Below are positions 1 to 64,000 of a DNA stretch of 64,000 nt, in pieces (the stretch's first letter is position 1; each line of letters begins with the position of its first letter). The position numbers and the translations under genes are program-made. This stretch comes from Alphaproteobacteria bacterium (GTDB lineage Bacteria > Pseudomonadota > Alphaproteobacteria > SHVV01). The notes beneath the pieces were generated by a model. That model was not told the origin of the DNA. It did no database searches and saw only the letters and a list, made by a program, of their open reading frames with translations. The stretch covers positions 4,250,980-4,314,979 of the forward strand of contig OZ253470.1 of the NCBI GenBank assembly GCA_965261735.1. The letters run 5' to 3'.

Positions 1-1364
1 TGCTCAAGGACAGGCGTGACCCGAACCGCATCGCCGGCGCCGTTGGCTTCGGTTTGCGCGAGCCCAAGATTTACGTCTTCACCGCCCGCGCGGTGATCTG
101 CGCGTCCGGCGGCGCGACCGACGTCTGGCGCCCGCACCGAATGAGCGAAGGCCTCGGCCGGTATTGGTACGCCGCGTTCAACTCGGGCTCGGTCTACCGG
201 CTCATGCTCGAGGCCGGGGCCGAGATGAGCCAGATGGAGCACCGCCTCATCCAGACCAGGTTCAAGGAGGGCTACGGCCCCGTGGGCATGTGGTCGCTGC
301 ATCAGCGGGCGGCGGCCGAGGGCGTGTTTGGAGACGGCGCGGGAGAGGGCGACGACGGGTGGTTGCCATACGGCGCGGCCGATCCGACCCCAACGCCGGT
401 TCGCAACTTCCAAATGATGCGAGGCATCTTCGCCGGGCGAGGTCCCTTCACCATGAGGGCCGACGAGGCGTTCCAGAGGCTCTATCGGGGCCAATCGCCG
501 GAAAGCGTTGTCGGGCTCGATGGGTGGGGCGACTTCCTCGACGGTACCACCAAGGCACAGGCGCTCGATTGGGCGGCCCAGCCCGTCGATCCCTCGGCGC
601 CGGCGGAAGAGGTCTATCTGAGCGAGCCCTATCTGCTCGGCGCCCATGCGTCCGCGTGCGGCGCCTGGGTGAGCGGACCCGAGGACATCGCGCCGCCCGA
701 ATACCGTTGGGGCTACAACCGGATGACCACGGTTGCCGGGTTGTTCACCGCCGGCGACGGGGTTGGCGGCGCGGCCCACAAGTTCTCGTCCGGCTCGTTC
801 GCCGAGGGCTCACTCGCTGGGAAAGCCATTCTCGCCTACGTTGCCGACCTGGCGGAAACGCCGGAGATCGACGACGGTGAGGTCAACCGGATCCAAGAGG
901 ATATCTGGGCGCCCTTCGCCGCCTACGAGGAGGGCCGCGGCGCCTCGTCGCGCGACGATGTCAACCCGAACTATCTCTTCCCCAAGATGGGGCTCCTGCG
1001 GCTGCAAAAGATGATGGACGAGTATGCCGGCGGCCCAGGCGCTTACTACCGGGTCAACGATCCGACGCTCGTGCGCGGGCTCGAGCTCCTTCAAACGCTC
1101 AAGGAAGACCTCGACAAGCTCGCCGCGCGCGACGTGCGCGAGCTACTGCGCTGCTGGGAGTTACGCGACCGCGTGCTGTCCGCCGAGTGCCACGTGCGCC
1201 ACGTGTTGTTCCGCAAGGAGACACGGTGGCCGGGCTACCTCTTTCGCCCCGACTACGCCAGCCTCGACGACGACAACTGGAAGGTGTTCGTCAACTCGCG
1301 CTACGACGCCGCCTCGGGCACCTGGGAGATGTCGAAGAAGCCGGTAATTGCGGTGATCGACTAA
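1..1364 (+). CDS. aprA: Adenylylsulfate (APS) reductase alpha subunit, C-terminal about 450 aa; 5' end outside the window
   Basis: The ORF runs to the window edge with no start codon. It contains the FAD-flavoprotein (SdhA/FrdA superfamily) segment ...ASGGATDVWRPH...RFKEGYGPVGMWSL..., which I recognise as the AprA-type motif (cf. RFKDGYGPVGAWF). Stop at 1362-1364. Confidence 0.7.
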   Translation, partial: LKDRRDPNRIAGAVGFGLREPKIYVFTARAVICASGGATDVWRPHRMSEGLGRYWYAAFNSGSVYRLMLEAGAEMSQMEHRLIQTRFKEGYGPVGMWSLHQRAAAEGVFGDGAGEGDDGWLPYGAADPTPTPVRNFQMMRGIFAGRGPFTMRADEAFQRLYRGQSPESVVGLDGWGDFLDGTTKAQALDWAAQPVDPSAPAEEVYLSEPYLLGAHASACGAWVSGPEDIAPPEYRWGYNRMTTVAGLFTAGDGVGGAAHKFSSGSFAEGSLAGKAILAYVADLAETPEIDDGEVNRIQEDIWAPFAAYEEGRGASSRDDVNPNYLFPKMGLLRLQKMMDEYAGGPGAYYRVNDPTLVRGLELLQTLKEDLDKLAARDVRELLRCWELRDRVLSAECHVRHVLFRKETRWPGYLFRPDYASLDDDNWKVFVNSRYDAASGTWEMSKKPVIAVID

Positions 1365-1599
1365 GGGCGCGGAAAGGGCGTCTACCCATAAGTGCAGTTT
1401 GAATCTCAGTTTGGTTGGACTTTGACCGGTAAGCTCGCGCAATAAGCGTCGGTGCCGTTCTCTTTACCCGTCTTGTACGTGCCAATTCCAGTCCTTCGGT
1501 CGTGTCCCAGGACGTGGTGTAGGAGTTGTTGGAGCCTCTGTTAGCTGTGGGTAGGCGGCTTGCCGTAGCGACCGCCGAGAGTCTGGCGTAGGCAAGCCG

Positions 1600-2950
1600 G
1601 CTATCCACAGCGGAGGCCATCGCGGTTCCGGTTTAGGGTTGGGCTAGTGCAAACCAACCTAACCCGAAGGAGAACCACGATGACCCAGGACATGATGACC
1701 CTGCGCGCGCTTTTGGAGAAGAGCTCCGATGCCGATCTGCTTTGCGAGATGATCGGCTTCACGGCCGAGCCGCTGATGGCACTGGAGGTTGAGGGCCTGA
1801 CCGGCGCCGCTCACGGCGAGCGCTCGGCGGATCGTATCACCCACCGCAACGGCGACCGCGACCGGTCCTGGGAGACGCGGGCCGGCACGGTCGAGCTGAA
1901 GATCCCGAAGCTGAGGAAGGGGAGCTACTTCCCGGGCTTCCTGGAGCCGCGGCGGATGGCCGAGAAGGCGCTGGCTGCGGTGATCCAGGAGGCCTACATC
2001 CAGGGCGTGTCGACCCGCTCGGTCGACGACCTGGTGCAGGCCATGGGCATGTCGGGCGTCTCCAAGAGCCAGGTCTCCAGGCTGTGCGGCGAGATCGACG
2101 ATAAGGTCAACGGCTTCCTCGATCGATCGCTGGAGGGCGACTGGCCCTATCTGTGGCTCGACGCAACCTATGTGAAGGTGCGCGAGGCCGGGCGCATCGT
2201 CTCGGTCGCGGTGACCGTGGCTGTGGCCGTCAACGACCAGGGCCGCCGCGAGGTCCTGGGCATGGCGATCGGCGCGTCTGAGGCCGAGGCCTTCTGGACC
2301 GAGTTCCTGCGCTCGCTGGCCCGGCGCGGGCTGCGTGGCGTGAAGCTGTTGATCTCCGACGACCACAAGGGTCTGAAGGCCGCCGCGACCCGGATCCTCG
2401 GCGCCACCTGGCAAAGATGCCGCGTGCACTTCGCCCGCAACCTGCTGGCCCATGCCGGCCGCCAGGGCCGGCGCGTCGTCTCCGCCTTCGTCGCCACCGC
2501 CTTCGCCCAGGAGGACGCCGACAGCGCGAAGGCCCAGTGGCGTCAGGTCGCCGACCAGCTCAGGCCCAAGGTGCCCAAGCTGGCAGTTCTCATGGACGAA
2601 GCCGAGCACGACGTCCTCGCCTACATGACTTTCCCCAAGGAGCACCGCCAGAAATTGCACTCCACAAACCCGATCGAACGGCTCCATGCCGAGGTCAAGC
2701 GCCGCACCAACGTCGTCGGCATCTTTCCCAACGAAGCCGCCATCACACGGCTCGTCGGCGCCATCCTTCTCGAGCAGAACGATGAGTGGGCCGTCTCAAG
2801 GAGATACATGACGCTGGAATCCATCGCTCCGCTGAGCGATGGTGTCCCCATCACGCTGCCCACCGTGGCAGCCTGAACGTCCCGGGCGGGCGCCGTAGCC
2901 CGGCCCGGGGTTCGTGGGCGTTGCCAACGCCGCCACGATCCCGCACTCAG
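1600..2950 (+). mobile_element. IS256-family insertion sequence, copy a; ends not resolved
   Basis: Transposase gene lies immediately downstream of the aprA stop. I could not identify terminal inverted repeats by eye, so the boundaries are approximate. Confidence 0.35.
1680..2876 (+). CDS. IS256-family (mutator-type) transposase
   Basis: 399-aa product with the typical IS256 Tnp layout ([14 protein letters not shown]..., DDE region ...[10 protein letters not shown]...[12 protein letters not shown]...[21 protein letters not shown]). The ATG lies 11 codons inside ORF 1647..2876. Confidence 0.85.
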
Positions 2951-3158
2951 AACTCGCGACCCTCGGGCATGATACGAAAGTCGGGGCCATCGCTGGTGCG
3001 CGTCGGCGCGGTCGACGATGCGCAGACGGCACTGGCGGTGGTCGCCAAAGGAACGTGCCGACCGCGGCGAGGTCGTCATCGGCGACTCCAAGGGCGCCGG
3101 CGAGCTCGGATGAGGCGGCCGCCCAAGGGCGCGCCGCACCGATGCGACGCGCCGTCTC

Positions 3159-4082
3159 TCAGCGGGATCGGCGCCTTTTAGGTTGCGCGTCGCGAGCTTC
3201 TGCGAGCACCGTACCCTCGATGTTGGCGTCGGTCAGGTTGGCCTGGAACAAATCCGCGTCCGAGAGGTCGGCGCCGCTCAGGTTGGCGGGCCACATCTGC
3301 GCTTTCTCCTCGCCATCCGCTCCTTTGAGCTCAACGGGTCCCAAATCCGCGTGGGACAGTTTGGCGCCCCGTAGATTGGCGTTGCTCAGGTTGCATCCCC
3401 TTAGGTCGGCATATCTGAGATCGCCACCGGTTAGGTTCGAGTCTTGAAGATTGCAAAGAACGAACTGACCCGACGAGAGGTTGGCGCCGGCCAGGCTGCA
3501 ACCGCTGAGGTCGGCGCCGCTCAGGAAGACGCCGGCGAGATCGCCGCTGGAAAAGTCCTGGCCCGCCAACTCGGCGCGGCACCCTACGGTGCCCGAAGTA
3601 TCCTCCCACAACGCATGATCGCGCAGCATGACCTGGATGTCGAAGGGCAGGCGGCCGGTATTGCGGCTCACTTCCGCTCCCTGCAGATCCACGCCATTGA
3701 GCTCAACCTCGGCGAGGATGGCGCCACGCAGGTTCGCGCCCTGCAAGCGCGCCTGGCTGAGTACGGCGCGGCGTAGGTTAGCGCCGGTTAAGTTGGCGTC
3801 CTTGAGGCGCGCCGACTCCAGGTTGGCGTCGGTCAGGTCGACGCCACGCATGTCGGCGCTGGCGAGCGACGCCTCTTTGAAGTTGGCCTTTATCATCGAC
3901 GAATTGCGCAGATTGGCATGGTTGAGTTTGGCCTTCTCGAAGTCTGATTCGTCGAGCATGGCCTCGGAGAGGTCGGCGCCGCGCGCGACGATCTCGGCGG
4001 AAAGGAGGGCACCTGCCCGCAGGTCGGCGTCGCGCAGAATGGCTCCCTTGAGCTTGGCGCCGTGCAAGCGGATACCGCGCAA
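3159..4082 (-). CDS. Pentapeptide-repeat protein; 5' end abuts an IS fragment and may be truncated
   Basis: 307 aa made almost entirely of A(D/N)LxG pentapeptide repeats (ANLSGADLSDADL...). The upstream end runs straight into an internal IS1595-A fragment at 4100. Confidence 0.7.
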   Translation of the reverse strand: MRGIRLHGAKLKGAILRDADLRAGALLSAEIVARGADLSEAMLDESDFEKAKLNHANLRNSSMIKANFKEASLASADMRGVDLTDANLESARLKDANLTGANLRRAVLSQARLQGANLRGAILAEVELNGVDLQGAEVSRNTGRLPFDIQVMLRDHALWEDTSGTVGCRAELAGQDFSSGDLAGVFLSGADLSGCSLAGANLSSGQFVLCNLQDSNLTGGDLRYADLRGCNLSNANLRGAKLSHADLGPVELKGADGEEKAQMWPANLSGADLSDADLFQANLTDANIEGTVLAEARDAQPKRRRSR

Positions 4083-4099
4083 ATCGGCGCGCGCGAAAT

Positions 4100-4285
4100 T
4101 GGCTCCGCTTGTCAGTAACGATCAGCGATCCCGGCGCGACGGTGCTCTCGACGAACCCACAGAGCGACTCGGCGCTACGGTCGAGCACGACGGCGAGCCG
4201 AACGCGTCCGGCATAGCGTCCGTCTTTCCGGTTGTCGAGCTTGGTGCCCGGCTTTCGATGACGCACCTCGATGGCACAGGAGACG
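4100..4285 (-). mobile_element. Internal fragment (about 185 bp) of IS1595-family element 'IS-A'
   Basis: Reverse-complement match to the interior of the intact IS-A copy at 35820-36924. It encodes ...VRHRKPGTKLDNRKDGRYAGRVRLAVVLDRSAESLCGFVESTVAP... with neither IS end present. Confidence 0.6.
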
Positions 4286-4434
4286 GGTATAGCGTCATTC
4301 GCGCAATATTTCTCCCCCCCTTCCGCTGTGCCGATGCTTCATGTCAGTCGGCGCGATACGTTGCCTCGGCGCGACACTTGCCGCGACCGCGCTCATCCTC
4401 AACAATGAGGACAACTCGATGGGCAGCGTGCGAC

Positions 4435-5073
4435 ATGGCGGCGCCGAGCGACACCAAGATTAACGTGCACACGGCTTTCGCGACGCCGGTGGCGACGGCG
4501 CAGCTGGCCGGGGCCGAGCACCTTAACAAGCGACTGGCGCAACTGATCCGCTCGCGCACGGACAGCCACTCGAGCACCCGGCACAGCAATCTTGGCGGCT
4601 GGCAGTCGAGCTGGGACTTCCTGGACTGGGGCGGTACCGCGGGCCGCGAGCTGTTCGATCACGTGACGTCGCTCGCGGACCGTCTCACCGCCGACCGGGA
4701 GGGCCGGCCGGTCAAGGTCAAATGGAAGATCAACGCCTGGGCCAACGTCAACGAGCTCGGCCACGGCAACGAGTTTCACACCCATCCGGGGGCCTTCTGG
4801 TCCGGCACCTACTACGTCGACGATGGCGGAATCGTCGCCGACCCCTCGCTCGGCGGCGAATTCGAGTTCCAGGATCCGCGCGGCGTGCTGCCGGCGATGT
4901 ATGCCCCACTACTGTGCATCGCCATGCCGGGCGGCGCGTCAATGGGGGCCAGCGAGACGCTGCACCCGCGCGCCGGCATGATGGTCCTGTTCCCGGCCTG
5001 GCTGTCGCACGGGGTGCGCCCCTATCACGGCACCGGCCAGCGCATCTCCGTCGCGTTCAATCTAAGCGTGTGA
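4435..5073 (+). CDS. Putative 2OG-Fe(II) oxygenase family protein (TIGR02466/PF13759-like)
   Basis: 212 aa from the in-frame ATG at 4435 inside ORF 3628..5073; upstream of that ATG the ORF is low-complexity read-through. Motifs: NEFHTHPGAFWSGTYYV ... LFPAWLSHGV. Confidence 0.55.
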   Translation: MAAPSDTKINVHTAFATPVATAQLAGAEHLNKRLAQLIRSRTDSHSSTRHSNLGGWQSSWDFLDWGGTAGRELFDHVTSLADRLTADREGRPVKVKWKINAWANVNELGHGNEFHTHPGAFWSGTYYVDDGGIVADPSLGGEFEFQDPRGVLPAMYAPLLCIAMPGGASMGASETLHPRAGMMVLFPAWLSHGVRPYHGTGQRISVAFNLSV

Positions 5074-5882
5074 GGGAAACGGTGGCGGGACGGCTTGAGG
5101 ACAAGGTCGCGATCGTCACCGGGGCCGGGTCGATCGGCCCCGGCTGGGGCAACGGCAAGGCGGTGGCGGTGCTGTTTGCCCGCGAAGGGGCCAATGTCAT
5201 GGCCCTCGACATCAATCTGGAGGCGGCGCAGGAAACCGCCGCCATCGTGGCGGCCGAGGGTGGCAGGTGCACGGCGCGGCGCACCGACGTGACGCGGGGC
5301 GACGAGGTGGCCGACGCCGTGGCCCACTGCATCGACATTCATGGCCGCATCGACGTGCTCCACAACAATGTCGGCATCGCTGAGGTCGGCGGCCCCATCA
5401 CTGCCAGCGAGGAAAGCTGGGACCGGGTCAACGCCGTCAACCTCAAGAGCATGTTCCTGACCTGTAAGCACGTGCTCCCGCACATGGTGGCACGAGGCGC
5501 GGGCACGATCGTCAACGTCGCCTCGATCGCCGGCATTCGCTGGATGGGCGTGCCCTACATCTCCTACAGCGCGACCAAGGCGGCCATCCTCGCCTTCAGC
5601 CGCTCGGTGGCGCTCGAACATGCGGGCGACGGCATCCGCTGCAACAGCATCCTGCCCGGGCTCATGGATACGCCGATGGTCGAGCACGCGCTGCGCGATT
5701 TCTACGCCGACGGCGACATTGCGCGCATGAAGGAGATTCGCGGCGCGCAATGCCCGACGGGGCGCATGGGCGACGCCTGGGACGTGGCCTTTGCCGCCCT
5801 CTACCTCGCTTCCGATGAGGCCAAGTACGTCACCGCCGCCGAGCTCGTCGTCGATGGTGGCGTCAGTGCCAAGAGCGCATGA
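5070..5882 (+). CDS. SDR-family NAD(P)-dependent oxidoreductase
   Basis: GTG at 5070 overlaps the upstream stop (GTGA). It has the TGAGSGIG-type Rossmann motif (VAIVTGAGSIGPGWG) and a YxxxK catalytic motif (YSATKAA). Confidence 0.8.
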   Translation: MRETVAGRLEDKVAIVTGAGSIGPGWGNGKAVAVLFAREGANVMALDINLEAAQETAAIVAAEGGRCTARRTDVTRGDEVADAVAHCIDIHGRIDVLHNNVGIAEVGGPITASEESWDRVNAVNLKSMFLTCKHVLPHMVARGAGTIVNVASIAGIRWMGVPYISYSATKAAILAFSRSVALEHAGDGIRCNSILPGLMDTPMVEHALRDFYADGDIARMKEIRGAQCPTGRMGDAWDVAFAALYLASDEAKYVTAAELVVDGGVSAKSA

Positions 5883-5928
5883 GCGCGTGCCGGCCCGGGG
5901 TGAAGGGTGTGGCGCCGCGGACCGGGCG

Positions 5929-7169
5929 ATGACCGCGCTGACGCGCCGGGCGCTTGCCGCGCTCGATGCCGGCGACCCGCTCGCCGGCTTTCGCCGCGCC
6001 TTCGCACTGCCCAAGGGCGTGATCTACCTCGACGGCAATTCGCTCGGGCCGCTGCCGAGAGACGCCGCGCGTCGGCTCAACGAGGTCGTGCGCCGCCAAT
6101 GGGGCGACGATCTGATCCTAAGCTGAATCGCCACCAATGGATCGATTGGCCGGCGCGAGTCGGCGACAAGATCGCGCGTTTGATCGGCGCCACTCGGGGC
6201 GAGGTCGTGGTCGCCGATTCGACGTCGATCAATCTGTTCAAGCTGCTCGCGGGGGCGCTGCGTGCGCGCCCCAAACGCTCCGTCATCCTGTCCGAGCAGG
6301 GCAACTTCCCGACCGATCTTTATGTCGCCCAGGGATTGACCGAGCTCCTTGGCGGCCGTCACGAGCTGCGGCTGGCCGCGAGCGAGGAGATTACGGCGAG
6401 CATCGACGAGGACGTTGCCGTCATCATGTTGACCCACGTCGACTACCGCTCGGGCGCCATGCACGACATGGCGGCCGTCAACGCGGCCGGCCACGCGAAG
6501 GGCGCGCTGATGCTGTGGGACCTGTCGCATAGTGCCGGTGCCGTGCCGCTCGACATGCGGGCCGCCGGCACCGATCTGGCGGTCGGTTGCGGCTACAAGT
6601 ACCTGAACGGCGGCCCCGGGGCGCCGGCCTTCCTGTTCGTCGCCGAGCGTCTGCAGGACGGGTTGCACCAGCCGATCACCGGGTGGATGGGACACGCCGA
6701 GCCCTTTGCCTTCGCGCCCGACTATCGCCCGGTCACGGGGATCTCCCGCAATCTCGTCGGTACGCCGCCGATCCTCGCGCTTGCCGCGCTCGAGACCGGC
6801 GTCGATGTCCTCTTGCGTGCCGATCCCAGCGCGCTGCGCGAGAAATCGCTCGCTCTCACCGACCTCTTCATGCGCCTCGTCGAGCAAGAATGCCCGGGCC
6901 ATGGGTTCACCATCGCAACCCCGCGCGAGACGGCAACACGCGCGAGCCAAGTGGCGCTACGCCACGACGAGGGCCTTCCCATCATGCAGGCGCTGATCGA
7001 AGCAGGCGTCATCGGTGATTTTCGCGCGCCCGACCTGCTACGGTTCGGCTTCGCACCGCTCTACAATCGCTACACCGACGTCTGGGATGCGGTGGCGGCG
7101 TTGTCCGAGATCATGCGGACGCGAGCGTGGGACAGCCCCGCCTTTCGCCGGCGCGCCGTCGTGACCTGA
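5929..7169 (+). CDS. kynU: Kynureninase, with an apparent 1-nt deletion frameshift at about 6125
   Basis: N-terminus MTALTRR...[12 protein letters not shown]...WGDDLI lies in frame 1 and stops at TGA 6124-6126. Frame 0 then continues ...[35 protein letters not shown]...[15 protein letters not shown]... to 7169. Restoring one G in AGCTG[G]AAT gives LILSWNRHQW, which matches the kynureninase consensus (LIRSWN). Confidence 0.75.
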
Positions 7170-7186
7170 GGCAAACGCAAAGAGTC

Positions 7187-8041
7187 GTGCCGAAATCCCG
7201 CAAAGCCGGCAGCACCGGCGATAGCCTTCCGGACGGCGCCCACACCGATTTCGGCGACTCGCTGAGCTACGCCGACTATCTCGGCCTCGGCTCGCTGCTG
7301 TCGAGCCAGCACCCGCTCTCGGAGCGCCACGACGAGCTCCTGTTCATCATTATCCACCAGACGACGGAGCTGTGGTTGAAGCTCGCCCTTCATGAGCTCG
7401 GGGCGGCAACGGCGTCGATTCGCGAGGACCGGCTGAAGCCCGCCTTCAAGATGCTGGCACGCTTCTCGCGCATTCAATCGCAGCTCATCCAGTCGTGGGA
7501 CGTGCTGTCGACCTTGACGCCCTCGGACTACATGACCTTTCGTCACGTTCTCGGCCGCGCCTCTGGCTTTCAGTCGCACCAATACCGGCTGATCGAGTTC
7601 GCGCTCGGCAACAAGAACCGCGCCCTGTTGGCGCCGCACCGCCACGACGCCGCCGTCCTGAGCCGCCTCGATGCGGCGCTCAACGCGCCGAGCCTCTACG
7701 ACGAGGTGATCCGCCTGCTGGCGCGGCGCGGGTTCGCACTCGCGCCCGCCTGCGTCGAGCGCGATTGGAGCGCGCCCTACGCGGCGGACGCCTCCGTCTC
7801 CGGCGCCTGGCTCGAGGTTTACCGCGATACCGCGACCCATTGGGACCTTTATGAGCTCGCCGAGGAGCTGGTCGATCTCGAGGATTGGTTCCAGCAATGG
7901 CGCTTTCGCCACGTCACCACGGTCGAGCGCATCATCGGCCACAAGCGCGGCACCGGAGGCACCGCTGGCGTGAGCTACTTGCGAAAGGCGCTGGATGTGC
8001 GCTTCTTCCCTGAATTGTGGGACGTGCGCACGGCTCTCTAG
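7187..8041 (+). CDS. kynA: Tryptophan 2,3-dioxygenase
   Basis: [18 protein letters not shown]...[19 protein letters not shown]...[20 protein letters not shown]: full-length TDO signature. Probable GTG start at 7187, with AAAGAG 4 nt upstream; it follows kynU directly. Confidence 0.8.
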
Positions 8042-8067
8042 CGCGCCCAGTACCTCGGATCGGAAGT

Positions 8068-9782
8068 ATGGCCAAAGTCTACCGCCGGACGTTCGAGTGG
8101 CGCTTCGACCAGCCGCCCGAGGCGCTGTGGCCGGCGCTCGCCGATACGGCCAAGTTCAACGAGGCCGCCGGCATCCCCAAACACGCGATCGAGGAGGTGA
8201 CGCAAGCGGACGGCTCGGTGCGCTTCTTCGCCGAGGCGCGCCGGGGACCTATTCGCATTGCCTGGGAAGAGATCCCGATGGAGTGGGTCGATGGCCAATG
8301 GTTTCGCCATCTCCGCGTGTTCTCCCGGGGCCCAATCCACAGCCTGTGCGCGACGCTGCGCCTCGAGCCCGACGGCCGCGGCGGCGCCCTCGGCCACTAC
8401 GAGATCGAGGCCACGGCTGCCAACTTGCTCGGCACCCTCGCCCTGGCTACCGTTTTCTTTTGGGTCGCACGGCGCATCTTCACCGGCCTCGCCGACACCG
8501 CCGGTGACTGGGCGGCAGGGCGCCGCGAGGCACCCTTCAAGGCGCCGCCGCGGCTCTCGGCTGCGGCCCACGCCCGGCTCGACGCGATGACGGCGCGCAT
8601 CGACCGGTCCGCCAACGGCCACGGCCTCGGTGGCCGGCTGGGCGGCTGGATCGCGGCCGCGCAGGAGGTCGATCTCATGCGCATCCGGCCGGTGGCGCTG
8701 GCCCGTCAATGGGGCGAGGACGAGCGCGACGTCATCGAGATGTGCCTGCAGGCGGTCTCGGAGGGGCTGCTCGAGTTGCGCTGGGACCTGCTGTGTCCGC
8801 GCTGTCGCGGCGCCAAGCTGGTGGTCGGTGCACTCGACCAACTGCCGCGCGGCGCACACTGCGCTTCGTGCAACATCGACTACGACCGCGAGTTCACCCG
8901 CAACGTCGAGCTGACGTTTCATCCCGCGCCCGCGGTGCGCGACGTGATCGACGGCGAATTTTGTCTCTTCGGGCCGATGTCCACGCCCCACGTCAAAGTG
9001 CAGGCGACGGTCGAGCCCGGCGAGACGCTGACGCTGCCGCAGCCGCGGTCGCGGTCGCCGCGGGGGAGGTTGCAAAAGAAGGAGAGGTCGCGCTCGTCAA
9101 CGGTGAGGACCGCCGCCGCACCTTCATTATCGAGTCGCGCGAGTGGATGCGCGACGCGCTAACCGCGCATCGCGTCACCACTATGCAGGCCTTTCGCGAC
9201 CTGTTCGCGGCCGAGGCGCTTCGGCCCGGCGACGAGGCGGCCATCTCGAACGTCACGCTCATGTTCACCGACCTCAAGGGCTCGACCGAGCTCTACGAGC
9301 GGGTCGGCGATGCCGCCGCGTTCCGCCTCGTGCGCCAGCACTTCGCCTTCTTGGCCCGGGTCGTACGGGCCAACAATGGCGCGATCGTCAAGACCCTCGG
9401 CGATGCCATCATGGCCGCGTTCGCCGATCCCGCGGATGCCGTGCGCGCGGCACAGGCGATTCAAGAAGAGGTGACGGAGTTCAACGAGGCCTCGGGTGGC
9501 GAGGACATCGTCATCAAGCTCGGCCTTCACGGCGGGCCTTGCATCGCGGTGGAGCTGAACGACCGCCTCGACTATTTCGGCTCGACCGTGAACATGGCGG
9601 CGCGTCTGCAGGGCGAAAGCGTCGGCAGTGATATCGTCCTGTCCGAGGCCATCGTCAACGACCCCGCCGTCACGCACCTCCTGAGCGCCGCCGAGCTGAC
9701 GACCGAGCGCCGGTCGATCAAGGGCTTCGACGAGCCGATCACGGTGCGCCGCCTAACCGGCAAGAGCCTCCTCGGCGCGTGA
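8068..9782 (+). CDS. Zinc-ribbon (DUF5939-like) N-domain fused to a class III adenylate/guanylate cyclase; frameshift at about 9030-9100
   Basis: ATG at 8068, with GGAAG upstream. The N-domain carries 2x CxxC (LLCPRCRGA...CASCNIDYD). Frame 1 stops at 9162, and frame 0 carries the cyclase core (VTLMFTDLKGSTELYERVGD...IVKTLGDAIMAAF...GLHGGPCIAVE) to 9782. The two frames overlap in a GC-rich GCGGTCGCGGTCGCCGCGGGGG tract. Confidence 0.65.
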
Positions 9783-10714
9783 GCGAAGGTCGCTCTCCGG
9801 GGATCGTCGTCCCGCTGGTGATGCTGCTCGCCGCCGGTCTCGCCTGGGGGGCGATCTTTACCGTCAACAGGATCGCCGCCGAAGCCGGCGTACCGCCAGT
9901 CGTTTACGCGTTCTGGTCGATCCTACTGGCCGGGCTCACCATGGCGGTCGTGTCGCTCGCGGTCGAGGGGCTGCCACGCCTAGGCCCTCGCTTCCTGCTG
10001 TTCTATTTCGTCTCCGGCGTCGCCAATTTCGGCTTCGCGATCATCCTGTTCGCCTATGTGGCCGCCGAGCTGCCCGCCGGTGTGGTGACGCTGGTGATGA
10101 TGATGACGCCGACCATGACGTATGCGTTCGCCTTCGCGCTCCGAATCGAGCGGTTTCGCGTCGCGAGTTTCCTCGGGCTGCTGTTCGGCATCGGTGGCGT
10201 GCTGATGATCGTGCTCCCGGATTTCAGCCTGCCGTCGCGCGACATGGTGGTCTGGTTCCTGCTCGCCCTGTTGGGGCCGACCTCGTTTGCCGCGGGCAAC
10301 GTCTATGTGGCGATGTACCGCCCGCCCGAAGCGCCCGGATTGATGTTGACCGCGGGCCTCTGTCTCGGCGCGTGCGTCTTCATCCTGCCGGCGCTTGTCA
10401 TCGCCGGCGGCGACCTCGACCCCTTGGCCCTACGGGCCGAGGGACTCGCCGCGATGGGTCTGGCGGCGCTGATTTACATCGTCACCCTGTCACTGTTTTT
10501 CGAGATCATCCGTCGCGTCGGGCCCCTGTTCTGGAGCCAGATCGGCTACGTCGCCGTGGCCTCCGGGATTGTGTGGGGCGCTGCCGTGTTCGGCGAGCGC
10601 CTCAGCGTCGGCATCTGGCTCGGCGCGGGCCTCATGGGCGTCGGATTGGCGCTCGTCAACCGAGGCGTGCGCGATGCCGCGCGTGAAACAGCGGGCCGCG
10701 TGGGGGCGGACTAG
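9779..10714 (+). CDS. DMT-superfamily (EamA-like) transporter
   Basis: 311 aa with 10 predicted TM helices and duplicated EamA-type halves. The start overlaps the cyclase stop by 4 nt. Confidence 0.8.
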   Translation: MSEGRSPGIVVPLVMLLAAGLAWGAIFTVNRIAAEAGVPPVVYAFWSILLAGLTMAVVSLAVEGLPRLGPRFLLFYFVSGVANFGFAIILFAYVAAELPAGVVTLVMMMTPTMTYAFAFALRIERFRVASFLGLLFGIGGVLMIVLPDFSLPSRDMVVWFLLALLGPTSFAAGNVYVAMYRPPEAPGLMLTAGLCLGACVFILPALVIAGGDLDPLALRAEGLAAMGLAALIYIVTLSLFFEIIRRVGPLFWSQIGYVAVASGIVWGAAVFGERLSVGIWLGAGLMGVGLALVNRGVRDAARETAGRVGAD

Positions 10715-10735
10715 GGCGGCGATGCCGCGAGTACA

Positions 10736-12729
10736 CTAAAGGTAGAAGACGTCGAGCTCGCCGTGCCGCCCGCGAATGGGGTGGCGCCCGGCTTCTTTGG
10801 CGACGATCGTGGCGCCCGCGGCTTGTGCGGTGGTGCCACTCAACAGGATGGTGACGGCGGAGCCGGTGCGCCCGACCTCCTTCGCCAGCTGCTCGAGGCG
10901 GTTGGCTGTATTCACGGTGTCGCCGACGATCGTGTAGTTGATGCGGCCCGGCGCACCGATATTACCGACGATCACCTCGCCGCTGTGCAGCCCGATCCGC
11001 ACCTCGACCGGCGGCGTCCTCAATGGGGTCGCGTCCGCGTTGTCGGCCTCGACGGCGGCGCGAATGGCGAGCGCCGCCCGGCACGCGCGCGCCGTGTGGT
11101 CGGGCTGGCTCTCGGGAGCGCCCCAGAACGCCATCACGGCATCGCCGATGAACTTGTCGATGGTCCCGCTCTCGTCCTCGATGCAGGAGCTGAGGACGGC
11201 GAAATGGTGGTTGAGGAAGGCGGCGGTCTCTCCGGCCGTCATGGCCTCCGACTGACTCGTGAATCCGGCGATGTCGGTGAAAATGACGGTTGCCTCGCGG
11301 GTGACCGATTCCTGGACCGCGGATTCGCCGTAGCGCACGAGTCGGCGCACCAGGTTGCGCGGCACGTAGGTCTCGAACCAGCGCAGGCCCGTGACCATGG
11401 AGTTGAAGGCCTGCGCCGAATCGGTGATCTCGGTGAAGAGGCTGATGGGGAGCCGCGGCACACGCGAGAGCGACAGGTCGCGCACCTGTTGCGCGGCGCC
11501 GGCCAGGCGGTTGAGGGGCGTGCTCAGGTAGCGCGCGAACGCGTAGGCCGCCACAAGCGCAGCAGTACGAGCAGGCCGGCGATCGCCGCCCATCGCAGGC
11601 GTAGGAGCTCATCGGTAATTCGCGCCGCGGGGAAGTAGACGCCGGCGAGCCACGGCGTATCACCGTAGGTGGTGAGGCGGCGCGACAGCACGGCGACACT
11701 GTTGCCGCCAACGTCGATGACGTTGAAACCGGTGCTGCCGGCGAGCCGCGCGACTCGGCCGACGGCGCGCTGGGGCTCGGTCAAAGCCTGGAGCACCGGG
11801 TCCGCCACTTCAGCCAGCGGCGGCATGGGCTGGGCGGCGGTCGTCGGAAAGGGGGTGTCCACGAGGCGCGGATGCGCCAGCACGAAGTTATCGTCGTAGA
11901 GCACGAAGGCAGACCCGTCGAGCCTGCTGGCGGTCTCGGCGAGCAATGCCGACAGCCGGTCGATGCGCACCGTGGCGGCGAGCAGGCCGAGGTAGCGGCC
12001 CCCGCGGTGTACGGCGTAGCGCGCGTTGATCAGCGTTACATCCGCGGGTTCGGGTTTGATGACCTCGGCCCAATAAAGACCGGCGCGCCCGCGTCCCTCC
12101 TCGAAACCGTCGCGGATCACCGACATCTTCGAAATATCCAGGACCTGGAGGTTGACCCCATCTTCTGTGCGCAGCGCGAACACCATCTTTAGATCGTCGC
12201 GGATGAAGACGACGGAGCGGACCTGCGGCGTCGCCGCCAGCGCCCCCGAGAGATACTTGCCGAGGTCGGCGTCGACGGTATGGTCGATGGCGCCACTCTC
12301 GATCTGCCGGCCGATGTGAGAGAGCTGTTCCTCGGCCGGCCGCAAGTGCTGGGCGATTCGCCCAACGATCAACTCGATCGTGGCGGCGGACTTGTCGCGC
12401 AACAGGTCGAGCGTGTTCTCTCTGGCGCTCCACATTCTGAGCGCGAGCACAGTGACGACGGCGAGGAGAACCAGACCGCCGAAGCCGAACACGAGGCCCA
12501 TCGTAATGTTGATCTGAAAGCGCGAAGGGACCGCCGGCGCGAGGTCGGTGGGCGGCTGCGTGTCTATTGTTTCCTGCGGCATCGGCAGTGGCTTCAATGA
12601 TGTCCTTCGGTGCGGAAGACTAAGGGAAATGCCCGTGCATTGCATGGAAATCGGTGCCGCGGATTGAGTTCGTTTCCAATGGCCCCACACGTCATGCGCT
12701 GGTACAACGGCATAGCGCTGTAAGCCCAA
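10736..12729 (-). CDS. Membrane sensor adenylate/guanylate cyclase (TM, periplasmic sensor domain, TM, HAMP, class III cyclase); 1-nt frameshift at about 11555-11565
   Basis: ORF 11524..12729 encodes TM1, a roughly 280-aa periplasmic domain and the start of TM2 (WAAIAGLLVLL). ORF 10736..11593 continues in another frame with ALVAAYAFARYLSTPLNRLAGAAQQV (HAMP) and the cyclase core (ATVIFTDIAGFTS...IDKFIGDAVMAFWGAP...GLHSGEVIVGNIG). I reconstructed the join by translating the sequence by hand. Confidence 0.65.
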
Positions 12730-12742
12730 GGAGGGAGCGGTC

Positions 12743-13465
12743 GTGCACGATGTGAGCCTGCCACGGGAGATCGTCGATGCGGTCGTCGCCGCACGCGGCC
12801 GGCGCTATGTTTACGAGGCTATAGACCCGCGCACCACGGCCTTGGTCGTCGTCGACATGCAGAATATGTTCGTCGCGGACGAGGCCCCCTTCGAGGTGCC
12901 GAGCGCGCGTGACATCGTCCCCAACATCAACCGCCTGGCCGCTGCCGTGCGCGGCGCCGGCGGTCAGGTCGTGTGGATTCAGGCGACGCAAGGGGCCGAA
13001 GGAAGTGGGCAGTTCTTCGCGCTGTATTTCGACAACTTCGTCCCTTCGGAGCGCCGTCGCGTCTGCCTCGATGCCGCGCGGGAAGGCAGCCCCCATCACG
13101 CGCTGTACGCGGGTCTCGACGTGGCGCCGGGCGACCGCCGGATCAAGAAGTCTCGCTTCAGCGCCTTTATTCAGGGCGCTTCGGACATCGAAAGGCACCT
13201 GCGCGAGGGCGGCATCGACACGCTTCTCATCGCCGGCACGGCGACCAACGTGTGTTGCGAATCGACGGCGCGCGACGCCATGATGTTGGGCTTCAAGATC
13301 ACCATGTTGTCGGACGCCACGGCCTCGCACAGCGATGCTGAGCACTTGGCCGGCCTGCTGACCATGTTTCGCTACTTCGGTGACGTGCGCACGACGGCGG
13401 AGGCAATCGCCCTGCTCGAAGCAGGTGAGGCAAAAGCGCCGGTGCTTGCGGCGGCTACGGCCTAG
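12743..13465 (+). CDS. Isochorismatase-family (cysteine) hydrolase
   Basis: ALVVVDMQNMF ... IAGTATNVCCESTARDA: isochorismatase-fold motifs including the catalytic Cys. Confidence 0.75.
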   Translation: MHDVSLPREIVDAVVAARGRRYVYEAIDPRTTALVVVDMQNMFVADEAPFEVPSARDIVPNINRLAAAVRGAGGQVVWIQATQGAEGSGQFFALYFDNFVPSERRRVCLDAAREGSPHHALYAGLDVAPGDRRIKKSRFSAFIQGASDIERHLREGGIDTLLIAGTATNVCCESTARDAMMLGFKITMLSDATASHSDAEHLAGLLTMFRYFGDVRTTAEAIALLEAGEAKAPVLAAATA

Positions 13466-13505
13466 CGGGGCCGAGGCGCTAGTCCGCGCCACGGGGAGCC
13501 GGCAT

Positions 13506-14495
13506 ATGGAACAGAGGCAATTGGGTCCCCTCGGATCGGTCAGCGCGCTGGCGCTGGGCGGTGGGGGCCTCGGGCAGGTGTGGGGCGCCACCACCCGCGA
13601 CGAGGCCGTGGCGACGGCGCGGGCCGCAGCCAATGCCGGCATCACGCTATTCGACCTCGCGCCGCTCTACGGCAACGGCGAGTCGGAGCGGGTCATCGGC
13701 GAGGCGTTCGCGGGACAGCTTCCGCCGGGCGTGCGCGTGGCCACCAAGGTCATGCTCGGGAACCCGCCCGCCGCCGGCGTCCATGACACTATCGTTCATT
13801 CGCTGAACGAGAGCCTGCGACTTCTCAAGCTCGATCGCGTAGCGCTCCTTCAACTCCACTCCAATCTTATCCCCGACGGCCTCGTGGTCGACGGCGACAC
13901 CGAGCGTCAGCACCGCATCATGACCCAAATGACGACGTACGCCCGCTATGCGCGACCGGTGTTGGAGCGGCTGCGCGAGCAGGGCCGTATCGACGCCTGG
14001 GGTATTTCCGGGATCGGCCGGCCCGATTGCATCATCGAGGCGATCGCCGACGACCCCCCGCCAGCCACGGTTCAGTGCATCGCAAACCTGCTCGATTCCC
14101 CGGGCGGGCTGTACCGATTCGATGAACCGCCGCGGCCGCGCGACATCATCGCGGCGGCCCACGCGCGCGGGGTCGGCGTGCTCGGCATCAGGGCGGTGCA
14201 GGCGGGCGCGCTTAGCGACGGTTTCGACCGCGACGTCCCCGACGATTACCCGGAGATGGCCGATTTCCGACGGGCCGCGCCGTTTCGCGCCGTGGCCGCC
14301 GAGGTTGGCGAGAATCCCGCCATTTTGGCGCACCGTTATGCGCTATCGATGGCGGGCGTCGGGAGCGTGGTGCTCGGCGTCAAGAACCGGTCCGAACTCG
14401 AGGACTGCCTCGCCGCCGAGGCGGCGGGACCGCTCGACGCAGGCGCCATGGCCAGAATCGACGCAGCCGTCGGCCCGGGCGATGAGAGGCCTTAG
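13506..14495 (+). CDS. Aldo/keto reductase
   Basis: ATG at 13506 with GGAG 8 nt upstream. AKR hallmarks: ITLFDLAPLYGNGESERVIGEAF, GISGIG. Confidence 0.8.
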   Translation: MEQRQLGPLGSVSALALGGGGLGQVWGATTRDEAVATARAAANAGITLFDLAPLYGNGESERVIGEAFAGQLPPGVRVATKVMLGNPPAAGVHDTIVHSLNESLRLLKLDRVALLQLHSNLIPDGLVVDGDTERQHRIMTQMTTYARYARPVLERLREQGRIDAWGISGIGRPDCIIEAIADDPPPATVQCIANLLDSPGGLYRFDEPPRPRDIIAAAHARGVGVLGIRAVQAGALSDGFDRDVPDDYPEMADFRRAAPFRAVAAEVGENPAILAHRYALSMAGVGSVVLGVKNRSELEDCLAAEAAGPLDAGAMARIDAAVGPGDERP

Positions 14496-14527
14496 GGACA
14501 GGGCGAGTAGAGCAGGGGACTATCGCG

Positions 14528-15151
14528 ATGTACTACGATGTCGAGCGCAACGATCACGGCCTGCCGCACGATCCCTTCAAGAGCTGCGTCGTTCCGCGCC
14601 CGGTCGGGTGGATCAGCACGCTGAGCCGCGCCGGCATCGCCAACCTCGCACCGTTCAGCTTTTTCAACGGGGCCGGGCTCAATCCGCCGCAGGTGATGTT
14701 CGCGTCGGCGCATCAGCACGTCGAAGGCGGCGCCACCGATACCCTGATCAACATCGAGGAGACCGGTGAGTTCGTCGTCAACATGGCGACGTGGGAACTA
14801 CGCGAGCAGATGAACGCGACCTCCAGGGAGGTTGAGCGATCGGTCGACGAGTTCGTGCTCGCGGGCCTCGAGAAAGTGCCGTCGGTTCAGGTCAAGCCGC
14901 CTCGCGTCAAGGCCGCGCCCATCCACCTCGAATGCACCTATATCCGCACCATCGACCTCCCCGCCAACGATCCCAAGCAGCCCAACCTGATGGTGATCGG
15001 CCGGGTCGTCGGCATTCACATCAGTGACGACGTGCTCACCGAGGGCATGATCGACATGAGCAAATTCAAGCCCATCGCCCGCCTCGGTTACCAGGACTAC
15101 TCCGTGGCCGATAATTTTTTCACCATGCCGTTTCCCTACACGCGTGCGTGA
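14528..15151 (+). CDS. Flavin reductase-like FMN-binding protein
   Basis: 207 aa with a split-barrel flavin reductase-like domain (VVPRPVGWISTLSRAGIANLAPFSFFNGAG). Confidence 0.7.
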   Translation: MYYDVERNDHGLPHDPFKSCVVPRPVGWISTLSRAGIANLAPFSFFNGAGLNPPQVMFASAHQHVEGGATDTLINIEETGEFVVNMATWELREQMNATSREVERSVDEFVLAGLEKVPSVQVKPPRVKAAPIHLECTYIRTIDLPANDPKQPNLMVIGRVVGIHISDDVLTEGMIDMSKFKPIARLGYQDYSVADNFFTMPFPYTRA

Positions 15152-15176
15152 GGCGGCCTAGACTCGGAGTCGCGCC

Positions 15177-15578
15177 ATGACCGACGAGAAACGCGGCCTC
15201 GGTTCGCTCCTGCGGCGCTTTACCGAGCCGCGCGGCGCCGGCCACGTCATGATCGAGGCAAAGGATCTCGAACAACGTGTGAGTCAGCGCGAGGACATCC
15301 TCATCATCGACGTGCGCGAAGCCGACGAGTTCGTCGGTCCATTCGGCCACATTCCGGGAGCCCGCCACATCGCGCTCGGGGACATACAGGGTCGGATCGA
15401 GCAGCTCAGCGGCGAAAAGGAGCGGCCGATTGCGCTGGTATGCCGGACCGACAAGCGCTCGGCATCGGCTGCCGCGCTCCTTGGGGCCGCGGGCTTCAAG
15501 CACGTCATGGTACTGCGCAACGGCATGGAGCAATGGAACAGAGAGCGCTTTGAGGTCGACAACAGCGCCCCCGGGTGA
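15177..15578 (+). CDS. Rhodanese-domain sulfurtransferase
   Basis: 133 aa; IIDVREADEF ... LVCRTDKRSASAA with the active-site Cys in the CRxxxR loop. Confidence 0.8.
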   Translation: MTDEKRGLGSLLRRFTEPRGAGHVMIEAKDLEQRVSQREDILIIDVREADEFVGPFGHIPGARHIALGDIQGRIEQLSGEKERPIALVCRTDKRSASAAALLGAAGFKHVMVLRNGMEQWNRERFEVDNSAPG

Positions 15579-15625
15579 CATGGGCAGCGGCGTTTCGCGG
15601 GCCATCACCAGCGAGGAGGAAGGTC

Positions 15626-15916
15626 CTTGCCTATCCGGTTTACACCCACACCCACTAGGGCTAGAATGGGCGCAACCCGGATATAGGGGAGCGCGCCATG
15701 GATGTTCTCGACCGCGCCGATCTCCCATTCCCGCATTCGCTACCCGAGTTCCAGCGACTTTTCCCCGATGATGCGGCCTGCGCCGCCTACCTGGAGAAAG
15801 CCCGCTGGGGAGACGGCTTTGCCTGCCCGCACTACGGCACGGCGGGAGAGCCGTTCCACTTTGAAAACCGCCCTGGCGTCCTGCGCTGCCGCAAGTGCCG
15901 CCAGAACACCGGGCTG
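15626..15916 (+). mobile_element. IS1595-family 'IS-A' copy 1: left end plus the first 70 codons of the transposase, 3'-truncated
   Basis: Begins with IS-A IRL CTTGCCTATCCGGTTTACACCC, followed 72 bp later by MDVLDRADLPF...CRKCRQNTGL. Homology to the intact copy (35820-36924) ends at 15916, just before an inserted IS3-family fragment. Confidence 0.7.
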
Positions 15917-15943
15917 TCTGACGTCAGCGCCTTTGGGACAAAT

Positions 15944-16245
15944 TGAGGTAATTGCATAACGGAGGATTTCTGGCTCATCGTAGTGACCGAAGGGAACGAA
16001 GATGAGACAGAAATCAATGAGCAAGAACGACCCGGCGGAGAGAGCTGTTCGGGATATTCGCCGCAAGACACGCAAGCAGTATTCGGCTGAGGAGAAGATC
16101 CGGATTGTGGTGTCGGGCCTGCGCGGCGAGGAGAGCATCGCCGCCTTGTGCCGCCGCGAGGGCATCGCCGAGGGTCTGTATTACAGCTGGTCGAAAGAGT
16201 TTTTGGAAGCGGGCAAGAAGCGGCTCGCCGGCGACACCGGCCGAA
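15944..16245 (+). mobile_element. IS3-family fragment (left IR plus truncated orfA)
   Basis: Starts TGAGGTAATTGC..., the TG-initiated IR typical of IS3. OrfA (MSKNDPAERAVRDIRRKTRKQYSAEEKIRIV...GKKRLAGDT) breaks off at about 16240; there is no orfB. Confidence 0.6.
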
Positions 16246-16403
16246 ATGTCCCGCACCAGACACTCAACCGTCTTGTCGGGGAGCACGAGGGCAGCCGGAG
16301 CGCCAATGTTCCAGCGCATGTAGACGCGCCGTTCGGCGGTGTGCCGCATCACGGTCGTGCGGCTGGTTATTTCATTCGGCATGGCCATGGACCATGGGCC
16401 CAA
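16245..16403 (-). pseudogene. Possible N-terminal fragment of a PilZ-domain protein, cut by the IS3 fragment
   Basis: Minus-strand MAMPNEITSRTTVMRHTAERRVYMRW...VECLVRDISAGVAGEPL carries the RxxxR...DxSxGG-like PilZ motifs, then runs antisense into IS3 sequence. Confidence 0.3.
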
Positions 16404-16595
16404 CGAGGGTCATTCGCGGCGCCTACCCTACGGCCCTTGTCTTAAGCTATTCCCAACGCCTCGAGCGGCCGACTAGAAGCCAAATCCCGGAGAGAGTGGC
16501 GCCGGGCGGGTAGGGCACAAATTTGTGGCGCCCACTACCTTCGGACGGCGTTAGACTCCAACACTGCCCACCACATGAAAGCGCGGGAGGAGAAC

Positions 16596-17255
16596 ATGGC
16601 ACTGCGAATCAATGACGAAGCGCCGGACTTCGTGGCCGAGACGACGGAAGGCACGATCAAGTTCCACGAGTGGATCGGCGATGGATGGGCGATCCTGTTT
16701 TCGCATCCGAAGGATTTCACGCCCGTGTGCACGACGGAGCTCGGCTACATGGCCGGCCTGAAGCCCGAGTTCGAGAAACGCAACTGCAAGATCCTCGGCC
16801 TCAGCGTCGATCCGGTGACCAACCACGCCGAGTGGTCGAAGGACATCGAGGAAACGCAAGGCCACGCCGTCAACTATCCGCTGATCGGCGATCCCGAGCT
16901 CAAGACCGCGAAGCTCTTCGACATGCTTCCGGCGGGCGCGGGGGACACGTCCGAGGGCAGGACGCCGGCCCATAACGCGACCGTGCGCTCGGTGTTCCTC
17001 ATCGGGCCCGACAAGAAGATCAAGGCCATGCTGACCTACCCGATGAGCACCGGCCGAAATTTCGACGAGGTCCTTCGGCTGCTCGATTCCTGCCAGCTGA
17101 CCGCCAAACACCAGGTCGCGACACCGGTCAACTGGAAGCAGGGCGACGACGTCATCATCGTGCCCACGGTATCGGACGAGCAGGCCAAGGAAAAATACCC
17201 GGGCGGCTGGAAGGCCCCGAAACCGTACCTGCGTATCGTGCCACAACCTAAGTAG
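16596..17255 (+). CDS. 1-Cys peroxiredoxin (Prx6-like)
   Basis: ATG at 16596 with GGGAGGAG upstream. HPKDFTPVCTTELG is the peroxidatic-Cys motif; 219 aa. Confidence 0.85.
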   Translation: MALRINDEAPDFVAETTEGTIKFHEWIGDGWAILFSHPKDFTPVCTTELGYMAGLKPEFEKRNCKILGLSVDPVTNHAEWSKDIEETQGHAVNYPLIGDPELKTAKLFDMLPAGAGDTSEGRTPAHNATVRSVFLIGPDKKIKAMLTYPMSTGRNFDEVLRLLDSCQLTAKHQVATPVNWKQGDDVIIVPTVSDEQAKEKYPGGWKAPKPYLRIVPQPK

Positions 17256-17281
17256 GGGCCGCGGCTTGCGGGGCAGGCCGC

Positions 17282-17306
17282 GCGGGCGGGTTTTCGAACC
17301 CGCCCC
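17282..17306. terminator. GC-rich stem-loop between convergent genes (GGGCGGGTT-TTCG-AACCCGCCC)
   Basis: Perfect 9-bp stem with a 4-nt loop, directly after the peroxiredoxin stop and before the convergent DUF1761 gene. No clear U-tract. Confidence 0.35.
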
Positions 17307-17314
17307 AGCCGTTG

Positions 17315-17749
17315 TTAGGCGCCCGGTGCGGCGCCCCAAGGCCACCAGCCGATGATGGCGCCCTTGACGACGAAGCTGATCAGGGTGTGCCCCGCAACGA
17401 TCACGTGGCTCGCCACGCTGCGCAATTCGAAGAGCAGCGTCAGGCTGACGGCCGGGGCGGCGAAACCGATCCACACCAAAAGCCCGACCAGGGCGCCGCC
17501 GCCCAGTGTTCCGGCATCGGCCCAACCGATCGTCGCCGCCAACAGGACGGCCATGAGGAGCTGGAAGATCGCCGCCAGGACGTACAGCACCGGCTGGTTG
17601 GCGGCGCGAACTTCCTCCTCGGTCTTGCCGGCGGCTTTCATCCAGGCGTTGCCGACGACACCCGGCATGAAGTACACGGCACCGATCACCATCCCGACGA
17701 CGGTGGCGACGACGACAGCGACGTAGTTGACGTCCCATTCGAGCGACAC
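17315..17749 (-). CDS. DUF1761-like small membrane protein
   Basis: 144 aa with 4 predicted TM helices; convergent with the peroxiredoxin gene. Confidence 0.5.
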   Translation of the reverse strand: MSLEWDVNYVAVVVATVVGMVIGAVYFMPGVVGNAWMKAAGKTEEEVRAANQPVLYVLAAIFQLLMAVLLAATIGWADAGTLGGGALVGLLVWIGFAAPAVSLTLLFELRSVASHVIVAGHTLISFVVKGAIIGWWPWGAAPGA

Positions 17750-18319
17750 GGCAGCCCCCCCCTTAGGCTAGCGACACGTGCATTCGGGGCCGGATTGTGC
17801 GCGGGAGTGCGCTGAGACTCAAGCAGTTAGGCGCTTTAGGCGTTTTCCGTCGCGCGCGCCTCGAATCCCGTCAGCTCGCAATAGTAGCGCCAGAATCCGC
17901 GCACCGGCACTTCGGTCAGGATCGTGTCCTGGTCCTCGATCGGCCCGGTGGCGCCCACCTCGACAACCGAGTACGCGTGGCTGCCGGCATGGGCCCTGCG
18001 CTGTGCGAGGACGCCGGCCTCGCCGTCCTCCAGCGACACGAGGCACGCAGAGGTCCGACGAATTGGACCTGGCGCATCCGCGCCGCCCGAGGCGGCCGCT
18101 CGACTGGGTTTTGCTTGATAATGAGTAGCGTTAACACGACATGACGAGTGGCGTTGACAGGACGCCCGGTCGCCGACATCCTGCGGCCGCCCGCAAGTCG
18201 CCGCCGACTTGCGGTCAGGAGCCGAACTTCGCGCGGTGTGGCTGTGCTTAAGGAATTCAACCGCCGCCATTCGGCACAAGGAGTGTGAATGAGGAGAGGA
18301 TCGCGCGCTGTTTGTCGGA

Positions 18320-19144
18320 TTGACGGCGCTGGCGCTCATGGCGGGTGCGGCGCCTGCTGCGGTCGAGGAGCCCCCGGCCCAGGACTGTGACTGGCTCGCA
18401 GCCGCGCCGAGCGACGGTTTCGGCCGCGGGGTCCCGTTCAGCGAACTCGACGGCGATCGCGCCGTTGCTGCGTGCCGGACGGCGGTGAGGGAGCACCCCG
18501 ACTCGCTGCGCCTCAAGGCCCATTTGGGGCGCGCGCTCATCAAGGTCAGCGAGTTCGACGAGGCCCGCACCGTCCTCACCAAGGCGGCGCGCGATGGGCA
18601 ACCAGGCGCGCAGGCCACCTTGGGCGCCATCTACTACTTTGCGATCGGAGTGGAGCGCGATTACGGGCGCGCACTCGACTGGTTCGAGAAGGCGGCCAAA
18701 CAGGGCAACGCGGTGGCCGAGACCAATCTTGGCGTCATGCATACCTTCGGCCCCGGTGTCCGATCGAACCCAGACCGCGCCGTCAGGTGGTTCACGAGCG
18801 CCGCCGAGAAGGGCCACCCCGATGCCCAGGCCAACCTTGGCAACATGTACGAGAAAGGCGAGGGGCTCGGCCGCGACTACGAGGAGGCCGCGCGCTGATA
18901 CAGCGCCTCGGCGCGGCAAGGCAATGCCAAGGGTCAAGTGAACCTCGCCCGTATGTACGAAGCCGGGACCGGCCTCGCGATCGACGAGGGCCGGGCGCTG
19001 TTCTGGTACGCGCTGGCGACGGAGTGGGGCGCGGGCGCGGTGCGCAATCTCGCGAGCGAAAGCGTCGACCGCCTAAAACGGTCGCTCGACGAAGACGAAG
19101 TGACGCGGATCTACGCGGAGGTCGCGGCCTGGAAGCCCGAGTAA
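18320..19144 (+). pseudogene. Secreted Sel1-repeat (TPR-like) protein interrupted by an in-frame TGA at 18896-18898
   Basis: ORFs 18320..18898 and 18938..19144 share one frame and form one continuous Sel1-repeat array (AQANLGNMYEKGEGLGRDYEEAAR*YSASARQGNAKGQVNLARMYEAGTG). The stop sits exactly where the conserved Trp (TGG) of the Sel1 motif is expected. Confidence 0.6.
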
Positions 19145-19205
19145 CCTCCATCATTCGGAGCCACACCCGGGTGCCCGGTAATACGCGTCGCCGCGGCGCG
19201 AGCCC

Positions 19206-19778
19206 TCATCTTTGTCGGATGGCTTTGATCCGAGCATCGAGGACGGCGGCCGCCGCTTCCCGTCCCGTGTCGCGCAGCAGGGCCGCGTAGCCGGACAGGA
19301 CGGTGGCGAGGCGCAGGTCGCGCTGGGCCGTCGTCTTTCCCAATATCGTGAGGGCGCGAATGTAGAGCATCTCGGCCTCGACGTGGCGGTCGCTGGCGCT
19401 GAGGAGATTCGCTATGTTGTTGAGGGTCGTAGCCACTCTCGGGTGGTTGTGCCCAAGCGTTCTTTCCTTGATGGTCAGTGCGCGCCTGTAGAGCTTTTCG
19501 GCCCGCGCGGGCTGGCCCAGCGCGTCACGAACGCGCGCCACGCTGTCGAGCACGGTGGCCGTGTTGGGATGCTCGGGGCCGAACTCGCGCTCGCTCAGCC
19601 GCAATGTGTATTCGGCGGCCGGCAGCCCGTTCCGGTAGTCGCGCTTGGCGTAGAGCGCCTCGGCCTGCGCATAGGCGGCCCTAAGCTGCGGCGATTGCGC
19701 TGGACTCGCGCCGGACCACAGAAGCACGCACGCCCACACTACCAGCCATCGGGTGTGTGTCGCACAGTTCCCAGCCAT
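19206..19778 (-). CDS. Tetratricopeptide-repeat protein with signal peptide
   Basis: Start MAGNCATHTRWLVVWACVLLWSGASPA, then TPR_10/12-type repeats (NNIANLLSASDRHVEAEMLYIRAL). The ORF's upstream extension to 19997 runs into the IS-B end. Confidence 0.6.
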   Translation of the reverse strand: MAGNCATHTRWLVVWACVLLWSGASPAQSPQLRAAYAQAEALYAKRDYRNGLPAAEYTLRLSEREFGPEHPNTATVLDSVARVRDALGQPARAEKLYRRALTIKERTLGHNHPRVATTLNNIANLLSASDRHVEAEMLYIRALTILGKTTAQRDLRLATVLSGYAALLRDTGREAAAAVLDARIKAIRQR

Positions 19779-19853
19779 CGCCCGAGCCGTGACCTCGGTA
19801 GCACCTAAATCGATTGCTCTGCCACGACACCTGCAGCCTAGCACAAAATACAA

Positions 19854-20880
19854 CCTGCTTATCCGTGACACTCCGCCTGTGGGGATGTATGTTCTCAATA
19901 TGTTCTGTATGAGGGGGGTCACGGTTATGGGGTTCAAGGTTGCATCGCGCGTGCGTGGTCTGAACGACGAGGCGTTTCGGGAGGCCTTCGGCACCAAGGA
20001 GCAGTGCCGCGCGGCGCTGGTCCGGCTGCGCTGGCCGGGCGGCTTCGTCTGCCCCTGCTGCGGCCATCGGGAGCATTGCGTGTTGGCGGGTCGGGGTCTC
20101 TATCAATGCAACCGGTGCAAGAAGCAGACATCGCCCACGGCGGGCACGATCTTCCACGCGACCAAGCTGCCGCTGACAGTCTGGTTTGCCGCCATCCACC
20201 TGATCGTGACGGCGAAGAACGGCATCTCGTCGGTGGAACTCGGCCGCCGTCTCGGGGTCAAGCAGCCGACGGCCTGGGCCGTGAAGCACAAGATCATGGC
20301 GGTGATGGCGCGGCGCGAGGGGGAGACGGCGCTTACGGGGCGGGTCGAGATGGACGACGCCTATCTCGGCGGGGTGCGCTCCGGCGGCAAGCGGGGCCGC
20401 GGCGTGGCGGGCAAAACGCCCTTCGTGGCGGCGGTCTCGACCAGTCCCGAGGGGCGCCCGCGCAAGCTGAAGCTGGCGCCGGTCAAGGGCTTCCGCAAGC
20501 GCGAGATCGCGCGCGGCGCCAAGCACTGGCTGGCCCCCGGCGCGGCGGTTGTGACGGACCGCCTGGGCTGCTGGAGCGCACTCGAAGAAGCCGCCTGCAG
20601 CCACCAGGCGATCCGCACCGGGTCGGGCCGCCAGGCGGCCCGCATGGCATCGTTCAAATGGGTGAACACGACGCTCGGCAACATCAAAAGCGCGATCACC
20701 GGGACTTATCGCAAGCTCGGCCCCGACCATGCCGGACGCTATCTCGCCAGCTTCGCCTGGCGCTACAACCGGCGCTATCAACTCCAGACAATGATCCCGC
20801 GTTTCGTCCATAGCGCCGCACGAAACCAGCCCATGCCCTATCGCCTCCTCATCGCCGGATGACTTTCAGGGATAAGCAGG
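19854..20880 (+). mobile_element. IS1595-family element 'IS-B', copy 1 (complete)
   Basis: Terminal inverted repeats CCTGCTTATCC...GGATAAGCAGG. Body identical to copy 2 at 36925-37917. Inserted directly upstream of the TPR gene. Confidence 0.7.
19927..20862 (+). CDS. IS1595-family transposase (IS-B)
   Basis: 312 aa from the ATG at 19927 inside ORF 19753..20862. N-terminal zinc ribbon CPCCGH...CNRCKK, then a DDE_Tnp_IS1595-type domain. Confidence 0.8.
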   Translation: MGFKVASRVRGLNDEAFREAFGTKEQCRAALVRLRWPGGFVCPCCGHREHCVLAGRGLYQCNRCKKQTSPTAGTIFHATKLPLTVWFAAIHLIVTAKNGISSVELGRRLGVKQPTAWAVKHKIMAVMARREGETALTGRVEMDDAYLGGVRSGGKRGRGVAGKTPFVAAVSTSPEGRPRKLKLAPVKGFRKREIARGAKHWLAPGAAVVTDRLGCWSALEEAACSHQAIRTGSGRQAARMASFKWVNTTLGNIKSAITGTYRKLGPDHAGRYLASFAWRYNRRYQLQTMIPRFVHSAARNQPMPYRLLIAG

Positions 20881-21271
20881 AAATACAATGCACATCATTC
20901 GCAGGACCTGCGTGAGGCCCGTGTCGGGGAAAATTCAATGGCTTGTCAGGATTAACTCACCTACGCGGTAGGAGCGCGAACCATGCCTTGCCCGACGAAC
21001 GCCTCACATCGCCACTACGAAAGCATTGCCCGTGAACGCCGCGACGATACATATGACCACGCCGCCCGTTTCCCGAACCTCGCCAGCTTTCGAGCGGCTC
21101 TGGTTGGCCAAATCACGGCCGGACTACCGGCGAAAATCATAGCGCGCGCACTTCGACGCCCGCGCGGCCTCACCCTCGCCCGGTCCCGGCCTCGCCTGCT
21201 TGACACGGCGCCGCGTAAGGGCCGACATTAAGATAAAGCGCTAAACCTCAATGCACACGGAGGTGGAGACG

Positions 21272-22279
21272 ATGGCAGTTCAAACCCAGGAAGCGCTGGC
21301 GGTTCGCTTCTCTCCACGGCGGCTCGGCCATACCAACCTGTTCGTCGGCGAACTCGCTCGCGCGATGGACTTCTACAGCAGGGTCGCCGGCTTCCAGGAG
21401 GTGTTCCGCATTCCCCACAACAACGCGGGCTTCGTCTCCAACGGCAACACCCATCACGATCTCGGCCTGGTGACCTCGTCCGATCGACCGCGGCTCGGCA
21501 CCGACTGTAAGCCGCTGCCCTCGCACGGGCGTTCGATGCAACCCGGGCTCAATCACCTCGGCTGGGAGCTCGAGAACGAGAAGCAGCTGGTCGAAGCCTA
21601 CCGCCGTGCGCAGGCCCTCGGCTACCCGCTGCACCGGCTCATCGACCATCAGCTGTCGCACAGCATTTACCTGTTCGATCCGGACGGCCACCAGCACGAG
21701 ATGTACGCCGACATCATCCAGGACTGGCGCTCGTTCTTCGATAGCCAGGACAGCCGGCCAGTCACCGGCAGCTGGGACCCCGAGGCCGCCGAGCCCCTCA
21801 CTGAGCCCCGCTATACGGCAAACGCACCGCTGCGCAGGGTGGACGATGCGCTCGTGCATTCGCTCCGCATCACGCATGTCGTGTTCATGACCCGCGACCA
21901 CGAGGGCATGGTGGACTTCTTCACCGACGTTGCCGGCCTCGAACCGGTGTTCGAGGCCCCCGACGACGGGTTCGCCTGCTTCGCCGGCAGCGGCGCCGGC
22001 TACGCCTGCGACGTGGCGCTGTTTCGCCAGCCGCCCGGTACGGGGCCTGCGATCCACCATCATAGCTACCAGGTCGACGGCGAGGCCGAGCTAGGACGGG
22101 CGGAGGCCGCGCTGATCGAAGCGGGTATCGCGATCGAGAGGAAGGTCGACAACGCGGGCAAGCTTAGCCTGTTCGTCATGGACCCCGACGAGTTGCGCTG
22201 CGAGTTCTACGTCGCGCGGAAGCCCGACTTCGGCGCGGCCGCGGCCGCGCCGGCCGAGGAGCAGCCGTTCCTCGTTTAG
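21272..22279 (+). CDS. Two-domain VOC-family (glyoxalase/extradiol ring-cleavage dioxygenase-like) protein, paralog 1
   Basis: ATG at 21272 with GGAGGTGGAG upstream. Two repeated VOC modules, each beginning (R)LGHTNLFV / ITHVVFM and with His-rich metal ligands (NTHHDLG, HHHSYQ). Confidence 0.65.
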   Translation: MAVQTQEALAVRFSPRRLGHTNLFVGELARAMDFYSRVAGFQEVFRIPHNNAGFVSNGNTHHDLGLVTSSDRPRLGTDCKPLPSHGRSMQPGLNHLGWELENEKQLVEAYRRAQALGYPLHRLIDHQLSHSIYLFDPDGHQHEMYADIIQDWRSFFDSQDSRPVTGSWDPEAAEPLTEPRYTANAPLRRVDDALVHSLRITHVVFMTRDHEGMVDFFTDVAGLEPVFEAPDDGFACFAGSGAGYACDVALFRQPPGTGPAIHHHSYQVDGEAELGRAEAALIEAGIAIERKVDNAGKLSLFVMDPDELRCEFYVARKPDFGAAAAAPAEEQPFLV

Positions 22280-22327
22280 GGCAAGATCAGCAGGCTCGCG
22301 TCGGCACCTATTGGAGGGGCTTTGAAA

Positions 22328-23341
22328 ATGGCGGTTGACGTAGATCTAGGCACGGATGCGGCGGTTAAATTTGCCACCCGCCGGGTTGGACACACGAACC
22401 TGTTCGTCGCCGAGCTCGCCCGCTCGATGCAGTTCTATGGCGGCGTCGCGGGTTTCGAGGAGGTGTTCACGGAGCCCGCGATCATCGCCGGCTTCCTGTC
22501 GAATGGTAATACCCACCACGACCTCGGCCTGATCCAGTGCCGGGAGGGTGACATCATCGGCAAGGGCGGCCGTCGGCACACCTCGAGCGGCCGCGCGATG
22601 CAACCGGGGCTCAACCATCTAGGCTGGGAGACCGAGAACGAGAAGCTGCTGGTCGAGGCGTACGATCGGGCGGTCGCCGCCGGCGTCAACATCCGCGGCT
22701 GCACCGATCACCAATCCTCGCACAGCATCTATACGTTCGACCCCGATGGATTCGTGCACGAGTACTACGCCGACATGCTCCCCGACTGGCGCTCTTTCTT
22801 CAACAACAGCGCCGGCAGCCTGATCTCGGGAACCTGGGACCCGCACGCCGGAACGCCCACGACAAAGACGGCGTACCCCGTCGATCCCGAGATCCGCCCG
22901 GCGCAGGGCGCCCTCATTCCCTCGCAGCGCTTCACGCACGCGGTCTTTGTCACGCGCCAGCACGAAGCGATGGTGGCCTTCCACCGGGACGTTGCCGGCC
23001 TCCGCGTGGTCCACGAATCCAAGGCGGGCGACTTCATCTGCCTCGCCGGCTCGCACACCAACTTCGCCTGCGATCTCGTCCTGTTCAAGGGCGAGCCCGA
23101 CCGCGCGGCGTCGGTGCACCACTACAGCTATCAGTTGGCCAGTGAGCCCGAGCTCGATGCGGCTGAGCGCGCGATCGAGAAGGCCCGCATCGTGATCGAG
23201 AAGCGAATCGACTGCGCGCTCAAGCGCAGCTTCTTCATCCCCGATCCGGACGGCATCCGGTGCGAGTTCTACGTGGCTCGCGCGCCTGAGTTCGACTTCG
23301 TCGAGGAGGCCGAGCCGGCGTTGCGCCCCTACCTCGTGTAA
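22328..23341 (+). CDS. Two-domain VOC-family (extradiol dioxygenase-like) protein, paralog 2
   Basis: Same architecture as paralog 1 and roughly 50% identical by eye (RRVGHTNLFVAELARSMQFY..., NTHHDLGLIQC, FTHAVFVTRQHEAMV). Tandem and co-directional, 42-bp gap. Confidence 0.65.
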   Translation: MAVDVDLGTDAAVKFATRRVGHTNLFVAELARSMQFYGGVAGFEEVFTEPAIIAGFLSNGNTHHDLGLIQCREGDIIGKGGRRHTSSGRAMQPGLNHLGWETENEKLLVEAYDRAVAAGVNIRGCTDHQSSHSIYTFDPDGFVHEYYADMLPDWRSFFNNSAGSLISGTWDPHAGTPTTKTAYPVDPEIRPAQGALIPSQRFTHAVFVTRQHEAMVAFHRDVAGLRVVHESKAGDFICLAGSHTNFACDLVLFKGEPDRAASVHHYSYQLASEPELDAAERAIEKARIVIEKRIDCALKRSFFIPDPDGIRCEFYVARAPEFDFVEEAEPALRPYLV

Positions 23342-23353
23342 GGCCGAACGAAC

Positions 23354-24459
23354 CTTGCCTATCCGGTTTACACCCACACCCACTAGGGCTAGAATGGGCG
23401 CAACCCGGATATAGGGGAGCGCGCCATGGATGTTCTCGACCGCGCCGATCTCCCATTCCCGCATTCGCTACCCGAGTTCCAGCGACTTTTCCCCGATGAT
23501 GCGGCCTGCGCCGCCTACCTGGAGAAAGCCCGCTGGGGAGACGGCTTTGCCTGCCCGCACTGCGGCACGGCGGGAGAGCCGTTCCACTTTGAAAACCGCC
23601 CTGGCGTCCTGCGCTGCCGCAAGTGCCGCCAGAACACCGGGCTGACGGTGGGAACAGTGATGGAGCGTAGCCACACTCCGCTGAACGTCTGGTTCTGGGC
23701 CGCTTATCTGGTCGCCAGTCAGACGCCCGGCATGTCCGCCGTGCAGTTTCAGCGGCAACTTGGTCTTTCGCGCTACGAGACGGCCTTTCAAATTCTCCAC
23801 AAGCTCCGCTCGGGCATGGTGCGGCCCAACCAAGACAGGATCGGTGGACAGCCCAAGAACCATGTTGAGGTGGACGAAACCTGGGTTGGCGGGCGAACGC
23901 GTGGGGAAGGCCGTGGTGTTCACCACAAGGTTCCCGTCTCCTGTGCCATCGAGGTGCGTCATCGAAAGCCGGGCACCAAGCTCGACAACCGGAAAGACGG
24001 ACGCTATGCCGGACGCGTTCGGCTCGCCGTCGTGCTCGACCGTAGCGCCGAGTCGCTCTGTGGGTTCGTCGAGAGCACCGTCGCGCCGCGATCGCTGATC
24101 GTTACTGACGATTGGAGCGGCTATGCTGGCCTCGGTAAGCGCGGCTATGAGCACTTCGCTGTTGCCGAGTGTGGTGATCCAGAGGTTGCCGAGCAATACC
24201 TGCCGATCATCCATCTGGTTTTCGCCAACCTGAAGACGTGGCTGATCGGTATCTCACCACGGCGTTAGCCACCAGCACCTACAAGCCTACCTCAACGAGT
24301 TCACCTTCCGCTTCAACAGGCGGTTCTACCCGTTCAACGCCTTCCGCTCATTGCTCGGCATCGCGGGCGACACCTCTGCTCCAACCTATGCCGAGCTTTA
24401 CTCGGGAGAGTGGCGGCACCCTACATGTAGCGGTCATGGGCGTTAACCGGATAGGCAAG
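23354..24459 (+). mobile_element. IS1595-family 'IS-A' copy 2 (complete ends; transposase frameshifted)
   Basis: IRL CTTGCCTATCCGG and IRR CCGGATAGGCAAG, 1106 bp. It starts 13 bp after the VOC paralog-2 stop. Confidence 0.75.
23426..24446 (+). pseudogene. IS-A transposase with a 1-nt insertion
   Basis: Identical to the intact 339-aa copy at 35892..36911 except for GGTATCTCACCACGG versus GGTATCCACCACGG, which gives a premature stop at 24268. Confidence 0.75.
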
Positions 24460-24507
24460 AAACTCCCTTCCAGCGGACACAAACATAGGAAGGGTGATTA
24501 CGATGGA

Positions 24508-25901
24508 GGTTGTGTCTCGAAAGTGGTGGAAATTGGTTTTGGCGCCTCTCCGAGCGGGTTGAGTTTTGCGGCGGTCAGGCTGCGCGGTCAAGGGTTTCGT
24601 CGGCGATTAGCTGATCGAGGGTTTCCCATCCATCGACTTTGCGCATCTGGATTTGGCCGGAAGCGAGGAGTGCCCAGAGGAGCATCGGCACTGTTTCGGG
24701 ACACGGCAGCACGGTCTGTGTTTTGATCCGGCGCTTGAACTCCTCGTTGAGACGCTCAATGGCGTTGGTCGTTCGGGCTGATTTCCATTGGCTCTTGGAC
24801 AGGCGCGTGAAGGTAAAGAGCTTGTCGCCCGCTTCTGCGAGGCTGTCCGCGACGGCCCTGCATTTCAGCCGCCACTTGCGGACAAACGCCTTGCGGCGGG
24901 TTTCCACCTCGGAGGCAGTGTCGGCATAGATCATATCGCGGTAATCTTCGCTCAGCTCGTCATGCATGTGTTTGGGAGCATGACCCAGAAGGTTGCGGTG
25001 CTTGTGCACGGTGCAGCGTTGAACGGGAAGGTCATCGCCCCAAAGCGCCGACAGAGCCGCCTCCAGTCCCGGCGCGCCATCGACGATGACAAACCCGGGC
25101 CGTTTCAGTCCACGCGCATCAAGGTCGTCGAGGAACTGGCGCCACGCCGCCTGGCTTTCTCCGCCCATATTCCCGATCGAAAGCAAGACCTTCTGGCCAT
25201 CCCGGCGCACCCCTATAGCCGCGAGAACCGAGATGTTGGTGGCCTTGCGGTCCAGTCGGGTCTTGATCACAGTGCCGTCAAGGATCAGCCGAACGATATC
25301 CTCATCCGCGAGGCCACGGCTGCACCAGGCGTCCCAATCGACCTTCACCTTGCGCCACGCCCGGCTCACAACGTCCTTGCTCACAGCACCCCGGAAGAGC
25401 CCGAACAGCGCGCGTTTCACCCGCCGCGTGTTGGTTCCGGACAGATACACCGAAGCGATCAGCGCCTCGGCCTTTCTGGTCAGCCGCTGGTAGCGCGGCA
25501 GCGCCCGCGAACGCCATTCCGACGCCCGACCGTCTTCCTCAACGATCCGCGCACGCGGCACGCTCACCCTCTCGGTCCCGAATGTCCCCGTCAGTTGCCG
25601 CTCCCGGTGCCCGTTCCGATACCCTTGCCGAAGCGCGTCCTCTCGACCGTATCGGCAGCGCCCGAGAAACTGCGCAAGTTCCTCCTCAAAAACGGCCTCG
25701 ATCGTGGATCTGATGTTCTCCCGCAGCCGGTCCTCGAGCGGATCATAGCCGGCGTCATTGGCCAGTAGCGAAAGCGCGGAAGTCTCGGTAGTGTTCTTCA
25801 TGGCGTGATCTCCTTGGCGGTGCTAGCCGCCGATTGGGTGGTTGTCTTGTCACCCGGAGATTACGCCATCCTCAAATTTCCACCACTTTCGAGACACAGC
25901 C
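24508..25901 (-). mobile_element. IS256-family insertion sequence, copy b, intact with 8-bp target-site duplication
   Basis: Inverted repeats GGTTGTGTCTCGAAAGTGGTGGAAATT at both ends, flanked by the direct repeat ACGATGGA (24500-24507 and 25902-25909). 1394 bp. Confidence 0.8.
24575..25801 (-). CDS. IS256-family transposase (different lineage from copy a)
   Basis: 408 aa with canonical IS256 Tnp architecture (...GTVIKTRLDRKATNISVLAAIGV...FVIVDGAPGLEAAL...AIERLNEEFKRR...). Confidence 0.85.
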   Translation of the reverse strand: MKNTTETSALSLLANDAGYDPLEDRLRENIRSTIEAVFEEELAQFLGRCRYGREDALRQGYRNGHRERQLTGTFGTERVSVPRARIVEEDGRASEWRSRALPRYQRLTRKAEALIASVYLSGTNTRRVKRALFGLFRGAVSKDVVSRAWRKVKVDWDAWCSRGLADEDIVRLILDGTVIKTRLDRKATNISVLAAIGVRRDGQKVLLSIGNMGGESQAAWRQFLDDLDARGLKRPGFVIVDGAPGLEAALSALWGDDLPVQRCTVHKHRNLLGHAPKHMHDELSEDYRDMIYADTASEVETRRKAFVRKWRLKCRAVADSLAEAGDKLFTFTRLSKSQWKSARTTNAIERLNEEFKRRIKTQTVLPCPETVPMLLWALLASGQIQMRKVDGWETLDQLIADETLDRAA

Positions 25902-26010
25902 ACGATGGACGGCGTAGGATTCTCCCCCTCGGTGTCGAGGAAGGCCGGGCCACGGCCGACGGAGCAATTTCGATAGACACAGAGTATCGCGTCGGGTGAG
26001 GTTGGGTCAC

Positions 26011-26499
26011 ATGCTGAGAATATTGGTCATCCTGATCATTGGCGGTGTCATCGGCGCCGGTATCGGATTCGCCGGTGGCTTATTCGTTTATCCCTATATA
26101 TTTTTAGCTGACGTCGTCGCTAACGAAACGTTGGATGCGTCCAATCGCCAGGCCGTGGCGGATGGCACTTTCATCCACGCAAATCCGTCGGATCCGGTTC
26201 ATTATGGCAAAGGGCCGGTGACCGTATTTCGCGATCTCGTGCGAATTGAAAATGGGTTCGAGGTCGGCCCTGGTCCAAAATACCACGTCTATCTGGTCAA
26301 GAAGAAGGACGTCAAGAATTCGAGCGACGTCAAGGATGCCGAATTCAAGGACCTTGGACGACTTCGCGCATTTCGCGGCAGCCAGAACTATCCGATCCCC
26401 GAGGGCGTTAATCCCCGCGACTATGCCAGCGTCGTAATCTGGTGTGAGACGTTTGGCGTCTTGATCTCGCCCGCCAGCCTGACCTTCAAGGGAAGCTGA
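26011..26499 (+). CDS. Hypothetical membrane-anchored protein, possibly DM13-domain-like, in a low-GC island
   Basis: 163 aa with an N-terminal TM helix (LRILVILIIGGVIGAGIGFAGGLFVY) and C-terminal ...HVYLVKKKD...DYASVVIWCETFGVLISPASL. Local GC is well below the window average. The DM13 assignment is from memory and not certain. Confidence 0.4.
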   Translation: MLRILVILIIGGVIGAGIGFAGGLFVYPYIFLADVVANETLDASNRQAVADGTFIHANPSDPVHYGKGPVTVFRDLVRIENGFEVGPGPKYHVYLVKKKDVKNSSDVKDAEFKDLGRLRAFRGSQNYPIPEGVNPRDYASVVIWCETFGVLISPASLTFKGS

Positions 26500-26520
26500 T
26501 TCGGCGGTGGACTAGCTGGG

Positions 26521-27330
26521 ATGACGCCTGTCCCTGTCCCTCTCATTTATTCCATCTATCGCAGAAACCTTGGAATTTTTCATCACCACCGGATACCCTT
26601 TCCGGCATGCATAAGATCATCGAAATCTTCGTGGGCCGCGCGGCACTCCACACAGAAATCCTTGCCCTGCGATAGCAGGTTGCCCCTTCCATTTATTCCA
26701 TCGGACATCCGAAGCGATGGCCGGGACCTTTTCCGCTTCAGGACGGCTCCCTGCTGGCGGAGGGCAAGAAGTTCTGTGTGACGACCGACGAAGAGTTTGC
26801 GGAAGACGGTGGGGGGGGGTCGATGATCTTATGCATGTCGGAAAGGGTATCCGGTGGTGATGAAAAATCCCAAGGTTTCTGCCGCAGATGGAATAAATGG
26901 GAGGGACAGGGCCGCAACACCAAGCTCCACGCTGTCTGCGATGCGAAAGGCAGGCCCCTCGTCCTGCTCCTGACACCAGGAAACGTCCATGATTGCAAGG
27001 TCGCCCAGCGCTATATCGAAGCCATGCCGCCCGCCGCCGAACTCGTCGCCGACAAGGGCTATGACAGCAAAGCCCTGCGCGACTGGCTGGCAGAACGCGG
27101 AACCACGGCCGTCATCCCACCGCGCAAGAACCGCTAAGGTCCAATACCATTATGACAAGACCGTCTACAGGCAGCGCAACATCATCGAGCGCATGTTTTG
27201 CCGCCTCAAGGACTGGCGCCGTATAGCCACCCGCTTCGACCGCAACATCAAAAACTTCATCGCCGCAATCGCCCTTGCCGCCGCCGTCGTCAGAAGGACG
27301 CTGACCGCCCCAAGTCTTGAGACGAACCGT
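26521..27330 (+). mobile_element. Degenerate IS5-family (IS427-group-like) remnant with an internal 65-bp inverted duplication
   Basis: 26531-26600 is the reverse complement of 26845-26912. Downstream is the C-terminal DDE region ...LHAVCDAKGRPLVLLLTPGNVHDCK...ADKGYDSKALRDWL...IPPRKNR*, then KVQYHYDKTVYRQRNIIERMFCRLKDWRRIATRFD in another frame (one extra T gives AACCGCTAAGG). Related fragments occur at 50280-50480. Confidence 0.5.
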
Positions 27331-27365
27331 GCGCAAAGGGCGGCGTGTGGCGCAAAGGAGGCATC

Positions 27366-27888
27366 ATGCTCCGCTCGGACGGCTATTCGCCGCTAGTCTA
27401 TTGTTCTTCACTGGCTTGCGACAATCTTCGTGGTTGCGTTGTTCCTTACCCACGATGGGGAGCGCGGTAGCTCGGCGTATGTCTTTCATGTGAGCGGCGG
27501 CGCCATCGTCGGCGCGCTTCTTCTGTGGCGCGTTTGGCATCGCGTCAGACGCGGCATGATCGATTTGCCGGATCAGGCTTTCCTGCTCAACACCGCCGCG
27601 CGAGGGGTGCAGTGGGGGTTTCTGGCGGCTATCGTTGTCGCAGTGATAACCGGGTACCTGTTGCCCTGGTCGCAGGGGATTCCCCTGGACGTATTTGGTG
27701 TGGCCATTCCCTCACCGATTGCGTCAAGCCGGGGATTCCACGAGCTCATGGAAGAGGTGCATGATGTCTCCGGGCATTTGTTCATACCTCTGCTTGCCCT
27801 GCACATTCTGGGAGCGGCCAAGCACGCGATCGTCGATAAGAGCGGCATAGCCCGTCGCATGTTCAAACCCACAAGCGGCGGTCGTTGA
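27366..27888 (+). CDS. Cytochrome b561-family (Ni/Fe-hydrogenase b-type cytochrome-like) membrane protein; frameshift at about 27392
   Basis: MLRSDGYSPL in frame 0 hits a stop at 27391-27393, and frame 1 continues SIVLHWLATIFVVALFL...WRVWHRV...HELMEEVHDVSGHLFIPLLALHILGAAKHA. Joining them restores the canonical YSxLSIxLHWL N-terminus. Confidence 0.55.
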
Positions 27889-27975
27889 TCATCGATGCTG
27901 CCGACTCCGCATTTGGTAACGGACTGACCGGCTTCGGGGTCCGAGTCTACCTGGCAGCTCGCAGCGGCCAGTTCG

Positions 27976-28593
27976 TTAACATCCAGCACAACTCTCCGAG
28001 GCAGCGACGGTGTCCGTCACAGAGCCGGTCTTGAGGCCGGCGAGTGTGACAATTTCGCCGCCCCGGCACGGTCGACCACGACTCGCTCCAGCTGGCGCGC
28101 ACGCAGAACCCTTGTGAGGTGAGTGGGGCCGCCTGTTTCGACCGCGCTTCGGTTTCATTGCGGGAGGGAGCTTCGCCCAGTCCAGTGGCTCACCAACCTC
28201 GGCCATGTCGAGATCGACGATGTAGATGCTTCCGGCCTCACCGCATTCAGCCAGAGGCTGCACGACCTCGGAGCCCGCCCGCCTCGCCAAAAGCTCATCG
28301 CCTTGTGGAGAGAACGCGAAGGGGTGGGTTCTGCGCCCGTTCGCGTCGCAATGGAGCGTATAGAGAGCGAAGAAGCGGTTCTCCACCGCTCGCAGCCGAA
28401 GAACGGACGACCATTTGATATCGGTCACATTGTCAAAGCTTGGGTTGACCCAAAGCTGTGCGCCGCACTTGGCAAGAAAGCACGGAAGCAACCCCAAATA
28501 GTGATCGTGGCAGATCGTTGCCCCGGCGCTCACGCCGGCCAGGTCAAAGGTGGGAAGCATGTCGAGCGTGTGTGGACGCCCCCGTTGATGCAA
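27976..28593 (-). pseudogene. Carbon-nitrogen hydrolase (nitrilase superfamily) C-terminal fragment
   Basis: GATICHDHYLGLLP has the active-site Cys; ...LRAVENRFFALY follows. The upstream frame has no start and hits a stop about 40 codons above, so the Glu/Lys catalytic half is missing. Confidence 0.5.
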
Positions 28594-28838
28594 GCAGTTT
28601 TTGGTCGGCTCGGTGCATGCGGTCAGGTGCTGTCGTGTGTCCGGCCTCTCTATGCGGCAGATGACACGCCGCGGGCCCGTATGGAGATACGCGGATTGGG
28701 TCCAAATCGGTTACGCGAGCTTGAAAGCTCTCCGTTCGGATGCTGGTTTTCCCAACCCGGTCTCGTTGACCTTTGCCCTTACCTGTCCTCCGTCCTGCCC
28801 ACATCCCCGACGGCTTCCCGCACTTCGCCGTTCTCTCA

Positions 28839-28965
28839 GGCGGTGGCGGGAGCCCGGTAGCTCTCCTTCTTCGTCAGTAGCACCCAGACGATGCGCGCCA
28901 TCCTGTTGGCCAGCGCCACCGCGACGAGCATCCTCGGCTTGCGCGCCAGCATCCCGGCCAGCCAG
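28839..28965 (-). mobile_element. 3'-terminal fragment of an IS110-family transposase gene
   Basis: ...LAGMLARKPRMLVAVALANRMARIVWVLLTKKESYRAPATA* is the characteristic IS110 C-terminus. It is cut off by the IS21-type-2 left end. Confidence 0.4.
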
Positions 28966-29395
28966 GTGTTAACGGCGGAGGAATAATGCTCCACGCGAGG
29001 CGGCCGGGCGGTTTGGTCGCGGCGGCGCAAAATTGTGCCACTCATGGTCCCTTGTCGGTTGCGACGAGGGGCAGGAGATGTACGGCGTGGAGCTCTATGC
29101 GGCGGTTCGACTGGCGGTTGTCGACGAGGGTCTGAATCATCACGAGGCGGGCCGGCGGTTCGGCATTGACCGTCGCACGGTGAAGAAGATGCTGACCTAC
29201 TCGGCGCCACCGGGCTACCGCCGGACGAAGCCGGTCCGGCGGCCCAAGCTGGACGGGTTCACCGGCATCGTCGACGCGATCCTGGAGGCGGACACGGATC
29301 CGGACGTGCCGCGCAAGCAGCGCCACACGGCGCACCGGATATTCGAGCGGCTACGGGACGAGCACGGGTTCACCGGCGGCTATACCATCGTGAAG
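28966..29395 (+). mobile_element. IS21-family element (type 2): left end plus IstA N-terminus, truncated by an IS903-like insertion
   Basis: Left end GTTAACGGCGGAGGAATAATG... and IstA HTH region MYGVELYAAVRLAVVDEGLNHHEAGRRFGIDRRTVKKML.... Homology stops at 29395, where the IS903-like IR begins. The same left end recurs at 49726 and 60594. Confidence 0.6.
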
Positions 29396-30484
29396 GGCTT
29401 TGGTGCATGGACCTAAGGATTAGTATATCTGGCTCCGCTTCCGTCTTTGAGAGTTTGTCATGCCTTTCAAGTTCCACGCATCGCGTCGCCACCATATCCC
29501 CAGAGCCAAGTACCGGGTCATGAACTGGCCGGATTATGACCGTGGTTTGGTTCGGCGCGGCGACATTCGTTTCTGGATTGATGAGAGCGCCCTGGAGCAA
29601 TGGGACGCAGCCAAGCGGCGAACTCCTGGTGGCCAGCGGCGGTTTTCAGAGTTGGCGATTTCCACGACACTGATGCTGGGGGTGGTCTTCAGATTGCCGC
29701 TGCGCCAGACGGAAGGCTTTGTGCGTTCCCTCGTGGACTTGATGGGGTGCGATTTGCAGGTAGCGGATCACACCACACTGTCGCGGCGGCGGCGAACGGT
29801 GGATGTCGTTGTGGAAACCAGCACGAACAAGCGGTCTACGGATATCGTGCTGGATTCCACGGGCCTGAAATTCTTTGGCGCTGGCGAGTGGGCTCGCGCC
29901 AAGCACGGTGAAACGCGGCGCTCGTGGCGCAAGCTGCATATCTCGGTTGACCCGGCCAGCAGCGAGATCCGGACGCATGAACTGACCGGTGACGACACGG
30001 CCGATGCGACGATGGCGGGACCGCTGGTCGCCGGTTCCGGTGGGATGATCCGGCGCGTGTTTGCCGACGGCGCCTATGACGGGGAGCCCGTGACAAAAGC
30101 GATCCGAGAAGCTCGGCCACCGAATTCACCACCTGAAATCATCATCCCGCCACGCGCCACATCCATTCCTCCCCCGGACACGCCTCATGGCGGATCGGAA
30201 CGGGAGCACCATGCGGCGGAGATCGCGTCGAAGGGAAGGATGAACTGGCAGAAACGACAGGGCTACGGATTGAGAGCGCTTGGCGAAACAGCCATGGCTC
30301 GCGTCAAGAGGCTCAACGGCGGCAAGCTCAACGCTCGCACATTCCAATCCCAACAAACCGAAATCGCCATGCAGATCGACGCACTCAATCGCTCTATCCG
30401 TGCGGCGAAACCAAACACAATCAGGATCCGCTAACCAACCGGGGAATGGGCGATCACACCATCGCAGCTCCATGCACCAAAGCC
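29396..30484 (+). mobile_element. IS5-family, IS903-group element, copy 1 (1089 bp)
   Basis: 18-bp IRs GGCTTTGGTGCATGGACC / GGCTCCATGCACCAAAGCC, compared with the IS903 IR GGCTTTGTTGAATAAATC. No target duplication is visible. Confidence 0.75.
29460..30434 (+). CDS. IS903-group (IS5-family) transposase
   Basis: 324 aa; AKYRVMNWPDYDRGLVRRGDIRFWIDE is the IS903-type N-terminus, followed by a DDE domain. Confidence 0.85.
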   Translation: MPFKFHASRRHHIPRAKYRVMNWPDYDRGLVRRGDIRFWIDESALEQWDAAKRRTPGGQRRFSELAISTTLMLGVVFRLPLRQTEGFVRSLVDLMGCDLQVADHTTLSRRRRTVDVVVETSTNKRSTDIVLDSTGLKFFGAGEWARAKHGETRRSWRKLHISVDPASSEIRTHELTGDDTADATMAGPLVAGSGGMIRRVFADGAYDGEPVTKAIREARPPNSPPEIIIPPRATSIPPPDTPHGGSEREHHAAEIASKGRMNWQKRQGYGLRALGETAMARVKRLNGGKLNARTFQSQQTEIAMQIDALNRSIRAAKPNTIRIR

Positions 30485-30529
30485 GATTGGCGCGTCTTTA
30501 CAACTCGTATGGACCAAGACTGACCGGCT

Positions 30530-31729
30530 TCACTCCTTGCGCGGCAGAAACAACATCGGCACGAAATAGGCGGTAAACAGCGTGAAGGCGACAAACCAAC
30601 TGCCGGCGGTTGCCCAGAGCAGACTTAGAGCGGGCACGACCTCGAAGGCTGCGCGTGTGCAGACCGCCAGCGTAGCGAAACCGTATATCGCGACAACCCA
30701 TGGTCCAGCGTGGAGGTCGCGCCCGGTATGGCCGAGAACCGCGCGGGTCATGACGGCCAGGGTCATCGTCCCGATCGCGCCGAGTGTAAGTACATGCAGC
30801 GCCAACGGCTCCATCACCCAGTCTACGAGCATCGAGGCCCCGAGAAGGCCGAGGCCCAATGCAAGCCAGAAGTAGCCGGCATGCAACACAGTCACAAGCG
30901 GCTCGGCTGCCGTCCTCCAGCCCCGCCATCGTGCCAGCCGGACGAGGTTCAATGCCCCTGCTAACGTTAGGAGAATGCCGGAAAGCGGGATAGGCGCCGA
31001 TCCCACCCAGGCCGCGAGCGCAACCGCTGTCACGGCGAGCGTCGTTTGGTCGAACCGGCCCATCGGCGCTGTGATATTCGGGCCCGCTCGCCGCTCGAAC
31101 CAGTTGTGCGTGAAGCTCGGAACGATGCGCCCGCCGATCAACGTTATTAACAGCGACATGACGGCGATGGAGAGCCGAACACCCGCCTCTCCCACATGAG
31201 CCACGCCCGCCGCGGAGAGATGGAACAGCACGTTGGCGGTCAACATCAGTATAAGCCCGGCGAGGACCGGCAGATTGCGCCAGTTGCGGCCCGCAACGAT
31301 CGCGTTACCGACAAGAACCGAGAGAACTCCCAGATAGGCAAGATCGGCGACCGCCGTTGGCATTGGTCCGACTGCGCCTCCCCACCAGACGGCACCCCGG
31401 CCGCAAAGCCAGATCAAGGCGAGTGCGCCGAGCGGCCAGCCCCTTACTGGAGGGCGCCCGGTCCAGTTCGGCACCGCGGTCAACACGAAGCCACCGAGCG
31501 CCGCCCCGACATACCCGAACATCATCTCATGGACGTGCCACATCGTCGCATCGCCCAGCCCGGGATATGAGATCGCCCCCGACCAGATCCCGATCCATAG
31601 GGGCACAGACAGCGCAGCCCACAGCCCGGCCAGGAAGAAAAGCGGGCGAAAACCCTCTCGAAGAAACTCCGGCCCGGAATAGTGGCGTTGCGGTTCTAGC
31701 CGTGTCTGGTTCGTTATTTCTGCCCCCAT
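30530..31729 (-). CDS. nnrS: NnrS-family heme-copper membrane protein (NO-response)
   Basis: 399 aa, about 12 TM helices, TAVPNWTGR motif and conserved His residues typical of NnrS. Confidence 0.8.
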   Translation of the reverse strand: MGAEITNQTRLEPQRHYSGPEFLREGFRPLFFLAGLWAALSVPLWIGIWSGAISYPGLGDATMWHVHEMMFGYVGAALGGFVLTAVPNWTGRPPVRGWPLGALALIWLCGRGAVWWGGAVGPMPTAVADLAYLGVLSVLVGNAIVAGRNWRNLPVLAGLILMLTANVLFHLSAAGVAHVGEAGVRLSIAVMSLLITLIGGRIVPSFTHNWFERRAGPNITAPMGRFDQTTLAVTAVALAAWVGSAPIPLSGILLTLAGALNLVRLARWRGWRTAAEPLVTVLHAGYFWLALGLGLLGASMLVDWVMEPLALHVLTLGAIGTMTLAVMTRAVLGHTGRDLHAGPWVVAIYGFATLAVCTRAAFEVVPALSLLWATAGSWFVAFTLFTAYFVPMLFLPRKE

Positions 31730-31768
31730 GAGGGTGTGGGTCTGGTATGGAAAATCTAAGTCATTGAT

Positions 31769-31981
31769 TTAGTGCGTTTTTGTGTCGAGACGAACGGCCG
31801 AAAACGGCTATTCGTGACAATGGGCCGCTCCAAGGCAGGATTTTGTCACGACGGCAGGGTGGAGCAGGGGAGGTGGGAACGCTCCGCACCGCCAGAGGCG
31901 GTACGATGCCGTGTCTCGAAACCCAACATCGGGAGCATTGCCATGGCAGTATCCCCGCCTCCGGCGCCTTCGTCCATCGAT
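31769..31981 (+). mobile_element. ISKra4-like element: left terminus plus the first 13 codons of the transposase, truncated
   Basis: Reverse-complement identity to 63708-63920, ending TTAGTGCGTTTTTGTGTCGAGACGAAC. It is cut at 31981 by an IS-A left-end fragment. Confidence 0.6.
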
Positions 31982-32043
31982 CCTTGCCTATCCGGTTTAC
32001 ACCCACACCCACTAGGGCTAGAATGGGCGCAAACCGGATATAG
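31982..32043 (+). mobile_element. 62-bp left-end fragment of IS1595-family IS-A
   Basis: CTTGCCTATCCGGTTTACACCCACACCCACTAGGGCTAGAATGGGCGCAAACCGGATATAGGGGA, then unrelated sequence. Confidence 0.6.
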
Positions 32044-33446
32044 GGGATGAAATAGGTCTGCCCAAAGCTGGACGAGAACATCATCAGCATCCCGAAGCTC
32101 AGAAAGCCGCGGTTGCGTAGAATGAAATGGAAATAGGTCACAGGAAGGCGTTGTCATGTATGGACGCCCCCGGTGTTGCAAGGGGAAAACTGATTTGAAT
32201 CGGCGGTAGAGCTTGCAGTCATGTATCCGGCCTTTTCGCTGCGGTACGCTGACCGCTGGCCCTGATGGAATCCGAAAGATCGACGCCCAGTCAGACTAAC
32301 GAGCTTGATGCTCGGACAATGCCTCGGGTTTGGCCGATCTCGGGTGGAACCCTGTTTCGCCATCAAATCGTCGTCACCCTCGCAATTTGATCCCGGTTTG
32401 CCAGCTGGCTATGCCGGCGTCGGTCGGTAGATACGCTCGTACCTGAGCAGTGCCCAGGCGACACGGGCTGCCTTATTGGCCATGGCGACCAGCACCACGT
32501 TTGTCGGCCGCCGCGCCAGGAGCCGGTCGGTCCAGCCAGGCCCCGTGCCCGGCTTGGCGCGGCGCCAGCGCAGCACGCTTCGCGCACCATGCACGAGCAA
32601 GCGCCTGATATAGCCATCCCCGCGCTTCGAGATCCGCCCCAGCCTGTCCTTGCCGCCACTCGAGTGTTGTCGGGGCACGAGACCGAGCCAGGCCGAGAGC
32701 TGCCGGCCCGAGCGAAACTGCGCGCCATCTCCGATCGTCGCGACCAGCGCCGTCGCGGTGATGACACCGACGCCGGGGATCGTCGCAAGCCGGCGGCTCG
32801 CCTCGTTGGAGCGGTGCCATGCCATAAGTGTCGCCTCCAGCTGCTTGATCCGGGCCTGAGCAGAGCGGAGCTGCTCAACCAGAGAGCCAAGCGCCTCGCG
32901 TGCCAGAGGCGGCAGTCGCACATCGCCGGGATCTTCGATAATGGCAACCAGTTCCTCCACCTTCGACGCCCCCTGAGCGACGATCAGTCCGAACTCCGCA
33001 CAGTGGCCGCGCAGCGCATTGATCACCATCGTGCGTTGACGGACCAACAGCTCTCGGGCCCGGTGCAGCATCAGAACCGACTGCTGCTCGGCGCTTTTCG
33101 CCGGTGCAAAGCGCATCGTCGGACGCGTCACTGCCTCACAGATCGCTTCCGCATCCGCTGCGTCGTTCTTATTCGTTTTGACGAAGGGACGAACGTATTG
33201 AGGCGGAATCAGCTGAACTTTGTGCCCGTGTGCTTGCAGTTCCCGAGCCCAATAGTGCGCAGAGGCACAGGCTTCCATACCGACAAGACAGGATGGCAAT
33301 CCGGCGAAGAACGCCAGCACCTTCTGTTGGTAGCGACCGTAAATTTCCCATTTGTAACGACCCAAAATTTCTCACTTTGGGCTTGTCGCTGAAGGCGTCC
33401 CGGGCCGCTCTGTTGGCTTTGCCAACAGAGCGGGATCGGTGCGCGG

Positions 33447-34469
33447 ATGTACAAATGGGAGACCAGGATGTTGTTGAAGCACTATCTGGACCGGGGTGTC
33501 TCGAAGGCGGAGCTGTCGAGGCGGTTCGGGGTGAACCGTCGGACGATCCACAATTGGGTCGATACCGGCCAACTGGACCGGGATCTGGCGGCCGGTGCGC
33601 GAGGGTATTCGCCCCGTCCGCCGGTGGCCCACAAGCTGGACCCCTACAAGGCGATCATCGACGCCCGTCTTGAGGCGTTCCCGAAGCTGTCGGCGAAGCG
33701 GCTTTTCGATGAGGTCCGCGCTGCGGACTACCCGGGCTGCTACTCTCGCGTGAACGACTACGTGCGGGCGACGCGACCGCGCGAACCGGTTGAATCGCTG
33801 GTCCGGTTCGAGACGCCGGCGGGGCGTCAGGGCCAGGTGGACTTCGGTACGTTCACGCTGCCCTGGGGCCGGCGCCATGCCCTGGTGATCGTCCTCGGCT
33901 TCACCCGGCTGCTGTGGCTGCACTTCTATACTCGGCAGACCATGCCGGTCCTGATGGAAGGTCTGGAGAGCGCCTTCGACCGGTTCGGCGGGGTTCCGGA
34001 GGAGCTGCTGTTCGACCAGATGCGCGCCGTGGTGCTGTCCGACGACCGCGGGGCCGGCGGCGGCCTGGTGCTGAACGAGGAGTTTCTGCGGTTCGCCGCG
34101 CACTGGGGGTTCATGCCGCGCTCGTGCCGACCCTATCGGGCCCAGACCAAGGGCAAAGTGGAGCGCCCGATCCGCTACATCCGCGAGAGCTTCTTCTACG
34201 GCCGCTCGTTTGCGAATGACAACGATCTCAACGAGCAGGCCGTGCGCTGGCTGGAGGGCACAGCCAACGTCCGCCGGCATGCCACGACCGGGGAGCGTCC
34301 TGTCGACCGCTTCGAGCGCGACGAGCGAGCGGTGCTTCTCCCCTTGGCGAACCATCCCTATCGACGTCTCGGCGTCCGGCATGCTCCGGAGCCCGCGCCG
34401 CGGCGACTGCCGGCAACCGTGAAGGTCGAGCAGCGACCGCTTAGTGTCTATGCGGAGGCGCTGCAATGA
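33447..34469 (+). CDS. istA: IS21-family transposase IstA
   Basis: 340 aa with an N-terminal HTH (LSRRFGVNRRTIHNW) and a DDE integrase core (...RQGQVDFGTF...VLMEGLESAF...). Confidence 0.85.
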   Translation: MYKWETRMLLKHYLDRGVSKAELSRRFGVNRRTIHNWVDTGQLDRDLAAGARGYSPRPPVAHKLDPYKAIIDARLEAFPKLSAKRLFDEVRAADYPGCYSRVNDYVRATRPREPVESLVRFETPAGRQGQVDFGTFTLPWGRRHALVIVLGFTRLLWLHFYTRQTMPVLMEGLESAFDRFGGVPEELLFDQMRAVVLSDDRGAGGGLVLNEEFLRFAAHWGFMPRSCRPYRAQTKGKVERPIRYIRESFFYGRSFANDNDLNEQAVRWLEGTANVRRHATTGERPVDRFERDERAVLLPLANHPYRRLGVRHAPEPAPRRLPATVKVEQRPLSVYAEALQ

Positions 34470-35263
34470 ACGCTCCGGCGCCGGCCCGGCGCGACCGGCT
34501 GCGGGCAATGCTGGCGGACCTCAAGATGCCGGGCGCGCTGGAGGCCGTCGACGGCATCCTCTCGGACGCCGACGGCGGCACGATCTCGGCGGCCGAGGCC
34601 ATCGAGCAGTTGCTGAACGCCCAGATCGTGCTGCGCAACAACCGCCGTCTCCAGACCGCCATGCGCTCTTCGCGGCTGCCGGCTGTGAAGACGCTCGATC
34701 AGTTCGACTTCGCCTTCCAGCCCAGCATCAAGCGCGAGCAGATCGAGAGCTTGCACGAGCTCGGCTTCCTGGACCGCGGCGAGAACGTGATCCTGCTCGG
34801 CCCACCAGGCGTCGGGAAAACGCACTTGGCGATCAGCCTCGCGATCGCGGCGGCCGAGGCCGGCCGGCGCGTCTACTACGGCACGCTCGCGGCGCTGATC
34901 GAGTCCCTCACCGAGGCCAAGGCCGCCGGCAATCTGACCCGGCGGCTGCGCGTGCTCACCCATCCGGCCCTGCTGGTGGTCGACGAGATCGGCTACCTGC
35001 CGGTCAACCAGGACGGCGCCGTGCTCTTCTTCCAGCTCATCAACGCCCGGCACGAGAGGGCGTCGACTGTGCTGACGTCGAACAAGGGTTTCGAGGACTG
35101 GGGTGGCGTGCTCGGCGACGAGGTCATGGCGGCGGCTCTCATCGACCGCCTTGTGCACCACTGCCACATCGTCAACATCCGGGGCAACAGCTACCGGATG
35201 AAGGAGCATCAGAACCTGCTGCAGTCCGGCTCGGATCGACGCAGGAAAAGAGCCGCCGCGTGA
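34466..35263 (+). CDS. istB: IS21-family helper ATPase IstB
   Basis: 265 aa with Walker A GPPGVGKTHLA and Walker B LLVVDEIGY. ATGA overlap with istA. Confidence 0.85.
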   Translation: MNAPAPARRDRLRAMLADLKMPGALEAVDGILSDADGGTISAAEAIEQLLNAQIVLRNNRRLQTAMRSSRLPAVKTLDQFDFAFQPSIKREQIESLHELGFLDRGENVILLGPPGVGKTHLAISLAIAAAEAGRRVYYGTLAALIESLTEAKAAGNLTRRLRVLTHPALLVVDEIGYLPVNQDGAVLFFQLINARHERASTVLTSNKGFEDWGGVLGDEVMAAALIDRLVHHCHIVNIRGNSYRMKEHQNLLQSGSDRRRKRAAA

Positions 35264-35819
35264 TCGCCGGCTCAAACGGAGACAGGAGCGGTGACACCCG
35301 CCCGCTGTGGATAACCGGGTTGTCGCCGCCAGACTCTTGGCGGTCGCTGCGCCAACCCGGTTACCTACAGCTCGACCAAGTCCGACACCCCAAACACCGC
35401 GTCTGGGGGTACGACCGAACGCTCAAAGTGAGAAATATTTCGATCGACAAAAGTGGGAAATTTTCAGTCGCAATTGACACCTTCCCGCGGCGCAGCTTCC
35501 GCCGTAGTACCGGTCGTCCCTCACCATCAGCACCGTGAACCTGGAACACCGTCTTTGCCAGATCAAACCCAATTGTCGTAATATCCATCGTGGACGCTCC
35601 CTCTGTCTGGGTTGTTCAACACACTCCAGTATGGCTCATCGTGAAGCCGTAGGGGGCTTCCATACCATCAGACGAACTGGATAGGATCTGAAGAACCTGC
35701 AAACCAGGCCTCTCAGGCTGCAAGTTGACGCCACTCGGCCAAGGCGGCGGCTCGGGTTTGTTTGAAAATATCGCGGCGGTTGAGATGGCGTTCGTGGCTG
35801 AAGTGGTTATGGATTGAGG

Positions 35820-36924
35820 CTTGCCTATCCGGTTTACACCCACACCCACTAGGGCTAGAATGGGCGCAACCCGGATATAGGGGAGCGCGCCATGGATGTT
35901 CTCGACCGCGCCGATCTCCCATTCCCGCATTCGCTACCCGAGTTCCAGCGACTTTTCCCCGATGATGCGGCCTGCGCCGCCTACCTGGAGAAAGCCCGCT
36001 GGGGAGACGGCTTTGCCTGCCCGCACTGCGGCACGGCGGGAGAGCCGTTCCACTTTGAAAACCGCCCTGGCGTCCTGCGCTGCCGCAAGTGCCGCCAGAA
36101 CACCGGGCTGACGGTGGGAACAGTGATGGAGCGTAGCCACACTCCGCTGAACGTCTGGTTCTGGGCCGCTTATCTGGTCGCCAGTCAGACGCCCGGCATG
36201 TCCGCCGTGCAGTTTCAGCGGCAACTTGGTCTTTCGCGCTACGAGACGGCCTTTCAAATTCTCCACAAGCTCCGCTCGGGCATGGTGCGGCCCAACCAAG
36301 ACAGGATCGGTGGACAGCCCAAGAACCATGTTGAGATGGACGAAACCTGGGTTGGCGGGCGAACGCGTGGGGAAGGCCGTGGTGTTCACCACAAGGTTCC
36401 CGTCTCCTGTGCCATCGAGGTGCGTCATCGAAAGCCGGGCACCAAGCTCGACAACCGGAAAGACGGACGCTATGCCGGACGCGTTCGGCTCGCCGTCGTG
36501 CTCGACCGTAGCGCCGAGTCGCTCTGTGGGTTCGTCGAGAGCACCGTCGCGCCGCGATCGCTGATCGTTACTGACGATTGGAGCGGCTATGCTGGCCTCG
36601 GGAAGCGCGGCTATGAGCACTTCGCTGTTGCCGAGTGTGGTGATCCAGAGGTTGCCGAGCAATACCTGCCGATCATCCATCTGGTTTTCGCCAACCTGAA
36701 GACGTGGCTGATCGGTATCCACCACGGCGTTAGCCACCAGCACCTACAAGCCTACCTCAACGAGTTCACCTTCCGCTTCAACAGGCGGTTCTACCCGTTC
36801 AACGCCTTCCGCTCATTGCTCGGCATCGCGGGCGACACCTCTGCTCCAACCTATGCCGAGCTTTACTCGGGAGAGTGGCGGCACCCTACATGTAGCGGTC
36901 ATGGGCGTTAACCGGATAGGCAAG
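35820..36924 (+). mobile_element. IS1595-family 'IS-A' copy 3, intact, 1105 bp
   Basis: IRL CTTGCCTATCCGGTTTACACC and IRR GGCGTTAACCGGATAGGCAAG with an intact 339-aa transposase. It directly abuts IS-B copy 2 at 36925. Confidence 0.8.
35892..36911 (+). CDS. IS1595-family transposase (IS-A)
   Basis: 339 aa with zinc ribbon CPHCG...CRKCRQ and a DDE_Tnp_IS1595 domain. It is the reference copy for the other IS-A fragments. Confidence 0.85.
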   Translation: MDVLDRADLPFPHSLPEFQRLFPDDAACAAYLEKARWGDGFACPHCGTAGEPFHFENRPGVLRCRKCRQNTGLTVGTVMERSHTPLNVWFWAAYLVASQTPGMSAVQFQRQLGLSRYETAFQILHKLRSGMVRPNQDRIGGQPKNHVEMDETWVGGRTRGEGRGVHHKVPVSCAIEVRHRKPGTKLDNRKDGRYAGRVRLAVVLDRSAESLCGFVESTVAPRSLIVTDDWSGYAGLGKRGYEHFAVAECGDPEVAEQYLPIIHLVFANLKTWLIGIHHGVSHQHLQAYLNEFTFRFNRRFYPFNAFRSLLGIAGDTSAPTYAELYSGEWRHPTCSGHGR

Positions 36925-37917
36925 GTATGTTCTCAATATGTTCTGTATGAGGGGGTCACGGTTATGGGGTTCAAGGTTGCATCGCGCGTGCGTGGTCTGA
37001 ACGACGAGGCGTTTCGGGAGGCCTTCGGCACCAAGGAGCAGTGCCGCGCGGCGCTGGTCCGGCTGCGCTGGCCGGGCGGCTTCGTCTGCCCCTGCTGCGG
37101 CCATCGGGAGCATTGCGTGTTGGCGGGTCGGGGTCTCTATCAATGCAACCGGTGCAAGAAGCAGACATCGCCCACGGCGGGCACGATCTTCCACGCGACC
37201 AAGCTGCCGCTGACAGTCTGGTTTGCCGCCATCCACCTGATCGTGACGGCGAAGAACGGCATCTCGTCGGTGGAACTCGGCCGCCGTCTCGGGGTCAAGC
37301 AGCCGACGGCCTGGGCCGTGAAGCACAAGATCATGGCGGTGATGGCGCGGCGCGAGGGGGAGACGGCGCTTACGGGGCGGGTCGAGATGGACGACGCCTA
37401 TCTCGGCGGGGTGCGCTCCGGCGGCAAGCGGGGCCGCGGCGCGGCGGGCAAAACGCCCTTCGTGGCGGCGGTCTCGACCAGTCCCGAGGGGCGCCCGCGC
37501 AAGCTGAAGCTGGCGTCGGTCAAGGGCTTCCGCAAGCGCGAGATCGCGCGCGGCGCCAAGCACTGGCTGGCCCCCGGAGCGGCGGTTGTGACGGACGGCC
37601 TGGGCTGCTGGAGCGCACTCGAAGAAGCCGCCTGCAGCCACCAGGCGATCCGCACCGGGTCGGGCCGCCAGGCGGCCCGCATGGCATCGTTCAAATGGGT
37701 GAACACGACGCTCGGCAACATCAAAAGCGCGATCACCGGGACTTATCGCAAGCTCGGCCCCGACCATGCCGGACGCTATCTCGCCAGCTTCGCCTGGCGC
37801 TACAACCGGCGCTATCAACTCCAGACAATGATCCCGCGTTTCGTCCATAGCGCCGCACGAAACCAGCCCATGCCCTATCGCCTCCTCATCGCCGGATGAC
37901 TTTCAGGGATGGGCAGG
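36925..37917 (+). mobile_element. IS1595-family 'IS-B' copy 2, lacking the first ~33 bp of IRL and fused to IS-A
   Basis: Identical to copy 1 from GTATGTTCTCAATATG onward. Right IR GGATGGGCAGG versus GGATAAGCAGG in copy 1. Confidence 0.7.
36964..37899 (+). CDS. IS1595-family transposase (IS-B), copy 2
   Basis: 312 aa from MGFKVASRVRGL...; a few substitutions relative to copy 1 (e.g. GRGAAGK versus GRGVAGK). Confidence 0.8.
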   Translation: MGFKVASRVRGLNDEAFREAFGTKEQCRAALVRLRWPGGFVCPCCGHREHCVLAGRGLYQCNRCKKQTSPTAGTIFHATKLPLTVWFAAIHLIVTAKNGISSVELGRRLGVKQPTAWAVKHKIMAVMARREGETALTGRVEMDDAYLGGVRSGGKRGRGAAGKTPFVAAVSTSPEGRPRKLKLASVKGFRKREIARGAKHWLAPGAAVVTDGLGCWSALEEAACSHQAIRTGSGRQAARMASFKWVNTTLGNIKSAITGTYRKLGPDHAGRYLASFAWRYNRRYQLQTMIPRFVHSAARNQPMPYRLLIAG

Positions 37918-38083
37918 TAAGAATTTGACGCCTCGGACTCTAACGATTTCACTATGTTAGTACGCCGATCGGCGCTGAATACGTACGCCGAATAACACTC
38001 GGGTTCCCGGAGCGTCGGGCCAGCCGGGGCGGGCCGCGGGGGAGCGGAGACGCCGCAACCGTACGGCGCCTCCGCGACCGAGG

Positions 38084-39121
38084 CTAGTTGAGGTGGAAGA
38101 TGCCCTCGTCGGGGACCTTCTCGATGATCCCGAGGTCCTTGTAGATTTGGAACTCGGCCATGAATATGTCCTTGAGGTCCTTGGCCGGCACGGCAAACCA
38201 GCGCATCGTGCGTCCGGCGAAGCCATCCTTGTACATCGAGCGCACGACGTGCTCCTTGAGGCTGGCCCCGCCCGAGCCTTGGGCGCCCGTGATCTTGGTC
38301 TTGGGACCGAGGATCTTGATGGCTTCCTCGATGTCGTTGTCGAGCAGGGCCTGAGCCTCCCTAACGGACTGCAGCACGCCCTTCACGACCTGCGGGTTCT
38401 TATCGATGAAATCGGCGCGCATGGCGGTCGCCTGATACATGCGGCCACGGCCGAGGATTTTGGCCACCTCGTCGTCGGGGAAGAACAGCACCCGGAACTT
38501 GCCGGGAGCCTTGCTGAAGAGGTCGATCGTCTGTCCGGTCAGCACTGTGGCGGCATCGTAGTCGCCGCGCTCGAGCAAGTTGATGGCCTGGATGATGTTG
38601 AGGTTGATGACCTTGACGTCCTTGTCGATATCCAGCCCATGGTGCTTGAGCACCAGCGTCAGGTAGGCCCAGATATACGAGACCTTGGGGAAGCCGACGG
38701 TCTTGCCGCGGAGGTCCGAGATCTTGTTGATGCCGCTGTCGGCCCGCACCACCACGGGCCATGGGTAGGCCGCGCTGCCGCTGACGATACGGATCGGCAC
38801 GCCCTTGTTGTACTGTTTCGCCATGACGTCGAGGCCCGAGAACAGGATGCCGTTGTAGACGCCGGTGAAGAGGTCGTTATAGAACGCGGCGCCCGTGGTG
38901 CGGATCTGCCAGTCCAGCGAGTACCCGTTCTTTTTGTCGTAGCCCTTGGCGAGAATGATCGCGAGGGGGTGCGCACTGACAGAGGGTCCGGGAAAGCTCC
39001 CCGAACTGTAGGAAGTCTGGGCTTGGGCGACCGACGCCCCGAGGACCGCCGCGACGAGCGCGCCAATCCCGCCGAGCACCGCCGAACGCAGCCTCGGCGC
39101 ACGTCCCGTTCTGTTAAACAT
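38084..39121 (-). CDS. ABC-transporter substrate-binding protein, NitT/TauT (NMT1/SsuA-like) family; orphan
   Basis: 345 aa with a signal peptide (ALVAAVLGASVAQA) and a periplasmic SBP fold. No permease or ATPase partner nearby; it is flanked by IS-B and IS630. Confidence 0.7.
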   Translation of the reverse strand: MFNRTGRAPRLRSAVLGGIGALVAAVLGASVAQAQTSYSSGSFPGPSVSAHPLAIILAKGYDKKNGYSLDWQIRTTGAAFYNDLFTGVYNGILFSGLDVMAKQYNKGVPIRIVSGSAAYPWPVVVRADSGINKISDLRGKTVGFPKVSYIWAYLTLVLKHHGLDIDKDVKVINLNIIQAINLLERGDYDAATVLTGQTIDLFSKAPGKFRVLFFPDDEVAKILGRGRMYQATAMRADFIDKNPQVVKGVLQSVREAQALLDNDIEEAIKILGPKTKITGAQGSGGASLKEHVVRSMYKDGFAGRTMRWFAVPAKDLKDIFMAEFQIYKDLGIIEKVPDEGIFHLN

Positions 39122-39228
39122 AGGTACCCTCCCTATCCCGTGGAATTATTAGAAAAGAGTATGACGCGTGGCATCATGCTACAGCGACACTGCGATGCGC
39201 AACCGTGCGGCGGACCGTGCCAGCGCAC

Positions 39229-40338
39229 CTAGTGGATTGATTCCAACGTTTGGAACCCTCTGTTTCGTGCGGCGATGATATGATCGGGGTCGGCTTTCCA
39301 GATGAAGGGTTTTGGGTTTGCGTCATTGTATTCGCGGACAAATCGGTTGATGGCGTCCTGAAGGTCGACGACGGATTGGAAGACGCCGTATTTGAGCCTG
39401 CGCCGCGTTAGTTTGGCGAAGAAGCCCTCGACGGCATTGAGCCACGAGCACGAGGTTGGCGTGAAGTGGAAGGTCCAGCGTGGATGGCGGGCGAGCCAGG
39501 CGCGGACCTTGTCCTTCTTGTGCGCGGCGTAGTTGTCGAGGATGACGTGGACGGCCTTGTCCGTCGGCACCTCGCGCTCGATGCGGTTGAGGAAGCGGAT
39601 GAACTCCTGATGGCGGTGGCGCTGCATGTTCTGTGCGATGACCGTACCGTCCAGCACGTTGAGCGCGGCGAACAGCGTCGTCGTGCCATGCCGTTTGTAA
39701 TCATAGGTCATCGTACCGGCGCGGCCCTTCTTCATCGGCAAGCCGGGTTGGGTGCGGTCGAGCGCCTGGATCTGTGATTTCTCATCAACCGACAGCACCA
39801 CGGCATGGGCCGGCGGATCGACATACAAGCCGACGATATCTGTGAGCTTCTCGGCGAAGGCGGGATCATTGGAGAGCTTGAAGTGCCGCCAGCGGTGCGG
39901 GCTGAGGCCATGGGCCTTCCAGATCGCTTGGACCGTCGACGCCGCGACGCCAGCAACCTTCGCCATCGCGCGCAGCGTCCAGTGGGTCGCCTCGTGCGGC
40001 GGCGCTTGCTGGGTCAGGCGGACGATCTCGGCGACGCGCTCCGGCGGGATCGGCGCTTTGCCAGGCGGACGGGACCTGTCGCGAAGCAAGCCGTTGACAC
40101 CCTCGTGCATGAACCGCTCCTGCCAGCGCCAGACACAGGTCTTGGACTTGCCGGTCTCGGCCATGATCGACGAGTTCCCGAGCCCCTCGTCGCTCTTCAG
40201 GATGATCCGCGCCCGCCAGACATGTTTCTGCGAGCTCTTCGGGTCCGCGACGATAGCTTGCAATCGCTGACGGTCGCCAGACGTGACAGTAAAATGGATG
40301 CCGGTGCGCATAGCACAGACTCGCATGACACCGCACAA
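39229..40338 (-). CDS. IS630-family transposase
   Basis: 369 aa with N-terminal HTH domains and a C-terminal DDE (DD34E-like) catalytic domain. Confidence 0.85.
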   Translation of the reverse strand: MCGVMRVCAMRTGIHFTVTSGDRQRLQAIVADPKSSQKHVWRARIILKSDEGLGNSSIMAETGKSKTCVWRWQERFMHEGVNGLLRDRSRPPGKAPIPPERVAEIVRLTQQAPPHEATHWTLRAMAKVAGVAASTVQAIWKAHGLSPHRWRHFKLSNDPAFAEKLTDIVGLYVDPPAHAVVLSVDEKSQIQALDRTQPGLPMKKGRAGTMTYDYKRHGTTTLFAALNVLDGTVIAQNMQRHRHQEFIRFLNRIEREVPTDKAVHVILDNYAAHKKDKVRAWLARHPRWTFHFTPTSCSWLNAVEGFFAKLTRRRLKYGVFQSVVDLQDAINRFVREYNDANPKPFIWKADPDHIIAARNRGFQTLESIH

Positions 40339-40382
40339 TACGGAATCTCAAATCGGACTCTTTCGTTCCGATCAATCCACTA
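39230..40382 (-). mobile_element. IS630-family element, complete, flanked by TA
   Basis: Terminal IRs TAGTGGATTGAT... at both ends with TA at each junction, as expected for IS630/Tc1-mariner-type elements. Confidence 0.7.
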
Positions 40383-40413
40383 GGATCGATCGCGGGACCG
40401 CTCCAGCGCCCCC

Positions 40414-40975
40414 CTATCGCGCCTCGGAGGCCGTGCGCTCGGTATCGGCGCGGGGCGGCCAGATGAGCGGGAACTGGTCGTGATCGGGGGGAAAGGGATC
40501 GCCGGGCTTGAGGCCGGGGTCGCGCAGCGGTTTCGGCCGCCCCGGGCCGCGCTCGGCGTAGGTCGCGTCGTCGCCCGCGAAACGATAGATGATGGCGCGC
40601 CGCCGCCGGTCGCTTTGGTTGCCGGGCGCCGAGTGAATCGTGAGCAGATGGTTGACGATGCAATCGCCCGGCTCGGTGTCGAAGCCGACGATCCGGTACT
40701 GGTCGCGGGCCGCATCGAAGTCGGGCATCGGGTCGAAACCGTCGCTCAGCTCGTAGGCGTCGGAGCCATCGAAGGGCGCCGCCTCGAACCAGCGTCCCCA
40801 TTTGTGCGAGCCCGTGACCCACTCTACGGCGCCGCTCTCCGCGGTGGCGGTGTCGAGCGAGAGCCACATACCGCAGGCCTGGGAGCCGTCGTACCAGTTG
40901 TAGGGTTGGTCGTGGTGCCACGGCGTCAGCGAGGGCGTGTGCGGCTCTTTGACCAGGATCAGGTCCGCCATCAGG
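40414..40975 (-). pseudogene. Phytanoyl-CoA dioxygenase (PhyH)-family protein, C-terminal roughly two thirds only
   Basis: ...LILVKEPHTPSLTPWHHDQPYNWYDGSQACGMWLSLD...IHSAPGN... has the PhyH 2-His-1-carboxylate region. The N-terminal ~100 aa is replaced by unrelated sequence (the 40414..41190 ORF's N-terminus is read-through). Confidence 0.5.
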
Positions 40976-41089
40976 TTGATGCGCGCCGAGCGCATACAGG
41001 CGGCGGCGATGGCGCCGCTCGGTGACTCGAGGGCGAGCGCCCGGAGCCGGGGACCACGAAGCTCGCTCTTCTCGTCGCCCATCTCAGTG

Positions 41090-41253
41090 CCCCGGGCGGC
41101 GCGACCATCGCCGAACTCTGTAAGGCAACGGGCTGGCAGCCCCATTCGGTTCGAGGCGGGCTCGCCGGTGCGCTGCGACGCAAGGGCCACGTCATCCGGT
41201 CCGAGAAAGAAGGGGGCCAGCGGCGCTACCGCATCGAGGAACCGGTGACATGA
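41090..41253 (+). pseudogene. DUF3489-family gene, C-terminal fragment
   Basis: ...GATIAELCKATGWQPHSVRGGLAGALRRKGHVIRSEKEGGQRRYRIEEPVT* is the conserved DUF3489 C-terminal module; no N-terminus. Its stop overlaps the DUF2924 start (ATGA). Confidence 0.4.
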
Positions 41254-41663
41254 CCGGCGAGGCGCCGCTTGCGGACGAGATCGAGGCGCTCACGCCCCTT
41301 GGTCTCGAAGGGCTTCGAGAGGTTTGGCGCAACCGCTACGGTGTCCCGCCGAAGCTGCGCTCGGCTGCGCTGTTGCGTCATTGTCTGGCCTGGCGGCTGC
41401 AGGCAGAGGCTCTCGGCGGTCTCGATCGTGACACACGGCGCAAGCTCAAGCGCCGCCAGCGGGTCCAGGCAGAAGGTCTTGAGCTCGGGATCGGGACCAC
41501 GCTGCAGCGCGAATGGCAAGGGCAGATAGTCCAGGTCACGGTCGAAGAAGAGGGGTTTCGCCACGGGGGTCAACTCTTCAAGAGCCTCTCCGCGGCCGCG
41601 ACCGCGATCGCGGGCACGCGTTGGAATGGCCCGCGCTTCTTCGGCCTCCGATCCGCCAAATGA
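41250..41663 (+). CDS. DUF2924-domain protein
   Basis: 137 aa (LEGLREVWRNRYGVPPKLRSAALLRHCLAWRLQAEALGGLD...). This family typically sits just upstream of large serine recombinases in alphaproteobacterial integrative elements. Its stop overlaps the recombinase ATG. Confidence 0.6.
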   Translation: MTGEAPLADEIEALTPLGLEGLREVWRNRYGVPPKLRSAALLRHCLAWRLQAEALGGLDRDTRRKLKRRQRVQAEGLELGIGTTLQREWQGQIVQVTVEEEGFRHGGQLFKSLSAAATAIAGTRWNGPRFFGLRSAK

Positions 41664-42358
41664 GCCAACCCCGTCTCCACTGTGCCCTCTATACGAGGAA
41701 GAGTAGCGAGGAAGGCCTCGAGCAGGCGTTCAACTCCCTCGATGCGCAGCGCGAAGCCTGCGCGGCGTATGTGAAGAGCCAGGCCGGCGAAGGTTGGAGA
41801 GCAGTTCGGGCCCGCTACGACGATGGCGGCTTCTCCGGCGCGTCCATGGAGCGCCCGGCGCTCAAGCGGCTTCTCTGCGACATCGTTGTTGTCCGCGCCG
41901 AGCTCCACGATCAGTCGCTGCACTGCTTGCTGCCGATCGACCGGATCGTCGCGATGCGCCAGCGCCTCGAGCCGCACGAACGCCTCGAGCCGGATCCGGC
42001 CGATGCGCGTCTCGCCAGACTGCATCTGCCCCTTGTCCGGCGTCGTGGCGAGACCTGGGTTCTCAAGGGCCCAAGTGCGGGACACATGCCGGACCCTGTT
42101 CTGGTCAAGGCGCTCCGCTCCGCACACGCCATGCTGCACCACGATGATGGCGGATTGCCCGTGCTCGTCACAGCGCCGGATACGCCCTATCGCCGCCAGC
42201 TCGTTCGCCTGGCCTTTCTGGCGCCGGAGATCCAAAGAGCGATTGTTGAAGGTCGCCAATCCGCAGGCCTGACACTGGCACAGCTCCTCAAGGGCCCGAT
42301 GCCGCTCGACTGGCCGCAACAGGCCGTCCGAATCGGCATTGCGGCATCGCTGGAATAG
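41660..42358 (+). pseudogene. Large serine recombinase, internally deleted or degenerate (232 aa versus the usual ~550 aa)
   Basis: It retains the resolvase catalytic N-terminus (CALYTRKSSEEGLEQAFNSLDAQREACAAYV...YDDGGFSGASMERPALKRLLCDI) and the conserved C-terminal tail (...RLAFLAPEIQRAIVEGRQSAGLTLAQLLKGPMPLDWPQQ). The recombinase/zinc-ribbon middle is missing. Confidence 0.55.
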
Positions 42359-42458
42359 GGACCAGCACCCACATCCCGCTCACTCGACTACGGCAAGACG
42401 GGCCGGATTATTTCCTGTTCCCTTCATTTGCTTCCCTGATATCGACTGCCCTTCCCCC

Positions 42459-42625
42459 TGTTTTGCAGAAAAGACCCCCTGTTTTGCAGAAAAGAACCCC
42501 TGTTCTGCAGAAAAGAACCTCTGTTCTGCAGAAAAGAACCCCTGTTCTGCAGAAAAGAACCCCTGTTCTGCAGAAAAGAACCCCTGTTCTGCAGAAAAGA
42601 CCCCCTGTTCTGCAGAAAAACAGGA
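42459..42625. repeat. Tandem array, ~8 x 21-bp unit TGTTCTGCAGAAAAGAACCCC; each unit contains the 10-bp perfect palindrome TTCTGCAGAA
   Basis: Head-to-tail units at 42459, 42480, 42501, 42522, 42543, 42564, 42585 and a partial eighth at 42606. Unit variants are TTTTGCAG versus TTCTGCAG and GACCCC versus GAACCC. There are no intervening spacers. All six reading frames are open through it. Confidence 0.85.
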
Positions 42626-42639
42626 AAGTTCAGAAGTCA

Positions 42640-43130
42640 TTGATAAAAAAAGATAATTTCTTCATTTTGGTCGGCAGTTCGCTACAATCTCCCTGTTTTG
42701 AGGCCGTAATCGCAAAGATTCCCTGTTGCCACCAAACTCACCCTTGCATCGCGCTCGCGGAGACCGCACGCCGCGAAGCCCGGCAATGGCCGGAAATGCT
42801 CCCGGGTTCAGGAGCTCAGAATTCCGTTTGACCGCGAAACGGGCCCTGTTTCCCGCGGCTTGGCCGAGCTATGCGATGAAGAGACTGCTTCGCCGGGGTG
42901 GCTGGCTGTGCAGGCAGTCTCCCGCGAACTCGTCTCTGAGGCCAATTCCCTGTTTAACAGGGAAAATACAGGGAAATTTTCTCTTTTGCAGGGATTCAGA
43001 AGCTTTCCTGTGTTCAAAACATGGCAGAAACGCTAGTGTTTTCGGTCCAATTCCCTAAACCATGTAACAGGGAATTTATTTGAACGAACAGGGATTTTGT
43101 TCGGGAGAACAGGGAATTCTACTGGTCCAC
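42640..43130. promoter_or_regulatory. AT-richer non-coding region seeded with AACAGGGA(A/T) motifs in both orientations; putative iteron/centromere/recombination site
   Basis: Motifs at about 42691 (rc), 42721 (rc), 42838 (rc), the palindrome TTCCCTGTTTAACAGGGAA at 42949, ACAGGGAAA at 42972, and three direct repeats AACAGGGAWTT at 43067, 43088 and 43109, exactly 21 bp apart. The repeat units at 42459-42625 each carry the same core (CCCCTGTT is the reverse complement of AACAGGGG). Confidence 0.55.
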
Positions 43131-43139
43131 GGCGGCAGC

Positions 43140-43862
43140 CGAAACATGATCGCGCCCGGCGCCGGCGCCGGGTCGATGTGGTTCATGAGTTGGCGGGAGC
43201 CTGAGGCCGCTTGGTTGTTGCACGGCATCTTCGACGTGCAGCCCTGTTCGAAGGACTTCGAGGCGAAGTTCGCCGACGTGGCGACCGCGTACGGGTCGCC
43301 GCTCCCACCACGGGCCCGGCAGGAGATCCTGCGGATTGCGGAACGGCTGGCACTCGTGGAAGAGCAGATCGCCCGGGTCGAGGCCGAACGTAATGCGTTC
43401 GTGCTGTCTGGAGAGGCAACCTCGATGGTGGATGCGCCCGAGGGAAGCCAAGCGCGGGCGGCGGCGAAGATCGCGGCGTTGACCCGGCTGAAGGCGATCG
43501 GTCCGAACGACGCAACCATCCTGACGCACGAGGTCTTCTACCGCGGGTTCCGCAATCGTCGCGAACTCGCGAGCTGGGTCGGTGTGACGCCAGCCCCTTG
43601 GGCGAGCGGAGACACGTACCGCGACCAGGGGATCAGCCGCGACGGTCCGGCATGGATCCGGGCACAGCTCATCCAAATGGCGTGGCGTTGGCTGCGCTAT
43701 CAGCCTGATAGCGCGCTCAGCAAGTGGTTCAACGAGCGCACTGCGGGGTCCCGCGGGCGGATCCGCCGGGTGATGATCGTGGCGCTCGCCCGCAAGCTGC
43801 TCATCGCGCTCTGGCGGTTCTCCGAGACCGGTCTCGTGCCGACTAGCGCCACGCTCGTCTGA
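43140..43862 (+). mobile_element. IS110-family transposase gene lacking the N-terminal DEDD domain (fragment)
   Basis: The C-terminal half ...ILTHEVFYRGFRNRRELASWVGVTPAPWASGDTYRDQGISRDGPAWIRAQLIQMAWRW...MIVALARKLLIALWRF matches the IS110 Transposase_20 region. There is no catalytic N-terminus. Confidence 0.55.
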
Positions 43863-44180
43863 TCGCGAGACCGCGCTGTTCCAGACCGGTCGGACGCGGC
43901 CGGGGCTGGGCCGGGTGGCGAGTGGCCGAAGCTCTTCCAGGCTGAAACACGCTGACCGAGAGATGGTCCCCGCCTCCGGAACGCTGCACCCGCAGCAAGC
44001 GGGATCGAGGGACGGTTCCGGCGGACCGTCGCCGAAAAACCTCCCGGATGAGAGTTGGGTATGTGCACAAGCGCGACCGATGCGAAAAGCGTTCCGACCT
44101 GGCTACAAGGCAATCAACCATCAATCCGATCAACCCAGAAAGCGAGTTCGCCATGCAGTAAACCCAACCAACTTCTCCGC

Positions 44181-44215
44181 TTGACTGCGTCTGCCCTCAT
44201 AAGAGCGAGAGTTTG
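44181..44215 (+). promoter_or_regulatory. Possible sigma-70-like promoter (TTGACT, 17-19 bp, TAAGAG) upstream of the ParB-like gene
   Basis: CTTGACTGCGTCTGCCCTCATAAGAGCG lies about 80 bp upstream of the ATG at 44294. Sequence-only guess. Confidence 0.25.
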
Positions 44216-44293
44216 AGCCAAAGGCGGGCGAGGGCGGATGCCGAAGAGGGTGCCCCCGCCCGGTTCCGCATTCACGCAATCCCGGAGACTGAA

Positions 44294-45340
44294 ATGCACG
44301 ACCCCGAACGCGATATCTCTGACATCCCGCTGTCCCAACTCGAACTCTCGCCCGACAATGTGCGCAAGACGCCGGCGGATGATTCGGCCTTCACCGAGCT
44401 CAAGGCCTCGATCGCCGCCCACGGGCTGCTCGAGAACCTGATTGCCCGTTCCATGGGACCCGGCGCGGATGGCCCCGGGCGCTACGCGGTGATCGCCGGC
44501 GGACGGCGGCTTGCCGCGATGCAGGCGCTGGCCGCCGAGGGCACGCTGGACGAGGACCACCCCGTGCCCTGCCGCATGATCGGAAGCATCGTGGCGGCCG
44601 AAGAGGTTTCGCTGGCCGAGAACAGTGTCCGCGCCGCAATGCACACGGCCGATCAGGTCGAAGCCTTCCGCCGCCTGGCCGATGCGGGTAGCACGGCGGG
44701 CGCCATCGCGGCGCGCTTCGGGGTCTCGGAGCGCACCGTGGAGAAGCGGCTGCGGCTCGGCAACGCCGCACCGGTACTGCTCGAGGCCTACCGCGCGGGC
44801 GACATCGATCTGGAAACATTGATGGCCTTTGCCGTCACCACGGATCAGGCTCGCCAAAGCACGGTCTGGGCGGCGGTGAGCCAGCAGGGCTACCGGCCCG
44901 GCGCCTGGCAGATCAAGCGCCTGCTGACCGAGGACCGGGTTCCGGCTACGTCCGCCATCGCGCGTTTCGTCGGCATCGAGGCTTACGAGGCGGCGGGCGG
45001 CCAGATCGACCGCGACCTGTTCGCCGAGGAGGACGAGCGGGGGATCTGGTTCGACGATCCCGATCTGTTGAACAAGCTCGCCATGGACAACCTACAGGCC
45101 GTGGCGAGGGAACTGGAGACGCGCGGGAAATGGGCCGAGGCGCGGCTCGACGTGGACTGGAACGCTACCGCGAGCTTTGGGCGGGTCGGCCGAGCCGACG
45201 GACGAGGAGAAGGCCGAGATCGAACGCTTGAGGACCCGCAACGACGAACTCGCCAATATGGAGGACGACGGCTGGACCGAAGAATTGGTCGAGGAAGCCG
45301 ATGCCAACGAGACGCGCCTGGACGAGATCGAGGTTCATCG
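44294..45340 (+). pseudogene. ParB-like nuclease-domain protein (ICE/plasmid-type), disrupted by two frameshifts
   Basis: N-terminal ParB/Srx domain (LSQLELSPDNVRKTP...AHGLLENLIARS...YAVIAGGRRLAAMQAL), then EAYRAGDIDLETLMAF... The frame then shifts at about 45180 to the coiled-coil segment EPTDEEKAEIERLRTRNDELANMEDDGWTEELVEEADANETRLDEIE, and again at about 45340. Confidence 0.6.
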
Positions 45341-45777
45341 ACAGCGATCTCTATCTGCCCTCGATGCACTCGCAGGGCATCGATGCCATCGCCATCATCA
45401 TCGATACCTCCGCCTCGCTGCCGGGCGAAACGCTGGCCCTGTTCTGGGCCGAGGTCCGCGAGATCGCCGCCGAACTGCAACCGAACAGCATCTATGTCCT
45501 TCAGGTCGACGCGGTGCTGCAGGACGCGGCCCAATATCCCGCCGGGGAACTACCGGACAGCATCACGATCAAGGGACGCGGCGGGACCGATTTCCGGCCA
45601 GGCTTCGCATGGCTCCATGAGCATGGGGTGCATCCAAGCTGCTGCCTCTACCTGACCGACATGGAATGTGACAGCTACCCCGAGGCCGCGCCCCCATATC
45701 CTGTGGCTTGGGTCGTTTGGGGCGGCGATCGATACCGCCAGCCCTGGGGCGAGCGCATCGACATCGGACCAGCCTGA
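45340..45777 (+). pseudogene. VWA-like (DUF2201-type) domain fragment fused downstream of the ParB-like gene
   Basis: IIIDTSASLPGE has the MIDAS DxSxS motif; ...GRGGTDFRPGF...LYLTDMECD follows. This is only the C-terminal VWA module of the usual metallopeptidase-VWA protein. Confidence 0.5.
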
Positions 45778-45988
45778 TACCGCGGGCCGCGCCCGCATAA
45801 TCCTTCATATCCGTGCCTCCGCCCGCAAGGAGGCGGGTTGCGCTGAGGCCGGGTGAACCGGGGCCGGGAGAGCGATGACACCGGCTTAACCGGCGGCGAA
45901 CGCGCCCGCGCGTCCGCCCGTCGTCCAGCCCAATCCCACATTCCCAGCGAATGCCGATGCCTCAGGCATCCGCTCCAAGCCGGCCGCG

Positions 45989-46395
45989 TTGCTGGCTGCC
46001 GCAATCGCTCTGCTTCTCGAGCTTGAGGCAGGCCGAGCGCTTGATGCAAAGACCCTGCGCGAAGCCATGAGCGCGGCCTTCGGCGCCAGCGACGGCCAAG
46101 GCGCCTGGGTCTGGAAGGACGCCTACGAAGCGGTCGAAGCCGCAATGGTGCTGTTCATCCAGCGTTACGGCCGCCTCATGCGCCGCGAGGCGGGCGCCGG
46201 ACAGGGATCCGCCGCCGCCATGCTCGCCATGCTGGAAACCCTCGCGGCCCTGGAGCCATCCCAGACGAGGCGGTCGGAAGAACAGCTTGCCCTACAGCAG
46301 TTCTCCACCCCCTTGCCGCTCGCCTACGCCGCGCTGCAAGCCGCCGCCATCCGACCCGGCGACATCGTGCTGGAGCCCTCGGCCGGCACCGGCGG
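45989..46395 (+). pseudogene. N-terminal fragment of the large ICE-type SAM-dependent DNA methyltransferase/helicase
   Basis: LALQQFSTPLPLAYAALQAAAIRPGDIVLEPSAGTGG carries the FSTP and EPSAGTG methyltransferase motifs. The sequence diverges to junk right after SAGTGG and stops at 46456. The conserved large protein of alphaproteobacterial ICEs is about 1400 aa. Confidence 0.5.
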
Positions 46396-46559
46396 TCACG
46401 AAGCGCCGGTCAGTCGCGGCTATCTTCCAGCCGTCCGTCAGGCCGGACTGATGTAAACGGCCTCTGTGACCTGGTGGGAGGGTCCGACAGGCGCTCTATA
46501 TTGCAAGAGAACCTTAGTGACAGTGCGGCGTCTCTTTTCCGTTGGTGTCTCGGCGTCTC

Positions 46560-47461
46560 GATTGGCGCGTCTTTACAACTCGTATGGACCAAGACTGACC
46601 GGCTTCACTCCTTGCGCGGCAGAAACAACATCGGCACGAAATAGGCGGTAAACAGCGTGAAGGCGACAAACCAACTGCCGGCGGTTGCCCAGAGCAGACT
46701 TAGAGCGGGCACGACCTCGAAGGCTGCGCGTGTGCAGACCGCCAGCGTAGCGAAACCGTATATCGCGACAACCCATGGTCCAGCGTGGAGGTCGCGCCCG
46801 GTATGGCCGAGAACCGCGCGGGTCATGACGGCCAGGGTCATCGTCCCGATCGCGCCGAGTGTAAGTACATGCAGCGCCAACGGCTCCATCACCCAGTCTA
46901 CGAGCATCGAGGCCCCGAGAAGGCCGAGGCCCAATGCAAGCCAGAAGTAGCCGGCATGCAACACAGTCACAAGCGGCTCGGCTGCCGTCCTCCAGCCCCG
47001 CCATCGTGCCAGCCGGACGAGGTTCAATGCCCCTGCTAACGTTAGGAGAATGCCGGAAAGCGGGATAGGCGCCGATCCCACCCAGGCCGCGAGCGCAACC
47101 GCTGTCACGGCGAGCGTCGTTTGGTCGAACCGGCCCATCGGCGCTGTGATATTCGGGCCCGCTCGCCGCTCGAACCAGTTGTGCGTGAAGCTCGGAACGA
47201 TGCGCCCGCCGATCAACGTTATTAACAGCGACATGACGGCGATGGAGAGCCGAACACCCGCCTCTCCCACATGAGCCACGCCCGCCGCGGAGAGATGGAA
47301 CAGCACGTTGGCGGTCAACATCAGTATAAGCCCGGCGAGGACCGGCAGATTGCGCCAGTTGCGGCCCGCAACGATCGCGTTACCGACAAGAACCGAGAGA
47401 ACTCCCAGATAGGCAAGATCGGCGACCGCCGTTGGCATTGGTCCAGACTGCGCCTCCCCAC
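46560..47461. repeat. 902-bp segmental duplication of 30485-31386, covering the 3' 286 codons of nnrS plus its downstream flank
   Basis: Identical at every position I compared by eye. The duplication boundary (GATTGGCGCG...) coincides exactly with the outer end of IS903-like copy 1 at 30485. The distal end is cut by IS903-like copy 2 at 47462. Confidence 0.8.
46605..47461 (-). pseudogene. nnrS: nnrS second copy, 5'-truncated by an IS903-like insertion
   Basis: ORF 46605..47546 is identical to nnrS residues ~114-399. Its N-terminus is fused to IS-derived sequence. Confidence 0.75.
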
Positions 47462-48518
47462 GGCTTTGGTGCATGGAGCCGCGATGGTGTGATTGCCCAT
47501 TCCCCGGTTGGTTAGCGGATCCTGATTGTGTTTGGTTTCGCCGCACGGATAGAGCGATTGAGTGCGTCGATCTGCATGGCGATTTCGGTTTGTTGGTATT
47601 GGAATGTGCGAGCGTTGAGCTTGCCGCCGTTGAGCCTCTTGACGCGCTCTCTCAATCCGTAGCCCTGTCGTTTCTGCCAGTTCATTCTTCCCTTCGACGC
47701 GATCTCCGCCGCATGGTGCTCCCGTTCCGATCCGCCATGAGGCGTGTCCGGGGGAGGAATGGATGTGGCGCGTGGCGGGATGATGATTTCAGGTGGTGAA
47801 TTCGGTGGCCGAGCTTCTCGGATCGCTTTTGTCACGGGCTCCCCGTCATAGGCGCCGTCGGCAAACACGCGCCGGATCATCCCACCGGAACCGGCGACCA
47901 GCGGTCCCGCCATCGTCGCATCGGCCGTGTCGTCACCGGTCAGTTCATGCGTCCGGATCTCGCTGCTGGCCGGGTCAACCGAGATATGCAGCTTGCGCCA
48001 CGAGCGCCGCGTTTCACCGTGCTTGGCGCGAGCCCACTCGCCAGCGCCAAAGAATTTCAGGCCCGTGGAATCCAGCACGATATCCGTAGACCGCTTGTTC
48101 GTGCTGGTTTCCACAACGACATCCACCGTTCGCCGCCGCCGCGACAGCGTGGTGTGATCCGGCACCGGCAGATCGCACCCCATCAAGTCCACGAGGGAAC
48201 GCACAAAGCCTTCCGTCTGGCGCAGCGGCAATCTGAAGACCACCCCCAGCATCAGTGTCGTGGAAATCGCCAACTCTGAAAACCGCCGCTGGCCACCAGG
48301 AGTTCGCCGCTTGGCTGCGTCCATTGCTCCAGGGCGCTCTCATCAATCCAGAAACGAATGTCGCCGCGCCGAACCAAACCACGGTCATAATCCGGCCAGT
48401 TCATGACCCGGTACTTGGCTCTGGGGATATGGTGGCGACGCGATGCGTGGAACTTGAAAGGCATGACAAACTCTCAAAGACGGAAGCGGAGCCAGGTATA
48501 CTAATCCTTAGGTCCATG
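47462..48518 (-). mobile_element. IS903-group element copy 2, degenerate (1057 bp; transposase frameshifted, 24-bp deletion)
   Basis: Both IRs are present. The transposase is split into 48252..48464 (N-terminal 55 aa, then frameshift) and 47512..48324, and lacks ALGETAMA relative to the other copies. Confidence 0.7.
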
Positions 48519-48932
48519 CACCAAAGCCCATCCACTTCGCTTCGGCCTGTCCGGATGCCGCCCTGTTCCGCCTGCTGGCCGGGCGCCTCGCCGCCGCGGG
48601 CCCCTGATCGCCGGGGCGCCGTGCCCCGCCAACCCGAGCCCATTCAACCCCAAACCCCGACACCGCCAACCTCAAACCCCGGCACCGCAAGGCGCCGAAC
48701 ACAAACCTTCGCGCGCTCAAAATCAACCGATAAACTCTGCCTCCGATGAATAAGTCAGGCTAGCTGCCGAGCAGGGACTTGCCGACGCCCAGACTTGGCT
48801 CGGCCTCATGTACGCCAAACGGTTGTTAGGCCTTGCGGAATAAGCCTGTATTCAGCGGTTTATGGCACTACACAGGAACTCTCGACGGAGATCAGAACTC
48901 AAACATATTTGGATGTTATCTGGAGGGGCACT

Positions 48933-49265
48933 ATGGGAATACATCGAATTTTCACGGGAAACGACGGTGAAAGCCACATGGAGGAGCTACGATTAGAGGA
49001 GCACCCTGAATTGGGCGCATTGACCGATGTTTCCGAGGTCCGGGTCCAGGAGTTTGACGGAAGCAGAAATAGGGACTTCAATCCGCTACCCGAACGCAGG
49101 CTGATCATTCATCTTTCCGGCGAAGTCGAGATTAGAACTAGTGATGGCGCTAAGCAAGTGTTCAGAGCCGGAGACATTAGACTTATGGAAGATGTTAGCG
49201 GTCGCGGTCACGCCCACGTTGACCTCAGCCCGTCATCCGCCGTTTACGTCATCCTGAATGACTAG
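48933..49265 (+). CDS. Hypothetical 110-aa protein in an AT-rich island
   Basis: ATG at 48933 with GGAGGGG upstream. MGIHRIFTGNDGESHMEELRLEEHPELG...IIHLSGEVEIRTSDGAKQVFRAGDIRLMED...; it could be a small cupin-like beta-barrel but has no motif I recognise. The surrounding 48.8-49.7 kb has markedly lower GC than the window. Confidence 0.4.
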   Translation: MGIHRIFTGNDGESHMEELRLEEHPELGALTDVSEVRVQEFDGSRNRDFNPLPERRLIIHLSGEVEIRTSDGAKQVFRAGDIRLMEDVSGRGHAHVDLSPSSAVYVILND

Positions 49266-49725
49266 GACCGCCGCCTCTCTCTCCGCGCTTTCGTTTTCGC
49301 GTCGCCACTCATCCACACTGGTGTTGATGGTGATGGACGGGCGGGAGCTACGTCAGAGATACGCCCGCAAGCGCTGGAGTTTGATTGAATTCGCTTGCGT
49401 TTCGCTTACGGGAGAAATGAAAACAAATAAATTATAAATTAAATCAACGGTATGAAATCATGCATCACGAACCCGGTGAGATCGTCGTCCCAATAGAACT
49501 TGTCCGGTTTCCTCACGAAAATCGAGCGCCGATATGGCGTCTGGAGAGTGCTGCTCGCGTTTTGTGATACCTGTCGCCATGACGGTTTTCCCTTGGTAAC
49601 CTAACAAGAACATAAAGCGAATTTATTCCACAGAATAGTGCAAAAAGTGCTCATTCGTCAGGTCAGGTAAACGAAGTGGCCGTGGTAGGCAAGGTCAAGC
49701 ACATCTCTGGATCGGGCGCACTCTC

Positions 49726-49920
49726 GTTAACGGCGGAGGAATAATGCACCACGCGAGGCGGCCGAGCGGTTCGGTCGTGGCGGCGCAGAATTGCGCCACC
49801 TATGTCCCCTTGTCGGTTATAGCGAGGGCCGGGAGATTTGGGGCGTGGAGCTTTATGTGGCGGTTCGTCTGGCGGTTGTCAATGAGGGTCTGAGCCCACA
49901 CTGCCGGCGACGGGCGGGGC
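49726..49920 (+). mobile_element. IS21-family type-2 left end plus IstA start, truncated at ~49920
   Basis: CGTTAACGGCGGAGGAATAATGCACCACGCGAGGCGGCC...MYGVELYVAVRLAVVNEGL..., a diverged second copy of the 28966 fragment. It is cut by an IS3-family fragment. Confidence 0.55.
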
Positions 49921-50272
49921 TTAGCAATTTCCCTCAAGCGCCTCTTTCAAGATCAACTTATCCAACGTCAGATCCGAGATCGCCTTCCGGAGACGGCCAT
50001 TCTCCTTCTCCAGGTCCTTCAGACGCTTGGCCTGGTCAGTACGAAGGCCGCCATATTCCTTGCGCCAGCGATAGTAACTCTGCTCCGATACGCCGAGCGT
50101 GCGGCAAGCTTGACCAACGGACTGGCCCTGCGCCAAGGCCACCTCGGCTTCGCGCAACATGCTGATAATCTGTTCTGGGGTGTAGCGTTTACGGCTCATT
50201 TTGTCCTCCTTTCGGGGGGGCAAAATGCGCCAAACTCTCTTAACAAATCTGGACCACTTTTAGGGGTCACTC
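49921..50272 (-). mobile_element. IS3-family fragment: left IR plus orfA (92 aa); orfB absent
   Basis: OrfA MSRKRYTPEQIISMLREAEVALAQGQSVGQACRTLGVSEQSYYRWRKEYGG...LKDLEKENGRLRKAI (HTH and leucine zipper). IR TGGAGTGACCCCTAAAAGTGGTCCAGATTTG at 50244-50274. Confidence 0.65.
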
Positions 50273-50279
50273 CAGATGA

Positions 50280-50480
50280 CCCAAAAACCTATCCGCCATC
50301 CGAAGCGGTGGCCGGGGCCTTTTCCGTTTCAGGACAGCTACCTGCTGTCTCAGGGCAAGGATTTCTGTGTGGAGCGCCGCGCGGCCCGCGAAGATTTCGA
50401 TGATCTTATGCATGCCGGAAAAGGTATCCGGTGGTGATGAACAATTCTAAGAATTCTGCGATAGATGGAATAAATGGGAG
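50280..50480 (+). mobile_element. IS427-like (IS5-family) fragment related to 26600-26700
   Basis: CAGGGCAAGGATTTCTGTGTGGAGCGCCGCGCGGCCCGCGAAGATTTCGATGATCTTATGCATGCCGG is the reverse complement of 26601-26668 with a few mismatches. Confidence 0.5.
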
Positions 50481-50486
50481 GGACAG

Positions 50487-50744
50487 CTATTCAGCCTCCA
50501 ATCCAAAATGCTCGATGACACTTGGATCGATCACACCCGCATGCAGCGCCAGTAAAACGAGACGCGCATCCGGTCCATCTTCGGTGCCAAGCGCGACGAC
50601 GACCCGGGCCTCGACCGCGTTGACGAGCGTGGCATCGTTGACGGCCTCGAAGTCGCTTCGACCGAGGATACAGTACGCCAATAGGAGTGAGGCATGGGCC
50701 GAGGCAGCCTCGGTGACCGGGCCGATCTCCTTGAGCAGCTTTAG
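50487..50744 (-). pseudogene. C-terminal 85 codons of an unknown gene, 5'-truncated by the IS5/IS1182 element
   Basis: ...LLKEIGPVTEAASAHASLLLAYCILGRSDFEAVNDATLVNAVEARVVVALGTEDGPDARLVLLALHAGVIDPSVIEHFGLEAE*. The first 16 codons of ORF 50487..50792 are IS-terminal sequence, and the same IS end fused to different DNA recurs at 63921. Confidence 0.3.
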
Positions 50745-52117
50745 CAGGCTGCTGAAAAAGTCATCATTGCCGGGCCTTGAACTCGGATTCATCGCCGAAA
50801 TGAAATGAGATTTCGTGTCTTAGGGTGAAACCGTCTTCAATCTCGACCGATCCGATGCCCTGGGCTTCGTCCAGTTCGATGATCTGCCACTTTGCGGTCA
50901 GCGGCGTGCCGGCATCGCCCATCATGTTGGCGCCTCCGCCAGCAGTCTGGGTAGTCGGACGAGGTTGTAGGCGGCCAAGGCCAGGGTGAACGAAGCGTCG
51001 ACCCGGTGGCGGCCCCGGAATTTGGTCTTGCTCAATCCCGCGCTCGTCTTGACCCAGCCGAAGACCTCCTCGATGCGCTTGCGGCAACGTTGGCTGACGC
51101 CGTAACCGGGATGGCGCGTCGTGCGCCCGTCTATCTTGGTCTTGCGCCGCTTGCCGGTCTTGGTGACGTGGTCCTGGACGGCGATATGGGGGGTCACCTT
51201 GCGGTGCCGCAGTTCCTCGACAAAATCCGCGACGTCAAAACCCTTGTCCCCGCCCACCGTGATCCGACGCCGCCCGCCTCTACTCTCCACCGGGCGATGC
51301 CTGTCGATCAGATCAAGGGCGGCTTCGCGTTCCGCCGTGCCCGACGCAATGGTCACGCCGCCGCCGACTGCCAGACCATGGCGGTTCTCCGTCAGCGCAT
51401 GGCCCATGTAACACAGCTTGCTTTCCCGGCCATTACCCTTGCGATAAAGCCGGGCGTCCGGATCAGTGGTGCTTGCATGGGTCGCGTTCGAGCGTTTCTC
51501 GCCATGAAAATCCCGCGCGGCGTTGCGCCCCGATCCCCCGTCGCCATCGTCCTCACCTTTGGGACGAAAGCTCTTCATCGACGCCCAGGCCTCGATCAAT
51601 GTTCCGTCTACCGAAAAATGATCCCGGCTCAATAGTCCCCCTACCTTGTGGTGCTGGATAACCCCCGCAAGCAGCTGCCCCGAAACCTCCGCCTCCAGAA
51701 GACGGTCCCGGTTGTGGCAGAACGCGTTGGCGTCCCACACGCCATCGTCCAGCCCAAGCCCCACAAACCAGCAAAACAGCATGTTGAAGTTTAGCTGCTC
51801 CATCAGCTGACGCTGCGAGCGGATCGAATAAAACGCCTGCAACAGTAACGCTCGAAGAAGCTTCTCCGGCGGGATCGATGGGCGACCCATGTGGGAATAA
51901 AGCGTCTCGAACTCCGAAGATAGAGACCCCAATACGTCGTTCACGATCTCACGGATCAGACGCAGCGGATGATCATCCGGAACACGCTCTTCCAAGTCTA
52001 CGTAGCTGAATAAATTGCCACTGCTTTGATCTCGACCCCGCATGCCATCCTCCATCACTCGAAGAAATCACAGAATCATGTCACAACTGCAAAGGCGAGG
52101 ACTTTTTCAGCAGCCTG
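50745..52117 (-). mobile_element. IS5/IS1182-family element, complete, 1373 bp
   Basis: 17-bp terminal inverted repeats CAGGCTGCTGAAAAAGT at 50745 and, reverse-complemented, at 52101-52117. A second copy begins at 63921 (window edge). Confidence 0.7.
50922..52058 (-). CDS. IS5/IS1182-family transposase
   Basis: 378 aa with the characteristic N-terminus ...GNLFSYVDLEERVPDDHPLRLIREIV... and a C-terminal DDE domain. Confidence 0.85.
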   Translation of the reverse strand: MMEDGMRGRDQSSGNLFSYVDLEERVPDDHPLRLIREIVNDVLGSLSSEFETLYSHMGRPSIPPEKLLRALLLQAFYSIRSQRQLMEQLNFNMLFCWFVGLGLDDGVWDANAFCHNRDRLLEAEVSGQLLAGVIQHHKVGGLLSRDHFSVDGTLIEAWASMKSFRPKGEDDGDGGSGRNAARDFHGEKRSNATHASTTDPDARLYRKGNGRESKLCYMGHALTENRHGLAVGGGVTIASGTAEREAALDLIDRHRPVESRGGRRRITVGGDKGFDVADFVEELRHRKVTPHIAVQDHVTKTGKRRKTKIDGRTTRHPGYGVSQRCRKRIEEVFGWVKTSAGLSKTKFRGRHRVDASFTLALAAYNLVRLPRLLAEAPT

Positions 52118-52282
52118 TTAGGGCTGTCAGCTTTACCGGCTCTGGCACCAGCGCCGGATGGAGACCCGCGTCACGCAGCTCGCGGTCGAACTGCTGCAGT
52201 TCGCGCGAGCGACCAAACAAGCTAAACATGCCAGCGAACATGGGATCAGCTTGATCCTGGCGGACGCCCGTTGGCTGTATCG

Positions 52283-54187
52283 CTAGGCGACGCCAATTTT
52301 GGCGGCACTTTCTAACTCCTCCTGGCCTGCGATCCAAGCGGCTTCGGCGGCATCGAGATCGCGCTGGAGCCAGCTAATTTTCTGTTGCAGTCGTTTCGAC
52401 TCCTCCGGTTGCTCGCGATAGAGAGCGGGATCGGCGAGTTTTTCGAGTATTTCCTGCTTCTCGAGAGTCAGGCGGTCGACCAGTGCTTCGGCCTTCTTGA
52501 CCTTGTTGGTGAGCGACGAAGCGTCCCGACGCCGCTCGGCCGACCTGCGACGCTTCTCCTTTTTATTTGTCGTTACCCGACTAGGTGTTGGCATGGCCTC
52601 GGTGCGGGAGGACTCATCGGGTCGAGACTTGCGCTCGAGCGTCAGGGCCCGATAGTCCGCCATATCGCCCTCAAACGACGCCACCCGACTTCCGCTTACA
52701 AGCCAGAATCGATCGACGGTTAGTGCAATCAGGTGAGGGTCATGGCTGACGATCACCACCGCCCCATCGAACTCGTTGATCGCCTCAGCCATAGCATCGC
52801 GCGATGCCATGTCGAGATGGTTTGTCGGTTCATCCAATAACAACACATGCGGTTCGCTGGCTGCGATTTGCGCGAACACCAGACGTGCCCGCTCTCCCCC
52901 GGACAACGACCCGATACGGCCCAAAGCCATGTCGTTGGTAAATCCAAAACGGCCCAGATAGGTGCGCATTTTCTCCGGGGTATCGTCGGGGCGCAGCCGG
53001 CCCAGCGACTCAATCGGGCTAGCCGATGGATCGAGCTGTTCGGTGAGTTGTTGGGAAAAATAGCCGACCCGAAGCCTCGGCGACTTCACCACCTCGCCCG
53101 CCATTGGCTTGAGCATGCCAGCCAGCAACTTGATAAACGTGGTCTTGCCGTTTCCGTTTGCACCGAGCAATGCGATGCGGTCATCGCTATCTAAACGCAA
53201 CGAGATGTTTGAGAGAACCGGCGTGTCGTCGTAGCCGACGTCGACCCGATAGAGGCTGTAGAGAGGCGGTGCCAACACCGCGACCTTGGGAAAATGGAAG
53301 TTGGGCGCTCGCTCACTGGACATTGCGGTGGGCGGCGCCAGGCGCGCCAACATCTTAATGCGCGATTGTGCCTGTTTGGCCTTCGTGGCCTGCGCGCGAA
53401 ATCGATCGACGAATTTCTCCATATGGTCACGTTGGGCTTCCTGCTTGACACGCAGTTTGCCGTCGAGCTCCAACCGCATTCGGCGATTCGTCTCAAATCG
53501 GTCGTAATTGCCCTGGTAATGGATCAGTTTGGTGTTTTCGAGATGAAGAATTTCTCCGACCGCCCGATTGAGAAGGTCGCGATCGTGGCTGATAATCACG
53601 ACCGCCCCCTCGTAGCGCGCTATGTAGTCCTCCAGCCATAGTGTCGCTTCGAGGTCGAGATGGTTGGTCGGCTCGTCCAGTAGCAACAAATCGGGCGCGG
53701 TAAACAGCAGCGAGGCCAGCGCCACGCGCATACGCCAACCACCCGAAAACGAGGCGCAACTGCGCTGTTGCGCGGCTTCGTCGAAGCCCAAGCCGGCTAG
53801 AATACGTGCCGCGCGGGCCGTCGCGGAATACGCCTGACACCGGGCTAGAAGGTCATGGATCGCAGCGATCCGTGCTGGATCGGTGGCCGTTTCCGCCTCC
53901 TGCCATAAGCTCGCCAATTCCGTATCCGCACCAATCACGGTACCGATCAGGCTGTCGCGACCGTTGGGTGCGTCTTGAGACGTAATCCCCACACGCCAGT
54001 GTGGTGGCACCGAGATGCGTCCGCCGTCGCTGTCAGCCACGCCGGTAATCAGACCAAACAGTGTCGTCTTACCGGCACCGTTGCGGCCGACAACCCCCAC
54101 CTTGTGGCCGGCGTTAACGACGGCGTTTACATCGTCAAAAAGAAGTCGGCCCGCGATGCGGTAAGTGAGGTTTTCAATCTTTAGCAA
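52283..54187 (-). CDS. ABC-F family ATPase (Uup-like, two ABC domains plus a C-terminal coiled coil)
   Basis: Two Walker A motifs (GRNGAGKTT, GANGNGKTT), two LSGGE signatures and two Walker B motifs (LLLDEPTNHLD). Probable TTG start at 54187 with GGAG 8 nt upstream; the ORF track starts earlier at 54274. Confidence 0.8.
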   Translation of the reverse strand: MLKIENLTYRIAGRLLFDDVNAVVNAGHKVGVVGRNGAGKTTLFGLITGVADSDGGRISVPPHWRVGITSQDAPNGRDSLIGTVIGADTELASLWQEAETATDPARIAAIHDLLARCQAYSATARAARILAGLGFDEAAQQRSCASFSGGWRMRVALASLLFTAPDLLLLDEPTNHLDLEATLWLEDYIARYEGAVVIISHDRDLLNRAVGEILHLENTKLIHYQGNYDRFETNRRMRLELDGKLRVKQEAQRDHMEKFVDRFRAQATKAKQAQSRIKMLARLAPPTAMSSERAPNFHFPKVAVLAPPLYSLYRVDVGYDDTPVLSNISLRLDSDDRIALLGANGNGKTTFIKLLAGMLKPMAGEVVKSPRLRVGYFSQQLTEQLDPSASPIESLGRLRPDDTPEKMRTYLGRFGFTNDMALGRIGSLSGGERARLVFAQIAASEPHVLLLDEPTNHLDMASRDAMAEAINEFDGAVVIVSHDPHLIALTVDRFWLVSGSRVASFEGDMADYRALTLERKSRPDESSRTEAMPTPSRVTTNKKEKRRRSAERRRDASSLTNKVKKAEALVDRLTLEKQEILEKLADPALYREQPEESKRLQQKISWLQRDLDAAEAAWIAGQEELESAAKIGVA

Positions 54188-54342
54188 GGCAATGACTCCG
54201 CCCGCGGGCGTCTGGGGATAGCGAGTTTGCGAAACTTGGTGGGCGTAGATTGCCGAAACAACAACCCACCGCAAAAGCTATAGCATTTTGTGATCATTCG
54301 GAATCGTGAGGGATTCCGCGGAGGCTCGTTATGTGATTCAAG

Positions 54343-54626
54343 GTGCGGGCTGGAAAAGGAGGCCAGCCTGCATGGCGAAATCTCTTTCCAACGATCTTCG
54401 AGCGCGGCTTGTCGCGGCGGTTGAAGGCGTCGCAACGTTTTGGGGTAGCGGCTTCGACAGCGATCAAATGGGTTGATCTGTGGCGACGGAGCGGCGATGT
54501 CGGAGAGCGGCCACGGGGCGGCGATCACCGCTCGTACCGGATCGAGGCCCATGGCGAGGAGATTCTGTCCCTGGTCGAGGTGACGCCGGGCATCACCTTG
54601 GCGGAGCTGGCTGAGCATCTCGATGC
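54343..54626 (+). mobile_element. IS630-family transposase N-terminal fragment (frameshifted), truncated by an IS903-like insertion
   Basis: MAKSLSNDLRARLVAAVEG... then a shift to ...QRFGVAASTAIKWVDLWRRSGDVGERPRGGDHRSYRIEAHGEEILSLVEVTPGITLAELAEHL (HTH_Tnp_IS630-like). It ends at the IS903-like IR at 54627. Confidence 0.5.
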
Positions 54627-55715
54627 GGCTTTGGTGCATGGACCTAAGGATTAGTATATCTGGCTCCGCTTCCGTCTTTGAGAGTTTGTCATGCCTTTCA
54701 AGTTCCACGCATCGCGTCGCCACCATATCCCCAGAGCCAAGTACCGGATCATGAACTGGCCGGATTATGACCGTGGTTTGGTTCGGCGCGGCGACATTCG
54801 TTTCTGGATTGATGAGAGCGCCCTGGAGCAATGGGCCGCAGCCAAACGGCGAACTCCTGGTGGCCAGCGGCGGTTTTCAGAGTTGGCGATTTCCACGACA
54901 CTGATGCTGGGGATGGTCTTCAGACTTCCGCTGCGCCAGACGGAAGGCTTTGTGCGTTCCCTCGTGGACTTGATGGGGTGCGATCTGCCGGTGCCGGATC
55001 ACACCACGCTGTCGCGGCGGCGGCGAACGGTGGATGTCGTTGTGGAAACCAGCACGAACAAGCGGTCTACGGATATCGTGCTGGATTCCACGGGCCTGAA
55101 ATTCTTTAGCGCTGGCGAGTGGGCTCGCGCCAAGCACGGTGAAACGCGGCGCTCGTGGCGCAAGCTGCATATCTCGGTTGACCCGGCCAGCAGCGAGATC
55201 CGGACGCATGAACTGACCGGTGACGACACGGCCGATGCGACGATGGCGGGACCGCTGGTCGCCGGTTCCGGTGGGATGATCCGGCGCGTGTTTGCCGACG
55301 GCGCCTATGACGGGGAGCCCGTGACAAAAGCGATCCGAGAAGCTCGGCCACCGAATTCACCACCTGAAATCATCATCCCGCCACGCGCCACATCCATTCC
55401 TCCCCCGGACACGCCTCATGGCGGATCGGAACGGGAGCACCATGCGGCGGAGATCGCGTCGAAGGGAAGGATGAACTGGCAGAAACGACAGGGCTACGGA
55501 TTGAGAGCGCTTGGCGAAACAGCCATGGCTCGCGTCAAGAGGCTCAACGGCGGCAAGCTCAACGCTCGCACATTCCAATCCCAACAAACCGAAATCGCCA
55601 TGCAGATCGACGTACTCAATCGCTCTATCCGTGCGGCGAAACCAAACACAATCAGGATCCGCTAACCAACCGGGGAATGGGCAATCACACCATCGCGGCT
55701 CCATGCACCAAAGCC
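54627..55715 (+). mobile_element. IS903-group element copy 3 (1089 bp)
   Basis: IRs GGCTTTGGTGCATGGACC... and ...GGCTCCATGCACCAAAGCC. No target duplication. Confidence 0.75.
54691..55665 (+). CDS. IS903-group transposase, copy 3
   Basis: 324 aa, near-identical to 29460..30434 (e.g. AKYRIMNW, DVLNRS variants). Confidence 0.85.
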   Translation: MPFKFHASRRHHIPRAKYRIMNWPDYDRGLVRRGDIRFWIDESALEQWAAAKRRTPGGQRRFSELAISTTLMLGMVFRLPLRQTEGFVRSLVDLMGCDLPVPDHTTLSRRRRTVDVVVETSTNKRSTDIVLDSTGLKFFSAGEWARAKHGETRRSWRKLHISVDPASSEIRTHELTGDDTADATMAGPLVAGSGGMIRRVFADGAYDGEPVTKAIREARPPNSPPEIIIPPRATSIPPPDTPHGGSEREHHAAEIASKGRMNWQKRQGYGLRALGETAMARVKRLNGGKLNARTFQSQQTEIAMQIDVLNRSIRAAKPNTIRIR

Positions 55716-55960
55716 ACGTAGCGGCACTGACGGCTGCGATCATCCGCCAGGCGATACAGTATGGCCTATACGGCTATCGCCGCGTCGAGGCCTTCGAGGC
55801 CTACCAGCTGTAGAGGCGGGTGCGCGCGGATTCCCCATTTTGGCACCCCATTACGGACGATGCCGGATAGAGGTTTGCAACTGACCCACGCCCCTCGTGG
55901 CGCGCCGGTCCGACCTGTGCAGCTCATTTCGTCATCGTCTCGCAACCTCGTGGCGGGCCC

Positions 55961-56100
55961 TCAGCCAGCGGCGCGGTAGGCTTCGCCGCTCCGAAGCACG
56001 GCCCAGATGATCCGTGCGTTCTTGTTGGCGACGGCCACCGTGGCCCGGTTGAAGCCGCGCCGCCGGTGAAGTTTGTTGACCCAGGCGTTGAAGGGATCCG
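55961..56100 (-). mobile_element. 3'-terminal fragment of an IS110-family transposase gene
   Basis: ...FNAWVNKLHRRRGFNRATVAVANKNARIIWAVLRSGEAYRAAG* has an IS110 C-terminal signature, without the rest of the gene. Confidence 0.4.
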
Positions 56101-56154
56101 TCTTTGCTGAGGCCGTTCGAACGACGGACCTGGCGCCATGCACCAGCAGGGACC

Positions 56155-57387
56155 CTATCGCGCGGGGAGGGGGTTGAGGCCCAGCCGCGTCTGCCGAAGG
56201 TAGATGAACCCGATGGTGCAGAAATTCATGACCGTGAACCCGCAACCAGCGAGAAAGGCTTGGGAATAGCTGCCCGTGAGGTCGAAAATGTGGCCTCCGA
56301 GCCACCCCCCGAGCGCCATGCCGAGCAACGCGAACATGTAGAAGGTGGCGATGCGCCAGCCGGCCTGGCTGGCCGGGAAGAGCAGCCGGATGATCAGGGG
56401 GTAGCACGGCATGATGCCCGCGAATCCCAGGCCGAACAGCAATGCGGCGACGTACAGGGCAGGCGGGCTGGTTACGATCGAAAAGACCACGAGCATGATG
56501 GCCTGACAGGCCGAACCGATGAGCAGCGTTCGCACCCCGCCGATGCGGTCGGCCAGCATGCCATAGAGAATCCGTGAGACGAAAGCCGCGGCGAACAATA
56601 CGGTCAATAGTTCGGCGGCGCGTGCCCGTGGCAAACCCAGGTCGGTGCCGTGGCTGACGAGATGAACCATCGGTATCGCCATCGCCGCGCAGCAACCGAT
56701 GGTCGCCAGGCACAACAGGCCCTGCACGGCATTTGCGGGCAGATCGAGAACTCGTCCAAGCACGGCGTGGCCCTCGCGGGCCCAGCCCGGGGGCGTGATG
56801 GGCGGCTTGGGGCGCAGCAGCATGGCTAGCGGCACCATGGTGCAAAGCGCGAAAACGCCGAATATCAGATAGGTCTCGCGCCAACCGTAGGCGTCGTTGA
56901 GGTAGCGGAAGAGGGGAGGCCCGATGGTTCCGGAGAGCCCTTGGCTCGAGGCGATGATGGAGACCGCCAGTCCCCGCCGACGATCGAACCAGTGCGTCAC
57001 ATTGGCGATCAGCGGTGTGAGGATCGCGGCTTGACCCATCAAGCCGATCAGCAGCCCGTTGGCGACGTAGAGGCTCCAGCGCCCTTCGGACTGACTGGCG
57101 ACAAGGGCGCCGATCCCGATCATCACGGACCCGAACAGCACCGGCTGCAGCACGCCGCGCTTGTCCATCCACCAACCCATCACGACGCCGCCCACCGCAG
57201 CGCCGATCATCATCATCGAATAGGCGAGGGAAGGGACCGACCGGGGCCAGTCGAATTCCGCGGCGATCGGCTTGAGCGCGACCCACAGCACGATCGGCGC
57301 GCCGATGGCGATGGTGCCAATGGAGAGCGAGACGAATACGACTATCCAGCCGTATGGGGTTTCGATACTGCCGTCCCGTTGCGCCAT
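56155..57387 (-). CDS. MFS transporter (OFA/oxalate-formate antiporter-like)
   Basis: 411 aa from MAQRDGSIETPYGWIVVFVSL...; 12 predicted TM helices and the MFS motif region GWWMDKRG. The ORF track starts earlier (57621) in IS-flanking sequence. Confidence 0.75.
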   Translation of the reverse strand: MAQRDGSIETPYGWIVVFVSLSIGTIAIGAPIVLWVALKPIAAEFDWPRSVPSLAYSMMMIGAAVGGVVMGWWMDKRGVLQPVLFGSVMIGIGALVASQSEGRWSLYVANGLLIGLMGQAAILTPLIANVTHWFDRRRGLAVSIIASSQGLSGTIGPPLFRYLNDAYGWRETYLIFGVFALCTMVPLAMLLRPKPPITPPGWAREGHAVLGRVLDLPANAVQGLLCLATIGCCAAMAIPMVHLVSHGTDLGLPRARAAELLTVLFAAAFVSRILYGMLADRIGGVRTLLIGSACQAIMLVVFSIVTSPPALYVAALLFGLGFAGIMPCYPLIIRLLFPASQAGWRIATFYMFALLGMALGGWLGGHIFDLTGSYSQAFLAGCGFTVMNFCTIGFIYLRQTRLGLNPLPAR

Positions 57388-57599
57388 GGGCTCTGGATGT
57401 CTGTCGTGCAATTGAGTGGGGCGGCGGCTACCTAGGAGCGTGCGCCGTAGAAGTTTTGATGTTGGGCGATTGGCGCGCGGCCGCCGGAGAGGTGGGATTT
57501 TGGCCCGAGTGTGGATATCTGGCCCGCCCGACTCTGGGATGGAAATCCCAGACCGGAAGGCCGGAAGGGAAGAGATTCGCGTTTCATACGCGGTCGATG

Positions 57600-59080
57600 G
57601 GCACTGCGCGCCCCGGATCAAGTGCGTTGGCAGGCCAGCACCTGCCTCAGCACGTGGCCACCGTCCCCATCCGCTTGATGTTCAACGCCAAGCACACGAG
57701 GTCCCACTCGCCGCGCACCTTCGCCAAGCCTCGCAGGCTGAATCGTCGGAATCCGAGCACCTCCTTGATCCACCCGTTCGGCGCCTCCGAGAGCCACTTG
57801 CGTTGCGCGTACCGGGCTTTGCCCGCGGGGCTCGCCAGTTTCTCACCCATGCGGTGCGTGGCAGGGAGCCGGGCCGGGTCGACCGCCACCTGGGACTTGC
57901 CTTCACGCCCCAGCGCTACGTGCGCGTCGATGCCGCGATCTTCCAGCTCCAACAGATCCGGCTCGTTGCAGTAGCCCGCATCGGCCAGTACCACCGCAGG
58001 CTCGACCCCAAACGTCTCGTTGATCTCGTCGAGCATCCCCACCAGCTGACCCTGGTCGCTGGCCTGTGGCCCCACCTGAGTCGCGACGATGATCTGGTGC
58101 TCCCCATCGACCGCCATCTGCGCGTTGTAGCACTGCTGGAACCCCTCGCTGCTGGTCTTCATGATCTGGCTCTCGGGATCGGTGAAATTGCTCTGCGCCT
58201 TCGGCTCGGGCTCGCCGTAGGCCCGCTTGTAAGGCCGCCCGCCCCGGGGATTGCGGTCCTGCCCCGGCTCGCGCCCGCGCTCATCGTCGCGCCCGCGTTG
58301 CGCCGCCTCCAAACGCGCTTTGGCTGCCTGGATCGCCGCCAGGCGCTTCTCCCTGCGTTGCAACTCCTCGGGCAACTCGTCGCCCCGGAAATCCTCGCCC
58401 CAACGCTCGTCTTCTTCGGCGTCCACCATCCCCGCCGTCGTCAGCAGCGCCTCGATCTCCGCCTGCAAGCGAGCCGCCTCTTTGCCCATCCGCTCATAGC
58501 TCATCGCCTTGCGCTTGCTCGCGTTCGCTCGCACCTTCGTCCCGTCGACCGAGAGCTTGCCGAACCGCGCCAGTCCCATCTCGCGCGCCACCTGCACCAC
58601 CCCCACAAACAGCTCGCTGAACTCCGCCAGATGTCGGCGTCGGAACTCACATACCGTGCGATGTTGCGGGAAGTTGCCCGCCGCGAGCATCCTAAACGCT
58701 ACATCCTCCTCCAGCTTCCTCGCCACCGCGCGCGAGGAGAATGTGCCCGTCGCGTAGGCATAGATCAGCACCTTGACCATCATCGACGGCTCGTAGGGGG
58801 CGTTGCGTCGACCGTCCCCCTCGTAGGGCGCATAGAACGCCGTCAAGTCCAGTGCATCGACCACATCGCTGACGTGATGAGCCAGGTGCCCTGGGGAAAC
58901 CCACTCCTGCAAGTCCGGCGGCAAAAGCAAGGGTTGGTCCGGCTGGTAGGCACGAAACGTGGTCGGCATCGGGAGTTCCCACACGCAACTGGCGTATCGG
59001 ATCATACTTCCCCCTGCGCAAATCCACCCACAACCCGTCCGCTATCAACTTTGCCGCGCGGACCTTTCTGCGGCGCACGC
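57600..59080 (-). mobile_element. IS1182-family element (ends not resolved)
   Basis: Boundaries guessed from the transposase position between the MFS start and the IS3 element; no IRs confidently identified. Confidence 0.3.
57647..59005 (-). CDS. IS1182-family transposase
   Basis: 452 aa; ...PYEGDGRRNAPYEPSMMVKVLIYAYATGTFSSRAVARKLEEDVAFRMLAAG... and a C-terminal DDE (...VVLADAGYCNE...) match the IS1182-family layout. Confidence 0.8.
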   Translation of the reverse strand: MIRYASCVWELPMPTTFRAYQPDQPLLLPPDLQEWVSPGHLAHHVSDVVDALDLTAFYAPYEGDGRRNAPYEPSMMVKVLIYAYATGTFSSRAVARKLEEDVAFRMLAAGNFPQHRTVCEFRRRHLAEFSELFVGVVQVAREMGLARFGKLSVDGTKVRANASKRKAMSYERMGKEAARLQAEIEALLTTAGMVDAEEDERWGEDFRGDELPEELQRREKRLAAIQAAKARLEAAQRGRDDERGREPGQDRNPRGGRPYKRAYGEPEPKAQSNFTDPESQIMKTSSEGFQQCYNAQMAVDGEHQIIVATQVGPQASDQGQLVGMLDEINETFGVEPAVVLADAGYCNEPDLLELEDRGIDAHVALGREGKSQVAVDPARLPATHRMGEKLASPAGKARYAQRKWLSEAPNGWIKEVLGFRRFSLRGLAKVRGEWDLVCLALNIKRMGTVATC

Positions 59081-59296
59081 TCCTAGGGAAGCTCTGACCG
59101 CCGTGGCACGACCGATGGAGGGAAGGTCGATGACCGGGGCGCGCGCCCCGGAGGATGGATTCGATAGTCATAGCGCCACCAATCGCGCATGCGCCATCCC
59201 GGGTCAAGCAACCCACTACCCATGCGCCGCCTTGTGAGGTGGCCTCGGTTTGTCGGACAGCTTGGCGGCTTGATTAAGGTGTATTCCAGTTGTCGT

Positions 59297-60232
59297 TCAT
59301 GCCGCCAGAATCCCTTTGCATCGATCTCCTTGCCGTTGTTGTTGCGCCTGTGGGGATGTGGGCAAGGCGCGTAGCGGCTTGTCCATCATATCCACAGGCG
59401 GGGCGCCGCGGTAGGCCTCGGCCGGCGTTTCCCCCCCGAGCGCCGAGTGCGGCCTCTCGGTGTTGTAGAAGTCGATCCACTCGCCGATGACGCGCCGGGC
59501 CTCGAAGCCGTCGGCGAGCTCGCGCAGATAGACGGCCTCGTATTTGAGCGAGCGCCACAGCCGCTCAATGAAGATGTTGTCCAGGCACCGGCCCCTGCCG
59601 TCCATCGAGATCCGGATGCCGGTCTCCCGCAAGCGCCCGGTGAAGGCGAAGCCGGTGAACTGGCTGCCCTGGTCGGTATTGAAGATCTCCGGCGTGCCAT
59701 GGCGGGCCAGCGCCTCGTCGAGCGCGTCTGTGCAGAAGCCCGCATCCAGGGTGTTCGACAGACGCCAAGCCAGCACATGCCGGTTGGCCCAGTCCATGAT
59801 CGCCACCAGGTAAAGAAAGCCGCGCCGCACCGGGATGTAGGTGATGTCGGCGCACCAGACATGGTTCGCCCGCTCGATCGTCAAGCCTCTGAGCAGATAG
59901 GGGTAGACCCGGTGCTCGGGATGCGGATCGCTGGTGCGCGGCGCCCGATAGATCGCCTGAAGCCCCATCAGGCGCATCAGACGACCGGCCCGGCGACGAC
60001 CGACGCGCACGCCCTCGCGGCGTAGATGACGGACCATCTGACGGGCGCCGTAGAACGGATACTTCAGGAACAACTCATCAATGCGCCGCATCAGCGCCAG
60101 GGTCTCCGGGCTCTCGCCCTTGGGCGTGTAATAGAGCGAGGAGCGTCCGATCGACAGCAAACGGCATTGACGGCTCAAGCTCAGCGCCGGGTGAGCGCGT
60201 ATCACCATCGTTCGCCTCTCGGCCCGGCTCAT
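59297..60232 (-). CDS. IS3-family transposase OrfB (DDE integrase)
   Basis: 311 aa with an rve integrase core (...WCADITYIP...LVAIMDWANRHVLAWRLS...HTDQGSQFT...). Overlaps orfA by 4 nt. Confidence 0.85.
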   Translation of the reverse strand: MSRAERRTMVIRAHPALSLSRQCRLLSIGRSSLYYTPKGESPETLALMRRIDELFLKYPFYGARQMVRHLRREGVRVGRRRAGRLMRLMGLQAIYRAPRTSDPHPEHRVYPYLLRGLTIERANHVWCADITYIPVRRGFLYLVAIMDWANRHVLAWRLSNTLDAGFCTDALDEALARHGTPEIFNTDQGSQFTGFAFTGRLRETGIRISMDGRGRCLDNIFIERLWRSLKYEAVYLRELADGFEARRVIGEWIDFYNTERPHSALGGETPAEAYRGAPPVDMMDKPLRALPTSPQAQQQRQGDRCKGILAA

Positions 60233-60510
60233 CGACCGGACCCTCGAGACAAAAAATCCCGCTCCACCGTCAACTCGCCGATCTTCGCGTGAAGATCACG
60301 GATCTCGCTCTCATGGTCCCGACGGCGGCGCTCGCCCCCGTTCGAAAACACTTCGCCAAGACCATCGATCGCCTGCCGCTTCCATGTGCTCACTTGGTTC
60401 GGATGAACCTGGTGCTGCGAGGCGATCTCCTGAAGCGTCCGGTCGCCACGAAGCGCCTCAAGCGCGATCTTCGCCTTCAGCTCCCCGGAAAACCTGCGTC
60501 TCTTACTCAT
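60229..60510 (-). CDS. IS3-family transposase OrfA (HTH)
   Basis: 93 aa; MSKRRRFSGELKAKIALEALRGDRTLQEIASQHQVHPNQVSTWKRQ. Confidence 0.85.
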   Translation of the reverse strand: MSKRRRFSGELKAKIALEALRGDRTLQEIASQHQVHPNQVSTWKRQAIDGLGEVFSNGGERRRRDHESEIRDLHAKIGELTVERDFLSRGSGR

Positions 60511-60593
60511 CGCGTATCCCTCCTCAGTCGGCGGAATACACCTTAAAAACCTGTCCGATTTTCCGGGGCCACCTCATTGTGCGGATACGCCAA

Positions 60594-60653
60594 TCGTTGT
60601 TAACGGCGGAGGAATAATGATGGAATCGTTGTTAACGGCGGAGGAATAATGAT
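60594..60653 (+). repeat. Tandem 30-bp duplication of the IS21-type-2 left terminus (CGTTGTTAACGGCGGAGGAATAATGATGGA x2)
   Basis: Two exact head-to-tail copies, then about 50 bp of unmatched sequence and the IS903-like IR at 60707. Confidence 0.7.
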
Positions 60654-60706
60654 GGAGTGGACGCCTCCTCCCGACGGCATCGCAGTGTGCCAAGGTGGTG
60701 GTGTGA

Positions 60707-61795
60707 GGCTTTGGTGCATGGACCTAAGGATTAGTATATCTGGCTCCGCTTCCGTCTTTGAGAGTTTGTCATGCCTTTCAAGTTCCACGCATCGCGTCGC
60801 CACCATATCCCCAGAGCCAAGTACCGGGTCATGAACTGGCCGGATTATGACCGTGGTTTGGTTCGGCGCGACGACATTCGTTTCTGGATTGATGAGAGCG
60901 CCCTGGAGCAATGGGACGCAGCCAAGCGGCGAACTCCTGGTGGCCAGCGGCGGTTTTCAGAGTTGGCGATTTCCACGACACTGATGCTGGGGGTGGTCTT
61001 CAGATTGCCGCTGCGCCAGACGGAAGGCTTTGTGCGTTCCCTCGTGGACTTGATGGGGTGCGATCTGCCGGTGCCGGATCACACCACGCTGTCGCGGCGG
61101 CGGCGAACGGTGGATGTCGTTGTGGAAACCAGCACGAACAAGCGGTCTACGGATATCGTGCTGGATTCCACGGGCCTGAAATTCTTTGGCGCTGGCGAGT
61201 GGGCTCGCGCCAAGCACGGTGAAACGCGGCGCTCGTGGCGCAAGCTGCATATCTCGGTTGACCCGGCCAGCAGCGAGATCCGGACGCATGAACTGACCGG
61301 TGACGACACGGCCGATGCGACGATGGCGGGACCGCTGGTCGCCGGTTCCGGTGGGATGATCCGGCGCGTGTTTGCCGACGGCGCCTATGACGGGGAGCCC
61401 GTGACAAAAGCGATCCGAGAAGCTCGGCCATCGAATTCACCACCTGAAATCATCATCCCGCCACGCGCCACATCCATTCCTCCCCCGGACACGCCTCATG
61501 GCGGATCGGAACGGGAGCACCATGCGGCGGAGATCGCGTCGAAGGGAAGGATGAACTGGCAGAAACGACAGGGCTACGGATTGAGAGCGCTTGGCGAAAC
61601 AGCCATGGCTCGCGTCAAGAGGCTCAACGGCGGCAAGCTCAACGCTCGCACATTCCAATCCCAACAAACCGAAATCGCCATGCAGATCGACGTACTCAAT
61701 CGCTCTATCCGTGCGGCGAAACCAAACACAATCAGGATCCGCTAACCAACCGGGGAATGGGCGATCACACCATCGCGGCTCCATGCACCAAAGCC
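60707..61795 (+). mobile_element. IS903-group element copy 4 (1089 bp)
   Basis: Same IRs as copies 1 and 3; no target duplication. Confidence 0.75.
60771..61745 (+). CDS. IS903-group transposase, copy 4
   Basis: 324 aa; differs from copy 1 at a few residues (RRDDIRFW, EARPSNSPPE). Confidence 0.85.
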   Translation: MPFKFHASRRHHIPRAKYRVMNWPDYDRGLVRRDDIRFWIDESALEQWDAAKRRTPGGQRRFSELAISTTLMLGVVFRLPLRQTEGFVRSLVDLMGCDLPVPDHTTLSRRRRTVDVVVETSTNKRSTDIVLDSTGLKFFGAGEWARAKHGETRRSWRKLHISVDPASSEIRTHELTGDDTADATMAGPLVAGSGGMIRRVFADGAYDGEPVTKAIREARPSNSPPEIIIPPRATSIPPPDTPHGGSEREHHAAEIASKGRMNWQKRQGYGLRALGETAMARVKRLNGGKLNARTFQSQQTEIAMQIDVLNRSIRAAKPNTIRIR

Positions 61796-61956
61796 CGTTG
61801 CTACGGGACCATGCTTGGCATCGCGTCGGTAGGCAGCGTCACGCACGGAAATTCGATCCGCAAGCGCAGGTGAGCCCGCTCGCTCGCCGGGCCGCTAAGG
61901 TCGCCGACCACGTGGGTACCGCCTCCAACTCTCGTTGAAGGCGGTGTCCCGCTTGG

Positions 61957-62163
61957 TTATTCGGTGATTGACAGGTTCTCGGCGGAAGACTTGCCGTCCC
62001 GACCCGGCTGAAGCTCGTAGGAGACCTTCTGACCTTCGTCAAGCGAACTCAGTCCGGCGCGCTCGACAGCCGAGATGTGAAGGAACGCATCTTTTGAGCC
62101 GTCTTCCGGCTCGATGAATCCGAAACCCTTAGCTGGGTTGAACCACTTTACGCATGACTGCAA
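61957..62163 (-). CDS. cspA: Cold-shock protein (CspA family)
   Basis: 68 aa; VKWFNPAKGFGFIEPEDGSKDAFLHISAV has the RNP1/RNP2 motifs. Confidence 0.85.
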   Translation of the reverse strand: MQSCVKWFNPAKGFGFIEPEDGSKDAFLHISAVERAGLSSLDEGQKVSYELQPGRDGKSSAENLSITE

Positions 62164-62184
62164 TTGTCGTCTTAACTCTTACGC

Positions 62185-62232
62185 AAACTCATACCCTGAA
62201 GGTCGATGGTTCAAATCCAACCCCCGCAACCA
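62185..62232 (+). other. 3'-terminal fragment (~48 nt) of a tRNA gene (T-arm plus acceptor ending CCA); possible att-site remnant
   Basis: ...GGTCGATGGTTCAAATCCAACCCCCGCAACCA has a T-loop GGTTCAAATCC and a 3' acceptor strand plus CCA. The complementary 5' acceptor strand TGCGGGG is absent upstream. A hairpin (AACGCC...GGCGTTTCTGTTTT) follows. Confidence 0.5.
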
Positions 62233-62257
62233 AATAAAACGCCACTAGGACAACATC

Positions 62258-63920
62258 TTAGAGGCGTTTCTGTTTTGGGCAATCCCTTCCAATACACGTT
62301 TCGGAATGTCCTCGGAATGGTTTTTGGGAGAACCCCAGGCATCTCCTGACCTCTCGTGACCTCCGCCGCTGTACTGTACTTCCCTGCGGTTCCCGTAAAC
62401 ATTCCGTTAGGCCGTGGAGATCCCCCATCTGAATCGTCGTCCACATCGAATCGAGATCCCGCAAGGGGGCCTTCTCGGCGCGGAAGGTCAGAACAGCCTG
62501 TCCACCGACGATCCGCCAGCGCATGCCGGAGCGCTTCATGCGCTGTGTCACCAGGGTCTTGTTGGCAGCCTCGACCACGCCTGAGCCGATGGCGATGCCC
62601 TCTTCCTTCAGGGCGTGGTAGCGCATGCGATGGTGATGCTTGCGGAAGAAGGCGAGTTCCCGCTCGGTCTCGGCCCGGTCCGGCGCAGCGGCGGCATCGC
62701 GAAGGTGGCGCAGCGCCCGGATCACCTTGGCGACGCCACGGGGATCGTGACGGATGGATCTCGCGGCACTTCTCGAACCAGCCGGGCGCCACGGCATGGT
62801 CGGACGCGGTTTGCAGATGTTCGCAAGCATGCCAGAAGTCGATCACCTCGGTTTCGGGCGACAGGGTCTCCAGGAAGGTCCAGTTGTCGGCGGCGCCATC
62901 GGCGATAGCGACGATCCCGATCTCGGGGCGTGCTCGCCTGATGTGTGCGACTTCGCTTGCAAGCTGCGCCTTCAGCGTGAGCTTGCCGCTCTCCGGCATG
63001 GGGCCGAGATAGAGGGTCTTCAGGCGCTTGCCCTCGGCGTCGTGGAAGGAGACCGTGCCGCAGGCGGCCTCGCGCCAGGAGGCCTTGGCGCGACCGTCCT
63101 CGCCGGGTCTCAGCGGCACCATGACGCCGTCGAGGGAGACCGAGGCGGTGGTCGCGTCCTGCGGTATGCCCTCGGCCTCACGGATGCTGCCCAGCGTCTC
63201 CGGGCCGAGGCTCTCCCAGCATTCGTGCATGCTCAGGGTCAGGCGCTCACCGACGGCGTCATGGCGCCGGTCTTCGCAAAGAACGCCGCCGCTTCCCGGG
63301 CCGTGCAGCGACCCATCATCAGCAGACCGAGCTCGGCCGCCGGCCGCGTCAGGTAATCGTCGACGAGGCCCAGGCTCTCGTCGACCGGCACCGGCGATGC
63401 CCCGCTCGCGCCGCTGCGGTAACGCGCTCGCCGGTAGGTCACCGGACCGAGCGAGGTCATGATCGTCTTCGGCGTCACCGCGACCCGGAACCAGCTCTGC
63501 CCGTCCCGCTCGATCCGGGAAGCGCCATCGTCCCGGTTCTCGATGACGGCGCCCATGACATCGCGAGCGAACTCGTTCGTGGCCTCACGCACCCGCAACT
63601 CGACCTCCTCGGGCGCCTCGGGGCGCGGCTCGGAACGAAGCTCCTCGCGACACAGTGCGAGCACCCGGGCGACCGCCTCGACGACCCGAGGAGGCAGGCC
63701 GGAAAGATCGATGGACGAAGGCGCCGGAGGCGGGGATACTGCCATGGGAATGCCCCCGATGTTGGGTTTCGAGACACGGCATCGTACCGCTTCTGGCGGT
63801 GCGGAGCGTTCCCACCTTCCCCTGCTCGACCCTGCCGTCGTGACAAAATCCTGCCTTGGAGCGGCCCATTGTCACGAATAGCCGTTTTCGGCCGTTCGTC
63901 TCGACACAAAAACGCACTAA
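62258..63920 (-). mobile_element. ISKra4-like element, with transposase split by frameshifts; low-coordinate end undefined
   Basis: Terminus ...GTCTCGACACAAAAACGCACTAA at 63920, the same end as at 31769. The transposase pieces are 63239..63745 (N-terminal), 62211..63230 (middle) and 62258..62830 (C-terminal ...LAFFRKHHHRMRYHALKEEGIAIGSGVVEAANKTLVTQRMKRSGMRW...), all on the minus strand. Confidence 0.55.
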
Positions 63921-64000
63921 CAGGCTGCTGAAAAAGTCATCATTGCCGGGCCTTGAACTCGGATTCATCGCCGAAATGAAATGAGATTTCGTGTCTTAGG
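63921..64000 (+). mobile_element. Left end of a second copy of the IS5/IS1182 element (runs off the window)
   Basis: Identical to 50745-50824, starting with IR CAGGCTGCTGAAAAAGT. It directly abuts the ISKra4-like terminus. Confidence 0.7.

Follow-up and report, generated by a model that had tools for sequence, protein, structure and literature searches.

Small deletions and nonsense codons in kynU, two class III cyclase genes and a Sel1-repeat gene suggest gene-specific decay in an insertion-sequence-rich alphaproteobacterium

When neighbouring genes of a bacterial genome all appear to be frameshifted, the question arises whether the organism has truly lost them or whether the assembly misrepresents genes that are intact in the cell. 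This question is raised by three adjacent genes, namely those encoding a kynureninase (KynU), a DUF5939/zinc-ribbon class III cyclase and a dCache-HAMP class III cyclase, each of which is found as two overlapping ORFs in different frames in a 64,000-nucleotide stretch of alphaproteobacterial DNA, hereafter the window. The source genome is about 5.03 Mb in size and is without a close named relative, the closest non-self matches being 82% identical for ClpA and 75% for KynA. A preliminary description of this DNA had left two explanations side by side, i.e. pseudogenisation along with a bloom of insertion sequences (IS) or indel errors in the assembly; the former is favoured here for most lesions in view of shared multi-base deletions and nonsense codons, and less firmly for kynU. 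Taken as a whole, the broken genes are probably real pseudogenes, best explained by relaxed selection and gene-specific decay in an uncultured, IS-expanded alphaproteobacterium. To be regarded as heritable, a lesion had to be present as well in assemblies of other samples, the independence of which is assumed from their differing ENA analysis accessions, while the use of a different assembler for them is judged from contig naming. Lesions shared in this way are a 97-nt and a 4-nt deletion in the two cyclase genes as well as a CG deletion and a TGA codon in a Sel1-repeat gene.

The kynU pseudogene (5929..7169, + strand) lacks a single G from a GG pair at 6124/6125, which is exactly the base initially described as absent at about position 6125, and is the only one of the three adjacent genes with a single-base lesion. 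There, the window reads GCT-GAAT vs. GCTGGAAT in six near-identical assemblies (L081, L082, L083, L097, L098 and L099), all of which carry GG; reading is interrupted at codon 66 by a TGA at 6124-6126, leaving pieces of 65 and 356 aa and no uninterrupted kynU reading frame in the window. Besides this G, the L081 allele differs from that of the window by one synonymous SNP only; it encodes 413 aa and matches the kynureninase equivalog TIGR01814 over its full length (2-400 of 400) with 314.7 bits, above the curated cut-off of 246.4. Products of 356 and 65 aa are recorded on one contig only, that is the 5,031,631-bp contig from which the window originates, and the missing G is private to it instead of being shared as for the heritable lesions. 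Because of this private character, a consensus or assembly error restricted to kynU keeps an appreciable, though lesser, share of the probability, the deletion being probably a genuine one. A second and independent kynU lesion, the loss of a C at window position 6825, occurs both in L083 and on a contig of 5.0 Mb.

Immediately downstream, kynA encodes the pathway partner of the broken kynU, a tryptophan 2,3-dioxygenase, and is intact (7187..8041, + strand; TIGR03036, 419 bits for a cut-off of 390.7). It is called at 284 aa in L081 and, elsewhere, the members of its cluster span the gene save for differing start codons and, on a 10.4-kb contig, one piece of 128 aa. The arrangement resembles the kynurenine pathway operon kynA-kynU in that the two genes adjoin and both give full-length equivalog matches, considering the intact allele for kynU, but differs from it by the interruption of kynU in the window strain; kynB (formamidase) was not found in the gene tables for the immediate neighbourhood of kynU and kynA.

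The DUF5939/zinc-ribbon class III cyclase gene (8068..9782, + strand) has been altered quite differently, namely by a 97-nt deletion at 9036|9037, within a CCG microhomology at 9037-9039, which removes some 32 codons and shifts the frame, leaving pieces of 364 and 211 aa. The residues lost (ARLELGD...PTLTA) are kept both in intact 603-aa alleles (P0148, P0151, P0155 and P0157) and in other species, whose homologues measure about 600 aa, and the missing 97 nt are carried by L083 (positions 10451-10547) and L097. In the other-species homologues, as in P0148 and P0151, PF19363 and PF00211 lie in one chain. The intact alleles share the architecture and length of DUF5939-class III adenylate/guanylate cyclases, with 71-72% identity to homologues from MAGs and conserved zinc-ribbon cysteines (CPRC...C..C), but the window copy differs in that the two domains lie in different frames, with 97 nt absent between the DUF5939 part and the cyclase domain. 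The same deletion is found in L081 (ERZ25071004) and L082 (ERZ25068966), two metagenome assemblies more than 99.8% identical to the window. Other lesions of this gene comprise a missing C at 8501, giving a 173-aa piece on at least four contigs, and the loss of a C together with 7 nt in L097.

On the opposite strand, the dCache-HAMP class III cyclase gene (10736..12582, - strand) has lost 4 nt (GCAA on the + strand) at 11558|11559, where a 3-nt GCA repeat is present at the junction; the deletion falls in TM2, directly before HAMP, and separates a piece of 352 aa from one of 272-285 aa, so that sensor, TM2, HAMP and cyclase are no longer in a single frame. It is common to the window, L081 and L094 (ERZ25069191), and the SNPs at 11820 and 11917, close by, co-segregate with it. 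L082, L083 and the 5.0-Mb contig_9 each encode an uninterrupted protein of 616 aa, which in L082 carries dCache_1, HAMP and Guanylate_cyc in one chain, and at least five lesion types of the gene occur among strains. Thus, the positions first given for the three split genes, including the frame switches placed at about 9040 in the DUF5939-cyclase and at about 11560 in TM2/HAMP of the sensor cyclase, stand, but the single-nucleotide nature ascribed to the lesions does not for two of the three, the lesions being of 1, 97 and 4 nt. The 97-nt and 4-nt deletions, which recur in other assemblies in agreement with linked SNPs, are not base-calling slips.

Further lesions are scattered across the window. 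A gene for a secreted Sel1-repeat protein (18289..19150, the end being approximate, + strand) has lost a CG from a (CG)4 tract at 18301, which separates off the signal-peptide start codon, and it is further interrupted by the TGA reported at the outset, here located at 18896-18898, where the intact 285-aa allele P0186 encodes Trp. Both lesions are found in L094, while L081 has the TGA together with a G insertion of its own (window position 18463); among strains, lesion types amount to two different Trp-to-stop changes, the CG deletion, the G insertion and a C-terminal frameshift. In the cytochrome b561-like (Ni_hydr_CYTB) gene, a lesion was rightly noticed but misplaced at 27392, as it consists of a G inserted at 27396, outside any homopolymer (CTA[G]TCT); this G is private to the window and absent from L091 and L101, and nearly every listed member of a 64-member cluster has a product of 173 aa. 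The ParB-like gene of a mobile-element remnant (44213..45777, + strand) is indeed frameshifted, though by an 11-nt deletion at 45186|45187 rather than by a single nucleotide; at the deletion point L091 carries GCGTCCGCAAC and encodes a 445-aa ParB_N product. The T insertion suspected in a transposase copy is likewise present, at 24254 (GGTATC[T]CACC), in an IS1595-family copy (23354..24459, + strand) compared with an intact 339-aa copy at 35820-36924. For most lesions, restoring one base would not yield a complete gene as had been proposed, considering the 97-nt, 4-nt and 11-nt deletions.

Such split genes could conceivably be functional, through programmed frameshifting, phase variation or the separate expression of sensor and catalytic halves. 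The C-terminal cyclase fragments do retain a complete Guanylate_cyc domain, possible start codons (GTG at 9147 and ATG at 11593) overlap the upstream pieces, and the (CG)n tract that holds the 5' lesion of the Sel1 gene is short and variable among strains. Lesion position and type differ from strain to strain, however, where a programmed site would be conserved, and the 97-nt deletion takes out about 32 conserved residues. By-eye inspection revealed no apparent slippery heptamer at any junction, and the only repeat tract at the frame changes is (CG)3-4, far shorter than in known contingency loci. A functional split is therefore hardly credible, and the fragments would most simply be devoid of function.

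Errors of long-read assembly or consensus, which would mimic frameshifts in genes intact in the organism, call for closer consideration. The G missing from the GG pair of kynU and the G added to the cytochrome b561-like gene are each found in the window's contig only, and error-like private indels in homopolymers occur among related assemblies of low coverage: L088 harbours an error-like cluster of four 1-nt indels in G/C runs over 730 bp of a phosphoglucomutase gene, L099 (1.79x) an additional C at the start of kynU, and L097 (2x) a fliG gene in three pieces. Against this explanation, the 97-nt, 4-nt and 2-nt lesions recur in assemblies of other samples, microhomology-flanked multi-base deletions are no base-calling artefacts, and nonsense substitutions, as in Sel1 (TGG to TGA) or in a 2OG oxygenase gene of L083 (CAG to TAG), cannot be long-read indel errors. 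Besides, the window assembly is not riddled with indel errors, since its comparison with L094, an independent contig sharing its haplotype, over 10 kb yields 5 SNPs and no indel, and with L081 over 20.7 kb the kynU G as the sole indel unmatched in another assembly. The lesions are also gene-specific and not random: on the same contigs, control neighbours are full length, namely an EamA-family transporter (9779..10714, + strand; 311 aa in 7/7 cluster members, with 4 synonymous and 1 non-synonymous SNPs), an AKR (4/4), a flavin reductase (7/7), a rhodanese, a DUF1761 protein and a peroxiredoxin. Sequencing artefacts as a general explanation are thus improbable. Expected to be private, homopolymeric and random, they were rejected for the nonsense codons as well as for the lesions of 97, 4, 2 and 11 nt; kynU alone is private and, weakly, homopolymeric (GG).

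The concentration of lesions in particular genes can be expressed in numbers. In an alignment of 4 strains and 11 genes, all five coding indels fall in the three broken genes, which represent 45% of the coding length (0.45^5, about 0.02). In a population census, 41% of the length holds about 10 of the 13 independent lesion alleles (binomial p = 0.0095); part of the census could be noise because some related assemblies are of very low coverage, with contig names carrying 1.79x, 2x or 3x, and because of the error-like cluster in L088. Non-synonymous and synonymous changes stand at 19:5 for the three broken genes (dN/dS about 1.3) and at 14:11 for the eight intact ones (about 0.43); this difference falls short of significance (Fisher p = 0.13), and the contrast between indels and SNPs is borderline (p = 0.054).

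These figures also bear on an adaptive loss, whereby cAMP-producing cyclases, the kynureninase and the secreted Sel1 protein would have been repeatedly inactivated under selection in the course of a niche change. Several independent loss-of-function alleles per gene, within a clade whose strains differ by 0.1-0.5% only, would agree with it, as would the dN/dS of about 1.3 in the broken genes. Yet intact alleles of these genes persist in several strains, and the indel:SNP ratio of the broken genes, 5:24 or about 0.2, is near that of neutrally evolving bacterial pseudogenes, hence neutrality suffices. Adaptive loss appears quite improbable, and relaxed selection would be the likelier cause of the decay.

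Under such relaxed selection, a subset of genes, i.e. kynU, the two class III nucleotidyl cyclase genes, the Sel1-repeat gene and some mobile-element genes, would escape effective purifying selection in a genome of about 5 Mb heavily loaded with recently active IS. Small deletions may arise by replication slippage or through microhomology, as suggested by the 3-nt repeats at the deletion junctions, CCG for the 97-nt and GCA for the 4-nt one, and would build up in this subset together with nonsense substitutions, the segregating alleles differing from one strain to another. In the window strain, kynU has lost 1 nt, the DUF5939-cyclase gene 97 nt and the dCache-HAMP-cyclase gene 4 nt, and each loss abolishes the full-length product.

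The IS bloom proposed from the outset is borne out by at least 17 transposase ORFs within the 64 kb of the window, belonging to the IS256, IS1595, IS5/IS1182, IS110, IS21, IS630, IS3 and UPF0236 families, with copies 97-99.9% identical. Flanking sequence differs between strains through IS, and this, together with the IS load, fits a lineage in genomic flux. Whereas IS proliferation, a feature of host-restricted reductive evolution, is present in the window, a reduced genome and an AT bias, as in host-restricted symbionts, were looked for and are absent from the 5,031,631-bp contig and from the window at about 64% GC, respectively.

IS expansion along with pseudogene build-up is known from recently niche-restricted bacteria, such as Sodalis glossinidius and SOPE, 'Nostoc azollae' 0708, Burkholderia mallei, Shigella, Bordetella pertussis and Mycobacterium ulcerans. 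The window resembles them by its many near-identical IS copies of several families, by genes killed through small frameshifting deletions and nonsense codons, by lesions differing between strains and by a genome that is still large, about 5 Mb. It differs by its high GC content and by a pseudogene fraction that is a local figure, the first 20 kb of the window having 4 pseudogenes among about 17 non-IS genes. With the homopolymer indel artefacts of long-read assemblies, the likeness is confined to the private 1-nt deletion in the two-G run of kynU, but the other lesions span several bases, recur across assemblies or are substitutions. More speculatively, and with considerable doubt, the lineage could stand at the very start of genome degradation, with IS expanding and co-circulating strains losing two cAMP/cGMP cyclases, the kynureninase and the Sel1 protein in parallel, for which a recent shift to a restricted and possibly host-associated niche or selection against cAMP signalling could be responsible.

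For annotation, the appropriate label for the three loci is pseudogene, with lesions of 1, 97 and 4 nt, and, except for kynU, they should not be "repaired" as if they were sequencing errors. Methodologically, near-identical contigs from other metagenomes allow real lesions to be separated from assembly noise without reads, and a reading of the sequence by itself can take a 97-nt deletion for a 1-nt slip. The ongoing gene decay is an ordinary and already-known kind of phenomenon, and the significance of the finding is modest. As for the biology, and of use only if the habitat is established, a little-known group of alphaproteobacteria thereby provides a further lineage for tracing IS expansion and gene-specific decay across strains, allele by allele.

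The three neighbouring genes kynU, the DUF5939-cyclase (both on the plus strand) and the sensor cyclase (minus strand) form a real pseudogene cluster in an IS-expanded lineage. Each consists of two overlapping ORFs in different frames, on which the ORF listing and direct reading agree, and the splits lie where the preliminary description had placed them: kynU runs over 5929-6126 and then in a second frame to 7169, the DUF5939 and Guanylate_cyc gene over 8068-9162 and then in a second frame to 9782, and the dCache-HAMP-Guanylate_cyc gene occupies 12582-11524 and 11593-10736 on the minus strand. The separate pieces carry the domains expected from Pfam. Each split had been attributed to a single nucleotide, which holds for kynU but not for the two cyclases, as multi-way alignments of the window with near-identical contigs give lesions of 1, 97 and 4 nt, respectively, rather than three single bases.

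These comparison contigs, from several ENA metagenome assemblies, were found via exact-protein look-ups and are 99.5-99.95% identical to the window; several bear coverage labels of 1.79x to 4x. Regarding the loci compared, L081/L096 (ERZ25071004 contig_21, 1.04 Mb) is 99.87% identical over 1-20711, L082/L095 (ERZ25068966, 62.7 kb) 99.84% over 1868-18364, and L083 (ERZ25073897 contig_14, 1.15 Mb), from a sister strain, about 99.5%. In ERZ25069191, L094 carries the window haplotype over 10836-20899 with 5 SNPs and L101 matches 25877-32159 at 99.7-99.9%, while L091/L100 (ERZ25071132) is collinear with the window from 26.9 to 46.6 kb. The kynU region is also spanned by L097 (ERZ25067264), L098 (ERZ25766206) and L099 (ERZ26167216).

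In kynU, one G is absent from the window alone, which reads GCT-GAAT where six other assemblies have GCTGGAAT; this is the exact base that had been proposed for restoration. The intact allele of 413 aa matches TIGR01814 (kynureninase) over its full length, as the adjoining kynA does TIGR03036 (tryptophan 2,3-dioxygenase). A cluster look-up returned the 356-aa and 65-aa kynU products from a single contig, the window's own of 5,031,631 bp (NCBI and ENA), and exact-protein look-up in the contig set excluding it gave no match for the 65-aa, 420-aa and 356-aa pieces. In the DUF5939-cyclase, 97 nt are absent from the window, L081 and L082 but kept in L083 and L097, with the deletion junction within a 3-nt CCG repeat; about 32 codons are lost and the frame is shifted. 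The missing segment codes for ARLELGDCRLRTLEMGGESEVHYTGSGFPTLTA, and since other strains keep it in their 603-aa alleles and homologues of about 600 aa from other species have it in a diverged form, the deletion is derived. The sensor cyclase lacks 4 nt (GCAA on the plus strand, beside a GCA repeat) in the window, L081 and L094, and is an uninterrupted 616-aa protein with dCache_1, HAMP and cyclase domains in L082, L083 and the 5.0-Mb contig_9 of ERZ28763636, from another strain.

Both real pseudogenisation accompanying an IS bloom and long-read indel error had been put forward for such lesions. The 97-nt, 4-nt and 2-nt lesions were found again, in agreement with linked SNPs, in assemblies with other ENA accessions, presumably from other samples, and judging by their contig names some of these assemblies probably came from a different assembler. 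Besides, multi-base deletions at microhomology and nonsense substitutions, i.e. TGG to TGA in Sel1 and, in the 2OG oxygenase of L083, a change of codon 23 from CAG to TAG, are not base-calling artefacts and thus count for real mutations, so that recurrence, size and nonsense changes together support mutation for most lesions. Sequencing error bears more directly on kynU, where the missing G lies in a GG pair and is private to the window's contig, as the added G of the cytochrome b561-like gene is private to the window. Over 10 kb, the window and L094 do not differ by any indel, and over 20.7 kb, the kynU G is the single unshared indel between the window and L081; on balance, the kynU lesion is probably real. 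The 1-nt lesions of L083 are partly repeated elsewhere, with its 355-aa kynU product also on the 5.0-Mb contig and its 173-aa DUF5939 piece on at least 4 contigs. Beyond the window, the phosphoglucomutase gene of L088, at about 15450-16350 of that locus, carries four private 1-nt indels, which all lie in G/C runs of a 730-bp stretch and cut into three ORFs a gene that is intact and of 459 aa in the other five assemblies; this looks like a local consensus error. Given this cluster and the low coverage of some contigs, part of the lesion census may be noise. Two further explanations of the splits were rejected, namely programmed frameshifting, as lesion positions vary among strains, and reading of TGA as Trp, for the same reason and because the kynU TGA is made by the deletion itself.

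The lesions are gene-specific. In 90%-identity protein clusters, at least five different lesion types were counted for the sensor cyclase, at least three for the DUF5939-cyclase, two to three for kynU and at least five for Sel1. On the same contigs, control genes are full length, namely EamA (7/7), AKR (4/4), flavin reductase (7/7), rhodanese, DUF1761 and peroxiredoxin, and roughly 10 of the 13 lesion alleles lie within 41% of the sequence (p = 0.0095). The sister strain has its own lesions over L083 5702-17140 (window 4288-15625), including -C in kynU, -C in the DUF5939-cyclase and the codon 23 stop in the 2OG-Fe(II) oxygenase; of the 37 substitutions private to it, 9, or roughly one in four, are G-to-T or C-to-A transversions (direction unpolarised). 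For 11 genes compared across 4 strains, N:S amounts to 33:16 (dN/dS about 0.71); the split into 19:5 for the three broken genes vs. 14:11 for the others fits relaxed selection in direction but is not significant (p = 0.13). The indel:SNP ratio of 5:24 found for the broken genes is near the value expected of neutral decay, and adaptive loss is thus not needed to explain it.

Further lesions in the window had been described, most of them as the same pattern. The IS1595 copy at 23354-24459 indeed has an added T, at 24254, relative to the intact copy at 35820-36924, and the Sel1 gene a TGA at 18896-18898 in place of a Trp codon of the intact allele (285 aa). The added G of the cytochrome b561-like gene, absent from L091 and L101, lies at 27396 rather than 27392. 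The ParB-like gene is broken as claimed, not by 1 nt but by loss of 11 nt at 45186 relative to L091, in which it is intact (445 aa); it belongs to a mobile-element remnant at 41250-46456, together with DUF2924, a neighbouring gene called serine recombinase (Resolvase) in collinear L091, an IS110 fragment and a DUF2201 VWA-like ORF. Sel1 has also lost CG from a (CG)4 tract at 18301, so that the signal-peptide start is cut off; both Sel1 lesions are common to the window and L094, and L081 combines the TGA with its own +G at 18463. This (CG)n tract, directly after the start codon (18289-18310), counts 3 repeats in both the window and L094 vs. 4 in L081 and L082; it is prone to slippage and sets whether the signal peptide is read in frame. 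A GC3 phase switch near 56.1 kb suggested an extra frameshift in an MFS transporter; this was discarded, as the gene ends normally and the frame downstream encodes the C-terminal end of a remnant from the IS110 family.

The density of transposases is extreme, with eight or more IS families (IS256, IS1595 with two subtypes, IS5-like, IS110, IS21, IS630, IS1182-like, IS3 and UPF0236) contributing at least 17 ORFs, which lie at 1647-2876, 19753-20862, 23354-25801, 29396-30484, 32409-37917, 39229-40338, 43080-43862, 47462-48528, 50922-52058, 54627-55715, 57647-60232 and 60707-63745, including four IS5-like copies of 1,089 bp. Transposition is recent, since the identity among IS copies is 97-99.9%; strains differ in flanking sequence at IS elements. 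A 903-bp segment of an NnrS gene occurs twice (30484-31385 and 46559-47461; 99.9% identity, one 1-nt indel), the second copy being N-terminally truncated (NnrS profile positions 102-371 only) and abutting an IS5-like element. The NMT1-family binding-protein gene at 38084-39121 has two copies on ERZ28763636 contig_9 (L086 and L087) in different contexts, one with IS1595 copies on its flanks, which points to IS-associated segmental duplication within the species. At 21251-23341, two paralogous genes of the glyoxalase/VOC superfamily stand in tandem, each with two domains (342 and 339 aa); neither product was matched in exact-protein look-up.

A kynA search of GTDB species representatives had its closest match at 75% aa and gave no reference genome of the same species. 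The best non-self ClpA match is 82%, the named relatives Zavarzinia and Skermanella lying at about 75%, hence the organism is an uncultured alphaproteobacterium without any close relative that has a name. No RNA was found when the whole window was scanned with Rfam and for tRNAs. With a source contig of about 5 Mb and a GC-rich window (about 64%), host restriction is not established. The pseudogene cluster is thus a fresh instance of a well-known process.

Follow-up and report, generated by a model that had tools for sequence, protein, structure and literature searches.

IS903-like insertion sequences mark the edges of a recent 902-bp nnrS repeat in an uncultured alphaproteobacterium

The insertion sequence (IS) IS903B, of the IS5 family and IS903 group, is 1057 bp long, ends in an 18-bp inverted repeat (GGCTTTGTTGAATAAATC) and shows a target-site duplication (TSD) of 9 bp. 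For IS903, adjacent deletions and cointegrates are documented and replicative events occur (PMC12670165). In Tn903-type compound transposons, inverted IS903-group copies bracket a segment, and a TSD at the outer ends, with flanks that become contiguous on removal of the unit, is expected. The usual causes of missing TSDs are IS–IS recombination and adjacent deletion, and in the E. coli long-term evolution experiment TSD-less IS lie at junctions of ancestrally non-adjacent sequences, at the edges of duplications and deletions (PMC11708052). Amoebophilus asiaticus has a very high IS load with many truncated copies, and 83% of its full-length copies are without direct repeats (PMC3196728).

Here we describe a locus of this kind in a stretch of 64,000 nucleotides (the window) from contig OZ253470.1 of the alphaproteobacterial assembly GCA_965261735.1. 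Self-comparison of the window revealed four copies (c1–c4) of one 1089-bp IS5-family, IS903-group element, and two copies (A and B) of a block, b, that belongs to nnrS. The features are collected in the table.

Table. Features of the duplicated nnrS locus and copies of the IS903-like element (window coordinates)
Feature	Position	Strand	Description	9-bp flanks (IS orientation)
IS21-family left-end fragment	28968-29395	+	IS end and first ~121 istA codons; cut off by c1	
IS903-like copy c1	29396-30484	+	1089 bp; intact 324-aa transposase at 29460-30434; Pfam PF13737 and PF01609; no TSD	atcgtgaag / gattggcgc
Block b, copy A	30485-31385		901 bp; 0 substitutions vs copy B; begins right after c1 IRR	
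nnrS, intact	30530-31729	-	399 aa; Pfam NnrS (PF05940) model positions 2-371 of 371, E = 9.5e-106	
15-kb interval between blocks	31386-46387		Annotated by Pfam and NCBIfam scans; called gene tables of L001 and of the sister contig L003 agree	
Third breakpoint, X/Y	46387-46388		No IS; homology to outgroups L004 and L035 stops here	
Y	46388-46559		172 bp, ancestral, downstream of nnrS; retained beside copy B alone; contiguous with b in L004	
Block b, copy B	46560-47461		902 bp; extra A at 47445; ends at the base before inverted c2 IRR	
nnrS pseudogene fragment	46605-47461	-	Codons ~115-399; 5' end cut by c2; Pfam NnrS positions 102-371 only	
IS903-like copy c2	47462-48528	-	Inverted; 1067 bp; 1-bp and 21-bp deletions	aagtggatg / gtggggagg
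IS903-like copy c3	54627-55715	+	Intact; IS630-like reading frame, truncated, in left flank	tctcgatgc / acgtagcgg
IS903-like copy c4	60707-61795	+	Intact; left flank adjoins an IS3-family element at 59297-60510 (-)	gtggtgtga / cgttgctac

Insertion sequences have accumulated in the region as a whole, which belongs to an uncultured and probably host-associated alphaproteobacterium. The interval between the blocks contains an IS110 element interrupted by an IS21 element, two IS1595 elements, a gene for an NMT1-type binding protein, IS630, PhyH, DUF2924 with a serine recombinase, an IS110 fragment and a ParB-like gene. An iteron-like array (21 bp x 7.9) lies with the ParB-like and DUF2924/resolvase genes to the left of copy B, and no replication gene was found in the interval. 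On the other side of c1, the translation of the istA fragment (MYGVELYAAVRLAVVDEGL...GGYTIVK) runs on into the IS; the fragment is 72% identical to IS21 elements in three further sequences (L023-L025) and has an 86% paralogue at 49726-49893.

The assignment of the element to the IS903 group, made in the initial annotation, is borne out by its transposase and by its ends. The transposase matches PF13737 (E = 1.7e-33) and PF01609, reaches 278 bits with NCBIfam NF033579 (transpos_IS5_2; cut-off 140), and in tblastn is 35% identical to annotated IS903B transposases over residues 13-323, 96% of its length. The terminal inverted repeat (GGCTTTGGTGCATGGA) is perfect, 16 bp long as compared to 18 bp in IS903B, and begins with GGCTTTG, as in the IS903 group. 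Thus, the element shares with IS903, IS903B and IS102 a single DDE transposase gene, a length of ~1.06-1.09 kb and GGCTTTG ends, and falls within the ~1-1.1 kb and the ~16-18-bp inverted repeat starting GGCTTTG expected of the group. It differs from IS903B in its shorter inverted repeat, its 324-aa transposase and the absence of the 9-bp TSD from the 18 copies sampled. Identity to the nearest plasmid-borne relatives does not exceed 50%. The 32-nt left end has no exact counterpart in 185,579 reference genomes, DNA searches of a plasmid collection for near and distant matches yielded nothing close to the region or to the IS, and an exact-protein look-up found none of the c1, c3 and c4 transposases on record. 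The 90%-identity cluster of the transposase comprises 660 sequences. The element is an undescribed IS903-group IS that has greatly expanded in a group of uncultured alphaproteobacteria.

The mutual identity of the four 1-kb IS copies is 97-99%, which, together with the perfect 902-bp repeat, is far beyond chance. Copy c2 is inverted and degenerate, as had been noted, but its true end is at 48528 and not at 48518. Its two deletions leave it frameshifted; the 21-bp deletion is common to a sister contig (L003), and the 1-bp deletion is seen only in the window.

The two blocks have no substitutions between them, and the extra A in copy B is the single difference. A 902-bp block had been reported at 30485-31386 and 46560-47461; the repeat is real and the second pair of coordinates is correct, but copy A ends one base earlier and is 901 bp long. 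The block does abut the outer end of c1 exactly, copy A starting at the next base after the c1 IRR, and at the other edge of the overlap copy B stops against the c2 IRR, so the repeat is delimited by IS ends to the nucleotide. Given the identity of the two copies, the duplication is recent. Since the region is extremely repeat-rich, a collapse or expansion of the assembly around the repeated IS had to be considered, but its probability is negligible. Each block has unique flanks of its own and a single base distinguishes the two, an independent 24.8-kb contig from another sample (ENA ERZ25071132 ctg746155) spans c1, copy A, the interval, copy B and c2 in the same order, and a third contig (L002) covers c1 and copy A. 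The presence of the same structure on an independent metagenome contig shows that the duplication is not an artefact.

The nnrS gene at copy A has an open frame with a full-length PF05940 match, and its homologues are 61-72% identical over their full length. The gene at copy B lacks both features: its first ~115 codons are absent, and translation with and without the extra A places a +1 frameshift 17 nt from the c2 junction. In the sister contig L003, copy B has acquired a further 29-bp insertion near the nnrS stop codon. The second nnrS is thus directly seen to be a pseudogene, as first annotated, and its indels mark it as decaying, while copy A is, by its sequence, predicted to be the working gene.

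Comparison with a related MAG, used as an outgroup (L004), provided the ancestral arrangement directly. Its order LytTR-Y-b-Q is uninterrupted and both IS sites are empty; its positions 6306-7392 match window positions 47461-46388 at 95%. The nearest outgroup is only 97% identical. The only neighbour that L004 has in common with the window locus is a mobile IS1595 element. The LytTR gene is also intact in two further sequences (L035 and L036), whereas more distant nnrS loci (L005-L012) have no synteny beyond nnrS itself. A tblastx comparison of L004 with the window was uninformative, with noise from high GC. A 378-bp sequence at 49897-50274 is common to L004, has discrete ends in both genomes and recurs in part in L031-L033. 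Its use as a marker of synteny, to test for an inversion, was rejected, since it is probably a small repeated element and uninformative.

Besides the two IS junctions, the comparison revealed a third breakpoint, X/Y, which falls within the last 22 codons of the LytTR-domain gene. Neither microhomology nor an IS was found at this join, which could equally be a deletion or capture junction rather than the join of a duplication.

The initial annotation had proposed that the IS903-like element mediates the duplication. The comparison does not show c1 to be its maker: copy B keeps Y, the X/Y breakpoint is without an IS, and the geometry fits no single product. Because copy B keeps the 172 bp that are lost at c1, the junction at c1 reflects a truncation of copy A in its own right and not the origin of the repeat. 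A transposition of c1 that would have made the 902-bp duplication and the inverted c2 in one step, one-ended or replicative, would account for overlap edges that coincide with IS ends and for the inverted orientation of the two IS, and IS903 replicative events do occur (PMC12670165). As the IS is an unreliable clock (below), a young age of c2, as a copy of c1, is conceivable in principle. However, copy B continues through Y, past the c1 junction, to a breakpoint without an IS, and there is no 9-bp relation between the flanks of c1 and c2. In addition, the standard Shapiro-type outcomes of one replicative transposition are deletion, duplicative inversion and cointegrate formation. A deletion leaves one IS, a duplicative inversion leaves two target copies that are inverted, one of them against an IRL, and a cointegrate places the second target copy against the IRL of a directly repeated IS. 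Both copies of the direct repeat described here abut the IRR ends of inverted IS copies, which, by derivation from these outcomes, no standard single event produces. We therefore regard the one-step origin as very unlikely.

Other rearrangements were tried and rejected. A duplicative inversion between any pair of copies finds no match of left and right flanks. Movement of c2 as a unit with its 1074-bp flank through a surrogate end at 46388 finds nothing resembling an inverted repeat at that end, which also shares no 9-bp repeat with 48529-48537. The inverted c1 and c2 bracket 17 kb (29396-48528) in the manner of Tn903, but the outer 9-mers, atcgtgaag and catccactt, do not match, the istA frame is not resumed in the right flank, and there is no sign that the unit moved as a whole.

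The history that we favour, with a probability of roughly 0.55 for the whole, is a recent duplication followed by trimming through IS-adjacent deletions or IS–IS recombination; the order and the type of these events are what we infer. The ancestral locus would have been single-copy, with the LytTR gene, Y, b and Q, and with nnrS made up of b and Q. A recent duplication would then have produced two copies of the locus ~16 kb apart, in the simplest form a tandem duplication of 16,075 bp joined at X/Y (46387/46388). Two resident IS903-group copies, mutually inverted and with their IRR ends inward, would subsequently have trimmed the duplicates. The c1 IRR would have become joined 45 bp downstream of the copy A nnrS, removing LytTR and Y there, and the c2 IRR would have become joined inside the copy B nnrS at about codon 115, removing the 5' part of the gene. 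Each junction could have formed by an IS903-type adjacent deletion, that is, by intramolecular replicative transposition, or by simple insertion and then IS–IS recombination; both routes would leave no TSD. The 902-bp repeat would therefore be no more than the overlap that survived the two truncations.

Against the duplication-and-trimming history stands the need for at least three events, and no intermediate, either an untrimmed tandem duplication or a same-species allele without the IS, was found. Between c1 and c2, 11 of 1067 sites differ, as compared to 0 of 901 in b (Fisher p = 0.0013), which would make the split of the IS copies older than the duplication. However, among the sister contigs, orthologous c1 copies show 4-8 differences against a divergence of ~0.1% in their flanks, so the IS sequence is a poor clock here and we downgraded this argument. 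The excess of differences in the IS is due either to gene conversion or to low-coverage consensus errors.

The genes directly to the left of copy B suggest another source for it. Copy B could be what is left of another nnrS locus that arrived on a plasmid or ICE, since integrated, and was later cut by c2; the ParB-like and resolvase genes and the iteron-like array are of the kind found on such elements, and X/Y would be the fusion of LytTR 3' sequence to unrelated DNA. The absence of substitutions over 901 bp speaks against it, since with the nearest outgroup at only 97% the donor would have to be the same strain, and the putative element is itself fragmentary and interrupted by IS copies. This origin is unlikely.

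The same genes and array would also suit the capture of a 16,075-bp circle (b-Q...X-Y), an excised segment or a plasmid-like molecule, inserted between inward IRR ends by inverse (inside-end) transposition, with strand transfers 902 bp apart that left a giant target duplication. An IRR, a direct target copy t, the captured DNA, the second t and an IRR is the geometry of inverse transposition into a circle, and X/Y would be the point of circle closure. However, t is 902 bp here and not 9 bp, and we are aware of no IS903-type element that has made a target duplication hundreds of base pairs long. The lack of a replication gene in the interval, the earlier inner segment that must have been lost, and the fact that conventional steps give the same end product further weaken it, and we consider it highly improbable.

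The absence of TSDs, in contrast, extends beyond this locus. As first annotated, none of the four copies has one: no direct repeat of 2-12 bp was found at the flanks of c1-c4, while the same check on a genuine IS903B recovered the expected 9-bp TSD (GCTTACTGC). The missing TSDs had been taken to imply recombination between copies or adjacent deletion, and the flanks are compatible with this, since each of the four copies joins sequences foreign to each other; c1, for instance, joins istA codon ~121 of an IS21-family element to DNA downstream of nnrS. Recombination between copies had been expected to leave hybrid flank pairs, the left flank of one matching the right flank of another as a 9-bp TSD, but none was found with up to two mismatches among c1-c4 and 14 other sites. 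In related assemblies, 0 of 18 distinct full-length sites has a TSD, and no insertion was found for which the matching empty site and both intact flanks could be read together. One sampled site has an exact 9-bp inverted flank (GTAGCGCGT, IS, ACGCGCTAC). In the same DNA, TSDs are retained by insertions of the IS21, IS256 and IS5-group types; other IS families still show polymorphic insertions that are fresh and have normal TSDs, so transposition has not fallen silent in this genome overall. The absence of TSDs is general for the sampled sites of this IS and not peculiar to the nnrS locus.

This pattern resembles that of A. asiaticus (PMC3196728), likewise loaded with IS and with most full-length copies lacking a TSD, in another organism and in other IS families; there is the further difference that some families here insert with normal TSDs. 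It also resembles the E. coli experiment (PMC11708052) in its TSD-less IS at duplication and deletion edges, with the differences that the events here are deduced from one outgroup and not watched, and that two different IS copies bound the overlap instead of one IS lying between the duplicates.

At this locus, ordinary IS scrambling has left behind a gene fragment that is dead. In annotation, the nnrS of copy B is to be called a pseudogene and the 902-bp repeat is real. The locus is a clear small example of IS ends that border a repeat which they are not shown to have made, and one outgroup with empty sites suffices to separate the two claims. The only feature of wider interest is the absence of TSDs at all 18 sites. 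It is possible, though unlikely, that this IS903-group lineage moves without leaving a 9-bp direct TSD, through rearrangement- or break-associated insertion or an altered strand-transfer geometry. Such movement would explain why its 18 sites lack TSDs while IS21, IS256 and IS5-group elements keep theirs, and might also explain the single site with inverted flanks. If the absence reflects the mode of movement and not later scrambling, it bears on the recent proposal of rearrangement-coupled, TSD-less IS movement.

The entire window is a pile-up of insertion sequences, and its self-comparison revealed one element present in four copies (c1–c4). The full element is 1089 bp long, is bounded by a perfect 16-bp inverted repeat (GGCTTTGGTGCATGGA; left and right ends, IRL and IRR) and codes for a 324-aa transposase. 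Its sequence places it in the IS903 group of the IS5 family, with 35% identity to IS903B and at most 50% to any plasmid-borne relative. On sequence grounds, it appears to be a new member of the group, far from the described ones. Because of a 1-bp and a 21-bp deletion, c2 is 1067 bp long; the initial annotation had correctly described this copy as inverted and degenerate, but had placed its end at 48518, ten bases too early.

Coordinates of the IS903-like copies, the repeated nnrS blocks and neighbouring genes
Feature	Position	Strand	Remarks
c1	29396-30484	+	IS903-like copy, from self-comparison
c2	47462-48528	inverted	IS903-like copy, from self-comparison
c3	54627-55715	+	IS903-like copy, from self-comparison
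c4	60707-61795	+	IS903-like copy, from self-comparison
Block A	30485-31385		first base directly follows the IRR of c1
Block B	46560-47461		last base directly precedes the IRR of c2
nnrS, copy A	30530-31729	-	intact, 399 aa, full-length Pfam match
ParB-like gene	44213-45655		near the 21-bp repeat array

The two blocks, which are the repeated part of nnrS, show no substitutions, and their single difference is an extra A at 47445. The repeat had been annotated as a 902-bp block at 30485-31386 and 46560-47461; it is present and does start exactly at the outer end of c1, but block A ends one base earlier. The description of the second nnrS (copy B) as a pseudogene was borne out, since its Pfam match is confined to the last 270 model positions. 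A 218-bp sequence lies just upstream of the intact gene (31769-31985) and recurs, inverted and 97% identical, towards the right end of the window (63703-63920). The copy beside nnrS is followed by a 65-bp copy of an IS1595 left end (31983-32047).

The interval between the blocks holds an IS110 split by an IS21, two IS1595 elements, an IS630 and an IS110 fragment, together with a DUF2924 and serine-recombinase pair and the ParB-like gene. Outside the blocks lie IS256, IS5-group, IS3 and IS630 remnants and a few cargo genes. On the left, c1 is flanked by the initial ~121 codons of an IS21-family istA and c3 by a truncated IS630-like frame, and c4 adjoins an IS3-family element. Each of the copies with identifiable flanks (c1, c2 and c3) connects two sequences that are foreign to each other, and the IS-driven reshuffling proposed for the region is upheld.

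Several further structures were observed in these surroundings. Within 35820-37920, two distinct elements of the IS1595 family, 1106 bp and 997 bp long, meet directly at 36924|36925. Each has a second copy 12-17 kb further left, where the two copies stand apart (19887-20883 and 23354-24459). An array at 42455-42619, close upstream of the serine-recombinase/DUF2924 pair, comprises 7.9 units of 21 bp (CCCCTGTTCTGCAGAAAAGAA) at 96% identity. It resembles iterons or a partition site, and its unit number apparently differs in L003, a sister metagenome contig. A 378-bp unit (49897-50274) stops at identical, discrete ends in the window and in the related genome L004 (8427-8773 and 10059-10095), where it is split by an IS5-like element; its last 56 bp recur in loci L031-L033. 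The unit is probably the end of an IS or a small non-autonomous element.

The possibility that the duplication is an assembly artefact was examined against metagenome contigs from other samples, which encode the exact NnrS protein. In ENA ERZ25071132 ctg746155 (24.8 kb; L001 and L003), c1, block A, the interval, block B and c2 follow one another as in the window, and the differences are IS polymorphisms elsewhere and a few small changes. Since this contig is independent, assembly error is excluded for practical purposes. The window's IS21 insertion is missing from the contig, which carries one more IS256-type insertion instead elsewhere; of the two c2 deletions it shows the 21-bp one and not the 1-bp one, and a further 29 bp are inserted close to the stop codon of its copy B. 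These small differences show that copy B is drifting.

The ancestral arrangement was read from a comparison with the outgroup L004, a related MAG from a reference-genome collection (CBDCMV010000002.1). Its nnrS, at 97% nucleotide identity, is one uninterrupted piece, in which 6009-7207 matches window 31682-30485 and 6306-7392 matches window 47461-46388. The ancestral locus was thus ordered Y-b-Q and had no IS at either site; here, b is the repeated part, Q the rest of nnrS and Y the 172 bp (46388-46559) that copy B retains and copy A lost at c1. Downstream of nnrS, L004 has a LytTR-domain gene, which is intact in other relatives (L035 and L036) and is reduced in the window to its last 22 codons (46388-46453). 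The retention of Y indicates that the copied fragment measured at least 1074 bp, and that the left edge of the repeat at c1 only records a later truncation of copy A by c1 or its junction. The proposal that c1 mediated the duplication is contradicted by this comparison. The second derived boundary of copy B, 46387|46388 (X|Y), has no IS, no sequence resembling an inverted repeat and no microhomology. The L004 locus has its own rearrangement, as the 5' end of its nnrS is different and homology begins only at codon 14 (L004:5827-6009; window 31682). Its LytTR frame is fused at the 5' end to an IS3-type HTH_21 segment.

We then considered single IS events as the source of the duplication, by derivation from established transposition models. 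Replicative transposition within one molecule leaves a single IS at a deletion or produces a duplicative inversion, in which the two target copies are mutually inverted and one lies against IRL. An event between molecules or sister chromosomes yields a cointegrate, with the second target copy against the IRL of a directly repeated IS. The observed geometry, in which direct-repeat copies both abut the IRR ends of inverted IS copies, is no standard transposition outcome, and a single event does not account for it. Given that an intact b-Q junction coexists with an intact Y-b junction, the two sites were affected in separate locus copies, and two such copies must have existed first. On the conventional path, a 16,075-bp tandem duplication with X|Y as the join would have been followed by an IS-associated deletion running inwards from c1, and then by a second running inwards from c2. 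Less probably, a 16-kb circle could have been the target of inverse transposition by the inner ends of c1 and c2, with strand transfers staggered by 902 bp, a geometrically neat solution for which, to our knowledge, there is no precedent. For the tandem duplication followed by deletions, adjacent deletions are documented for IS903, as are cointegrates (PMC12670165). If the junctions instead arose by insertion and recombination, the remainder of the IS21 should lie beside an IRR, preceded by ATCGTGAAG, and a second nnrS 5' fragment (31386-31729) beside an IRL with GTGGGGAGG.

The relative ages of the IS copies and the blocks were also compared. Between c1 and c2, 11 of 1067 sites are different, against 0 of 901 between the b copies, which at face value would suggest that the IS copies separated before the duplication. 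We did not rely on this argument, because the orthologous c1 copies in the sister contigs vary more (4-8 sites) than their flanks (~0.1%) and five of the differences in the window c1 are clustered. The IS sequences change faster than their surroundings, through either gene conversion or low-coverage consensus errors. These five substitutions are packed into 24 bp (29746-29780; IS positions 359-382) and occur in no other copy examined, including the orthologous c1 of L001 and L002; the cluster stems either from gene conversion of a short patch or from a local error in the consensus.

In agreement with the initial annotation, none of the four copies has a target-site duplication (TSD). Their 9-bp flanks have nothing in common within a copy, between copies or in inverted orientation, and the hybrid flank pairs envisaged between copies were not found among c1-c4. 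A genuine IS903B on an E. coli plasmid, examined in the same way, gave 1057 bp, an 18-bp inverted repeat and a 9-bp TSD; the missing TSDs are thus not a flaw of the method. Loci L023-L038 added 14 distinct sites with full-length insertions, and at none of the resulting 18 is there a direct repeat, whether right at the junction or offset by up to 40 bp; TSD loss is general for the element across the sampled sites. Accepted causes of missing TSDs are IS-IS recombination and adjacent deletion (PMC11708052), and a precedent is provided by the symbiont Amoebophilus asiaticus, in which 83% of full-length IS copies have no direct repeats (PMC3196728).

Three other IS insertions are polymorphic between the window and the sister contigs, all with normal TSDs: an IS21 in the window only (33325-35477; 6-7 bp), an IS256-type in L001 only (2187-3580; 9 bp) and an IS5-group element in L002 only (2775-4440; 4 bp), 6 bp left of c1. 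These families have therefore transposed recently. No IS903-like insertion is polymorphic in this sample, indicating that these copies are older and fixed, with time for rearrangement.

At one site (L031:9937-11025, L032:6871-7959, L033:874-1962), an IS903-like copy lies between exact 9-bp inverted repeats, GTAGCGCGT on the left and ACGCGCTAC on the right, which together form a perfect 18-bp palindrome with the IS in its middle. The flanks of another copy (L026:6361-7449) likewise match as an inverted repeat, at 7 of 9 positions. Such flanks on a single copy are not produced by any standard IS903 pathway.

IS-driven scrambling, as at this locus, is a well-known kind of phenomenon. Clustering at 90% identity groups the transposase among 660 sequences, every one of them from an ENA metagenome assembly; together with the absence of TSDs at all 18 sites, this points to a large, old expansion among uncultured alphaproteobacteria of one group. 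The universal lack of TSDs in this IS lineage is the only point of wider interest.

Follow-up and report, generated by a model that had tools for sequence, protein, structure and literature searches.

Large serine recombinase (LSR) integrases, such as TP901-1 Int, the phiC31/Bxb1-type enzymes, SPbeta SprA and TnpX, are generally thought to need just short att sites and a directionality factor. The six-gene element family discussed here resembles these systems in its intact members, the recombinases of which carry Resolvase and Recombinase domains, match TP901-1 integrase by sequence (E=2e-25) as well as other LSR structures, and are encoded next to the attachment site. It differs from them in that the LSR is coupled to DUF3489 and DUF2924, in that the 3' end of a tRNA is targeted, and in a conserved array of phased CCCTGTT sites on one arm; in addition, the recombinase encoded in the window (the whole stretch of 64 kb that was analysed) lacks its central part. 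A functional arm-type array, as which the CCCTGTT sites might conceivably serve, is not expected for LSRs.

A DUF2924 gene immediately upstream of a resolvase-family integrase is also present in Wolbachia phage WO (gp30/gp31) and in Acidithiobacillus phage AcaML1. For phage WO this adjacency has been noted before (PMC10299305), and DUF2924 has been described as a partial match to the RAMA DNA-binding domain (PMC11342252). The genomes of these phages, however, measure 30-90 kb and the identity is just ~30%, whereas the present element spans 5.3 kb and has neither structural nor lysis genes. Minimal phage satellites of the PICI/PICMI type are small (~5-6 kb) elements that integrate site-specifically and encode an integrase and small regulators besides a few genes derived from phages. 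In size, in the presence of an integrase and in its phage-related genes the six-gene family may be seen as a functional analogue of these satellites and nothing closer: its integrase is a serine and not a tyrosine recombinase, and any link to a helper phage, to induction, to packaging or to a capsid-related function is putative.

For the second half of the interval the counterpart is found in accessory regions of alphaproteobacterial conjugative plasmids, for example the plasmid NZ_CP065363.1 of Ruegeria sp. SCSIO 43209. It encodes a ParB-like protein (48% identical over the N-terminal half) and a strawberry-notch (Sno) protein (61-63% at the N-terminus), with shared strand and gene order as in the window. 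On the plasmid, however, the two proteins measure 723 and 1465 aa, and their genes are separated by five small genes and no DUF2201, whereas the window has kept ~350 and 135 codons with a DUF2201 fragment between them, and no replication, partition or transfer genes.

The interval probably consists of two unrelated dead mobile-element remnants, juxtaposed in an IS graveyard through deletions and the activity of insertion sequences (Table 1). A preliminary description had taken it for one decayed integrative/conjugative element (ICE). The gene fragments listed there are real, most being recovered by Pfam and Sno by similarity to plasmid proteins; they are not derived from a single ICE backbone. 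Remnant A, at 41046-42908, represents the right half of an integrative element that targets tRNA genes and has six genes in ~5.3 kb, and remnant B (43217-46393) comprises fragments of a conjugative-plasmid-type gene cluster. The alignment against relatives that had been suggested to place the deletions located breakpoints at 41046, 41885/6, 42908, 43217, 45332/4 and 46393. The interval as a whole is ordinary decay, genomic scrap.

Table 1. Features of the interval and its flanks (positions counted from the first nucleotide of the window)
Feature	Position	Strand	Remarks
Left flank, 5'-truncated phytanoyl-CoA dioxygenase (PhyH) gene	40414..41040	-	abuts remnant A
DUF3489 pseudogene	41026..41253	+	first ~30 codons and start codon missing; TGA stop 41251-41253
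DUF2924 gene	41250..41663	+	intact, 137 aa; ATGA overlap at either end
Large serine recombinase (LSR) gene	41660..42358	+	in-frame 891-bp internal deletion; joint GACATCG/TTGTTG at 41885/41886
P arm of remnant A, recombinase stop to crossover	42359..42908	+	array, single CCCTGTT sites, att core
Inverted partial P arm, from a second and divergent family member	42910..43145	-	BLAST to other P arms
IS110-family transposase fragment	43217..43862	+	Pfam: Transposase_20 only
ParB-like gene, N-terminal half	44294..45332	+	~350 codons kept; relatives ~720 aa
DUF2201 gene, 3' part	45334..45777	+	VWA-like domain only; Pfam domain 45301-45777
Strawberry-notch (Sno) methylase/helicase-type gene, first 135 codons	45989..46393	+	similarity to plasmid Sno N-termini
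Right flank, duplicated NnrS 3' part cut by IS5/IS903-group copy	46559..48532	-	

The element family was delineated from 80 genomic loci with DUF2924 and a recombinase, each taken with +/-10 kb. ORF clustering of these loci was swamped by antisense ORFs in the high-GC DNA, and targeted tblastn was used instead. The intact layout reads attL, DUF5681b(-), DUF5681a(-), ParB_N-N6/N4 methyltransferase(-), DUF3489(+), DUF2924(+), LSR(+), P arm, att core and tRNA 3' end. Of the 80 loci, 63 have the ParB-methyltransferase, and the two DUF5681 genes are present in 48 and 43 of them, all at fixed positions. An intact P arm measures ~420 bp and contains phased CCCTGTT sites; in most loci a tRNA gene follows on the minus strand, 350-500 bp (~420 bp) past the LSR, the target being the 3' end of tRNA-Ser or tRNA-Gln. 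Similarity between elements of different genomes is confined to ~5.3-5.4 kb, and in L003 the 11-bp direct repeat CCGGGGTGGCT is present at both ends of the element. Directly beyond the DUF5681 pair lie unrelated host genes; in three intact relatives the left flank, annotated with Pfam, contains ordinary host genes and no conjugation genes. Members occur in the Sphingomonadales, Rhodobacterales, Hyphomicrobiales, Rhodospirillales and Sneathiellales.

The literature searched on DUF2924, DUF3489 and DUF5681 contains incidental mentions only, and this widespread family is apparently undescribed there; a paper on a tRNA-Ser island had no bearing on it. Its differing contexts, several copies per genome and short flanking repeats suggest that the element is mobile; neither an empty site nor a circular form of it was seen. 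In intact copies the LSR would integrate and excise the element at the tRNA 3' end, DUF3489 and DUF2924, presumably coupled translationally to the LSR, may be accessory or regulatory DNA-binding factors, and a putative nucleoprotein complex would assemble on one arm at the phased CCCTGTT sites. This offers a reference frame in which the DUF3489-DUF2924-recombinase trio is recognisable as the module that integrates a compact and recurrent element at tRNA genes.

In the window, what is left of this six-gene set is DUF2924, a fragment of DUF3489 and the LSR with its deletion. The left three genes, attL and the tRNA are missing, and no homologue of DUF5681 or of the ParB-methyltransferase was found anywhere in the window. 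The loss of the DUF3489 N-terminus that had been described is borne out: the domain (41095-41250) covers Pfam profile positions 21-68 of 68, aa 31-97 of the 98-aa protein of L003 align to 41047-41247 (tblastn), and the frame has no ATG, GTG or TTG start upstream of its final three codons. The statement that every gene is truncated does not hold for DUF2924, which spans profile positions 2-135 of 135 (E=1.5e-37), is 99% identical to its counterpart in L001 and has full length, ~1500 homologues measuring 137-138 aa. A structural search with its predicted model returned no match. The start/stop junctions noted at 41250 and 41660 are both there.

The recombinase has indeed lost its central part. 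It keeps aa 1-75 and 373-529 of 529 (blastn/tblastn against L001-L003), and the loss of aa 76-372 has removed the Recombinase domain along with the greater part of the catalytic domain and some of the C-terminal region. The Resolvase match in the ORF is limited to profile positions 2-59 of 145, whereas an intact relative has Resolvase at 9-161 and Recombinase at 185-280; the full set of Resolvase, Recombinase and C-terminal DNA-binding region is present in L001-L003. The LSR of the window is a homologous pseudogene, a dead and non-functional member of the family. Since the left genes and attL are lost, DUF3489 lacks a start, the LSR is deleted and the tRNA is replaced, the window copy of remnant A is immobile.

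In the P arm of remnant A a 21-bp unit is repeated in tandem, with 7.9 copies (42455-42619). Its CCCTGTT sites are in 21-bp phase from 42456 to 42603, followed by single sites at 42691 and 42721 (30 bp apart) and at 42844. The att core CCGGGGTGGCT is located at 42893-42903, the core position being 64 bp past the last of these sites, and the next 5 nt (GGCTG) match the 3' end of tRNA-Gln. Phased sites 3' of the LSR are likewise found in L002 and L003. Over 68 loci the density of CCCTGTT is 5.5 per kb in the P arm versus 0.09 per kb elsewhere, a ~60-fold difference, with conserved spacing; in the window the motif occurs 24 times versus 5.2 expected, 16 of the 24 falling within ~800 bp (42456-43248). 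The 21-bp array is an expanded copy of this conserved arrangement, a repeat architecture that is deeply conserved beside the attachment site of the element.

No tRNA was detected in the window (ARAGORN), and apart from the 5 nt mentioned nothing of a tRNA 3' end adjoins the core. The copy is bounded by the PhyH fragment on the attL side and by the inverted second P arm on the tRNA side. The latter has sites at 43108, 43087, 43066, 42967 and 42956 and contains the palindrome TTCCCTGTTTAACAGGGAA (42946-42964). When it was compared with the P arms of other loci, 25 of the 27 BLAST hits (E <= 0.01) were minus-strand; the best score was 51 bits, with 36 minus-strand hits, versus a maximum of 39.7 bits and 17 hits for motif-preserving shuffles. 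A reading of 42908-43125 as the other attP arm, as in an unintegrated or circular form, was rejected, because the left ends of all loci are devoid of CCCTGTT and the segment matches inverted P arms; the attL sides of L002 and L003 have no such sequence.

Remnant B starts with an IS110 fragment without the DEDD_Tnp_IS110 catalytic domain; for comparison, both domains are found in the complete IS110 at 32409-33365. From coordinate 43217 on, L085 shows the same arrangement of IS110 fragment plus ParB. ParB_N and an HTH were identified by Pfam within the ORF region 44213-45655. Two frameshifts had been reported in this gene. One is genuine, 11 bp being deleted at 45187 in the window but not in L081, and the other is the out-of-frame deletion joint between ParB and DUF2201 at 45332/45334 (GAGATCGAGG joined to TTCATCGAC). 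It is also correct that only the VWA half of the next gene is left, the DUF2201_N metallopeptidase domain being missing in the window and carried by the relatives L083 and L084. The reported truncation of the methyltransferase at ~135 aa agrees with the point at which Sno homology stops; its ORF runs on to 46456 through unrelated sequence. The ORF (45989-46456) has no Pfam match. Its residues 22-135 match the N-termini of plasmid Sno proteins, the window codons corresponding to aa 43-159 of the 1465-aa plasmid protein, and the AAA_34 and Helicase_C_4 domains (433-1184 in that protein) are missing.

Remnant B is probably the leftover of a ParB-like/DUF2201/strawberry-notch cluster after deletions at short microhomologies. 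Clusters of this type are characteristic of the accessory regions of conjugative plasmids and ICEs. No reference was found in which ParB, DUF2201 and Sno are all intact and adjacent, and megablast of the whole interval against plasmids gave three short matches, in a collection that holds no close intact plasmid reference. Many of the reference contigs are low-coverage long-read assemblies with frameshifts of their own, and the "intact" ParB, DUF2201 and Sno lengths in them are approximate.

That the two parts once formed one ICE, with a conserved backbone of DUF3489-DUF2924-recombinase followed by ParB-VWA-methylase/helicase and collapsed by internal deletions and IS insertions, is very unlikely, and the reading is largely refuted. 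Within +/-10 kb, none of the 80 loci with the LSR module contains a homologue of ParB723, DUF2201 or Sno; at this scope, a very large element that holds the two modules far apart would be a remote alternative. The LSR module is terminated by a tRNA, and ~3 kb upstream host genes are met; conversely, a DUF2924/LSR module is missing from the less decayed relatives of remnant B (L083-L087). Both parts do derive from mobile elements and are adjacent on the same strand, but between them lie the att core of remnant A, the inverted second P arm and the truncated IS110. Genes for ParB-like and Sno proteins are frequent on conjugative plasmids, yet no relaxase or T4SS component was found among the Pfam-annotated ORFs and proteins of the 64-kb window, and the remnants show no functional recombinase, conjugation module or attL/attR bounds. 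In favour of a single ICE, L023 shows that other islands may accrete beside the LSR element. The resemblance of the B fragments to conjugative plasmid accessory regions, together with their absence near the 80 relatives of remnant A, identifies them as a separate remnant. The two remnants themselves are of little import, one more case of mobile-element debris in an IS-saturated region; the main use of the case is as a caution against reading neighbouring fragments as one "backbone".

It is extremely improbable that the frameshifts and truncations are low-coverage long-read errors in an element that is really intact, although related contigs do stem from 3x-11x long-read assemblies with many split genes. 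L081, an independent metagenome contig from another ENA assembly that is 99.5-99.9% identical to the window, represents a different strain with other IS insertions and another repeat copy number, and since all breakpoints are nevertheless common to both, the truncations are not assembly errors. Individual joints also recur in L085 and L001. The defects, an 891-bp deletion and kilobase-scale joints, are unlike homopolymer errors; the indel at 45187 does differ between the window and L081, but 11 bp is atypical of sequencing error. A partial domestication, in which DUF2924, perhaps with the in-frame mini recombinase, is kept for a function such as binding to CCCTGTT arrays in related elements or hindering the recombination of these elements, seems to us highly doubtful as well. 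It would fit DUF2924 as the sole intact gene, the open 232-codon ORF with the catalytic-serine region left by the in-frame deletion, and the retention of the array, even expanded to 8 copies. However, neither the start nor the promoter region of the upstream gene is left, which makes operon expression doubtful, and recent decay explains the high identity to L001 equally well. The reading as two dead remnants agrees with the immobilised, eroding state in an IS-rich region that had been proposed earlier.

PHROG relatives exist for each of the six family genes, and the same gene layout is seen in a gut-virome scaffold, which is the ground for considering the elements as possible minimal satellites. 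The two gut-virome scaffolds contain no comparable tandem arrays. The wider proposal, of an undescribed, widespread 5.3-kb family in which the one-sided, helically phased CCCTGTT array is a functional arm-type protein-binding array and which may comprise minimal satellites of a helper phage or gene transfer agent, is tentative and on balance rather unlikely. If the CCCTGTT sites were bound by DUF2924, DUF3489 or the recombinase, the two DUFs would gain a function, and the family would illustrate how a system based on a large serine recombinase is controlled through accessory sites.

Finally, an Rfam scan of 40500-47000 gave just two sub-threshold chance matches and no known RNA, the IS110 fragment and the repeat region included. 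On the left flank, PhyH covers Pfam profile positions 34-213 of 213 only. The element had been taken to start at 40975; homology begins at ~41025-41046, similarity to the element relatives starting at 41046. The region is rich in insertion sequences, and on the right flank the duplicated 3' part of NnrS (46559-47461) is a copy of 30484-31385 and is cut by the IS5/IS903-group copy at 47461-48532.

Six-frame ORFs and Pfam scans bore out the gene fragments named in the preliminary description of this interval, and both ATGA junctions noted there (41250 and 41660) are present. That description had taken the whole interval for one decayed ICE/IME backbone in which every gene is truncated or fused. 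Most of the observation holds and decay is the right general picture, but the unifying ICE backbone was not supported. The DUF2924 protein was scanned against one genome per species, which gave 80 loci, and tblastn detected no homologues of ParB, VWA or strawberry-notch (Sno) within +/-10 kb of the DUF3489-DUF2924-recombinase trio at any of them, which argues against a single backbone uniting the two sets of genes. Truncation is not universal either, as the DUF2924 protein has 137 aa, the same length as in ~1500 homologues.

Features of the interval and its surroundings, with two related elements (window positions unless a locus is named)
Feature	Position	Remarks
DUF3489	frame open from 41026	C-terminal piece; no start codon (ORFs, Pfam)
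DUF2924 gene	41250-41663	complete
Recombinase ORF	41660-42358	Resolvase match covers the first 59 of 145 profile positions only (Pfam)
IS110 fragment		Transposase_20 as sole domain (Pfam)
ParB_N/HTH protein frame	44213-45655	ORFs, Pfam
DUF2201 VWA-like domain	45301-45777	Pfam
Sno-like ORF	45989-46456	no Pfam hit; residues 22-135 match the N-termini of plasmid Sno proteins
IS families	24-64 kb	IS256, IS5/IS903 (four copies), IS110, IS21, IS1595 (two copies), IS630, IS3, IS1182-like, UPF0236
Example element	L064:7111-12526	
Example element	L003:6897-12489	

The trio appears to be the integration module not of an ICE but of a compact six-gene element that integrates at tRNA genes, since several properties of the related loci point the same way. 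At most of the 80 loci ARAGORN found a minus-strand tRNA gene 350-500 bp past the recombinase stop, tRNA-Ser genes with various anticodons or, in the close relatives L002 and L003, a tRNA-Gln(CTG). Upstream of the trio, divergently oriented and at fixed positions, lie a ParB_N-N6/N4 DNA methyltransferase gene (63 of the 80 loci) and two DUF5681 genes (48 and 43 loci), beyond which unrelated host genes follow, such as a nos cluster, a CRP regulator, an acyl-CoA carboxylase and sulfatases. In pairwise comparisons the similarity spans ~5.3-5.4 kb only (between L063 and L064, for instance, just 7111-12526), and in L003 an 11-bp repeat, CCGGGGTGGCT, stands at each end of the element. Some genomes contain several copies, with four in the Acidocella MAG OZ240683.1 (L029, L037, L069 and L073). 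Isolates that carry an intact element include Sneathiella litorea DP05, Roseovarius pacificus DSM 29589 and Qipengyuania atrilutea.

The six-gene element recurs at tRNA-Ser or tRNA-Gln 3' ends across many alphaproteobacterial orders (L002-L080), and all six proteins have PHROG relatives. The pairing of DUF2924 with a serine integrase is also found in the phages WO and AcaML1 (PMC10299305). The same divergent layout, with the large serine recombinase and DUF2924 on one side and the ParB-methyltransferase and DUF5681 on the other, is present in a human gut-virome scaffold of 40% GC (MT839917.1, 778-3745), and therefore the module is not confined to the Alphaproteobacteria. No description of the six-gene family or of its phased site array was found in the literature searched, and its mechanism is one that we infer. 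The interval itself is an ordinary finding, whose wider interest is limited to this family and the conserved array. Two further observations concern the att sites. In L023 (12374-18982) ~6.6 kb separates the right end of the element from the tRNA-Ser, whereas in L024 the tRNA is directly adjacent; the insert looks like a second island accreted at the same att site. Just beyond the left end of the element in L003 (6810-6850) lies a tRNA-like fragment (T-arm GGATTTGAACC ...) that was not called by ARAGORN and is perhaps a relic of an earlier att site.

Between the recombinase stop and the att core, a stretch here called the P arm, the window contains 7.9 copies of a 21-bp tandem repeat (42455-42619). 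The window has 24 sites of the motif CCCTGTT versus 5.2 expected, and 16 of these sites fall inside ~800 bp (42456-43248). The plus-strand density of the motif in 68 related loci is 5.5 per kb from recombinase stop to tRNA versus 0.09 per kb elsewhere, a ~60-fold enrichment in that interval (relative positions +1950 to +2500), and such sites are absent from the left ends. The layout is conserved in these 68 loci: about four sites in a 21-22-bp phase follow the stop codon immediately, then after a ~100-bp gap two sites 30 bp apart (in some loci replaced by an 11-bp pair), and after a further ~125-135 bp a single site ~60 bp before the tRNA. In its extended form the consensus has an A-rich stretch before TTCCCTGTT, the sites being written AAAwTTCCCTGTT. 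The window copy retains this architecture (sites at 42691, 42721 and 42844; core at 42893-42903), with the phased block expanded to eight copies, compared with ~4 in the sister metagenome contig L081 and 3-4 in L001-L003. The array is no oddity of the window. We infer that the CCCTGTT sites are putative binding sites for an element-encoded protein.

In L002 and L003 the similarity to the window ends at the tRNA-Gln 3' end; the window keeps the core and 5 nt of the tRNA side (GGCTG, 42904-42908). Past 42908 comes sequence that matches the P arms of other members of the family, nearly always in inverted orientation, and this match is stronger than in controls that preserved the motifs but had everything else shuffled. 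The site spacings in the inverted segment are 21, 21, 99 and 11 bp. We take 42910-43145 to be part of the P arm of a second, divergent element, which would have been joined head to head by deletion. The joint is shared with L001 up to 42980, and the joining of the inverted partial P arm directly behind the five retained nucleotides of the tRNA-Gln 3' end created a perfect palindrome, TTCCCTGTTTAACAGGGAA (42946-42964). For the following bases, 43146-43216, neither the window nor the loci nor Rfam gave a match.

In the window the trio belongs to a remnant that spans 41046-42908, and the damage to its recombinase and DUF3489 genes was correctly recognized. In the three closest of the 80 loci (L001-L003, with L001 from genome CAXXKO01) the recombinase is intact and 529 aa long; their positions 9797-10636 align with window 41046-41885, and 11528-11932 with 41886-42290. 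Since these two blocks skip the stretch between them, exactly 891 bp have been lost in frame (GACATCG joined to TTGTTG), which leaves aa 1-75 and 373-529 and removes the remainder of the catalytic domain together with the Recombinase domain. The DUF3489 gene lacks its first ~30 codons; the similarity to relatives begins at ~41046, where a 5'-truncated PhyH gene on the opposite strand adjoins the break.

Assembly error might be held responsible for such truncations. The ENA metagenome contig L081 encodes an identical DUF2924 protein and shares 99.5-99.9% identity with window 35478-50542. It belongs to a different strain, because the IS21 insertion of the window (33324-35478) is missing from it, its IS630 transposase gene contains an IS256 copy (L081:7657-9050) that the window does not have, and its 21-bp array is ~four units shorter. 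All large breakpoints of the window are nevertheless found in this other strain, and assembly error is therefore untenable as their cause. The sole coding difference within the interval lies at 45187, where the window has lost 11 bp; this is a genuine strain polymorphism. Of the two frameshifts proposed for the ParB gene, this deletion is the first; the second proved to be an out-of-frame joint between ParB and DUF2201.

At this joint (45332/45334) GAGATCGAGG meets TTCATCGAC at a short ATCGA microhomology. A relative of the ParB region, L085, aligns with window 43217-45331, so that the IS110 fragment already stood together with the ParB-like gene as one unit elsewhere. Its ParB extends past the break in the window, whose own ParB part corresponds to aa 29 to ~370 of a 723-aa plasmid protein. 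From 45334 the window aligns with the DUF2201 genes of L083 and L084, and its fragment is devoid of the DUF2201_N metallopeptidase domain. In L086 (11050-11120) and L087 the joint is a different one, ~70 bp from that of the window and with a microhomology of 10 bp; it is in frame and yields a 503-aa ParB_N+DUF2201 protein (P0122). Two distinct joints ~70 bp apart suggest recurrent deletion at the same place. The supposed methyltransferase indeed ends as described, in that Sno homology stops at 46393, which corresponds to residue 135 in the ORF and to residue 159 in the 1465-aa plasmid protein; the next 165 bases (46394-46558) match neither Rfam nor the loci nor anything else in the window. Most relatives of these three genes are located on plasmids predicted to be conjugative, in accessory regions that also carry SSB, toprim and DUF2493 genes, and because of this location an origin from a conjugative element is a reasonable proposal for this second remnant, which spans 43217-46393.

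Finally, the annotated proteins of the window include no transfer genes, and its first 24 kb hold metabolic genes and further IS copies. Decay within an IS-rich region is borne out by at least 15 IS copies or fragments between 24 and 64 kb, with truncated cellular genes interspersed among them. Next to the interval, 46559-47461 is a 903-bp duplicate of 30484-31385 (99.9% identity) containing the 3' part of NnrS. Its left edge is exactly the IS5/NnrS boundary of the first copy; on the right, an inverted IS5/IS903-group copy (47461-48532) cuts it off.

Follow-up and report, generated by a model that had tools for sequence, protein, structure and literature searches.

Large serine integrases (LSR) act on attachment sites that are usually described as short and simple. 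These short sites, and the fact that no cofactors are needed, have made the enzymes prized in genome engineering, and the current view is that protein–protein contacts with a directionality factor are all that sets LSR directionality. In lambda-type attP, the flanking DNA contains arm-type Int sites, Xis sites and IHF bends. In small serine recombinases, res sites II and III (Tn3/γδ) or the Fis-bound Hin/Gin enhancer shape the synaptic complex, where the accessory res sites are further recombinase-dimer sites resembling site I. Characterised LSR integrases have sites of less than 50 bp with no accessory sites (PMC1470463; bioRxiv 10.1101/2024.06.11.598349), and for this reason the proposal made below, that an LSR attachment site carries accessory sites on its arms, contradicts the established pattern.

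The window analysed here is a stretch of 64,000 nucleotides. Positions 41025–43120 contain the remnant of an integrative element, composed of a DUF3489–DUF2924–LSR module followed by an attachment-site region. The initial annotation had flagged 690 bp of repeats and offered, as one possibility, a recombination site of a decayed integrative element. This suggestion is supported by relatives in which the same arm is fused to tRNA genes, always at one nucleotide. Judged by sequence comparison, the flagged 690 bp comprises a P arm, an imperfect inverted-repeat core and a P′ arm of about 215 bp.

The array of repeats lies in the 3′ non-coding region of the decayed cassette (41025–42358, plus strand), which was identified with Pfam and has 84–97% DNA identity to loci with intact genes. 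The DUF3489 gene (41025–41253) is a remnant that has kept its C-terminal domain and has lost its 5′ end at a junction with a truncated PhyH gene. DNA identity of 89–95% to two of the loci fetched for comparison, L005 and L007, begins at 41025, and a tblastn search with the L005 DUF3489 protein matched residues 31–98 at 41047–41250 with 91% identity. What looked like a sharp left boundary, 115 bp upstream of DUF3489, proved to be IS/MITE debris shared within one lineage. The DUF2924 gene (41250–41663) is intact and encodes 137 aa. The truncated serine recombinase reported on the left of the array was found as an LSR pseudogene (41660–42358), in which an N-terminal catalytic fragment (41660–41885) is fused to the C-terminal 157 codons (41886–42358), with about 900 bp deleted internally. 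The deletion is seen as a jump in the alignments, from 8869 to 9768 in L005 and from 8665 to 9557 in L007. Pfam recognises only a Resolvase domain at residues 58–124 of this ORF, compared to Resolvase and Recombinase domains in the 517–529 aa proteins of intact relatives. The catalytic domain matches TP901-1 integrase (E = 3.7e-25).

The gene order of the cassette is strongly conserved. LSR follows DUF2924 in essentially all of the 157 fetched loci, and DUF2924 and DUF3489 together are directly upstream of LSR in nearly every locus. The DUF2924 family has at least 1490 protein clusters, while isolated phages have only distant relatives (AcaML1, WO). The predicted model of DUF2924 resembles SAP-type domains, MPND and, weakly, CcrM. 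RAMA, which is a predicted DNA-binding domain, partly matches DUF2924 (PMC11342252). For DUF3489 there were winged-helix matches below threshold, and PDB sequence searches with DUF2924 and DUF3489 produced no match. The earlier statement that the window contains no protein cognate to the repeats overlooks the intact DUF2924 gene in the same cassette, whose predicted folds resemble DNA-binding domains and whose product is a candidate DNA-binding partner of the recombinase.

Where relatives have an intact LSR gene, an arm of about 420 bp directly adjoins a tRNA gene at its 3′ CCA end, with one fixed nucleotide as the junction, which is the kind of host junction expected of an LSR attachment site. 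The same arm is joined to tRNA-Gln(CTG) in L170 and L171, to tRNA-Ser(TGA) in L178 and L179, and to tRNA-Ser(GGA) in L180, so that three different tRNAs are met at the same nucleotide by close relatives with cassettes that are about 89% identical. At 42908 the window ceases to be homologous to L006 and also to L002, the latter at a locus where the arm is joined to tRNA-Gln. Of the 157 loci, 28 have a tRNA gene 156–759 bp after the LSR stop codon, and all but two of these genes are on the minus strand; ten further loci (L170–L180) include five with a tRNA 416–425 bp after the stop. These junctions point firmly to tRNA 3′ CCA ends as the place where elements of the DUF3489–DUF2924–LSR family insert.

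The relatives carry genes for a ParB_N-methylase, DUF5681 and a large terminase (phrog_38, E = 1.5e-111) along with the LSR cassette, and their organisation is of two types. In type A, all genes are co-directional and the motif field is beyond the core. In type B, which includes the clade of the window, the terminase module is divergent and the field is between LSR and the core. In both types the field stays beside the core and reads away from it. The two arms are contiguous, as in attP, in the window and in L003, L004, L005, L007 and L172, all of them on chromosomal, IS-rich contigs, and the sequence right after the third phased site is different in each of the six. A clean far-end junction (attL, consisting of host flank, core and P′ arm) was found in none of the fetched loci.

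We infer that crossover would occur near 42903, where TGGCTG matches the 3′ CCA end of tRNA-Gln(CTG). Site positions are given relative to this point, with negative values on the P-arm side. The core (42881–42921) can be read from the sequence as an imperfect inverted repeat with half-sites GAGACTGC (42881–42888) and GCAGTCTC (42914–42921); it lies between the two motif fields and has some resemblance to the 3′ end of a tRNA. The inverted repeat of L167, also imperfect, is 46 bp long and reads CGTTCGAC-tgg-GACTGCGT-GGTGGCGG-ACGCAGTC-tat-GTCGAACG. Both the window and L167 thus have a core of about 40–50 bp with partial dyad symmetry.

The P arm extends from the LSR stop codon to the crossover (42359–42902). 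It is 545 bp long in the window, 416–425 bp in most relatives and 440 bp in L004, and the positions of its sites match those in relatives. In the window, CCTGTW occurs at −362, −341, −320, −299, −211, −181 and −58, and AACAGG at −284. The sites in the clade are at −364/−343/−322/−300, −285, −211, −181 and −58, and those in distant loci at −369/−347/−326, −310, −194 and −176. The proximal pair consists of exact matches to AACAGGGA on the minus strand (42690–42697 and 42720–42727), which are at −211 and −181 in every clade member and do not vary in alignments A1 and A3. The distal and proximal clusters are separated by an AT-rich spacer, in which a CATTGAT island (42638–42644) resembles an IHF site. 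The AAGnCATTGA columns are invariant in alignment A1, and the remaining spacer varies. The reverse strand of L003, as read from its sequence, fits the consensus WATCAANNNNTTR; an exact search of the window for WATCAANNNNTTR gave no match, the window copy being one base off. The window also contains RGAGAC, another conserved motif, at −144 and −23; the copy 144 bp before the crossover reads GGAGAC (42759–42764, plus strand). Each of the 11 clade members that were measured has this motif at −144; of 22 distant loci adjoining a tRNA gene, 16 have it between −141 and −146. CAGAGAC has a density of 0.95 per kb after the LSR stop, compared to 0.03 per kb elsewhere.

On the P′ side the conserved region ends at about 43120. 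The proximal cluster (42946–42975) consists of the previously noted perfect palindrome TTCCCTGTTTAACAGGGAA, which is present at 42946–42964, and a third copy, ACAGGGAA, 11 bp further on. The same cluster is present, with unchanged distances to the core and to the distal cluster, in L004, L007, L037, L055, L148, L167 and L172, and is reduced to a degenerate left half in L041, L056 and L063. The distal cluster (43049–43120, plus strand) has an inverted weak site, AATTCCCTA (43049–43057), followed by three copies of AACAGGGA. As described earlier, these direct copies are spaced at exactly 21 bp, with starts at 43066, 43087 and 43108. The same distal layout (− + + +), with a spacing of 21–22 bp, is seen in L004, L007, L037, L041, L053, L055 and L056, and also in L063, L148, L162, L167 and L172.

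There are seven exact matches to AACAGGGA in the 64-kb window, against 1.07 expected for the window, and all seven are inside 42690–43115; a count of seven was reached in none of 100 shuffles. The previous figure of at least nine sites is obtained only if near matches are added to the seven exact ones (ATACAGGGAA at 42966–42975, GCAGGGAT at 42988–42995 and GGCCCTGTTT around 42845). The region is indeed AT-richer, with G+C of 0.42–0.57 against 0.64–0.70 in the flanks. The motif shared by both arms is about 11 nt long, KAACAGGGAAWTT; it is unlike the core sequence and always reads away from the core. In general, the proximal sites form a palindrome with one further copy 10–11 bp off, followed by a spacer of about 80–110 bp, and the distal sites consist of one inverted copy and three or four direct copies every 21–22 bp. 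Distances between neighbours of the same orientation are 20–22 bp in 57 of 73 cases and 10–12 bp in 14 of 73.

In the fetched loci, ACAGGGA/TCCCTGT has a density of 1.52 per kb over the 700 bp that follow the LSR stop, and of 0.04 per kb elsewhere. Because of this concentration the motif is not a dispersed REP-like element, which the initial annotation had named as an alternative. The motif and its layout recur beside the core in relatives with LSR proteins that are just 47–65% identical, with distances fixed to 1–2 bp, and in alignments of the arms (mean identity 53–61%) the motif columns are invariant and the spacers variable. It is concluded that the repeat field is real, and that the AACAGGGAA motifs are conserved, helically phased putative protein-binding sites flanking the crossover, although the fixed spacing of the sites could partly stem from common descent. 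The motif is limited to a subset of the family: three or more exact sites after LSR are present in 14 of 78 loci, there is no motif field near either end of the element adjoining tRNA-Lys in L028, and the motif was not found in plasmid relatives from Shinella and Bradyrhizobium. An exact 20-mer scan of genome contigs gave one chance match, in a Bacteroidia MAG; blastn of 760 bp against plasmids gave no match, and megablast of 16 kb gave only an IS630 copy. Rfam had no family at the gathering threshold, with only chance-level matches in the region, and a scan for promoters and terminators found nothing above chance.

The tandem array (42455–42619, plus strand) comprises eight units of CCCCTGTTCTGCAGAAAAGAA, according to Tandem Repeats Finder (period 21, 7.9 copies, 96% matches, score 295) and a listing of the units. 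The description of eight 21-bp units is therefore accurate; that each of them carries the palindrome and CCCCTGTT is slightly overstated, because units 1 and 2 have TTTTGCAGAA in place of TTCTGCAGAA and one unit has CCTCTGTT replacing CCCCTGTT. Exact TTCTGCAGAA occurs in six of the eight units (6 matches, against 0.06 expected). The number of copies is eight in the window, three in each of L002 and L004, and one in each of L003, L005 and L006, with flanks that are 80–96% identical, which is the behaviour of a variable-number tandem repeat. Relatives with an intact LSR have no tandem array, and instead have four distinct TCCCTGTT sites with a spacing of 21–22 bp. Nor is the 21-bp palindromic unit a conserved recognition unit, as had been supposed: TTCTGCAGAA is absent from L003, L005, L006, L170 and L176–L180, which retain CCCTGTT alone of the array unit. 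The eight-unit array is a lineage-specific tandem amplification of the distal P-arm sites, which took place recently in a copy whose recombinase gene was already broken. The expansion itself is probably neutral. A protein-coding heptad repeat was considered as an origin of the array and rejected; there are one to six stop codons in every frame of L003, L005 and L006, and the array is not a conserved coding repeat.

The best explanation for the region, which we believe has about an even chance of being correct, is that it is the LSR attachment-site region of a decayed element, with accessory, arm-type putative binding sites. Points against it are the short, bare sites of characterised LSR integrases, the restriction of the motif to part of the family, and the contiguous arms, followed by differing DNA, in the window and five relatives. 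Other functions have to be weighed as well. The palindromes and direct repeats are typical of operators, and could be the sites of a regulator belonging to the element, such that the P′ arm would hold the promoter of the ParB-methylase/terminase/recombinase operon and the sites at the end of the recombinase gene would block read-through. This would suit the type A relatives, where the three phased sites precede the first gene by 130–200 bp in an operon with a single orientation. In type B, however, the field comes after the LSR stop and has a tRNA gene in front of it, without any gene of the element downstream, and the true promoter region of the DUF3489–DUF2924–LSR operon has no copy of the motif. 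A promoter scan of 42200–43400 gave one weak site, not above chance, and an operator field is in our view doubtful, with a small chance of being right. We regard as unlikely the iteron origin offered by the initial annotation as another possibility, in which phased AACAGGGAA would be iterons for an initiator encoded by the element, with the AT-rich spacer as the unwinding region, and which would be used after excision as in phage-inducible chromosomal islands. The direct repeats do have the spacing (21–22 bp) and number (at least three repeats of about 22 bp) of iterons, an inverted copy adjoins them, the spacers between clusters are AT-richer (G+C 0.42–0.52), and two repeat clusters flanking an AT-rich spacer also fit. 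The gene sets are compact, at about 7 kb, and have no recognisable replication gene, so another protein of the element could be the initiator. Nevertheless, it is the repeat phasing alone that fits: the flanks in the window have no Rep gene, the gene order conserved among relatives includes neither Rep nor a primase or helicase, and no DnaA box occurs within one mismatch. Moreover, the distance from field to crossover is fixed to 1–2 bp and the field switches side along with the core, not with any gene, neither of which an origin needs.

Terminase recognition sites, for example the R sites of lambda cosB, often consist of several phased repeats, and a packaging site (pac or cosB) could be bound by DUF5681 as a small terminase candidate, directing the large terminase. 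The genes are available, since relatives encode DUF5681 and a clear large terminase (phrog_38) with the LSR cassette, and the type A field is upstream of the terminase operon; but the type B field is past the recombinase gene, and the cassette separates it from the terminase genes, to which it is not adjacent. The motif is also nearly invariant across relatives whose proteins diverge strongly, and its position is tied to the crossover point, which makes a packaging site quite unlikely. A partition centromere seems to us extremely improbable. It would be bound by the neighbouring ParB-like protein (44213–45655, 480 aa), and what has suggested it is the proximity of repeat arrays to a gene whose product has a ParB_N domain and an HTH motif. 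This gene was correctly placed to the right of the array, starting at 44213, but it is 1.1 kb away, behind a fragment of an IS110-family transposase gene, and is unrelated to the element: it has no detectable similarity to the ParB_N-methylase of the element and is absent from the gene order of relatives. There is no ParA gene, and the array travels with the LSR cassette and is not syntenic with the ParB-like gene. A transposon end with several transposase sites, of the Tn7 or Mu type, was also considered, given that the conserved block stops after the third phased site. Beyond this site there are different IS fragments in the window and in L004. This was set aside because the conserved gene order includes no transposase and because, on the other arm, the junction with tRNA genes is always at the same nucleotide.

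If the region is indeed an LSR attachment site and its motifs serve as accessory sites of the arm type, they would be occupied, on one helix face of each arm, by a small DNA-binding protein that the cassette encodes. DUF2924 would be the first candidate and DUF3489 the second, and the binder might also be a conserved protein of the host. Together with the bound protein, a bend in the spacer would fold the arm onto the recombinase-bound core, and such folding would help or restrict synapsis and so set the choice between integration and excision. Serine recombinases would in this case have an equivalent of the Int/Xis/IHF arm architecture of lambda. A fuller version, which we put forward as possible but tentative, is a three-protein machine of LSR, SAP/RAMA-like DUF2924 and winged-helix-like DUF3489, acting on a nucleoprotein site of 400–650 bp and not on a bare 50-bp core, in which phased AACAGGGAA and RGAGAC would fold onto the core and gate integration at tRNA CCA ends, or excision. 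In the window, the recombination system is dead.

If this is true, a widespread family with rigid arm sites and two constant partner genes would represent a second control logic in LSRs, based on DNA architecture, and would be a source of integrases that target the nearly universal tRNA 3′ end. For genome annotation, a striking orphan repeat is explained as the footprint of a dead element. Such elements could be searched for by their signature, namely a DUF3489–DUF2924–LSR cassette, phased AACAGGGAA, RGAGAC at −144/−23, and then a tRNA.

Several features are shared with described systems. With iteron origins (pSC101, RK2 oriV, staphylococcal pathogenicity islands) the region has in common direct repeats of 21–22 bp in two clusters around an AT-rich spacer; it differs in having no initiator gene and no DnaA box, and in that the field is tied to a recombination core. 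With the accessory sites of small serine recombinases it shares the family of the catalytic domain and the presence of extra DNA sites near the crossover. However, AACAGGGAA is unlike the core half-sites; RGAGAC at −144 and −23 might by itself act as a res-like accessory site. The similarity to lambda-type attP is closer in layout, with repeated motifs that are not core sequences on both arms, helically phased and set at constant distances from the crossover, together with a possible site of bending in the spacer and a tRNA 3′ end as target. The recombinase is nonetheless a serine and not a tyrosine enzyme, and therefore there is no arm-binding N-terminal domain. As in the attachment sites of Bxb1, phiC31, TP901-1 and phiRv1, the recombinase has Resolvase and Recombinase domains and the site adjoins the integrase gene, and as in phage large serine integrase sites generally the core is an imperfect inverted repeat, here of about 40–46 bp. 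In contrast to those sites, this would not be a minimal site without accessory sites: on arms of 215–420 bp there are clusters of conserved, phased, non-core motifs with fixed positions, insertion is targeted to the CCA end of tRNA genes, and DUF3489 and DUF2924 always precede the integrase.

The region of about 690 bp at 42440-43130 is very probably the attachment-site region of a large serine recombinase (LSR) element, of which the copy in the window is a dead remnant. Three plus-strand genes lie directly to its left. The first is a DUF3489 gene of which the C-terminal part remains (41025-41253), the second an intact DUF2924 gene (41250-41663, Pfam E = 1.5e-37) and the third an LSR gene in which an internal deletion of about 900 bp has joined the catalytic N-terminus (41660-41885) to the C-terminal 157 codons (41886-42358). 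To its right there is an IS110-family transposase fragment from about 43120, and then a ParB-like gene starting at 44213. The initial annotation had placed a 21-bp repeat array between a truncated serine recombinase and a ParB-like gene, which is right for the broken LSR on the left, but on the other side the IS110 fragment intervenes. No similarity was detected between the ParB-like gene and the ParB_N-methylase accompanying such elements.

The window is crowded with insertion sequences (IS630, IS1595 twice, IS21, IS110, IS5-like and IS3). One IS110-family gene (32412-33323 and 35478-35588) is interrupted by about 2.1 kb holding an IS21-type pair, with the IstB gene at 34466-35263. Its product is 98-100% identical to that encoded in the relative locus L006, and on the basis of this identity the source of L006 (ENA assembly ERZ28763718) is probably closely related to that of the window. 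Two further repeats occur: at 60592-60656 a 32-bp sequence (AATCGTTGTTAACGGCGGAGGAATAATGATGG) is perfectly duplicated in tandem (two copies), and at 33330-33379 a 24-bp sequence is present in two copies.

Relatives were found using homologues of the recombinase C-terminus (loci L002-L007, which match the window from 41886 or 41940 to 42980 at 75-96% identity) and using DUF2924 as query, which gave 160 further loci, virtually all of which have an LSR gene directly after DUF2924. Loci L170-L180, fetched later, are close relatives in which the 529-residue LSR is intact; their DUF3489-DUF2924-LSR cassettes are 84-97% identical to that of the window or to one another. DUF2924 and DUF3489 lie upstream of the LSR in nearly every locus. 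In type A loci, genes for a ParB_N-methylase, DUF5681, a large terminase, DUF3489, DUF2924 and the LSR are co-directional, and a field of short motifs lies beyond the recombination core. In type B loci, which include the window clade, the methylase, DUF5681 and terminase genes are divergent from DUF3489-DUF2924-LSR, and the field lies between the LSR stop codon and the core, facing a tRNA gene. A compact one-orientation set of about 7 kb, comprising genes for a ParB_N-DNA methylase, DUF5681, a clear large terminase, DUF3489, DUF2924 and the LSR, occurs in L037 (1-7516), L053, L055, L056, L063 and many other IMG/VR contigs (4-8 kb). No portal, capsid or replication genes were found in this set, which might represent a satellite-like element or else a prophage end that recurs.

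Of the 157 loci in the first survey, 28 have a tRNA gene 156-759 bp after the LSR stop; it is on the minus strand with two exceptions, and most of these genes are tRNA-Ser at about 374-406 bp. Five of the ten later-fetched loci (L170-L180) added further junctions. Throughout the window clade the junction nucleotide is identical, and is the encoded CCA end of the tRNA. The arm is joined to tRNA-Gln(CTG) in L170, L171 and L002, to tRNA-Ser(TGA) in L178 and L179, and to tRNA-Ser(GGA) in L180. Because the cassettes of L170/L171, L178/L179 and L180, which are about 89% identical, occupy three different tRNA genes, always at the CCA end, the recombinase seems to read features common to tRNA 3' ends, not one gene.

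In the window the equivalent point is at 42903, between GGTGGC and TGGCTG. It is surrounded by an imperfect inverted repeat, GAGACTGC (42881-42888) ... GCAGTCTC (42914-42921), beyond which lies a degenerate tRNA 3'-end copy. More distant relatives show a clearer repeat, 46 bp long, as in L167 (CGTTCGAC-tgg-GACTGCGT-GGTGGCGG-ACGCAGTC-tat-GTCGAACG). L006 and the tRNA-Gln locus of L002 both cease to be homologous to the window at 42908. It follows from the fixed tRNA junctions, the inverted-repeat core and this break that the 690 bp is made up of the P arm (LSR stop to crossover), the core and, on the opposite side, some 215 bp of P' arm. The earlier suggestion of a recombination site of a decayed integrative element is borne out by the joining of the arm to tRNAs at one nucleotide in relatives.

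The two arms are contiguous in the window, which is an attP-like arrangement. Contiguous arms were seen in long chromosomal IS-rich contigs (window 42359-43120, L003, L004, L005, L007, L172 and L173). Within about 10-25 bp of the third phased site, unrelated DNA begins in the window (the IS110 fragment), L004 (an IS1595 fragment), L007 and L172 (other sequence). Possible explanations are elements arranged in tandem, recombination of one resident element with another, or an IS-insertion hotspot. No clean far-end junction was found among the fetched loci. In L037 (7050-7170) a plus-strand tRNA 3' fragment (...GTTCGAGTCCTCCCAGCCCCACCA) lies about 90 bp past the LSR stop. Next comes core-proximal arm sequence in inverted copy, apparently left over from a second, head-to-head att junction, and then REP-like hairpins (ATGTCCGCTTT...AAAGCGGACAT).

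In loci L008-L167 the motif ACAGGGA/TCCCTGT reaches a density of 1.52 per kb within 700 bp downstream of the LSR stop, and 0.04 per kb elsewhere. Its consensus from 129 clustered sites is KAACAGGGAAWTT. It is confined to a subset of the family, and extends to relatives with no more than 47-65% identity in the LSR. Distances between same-orientation neighbours are 20-22 bp in 57 of 73 cases and 10-12 bp in 14. When ten tRNA-joined P arms were aligned (mean identity 53%), the islands of conservation fell on the motif copies, on CAGAGAC and on the junction. In the intact-LSR relatives, four distinct CCCTGTT sites lie at -364, -343, -322 and -300 from the crossover (the -343 site is missing from L170 and L171 under the pattern used). 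They are followed by AACAGG in inverted orientation at -285, and by other sites at -211, -181 and -58. Many divergent loci hold their offsets from the tRNA end within 1-2 bp (-369, -347 and -326 direct; -310 inverted; -194 and -184; -176 inverted). The P' arm mirrors this: about 25 bp after the core there is a palindrome with a third copy 11 bp on, and after about 80 bp a weak inverted site and three direct copies every 21-22 bp (L004, L007, L037, L041, L053, L055, L056, L063, L148, L162, L167 and L172). On both arms the motif points away from the core. The field is an old, constrained feature, the fixed geometry of which may come partly from common descent.

A second motif, RGAGAC (usually CAGAGAC), is found at 42759-42764 and 42880-42885 and in P arms across L010-L180 of both gene orders, at about -144, sometimes -95 or -108, and -23. 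It occurs at 0.95 per kb downstream of the LSR stop versus 0.03 elsewhere. Since the copy at -23 is the outer part of the left half-site of the core, those further upstream might be additional places for the recombinase to bind.

In the window, exact AACAGGGA occurs seven times, all inside 42690-43115 (1.07 expected; seven reached in none of 100 shuffles). The palindrome TTCCCTGTTTAACAGGGAA is at 42946-42964, three direct copies begin at 43066, 43087 and 43108, and G+C falls to 0.42-0.57 between flanks of 0.64-0.70. The field, palindrome, phased copies and AT-richer DNA originally described are thus all confirmed by counts and composition. The array is equally real: Tandem Repeats Finder reports period 21 at 42455-42619 (7.9 copies, 96% matches, score 295), and listing the units gives eight head-to-tail copies of CCCCTGTTCTGCAGAAAAGAA, as annotated. 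The palindrome said to be in every unit is exact in six (TTCTGCAGAA; 0.06 matches expected), but the first two have TTTTGCAGAA; one unit carries CCTCTGTT.

The array is a recent amplification. The P arm is 545 bp in the window versus 416-425 bp in intact-LSR relatives; its inner units, at -362, -341, -320 and -299, occupy the ancestral site positions, and the first ancestral site is displaced outward to -489. There are three units in L002 and L004 and one in L003, L005 and L006, with TTCCGAAAAA or TTCTCTAAAT as spacer, never TTCTGCAGAA, and CCCTGTT is the sole invariant part of the unit. The palindrome is therefore incidental, and it is not the whole palindromic unit that relatives conserve. 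Copies with amplified arrays have broken recombinase genes, and the expansion in the window looks neutral. L007 (9557-10427) has a tandem duplication of about 220 bp within the 3' part of its LSR gene and an IS1595 element in its P arm, inserted at the equivalent of 42649-42656, further evidence that the window clade is decaying. In L122 a period-66 array (12285-13112; 12.6 copies), in which repeats of about 36 nt alternate with variable spacers of roughly 30 nt, starts 270 bp past the LSR stop and looks like a CRISPR array.

Other functions could be proposed for such a field. No conserved reading frame runs through the array in relatives, which argues against a coding repeat. An iteron origin, as initially proposed, is weakened because no Rep gene was found in the conserved gene order of relatives and no DnaA box in the region. 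The different positions in types A and B show that the field follows the core and not the terminase genes or any promoter, and no motif copy is present in the true promoter region of the type B cassette. This gene context favours a connection with recombination and weakens the readings as a packaging site and as an operator.

We regard the motifs as putative accessory recombination sites, a role we consider evenly balanced. Because the core half-sites lack the motif, the recombinase is unlikely to read it through its core-binding surface. DUF3489 gives sub-threshold matches to the winged-helix families MarR_2 and PaaX (E = 0.03). The match of DUF2924 to MPND fits the partial similarity of DUF2924 to RAMA, a predicted DNA-binding domain (PMC11342252). 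A conserved host protein is another conceivable binder. A small DNA-binding protein would sit at the phased sites along one helix face in each arm, and a bend in the AT-rich spacer, which contains an invariant CATTGA island fitting the IHF consensus in L003, would bring the arm back onto the recombinase-bound core. The folded complex could then favour or block synapsis, setting directionality.

Text searches of the literature mentioning DUF2924, DUF3489 or DUF5681 found nothing dealing with these sites, and among isolated phages only distant relatives turned up; the family-level architecture appears to be undescribed. If functional, it would represent a new variant form of the LSR attachment site: serine-class sites are shorter than 50 bp and typically lack accessory sites (PMC1470463; bioRxiv 10.1101/2024.06.11.598349). 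The working proposed here is the same as that of lambda-type sites, except that the enzyme is a serine recombinase.
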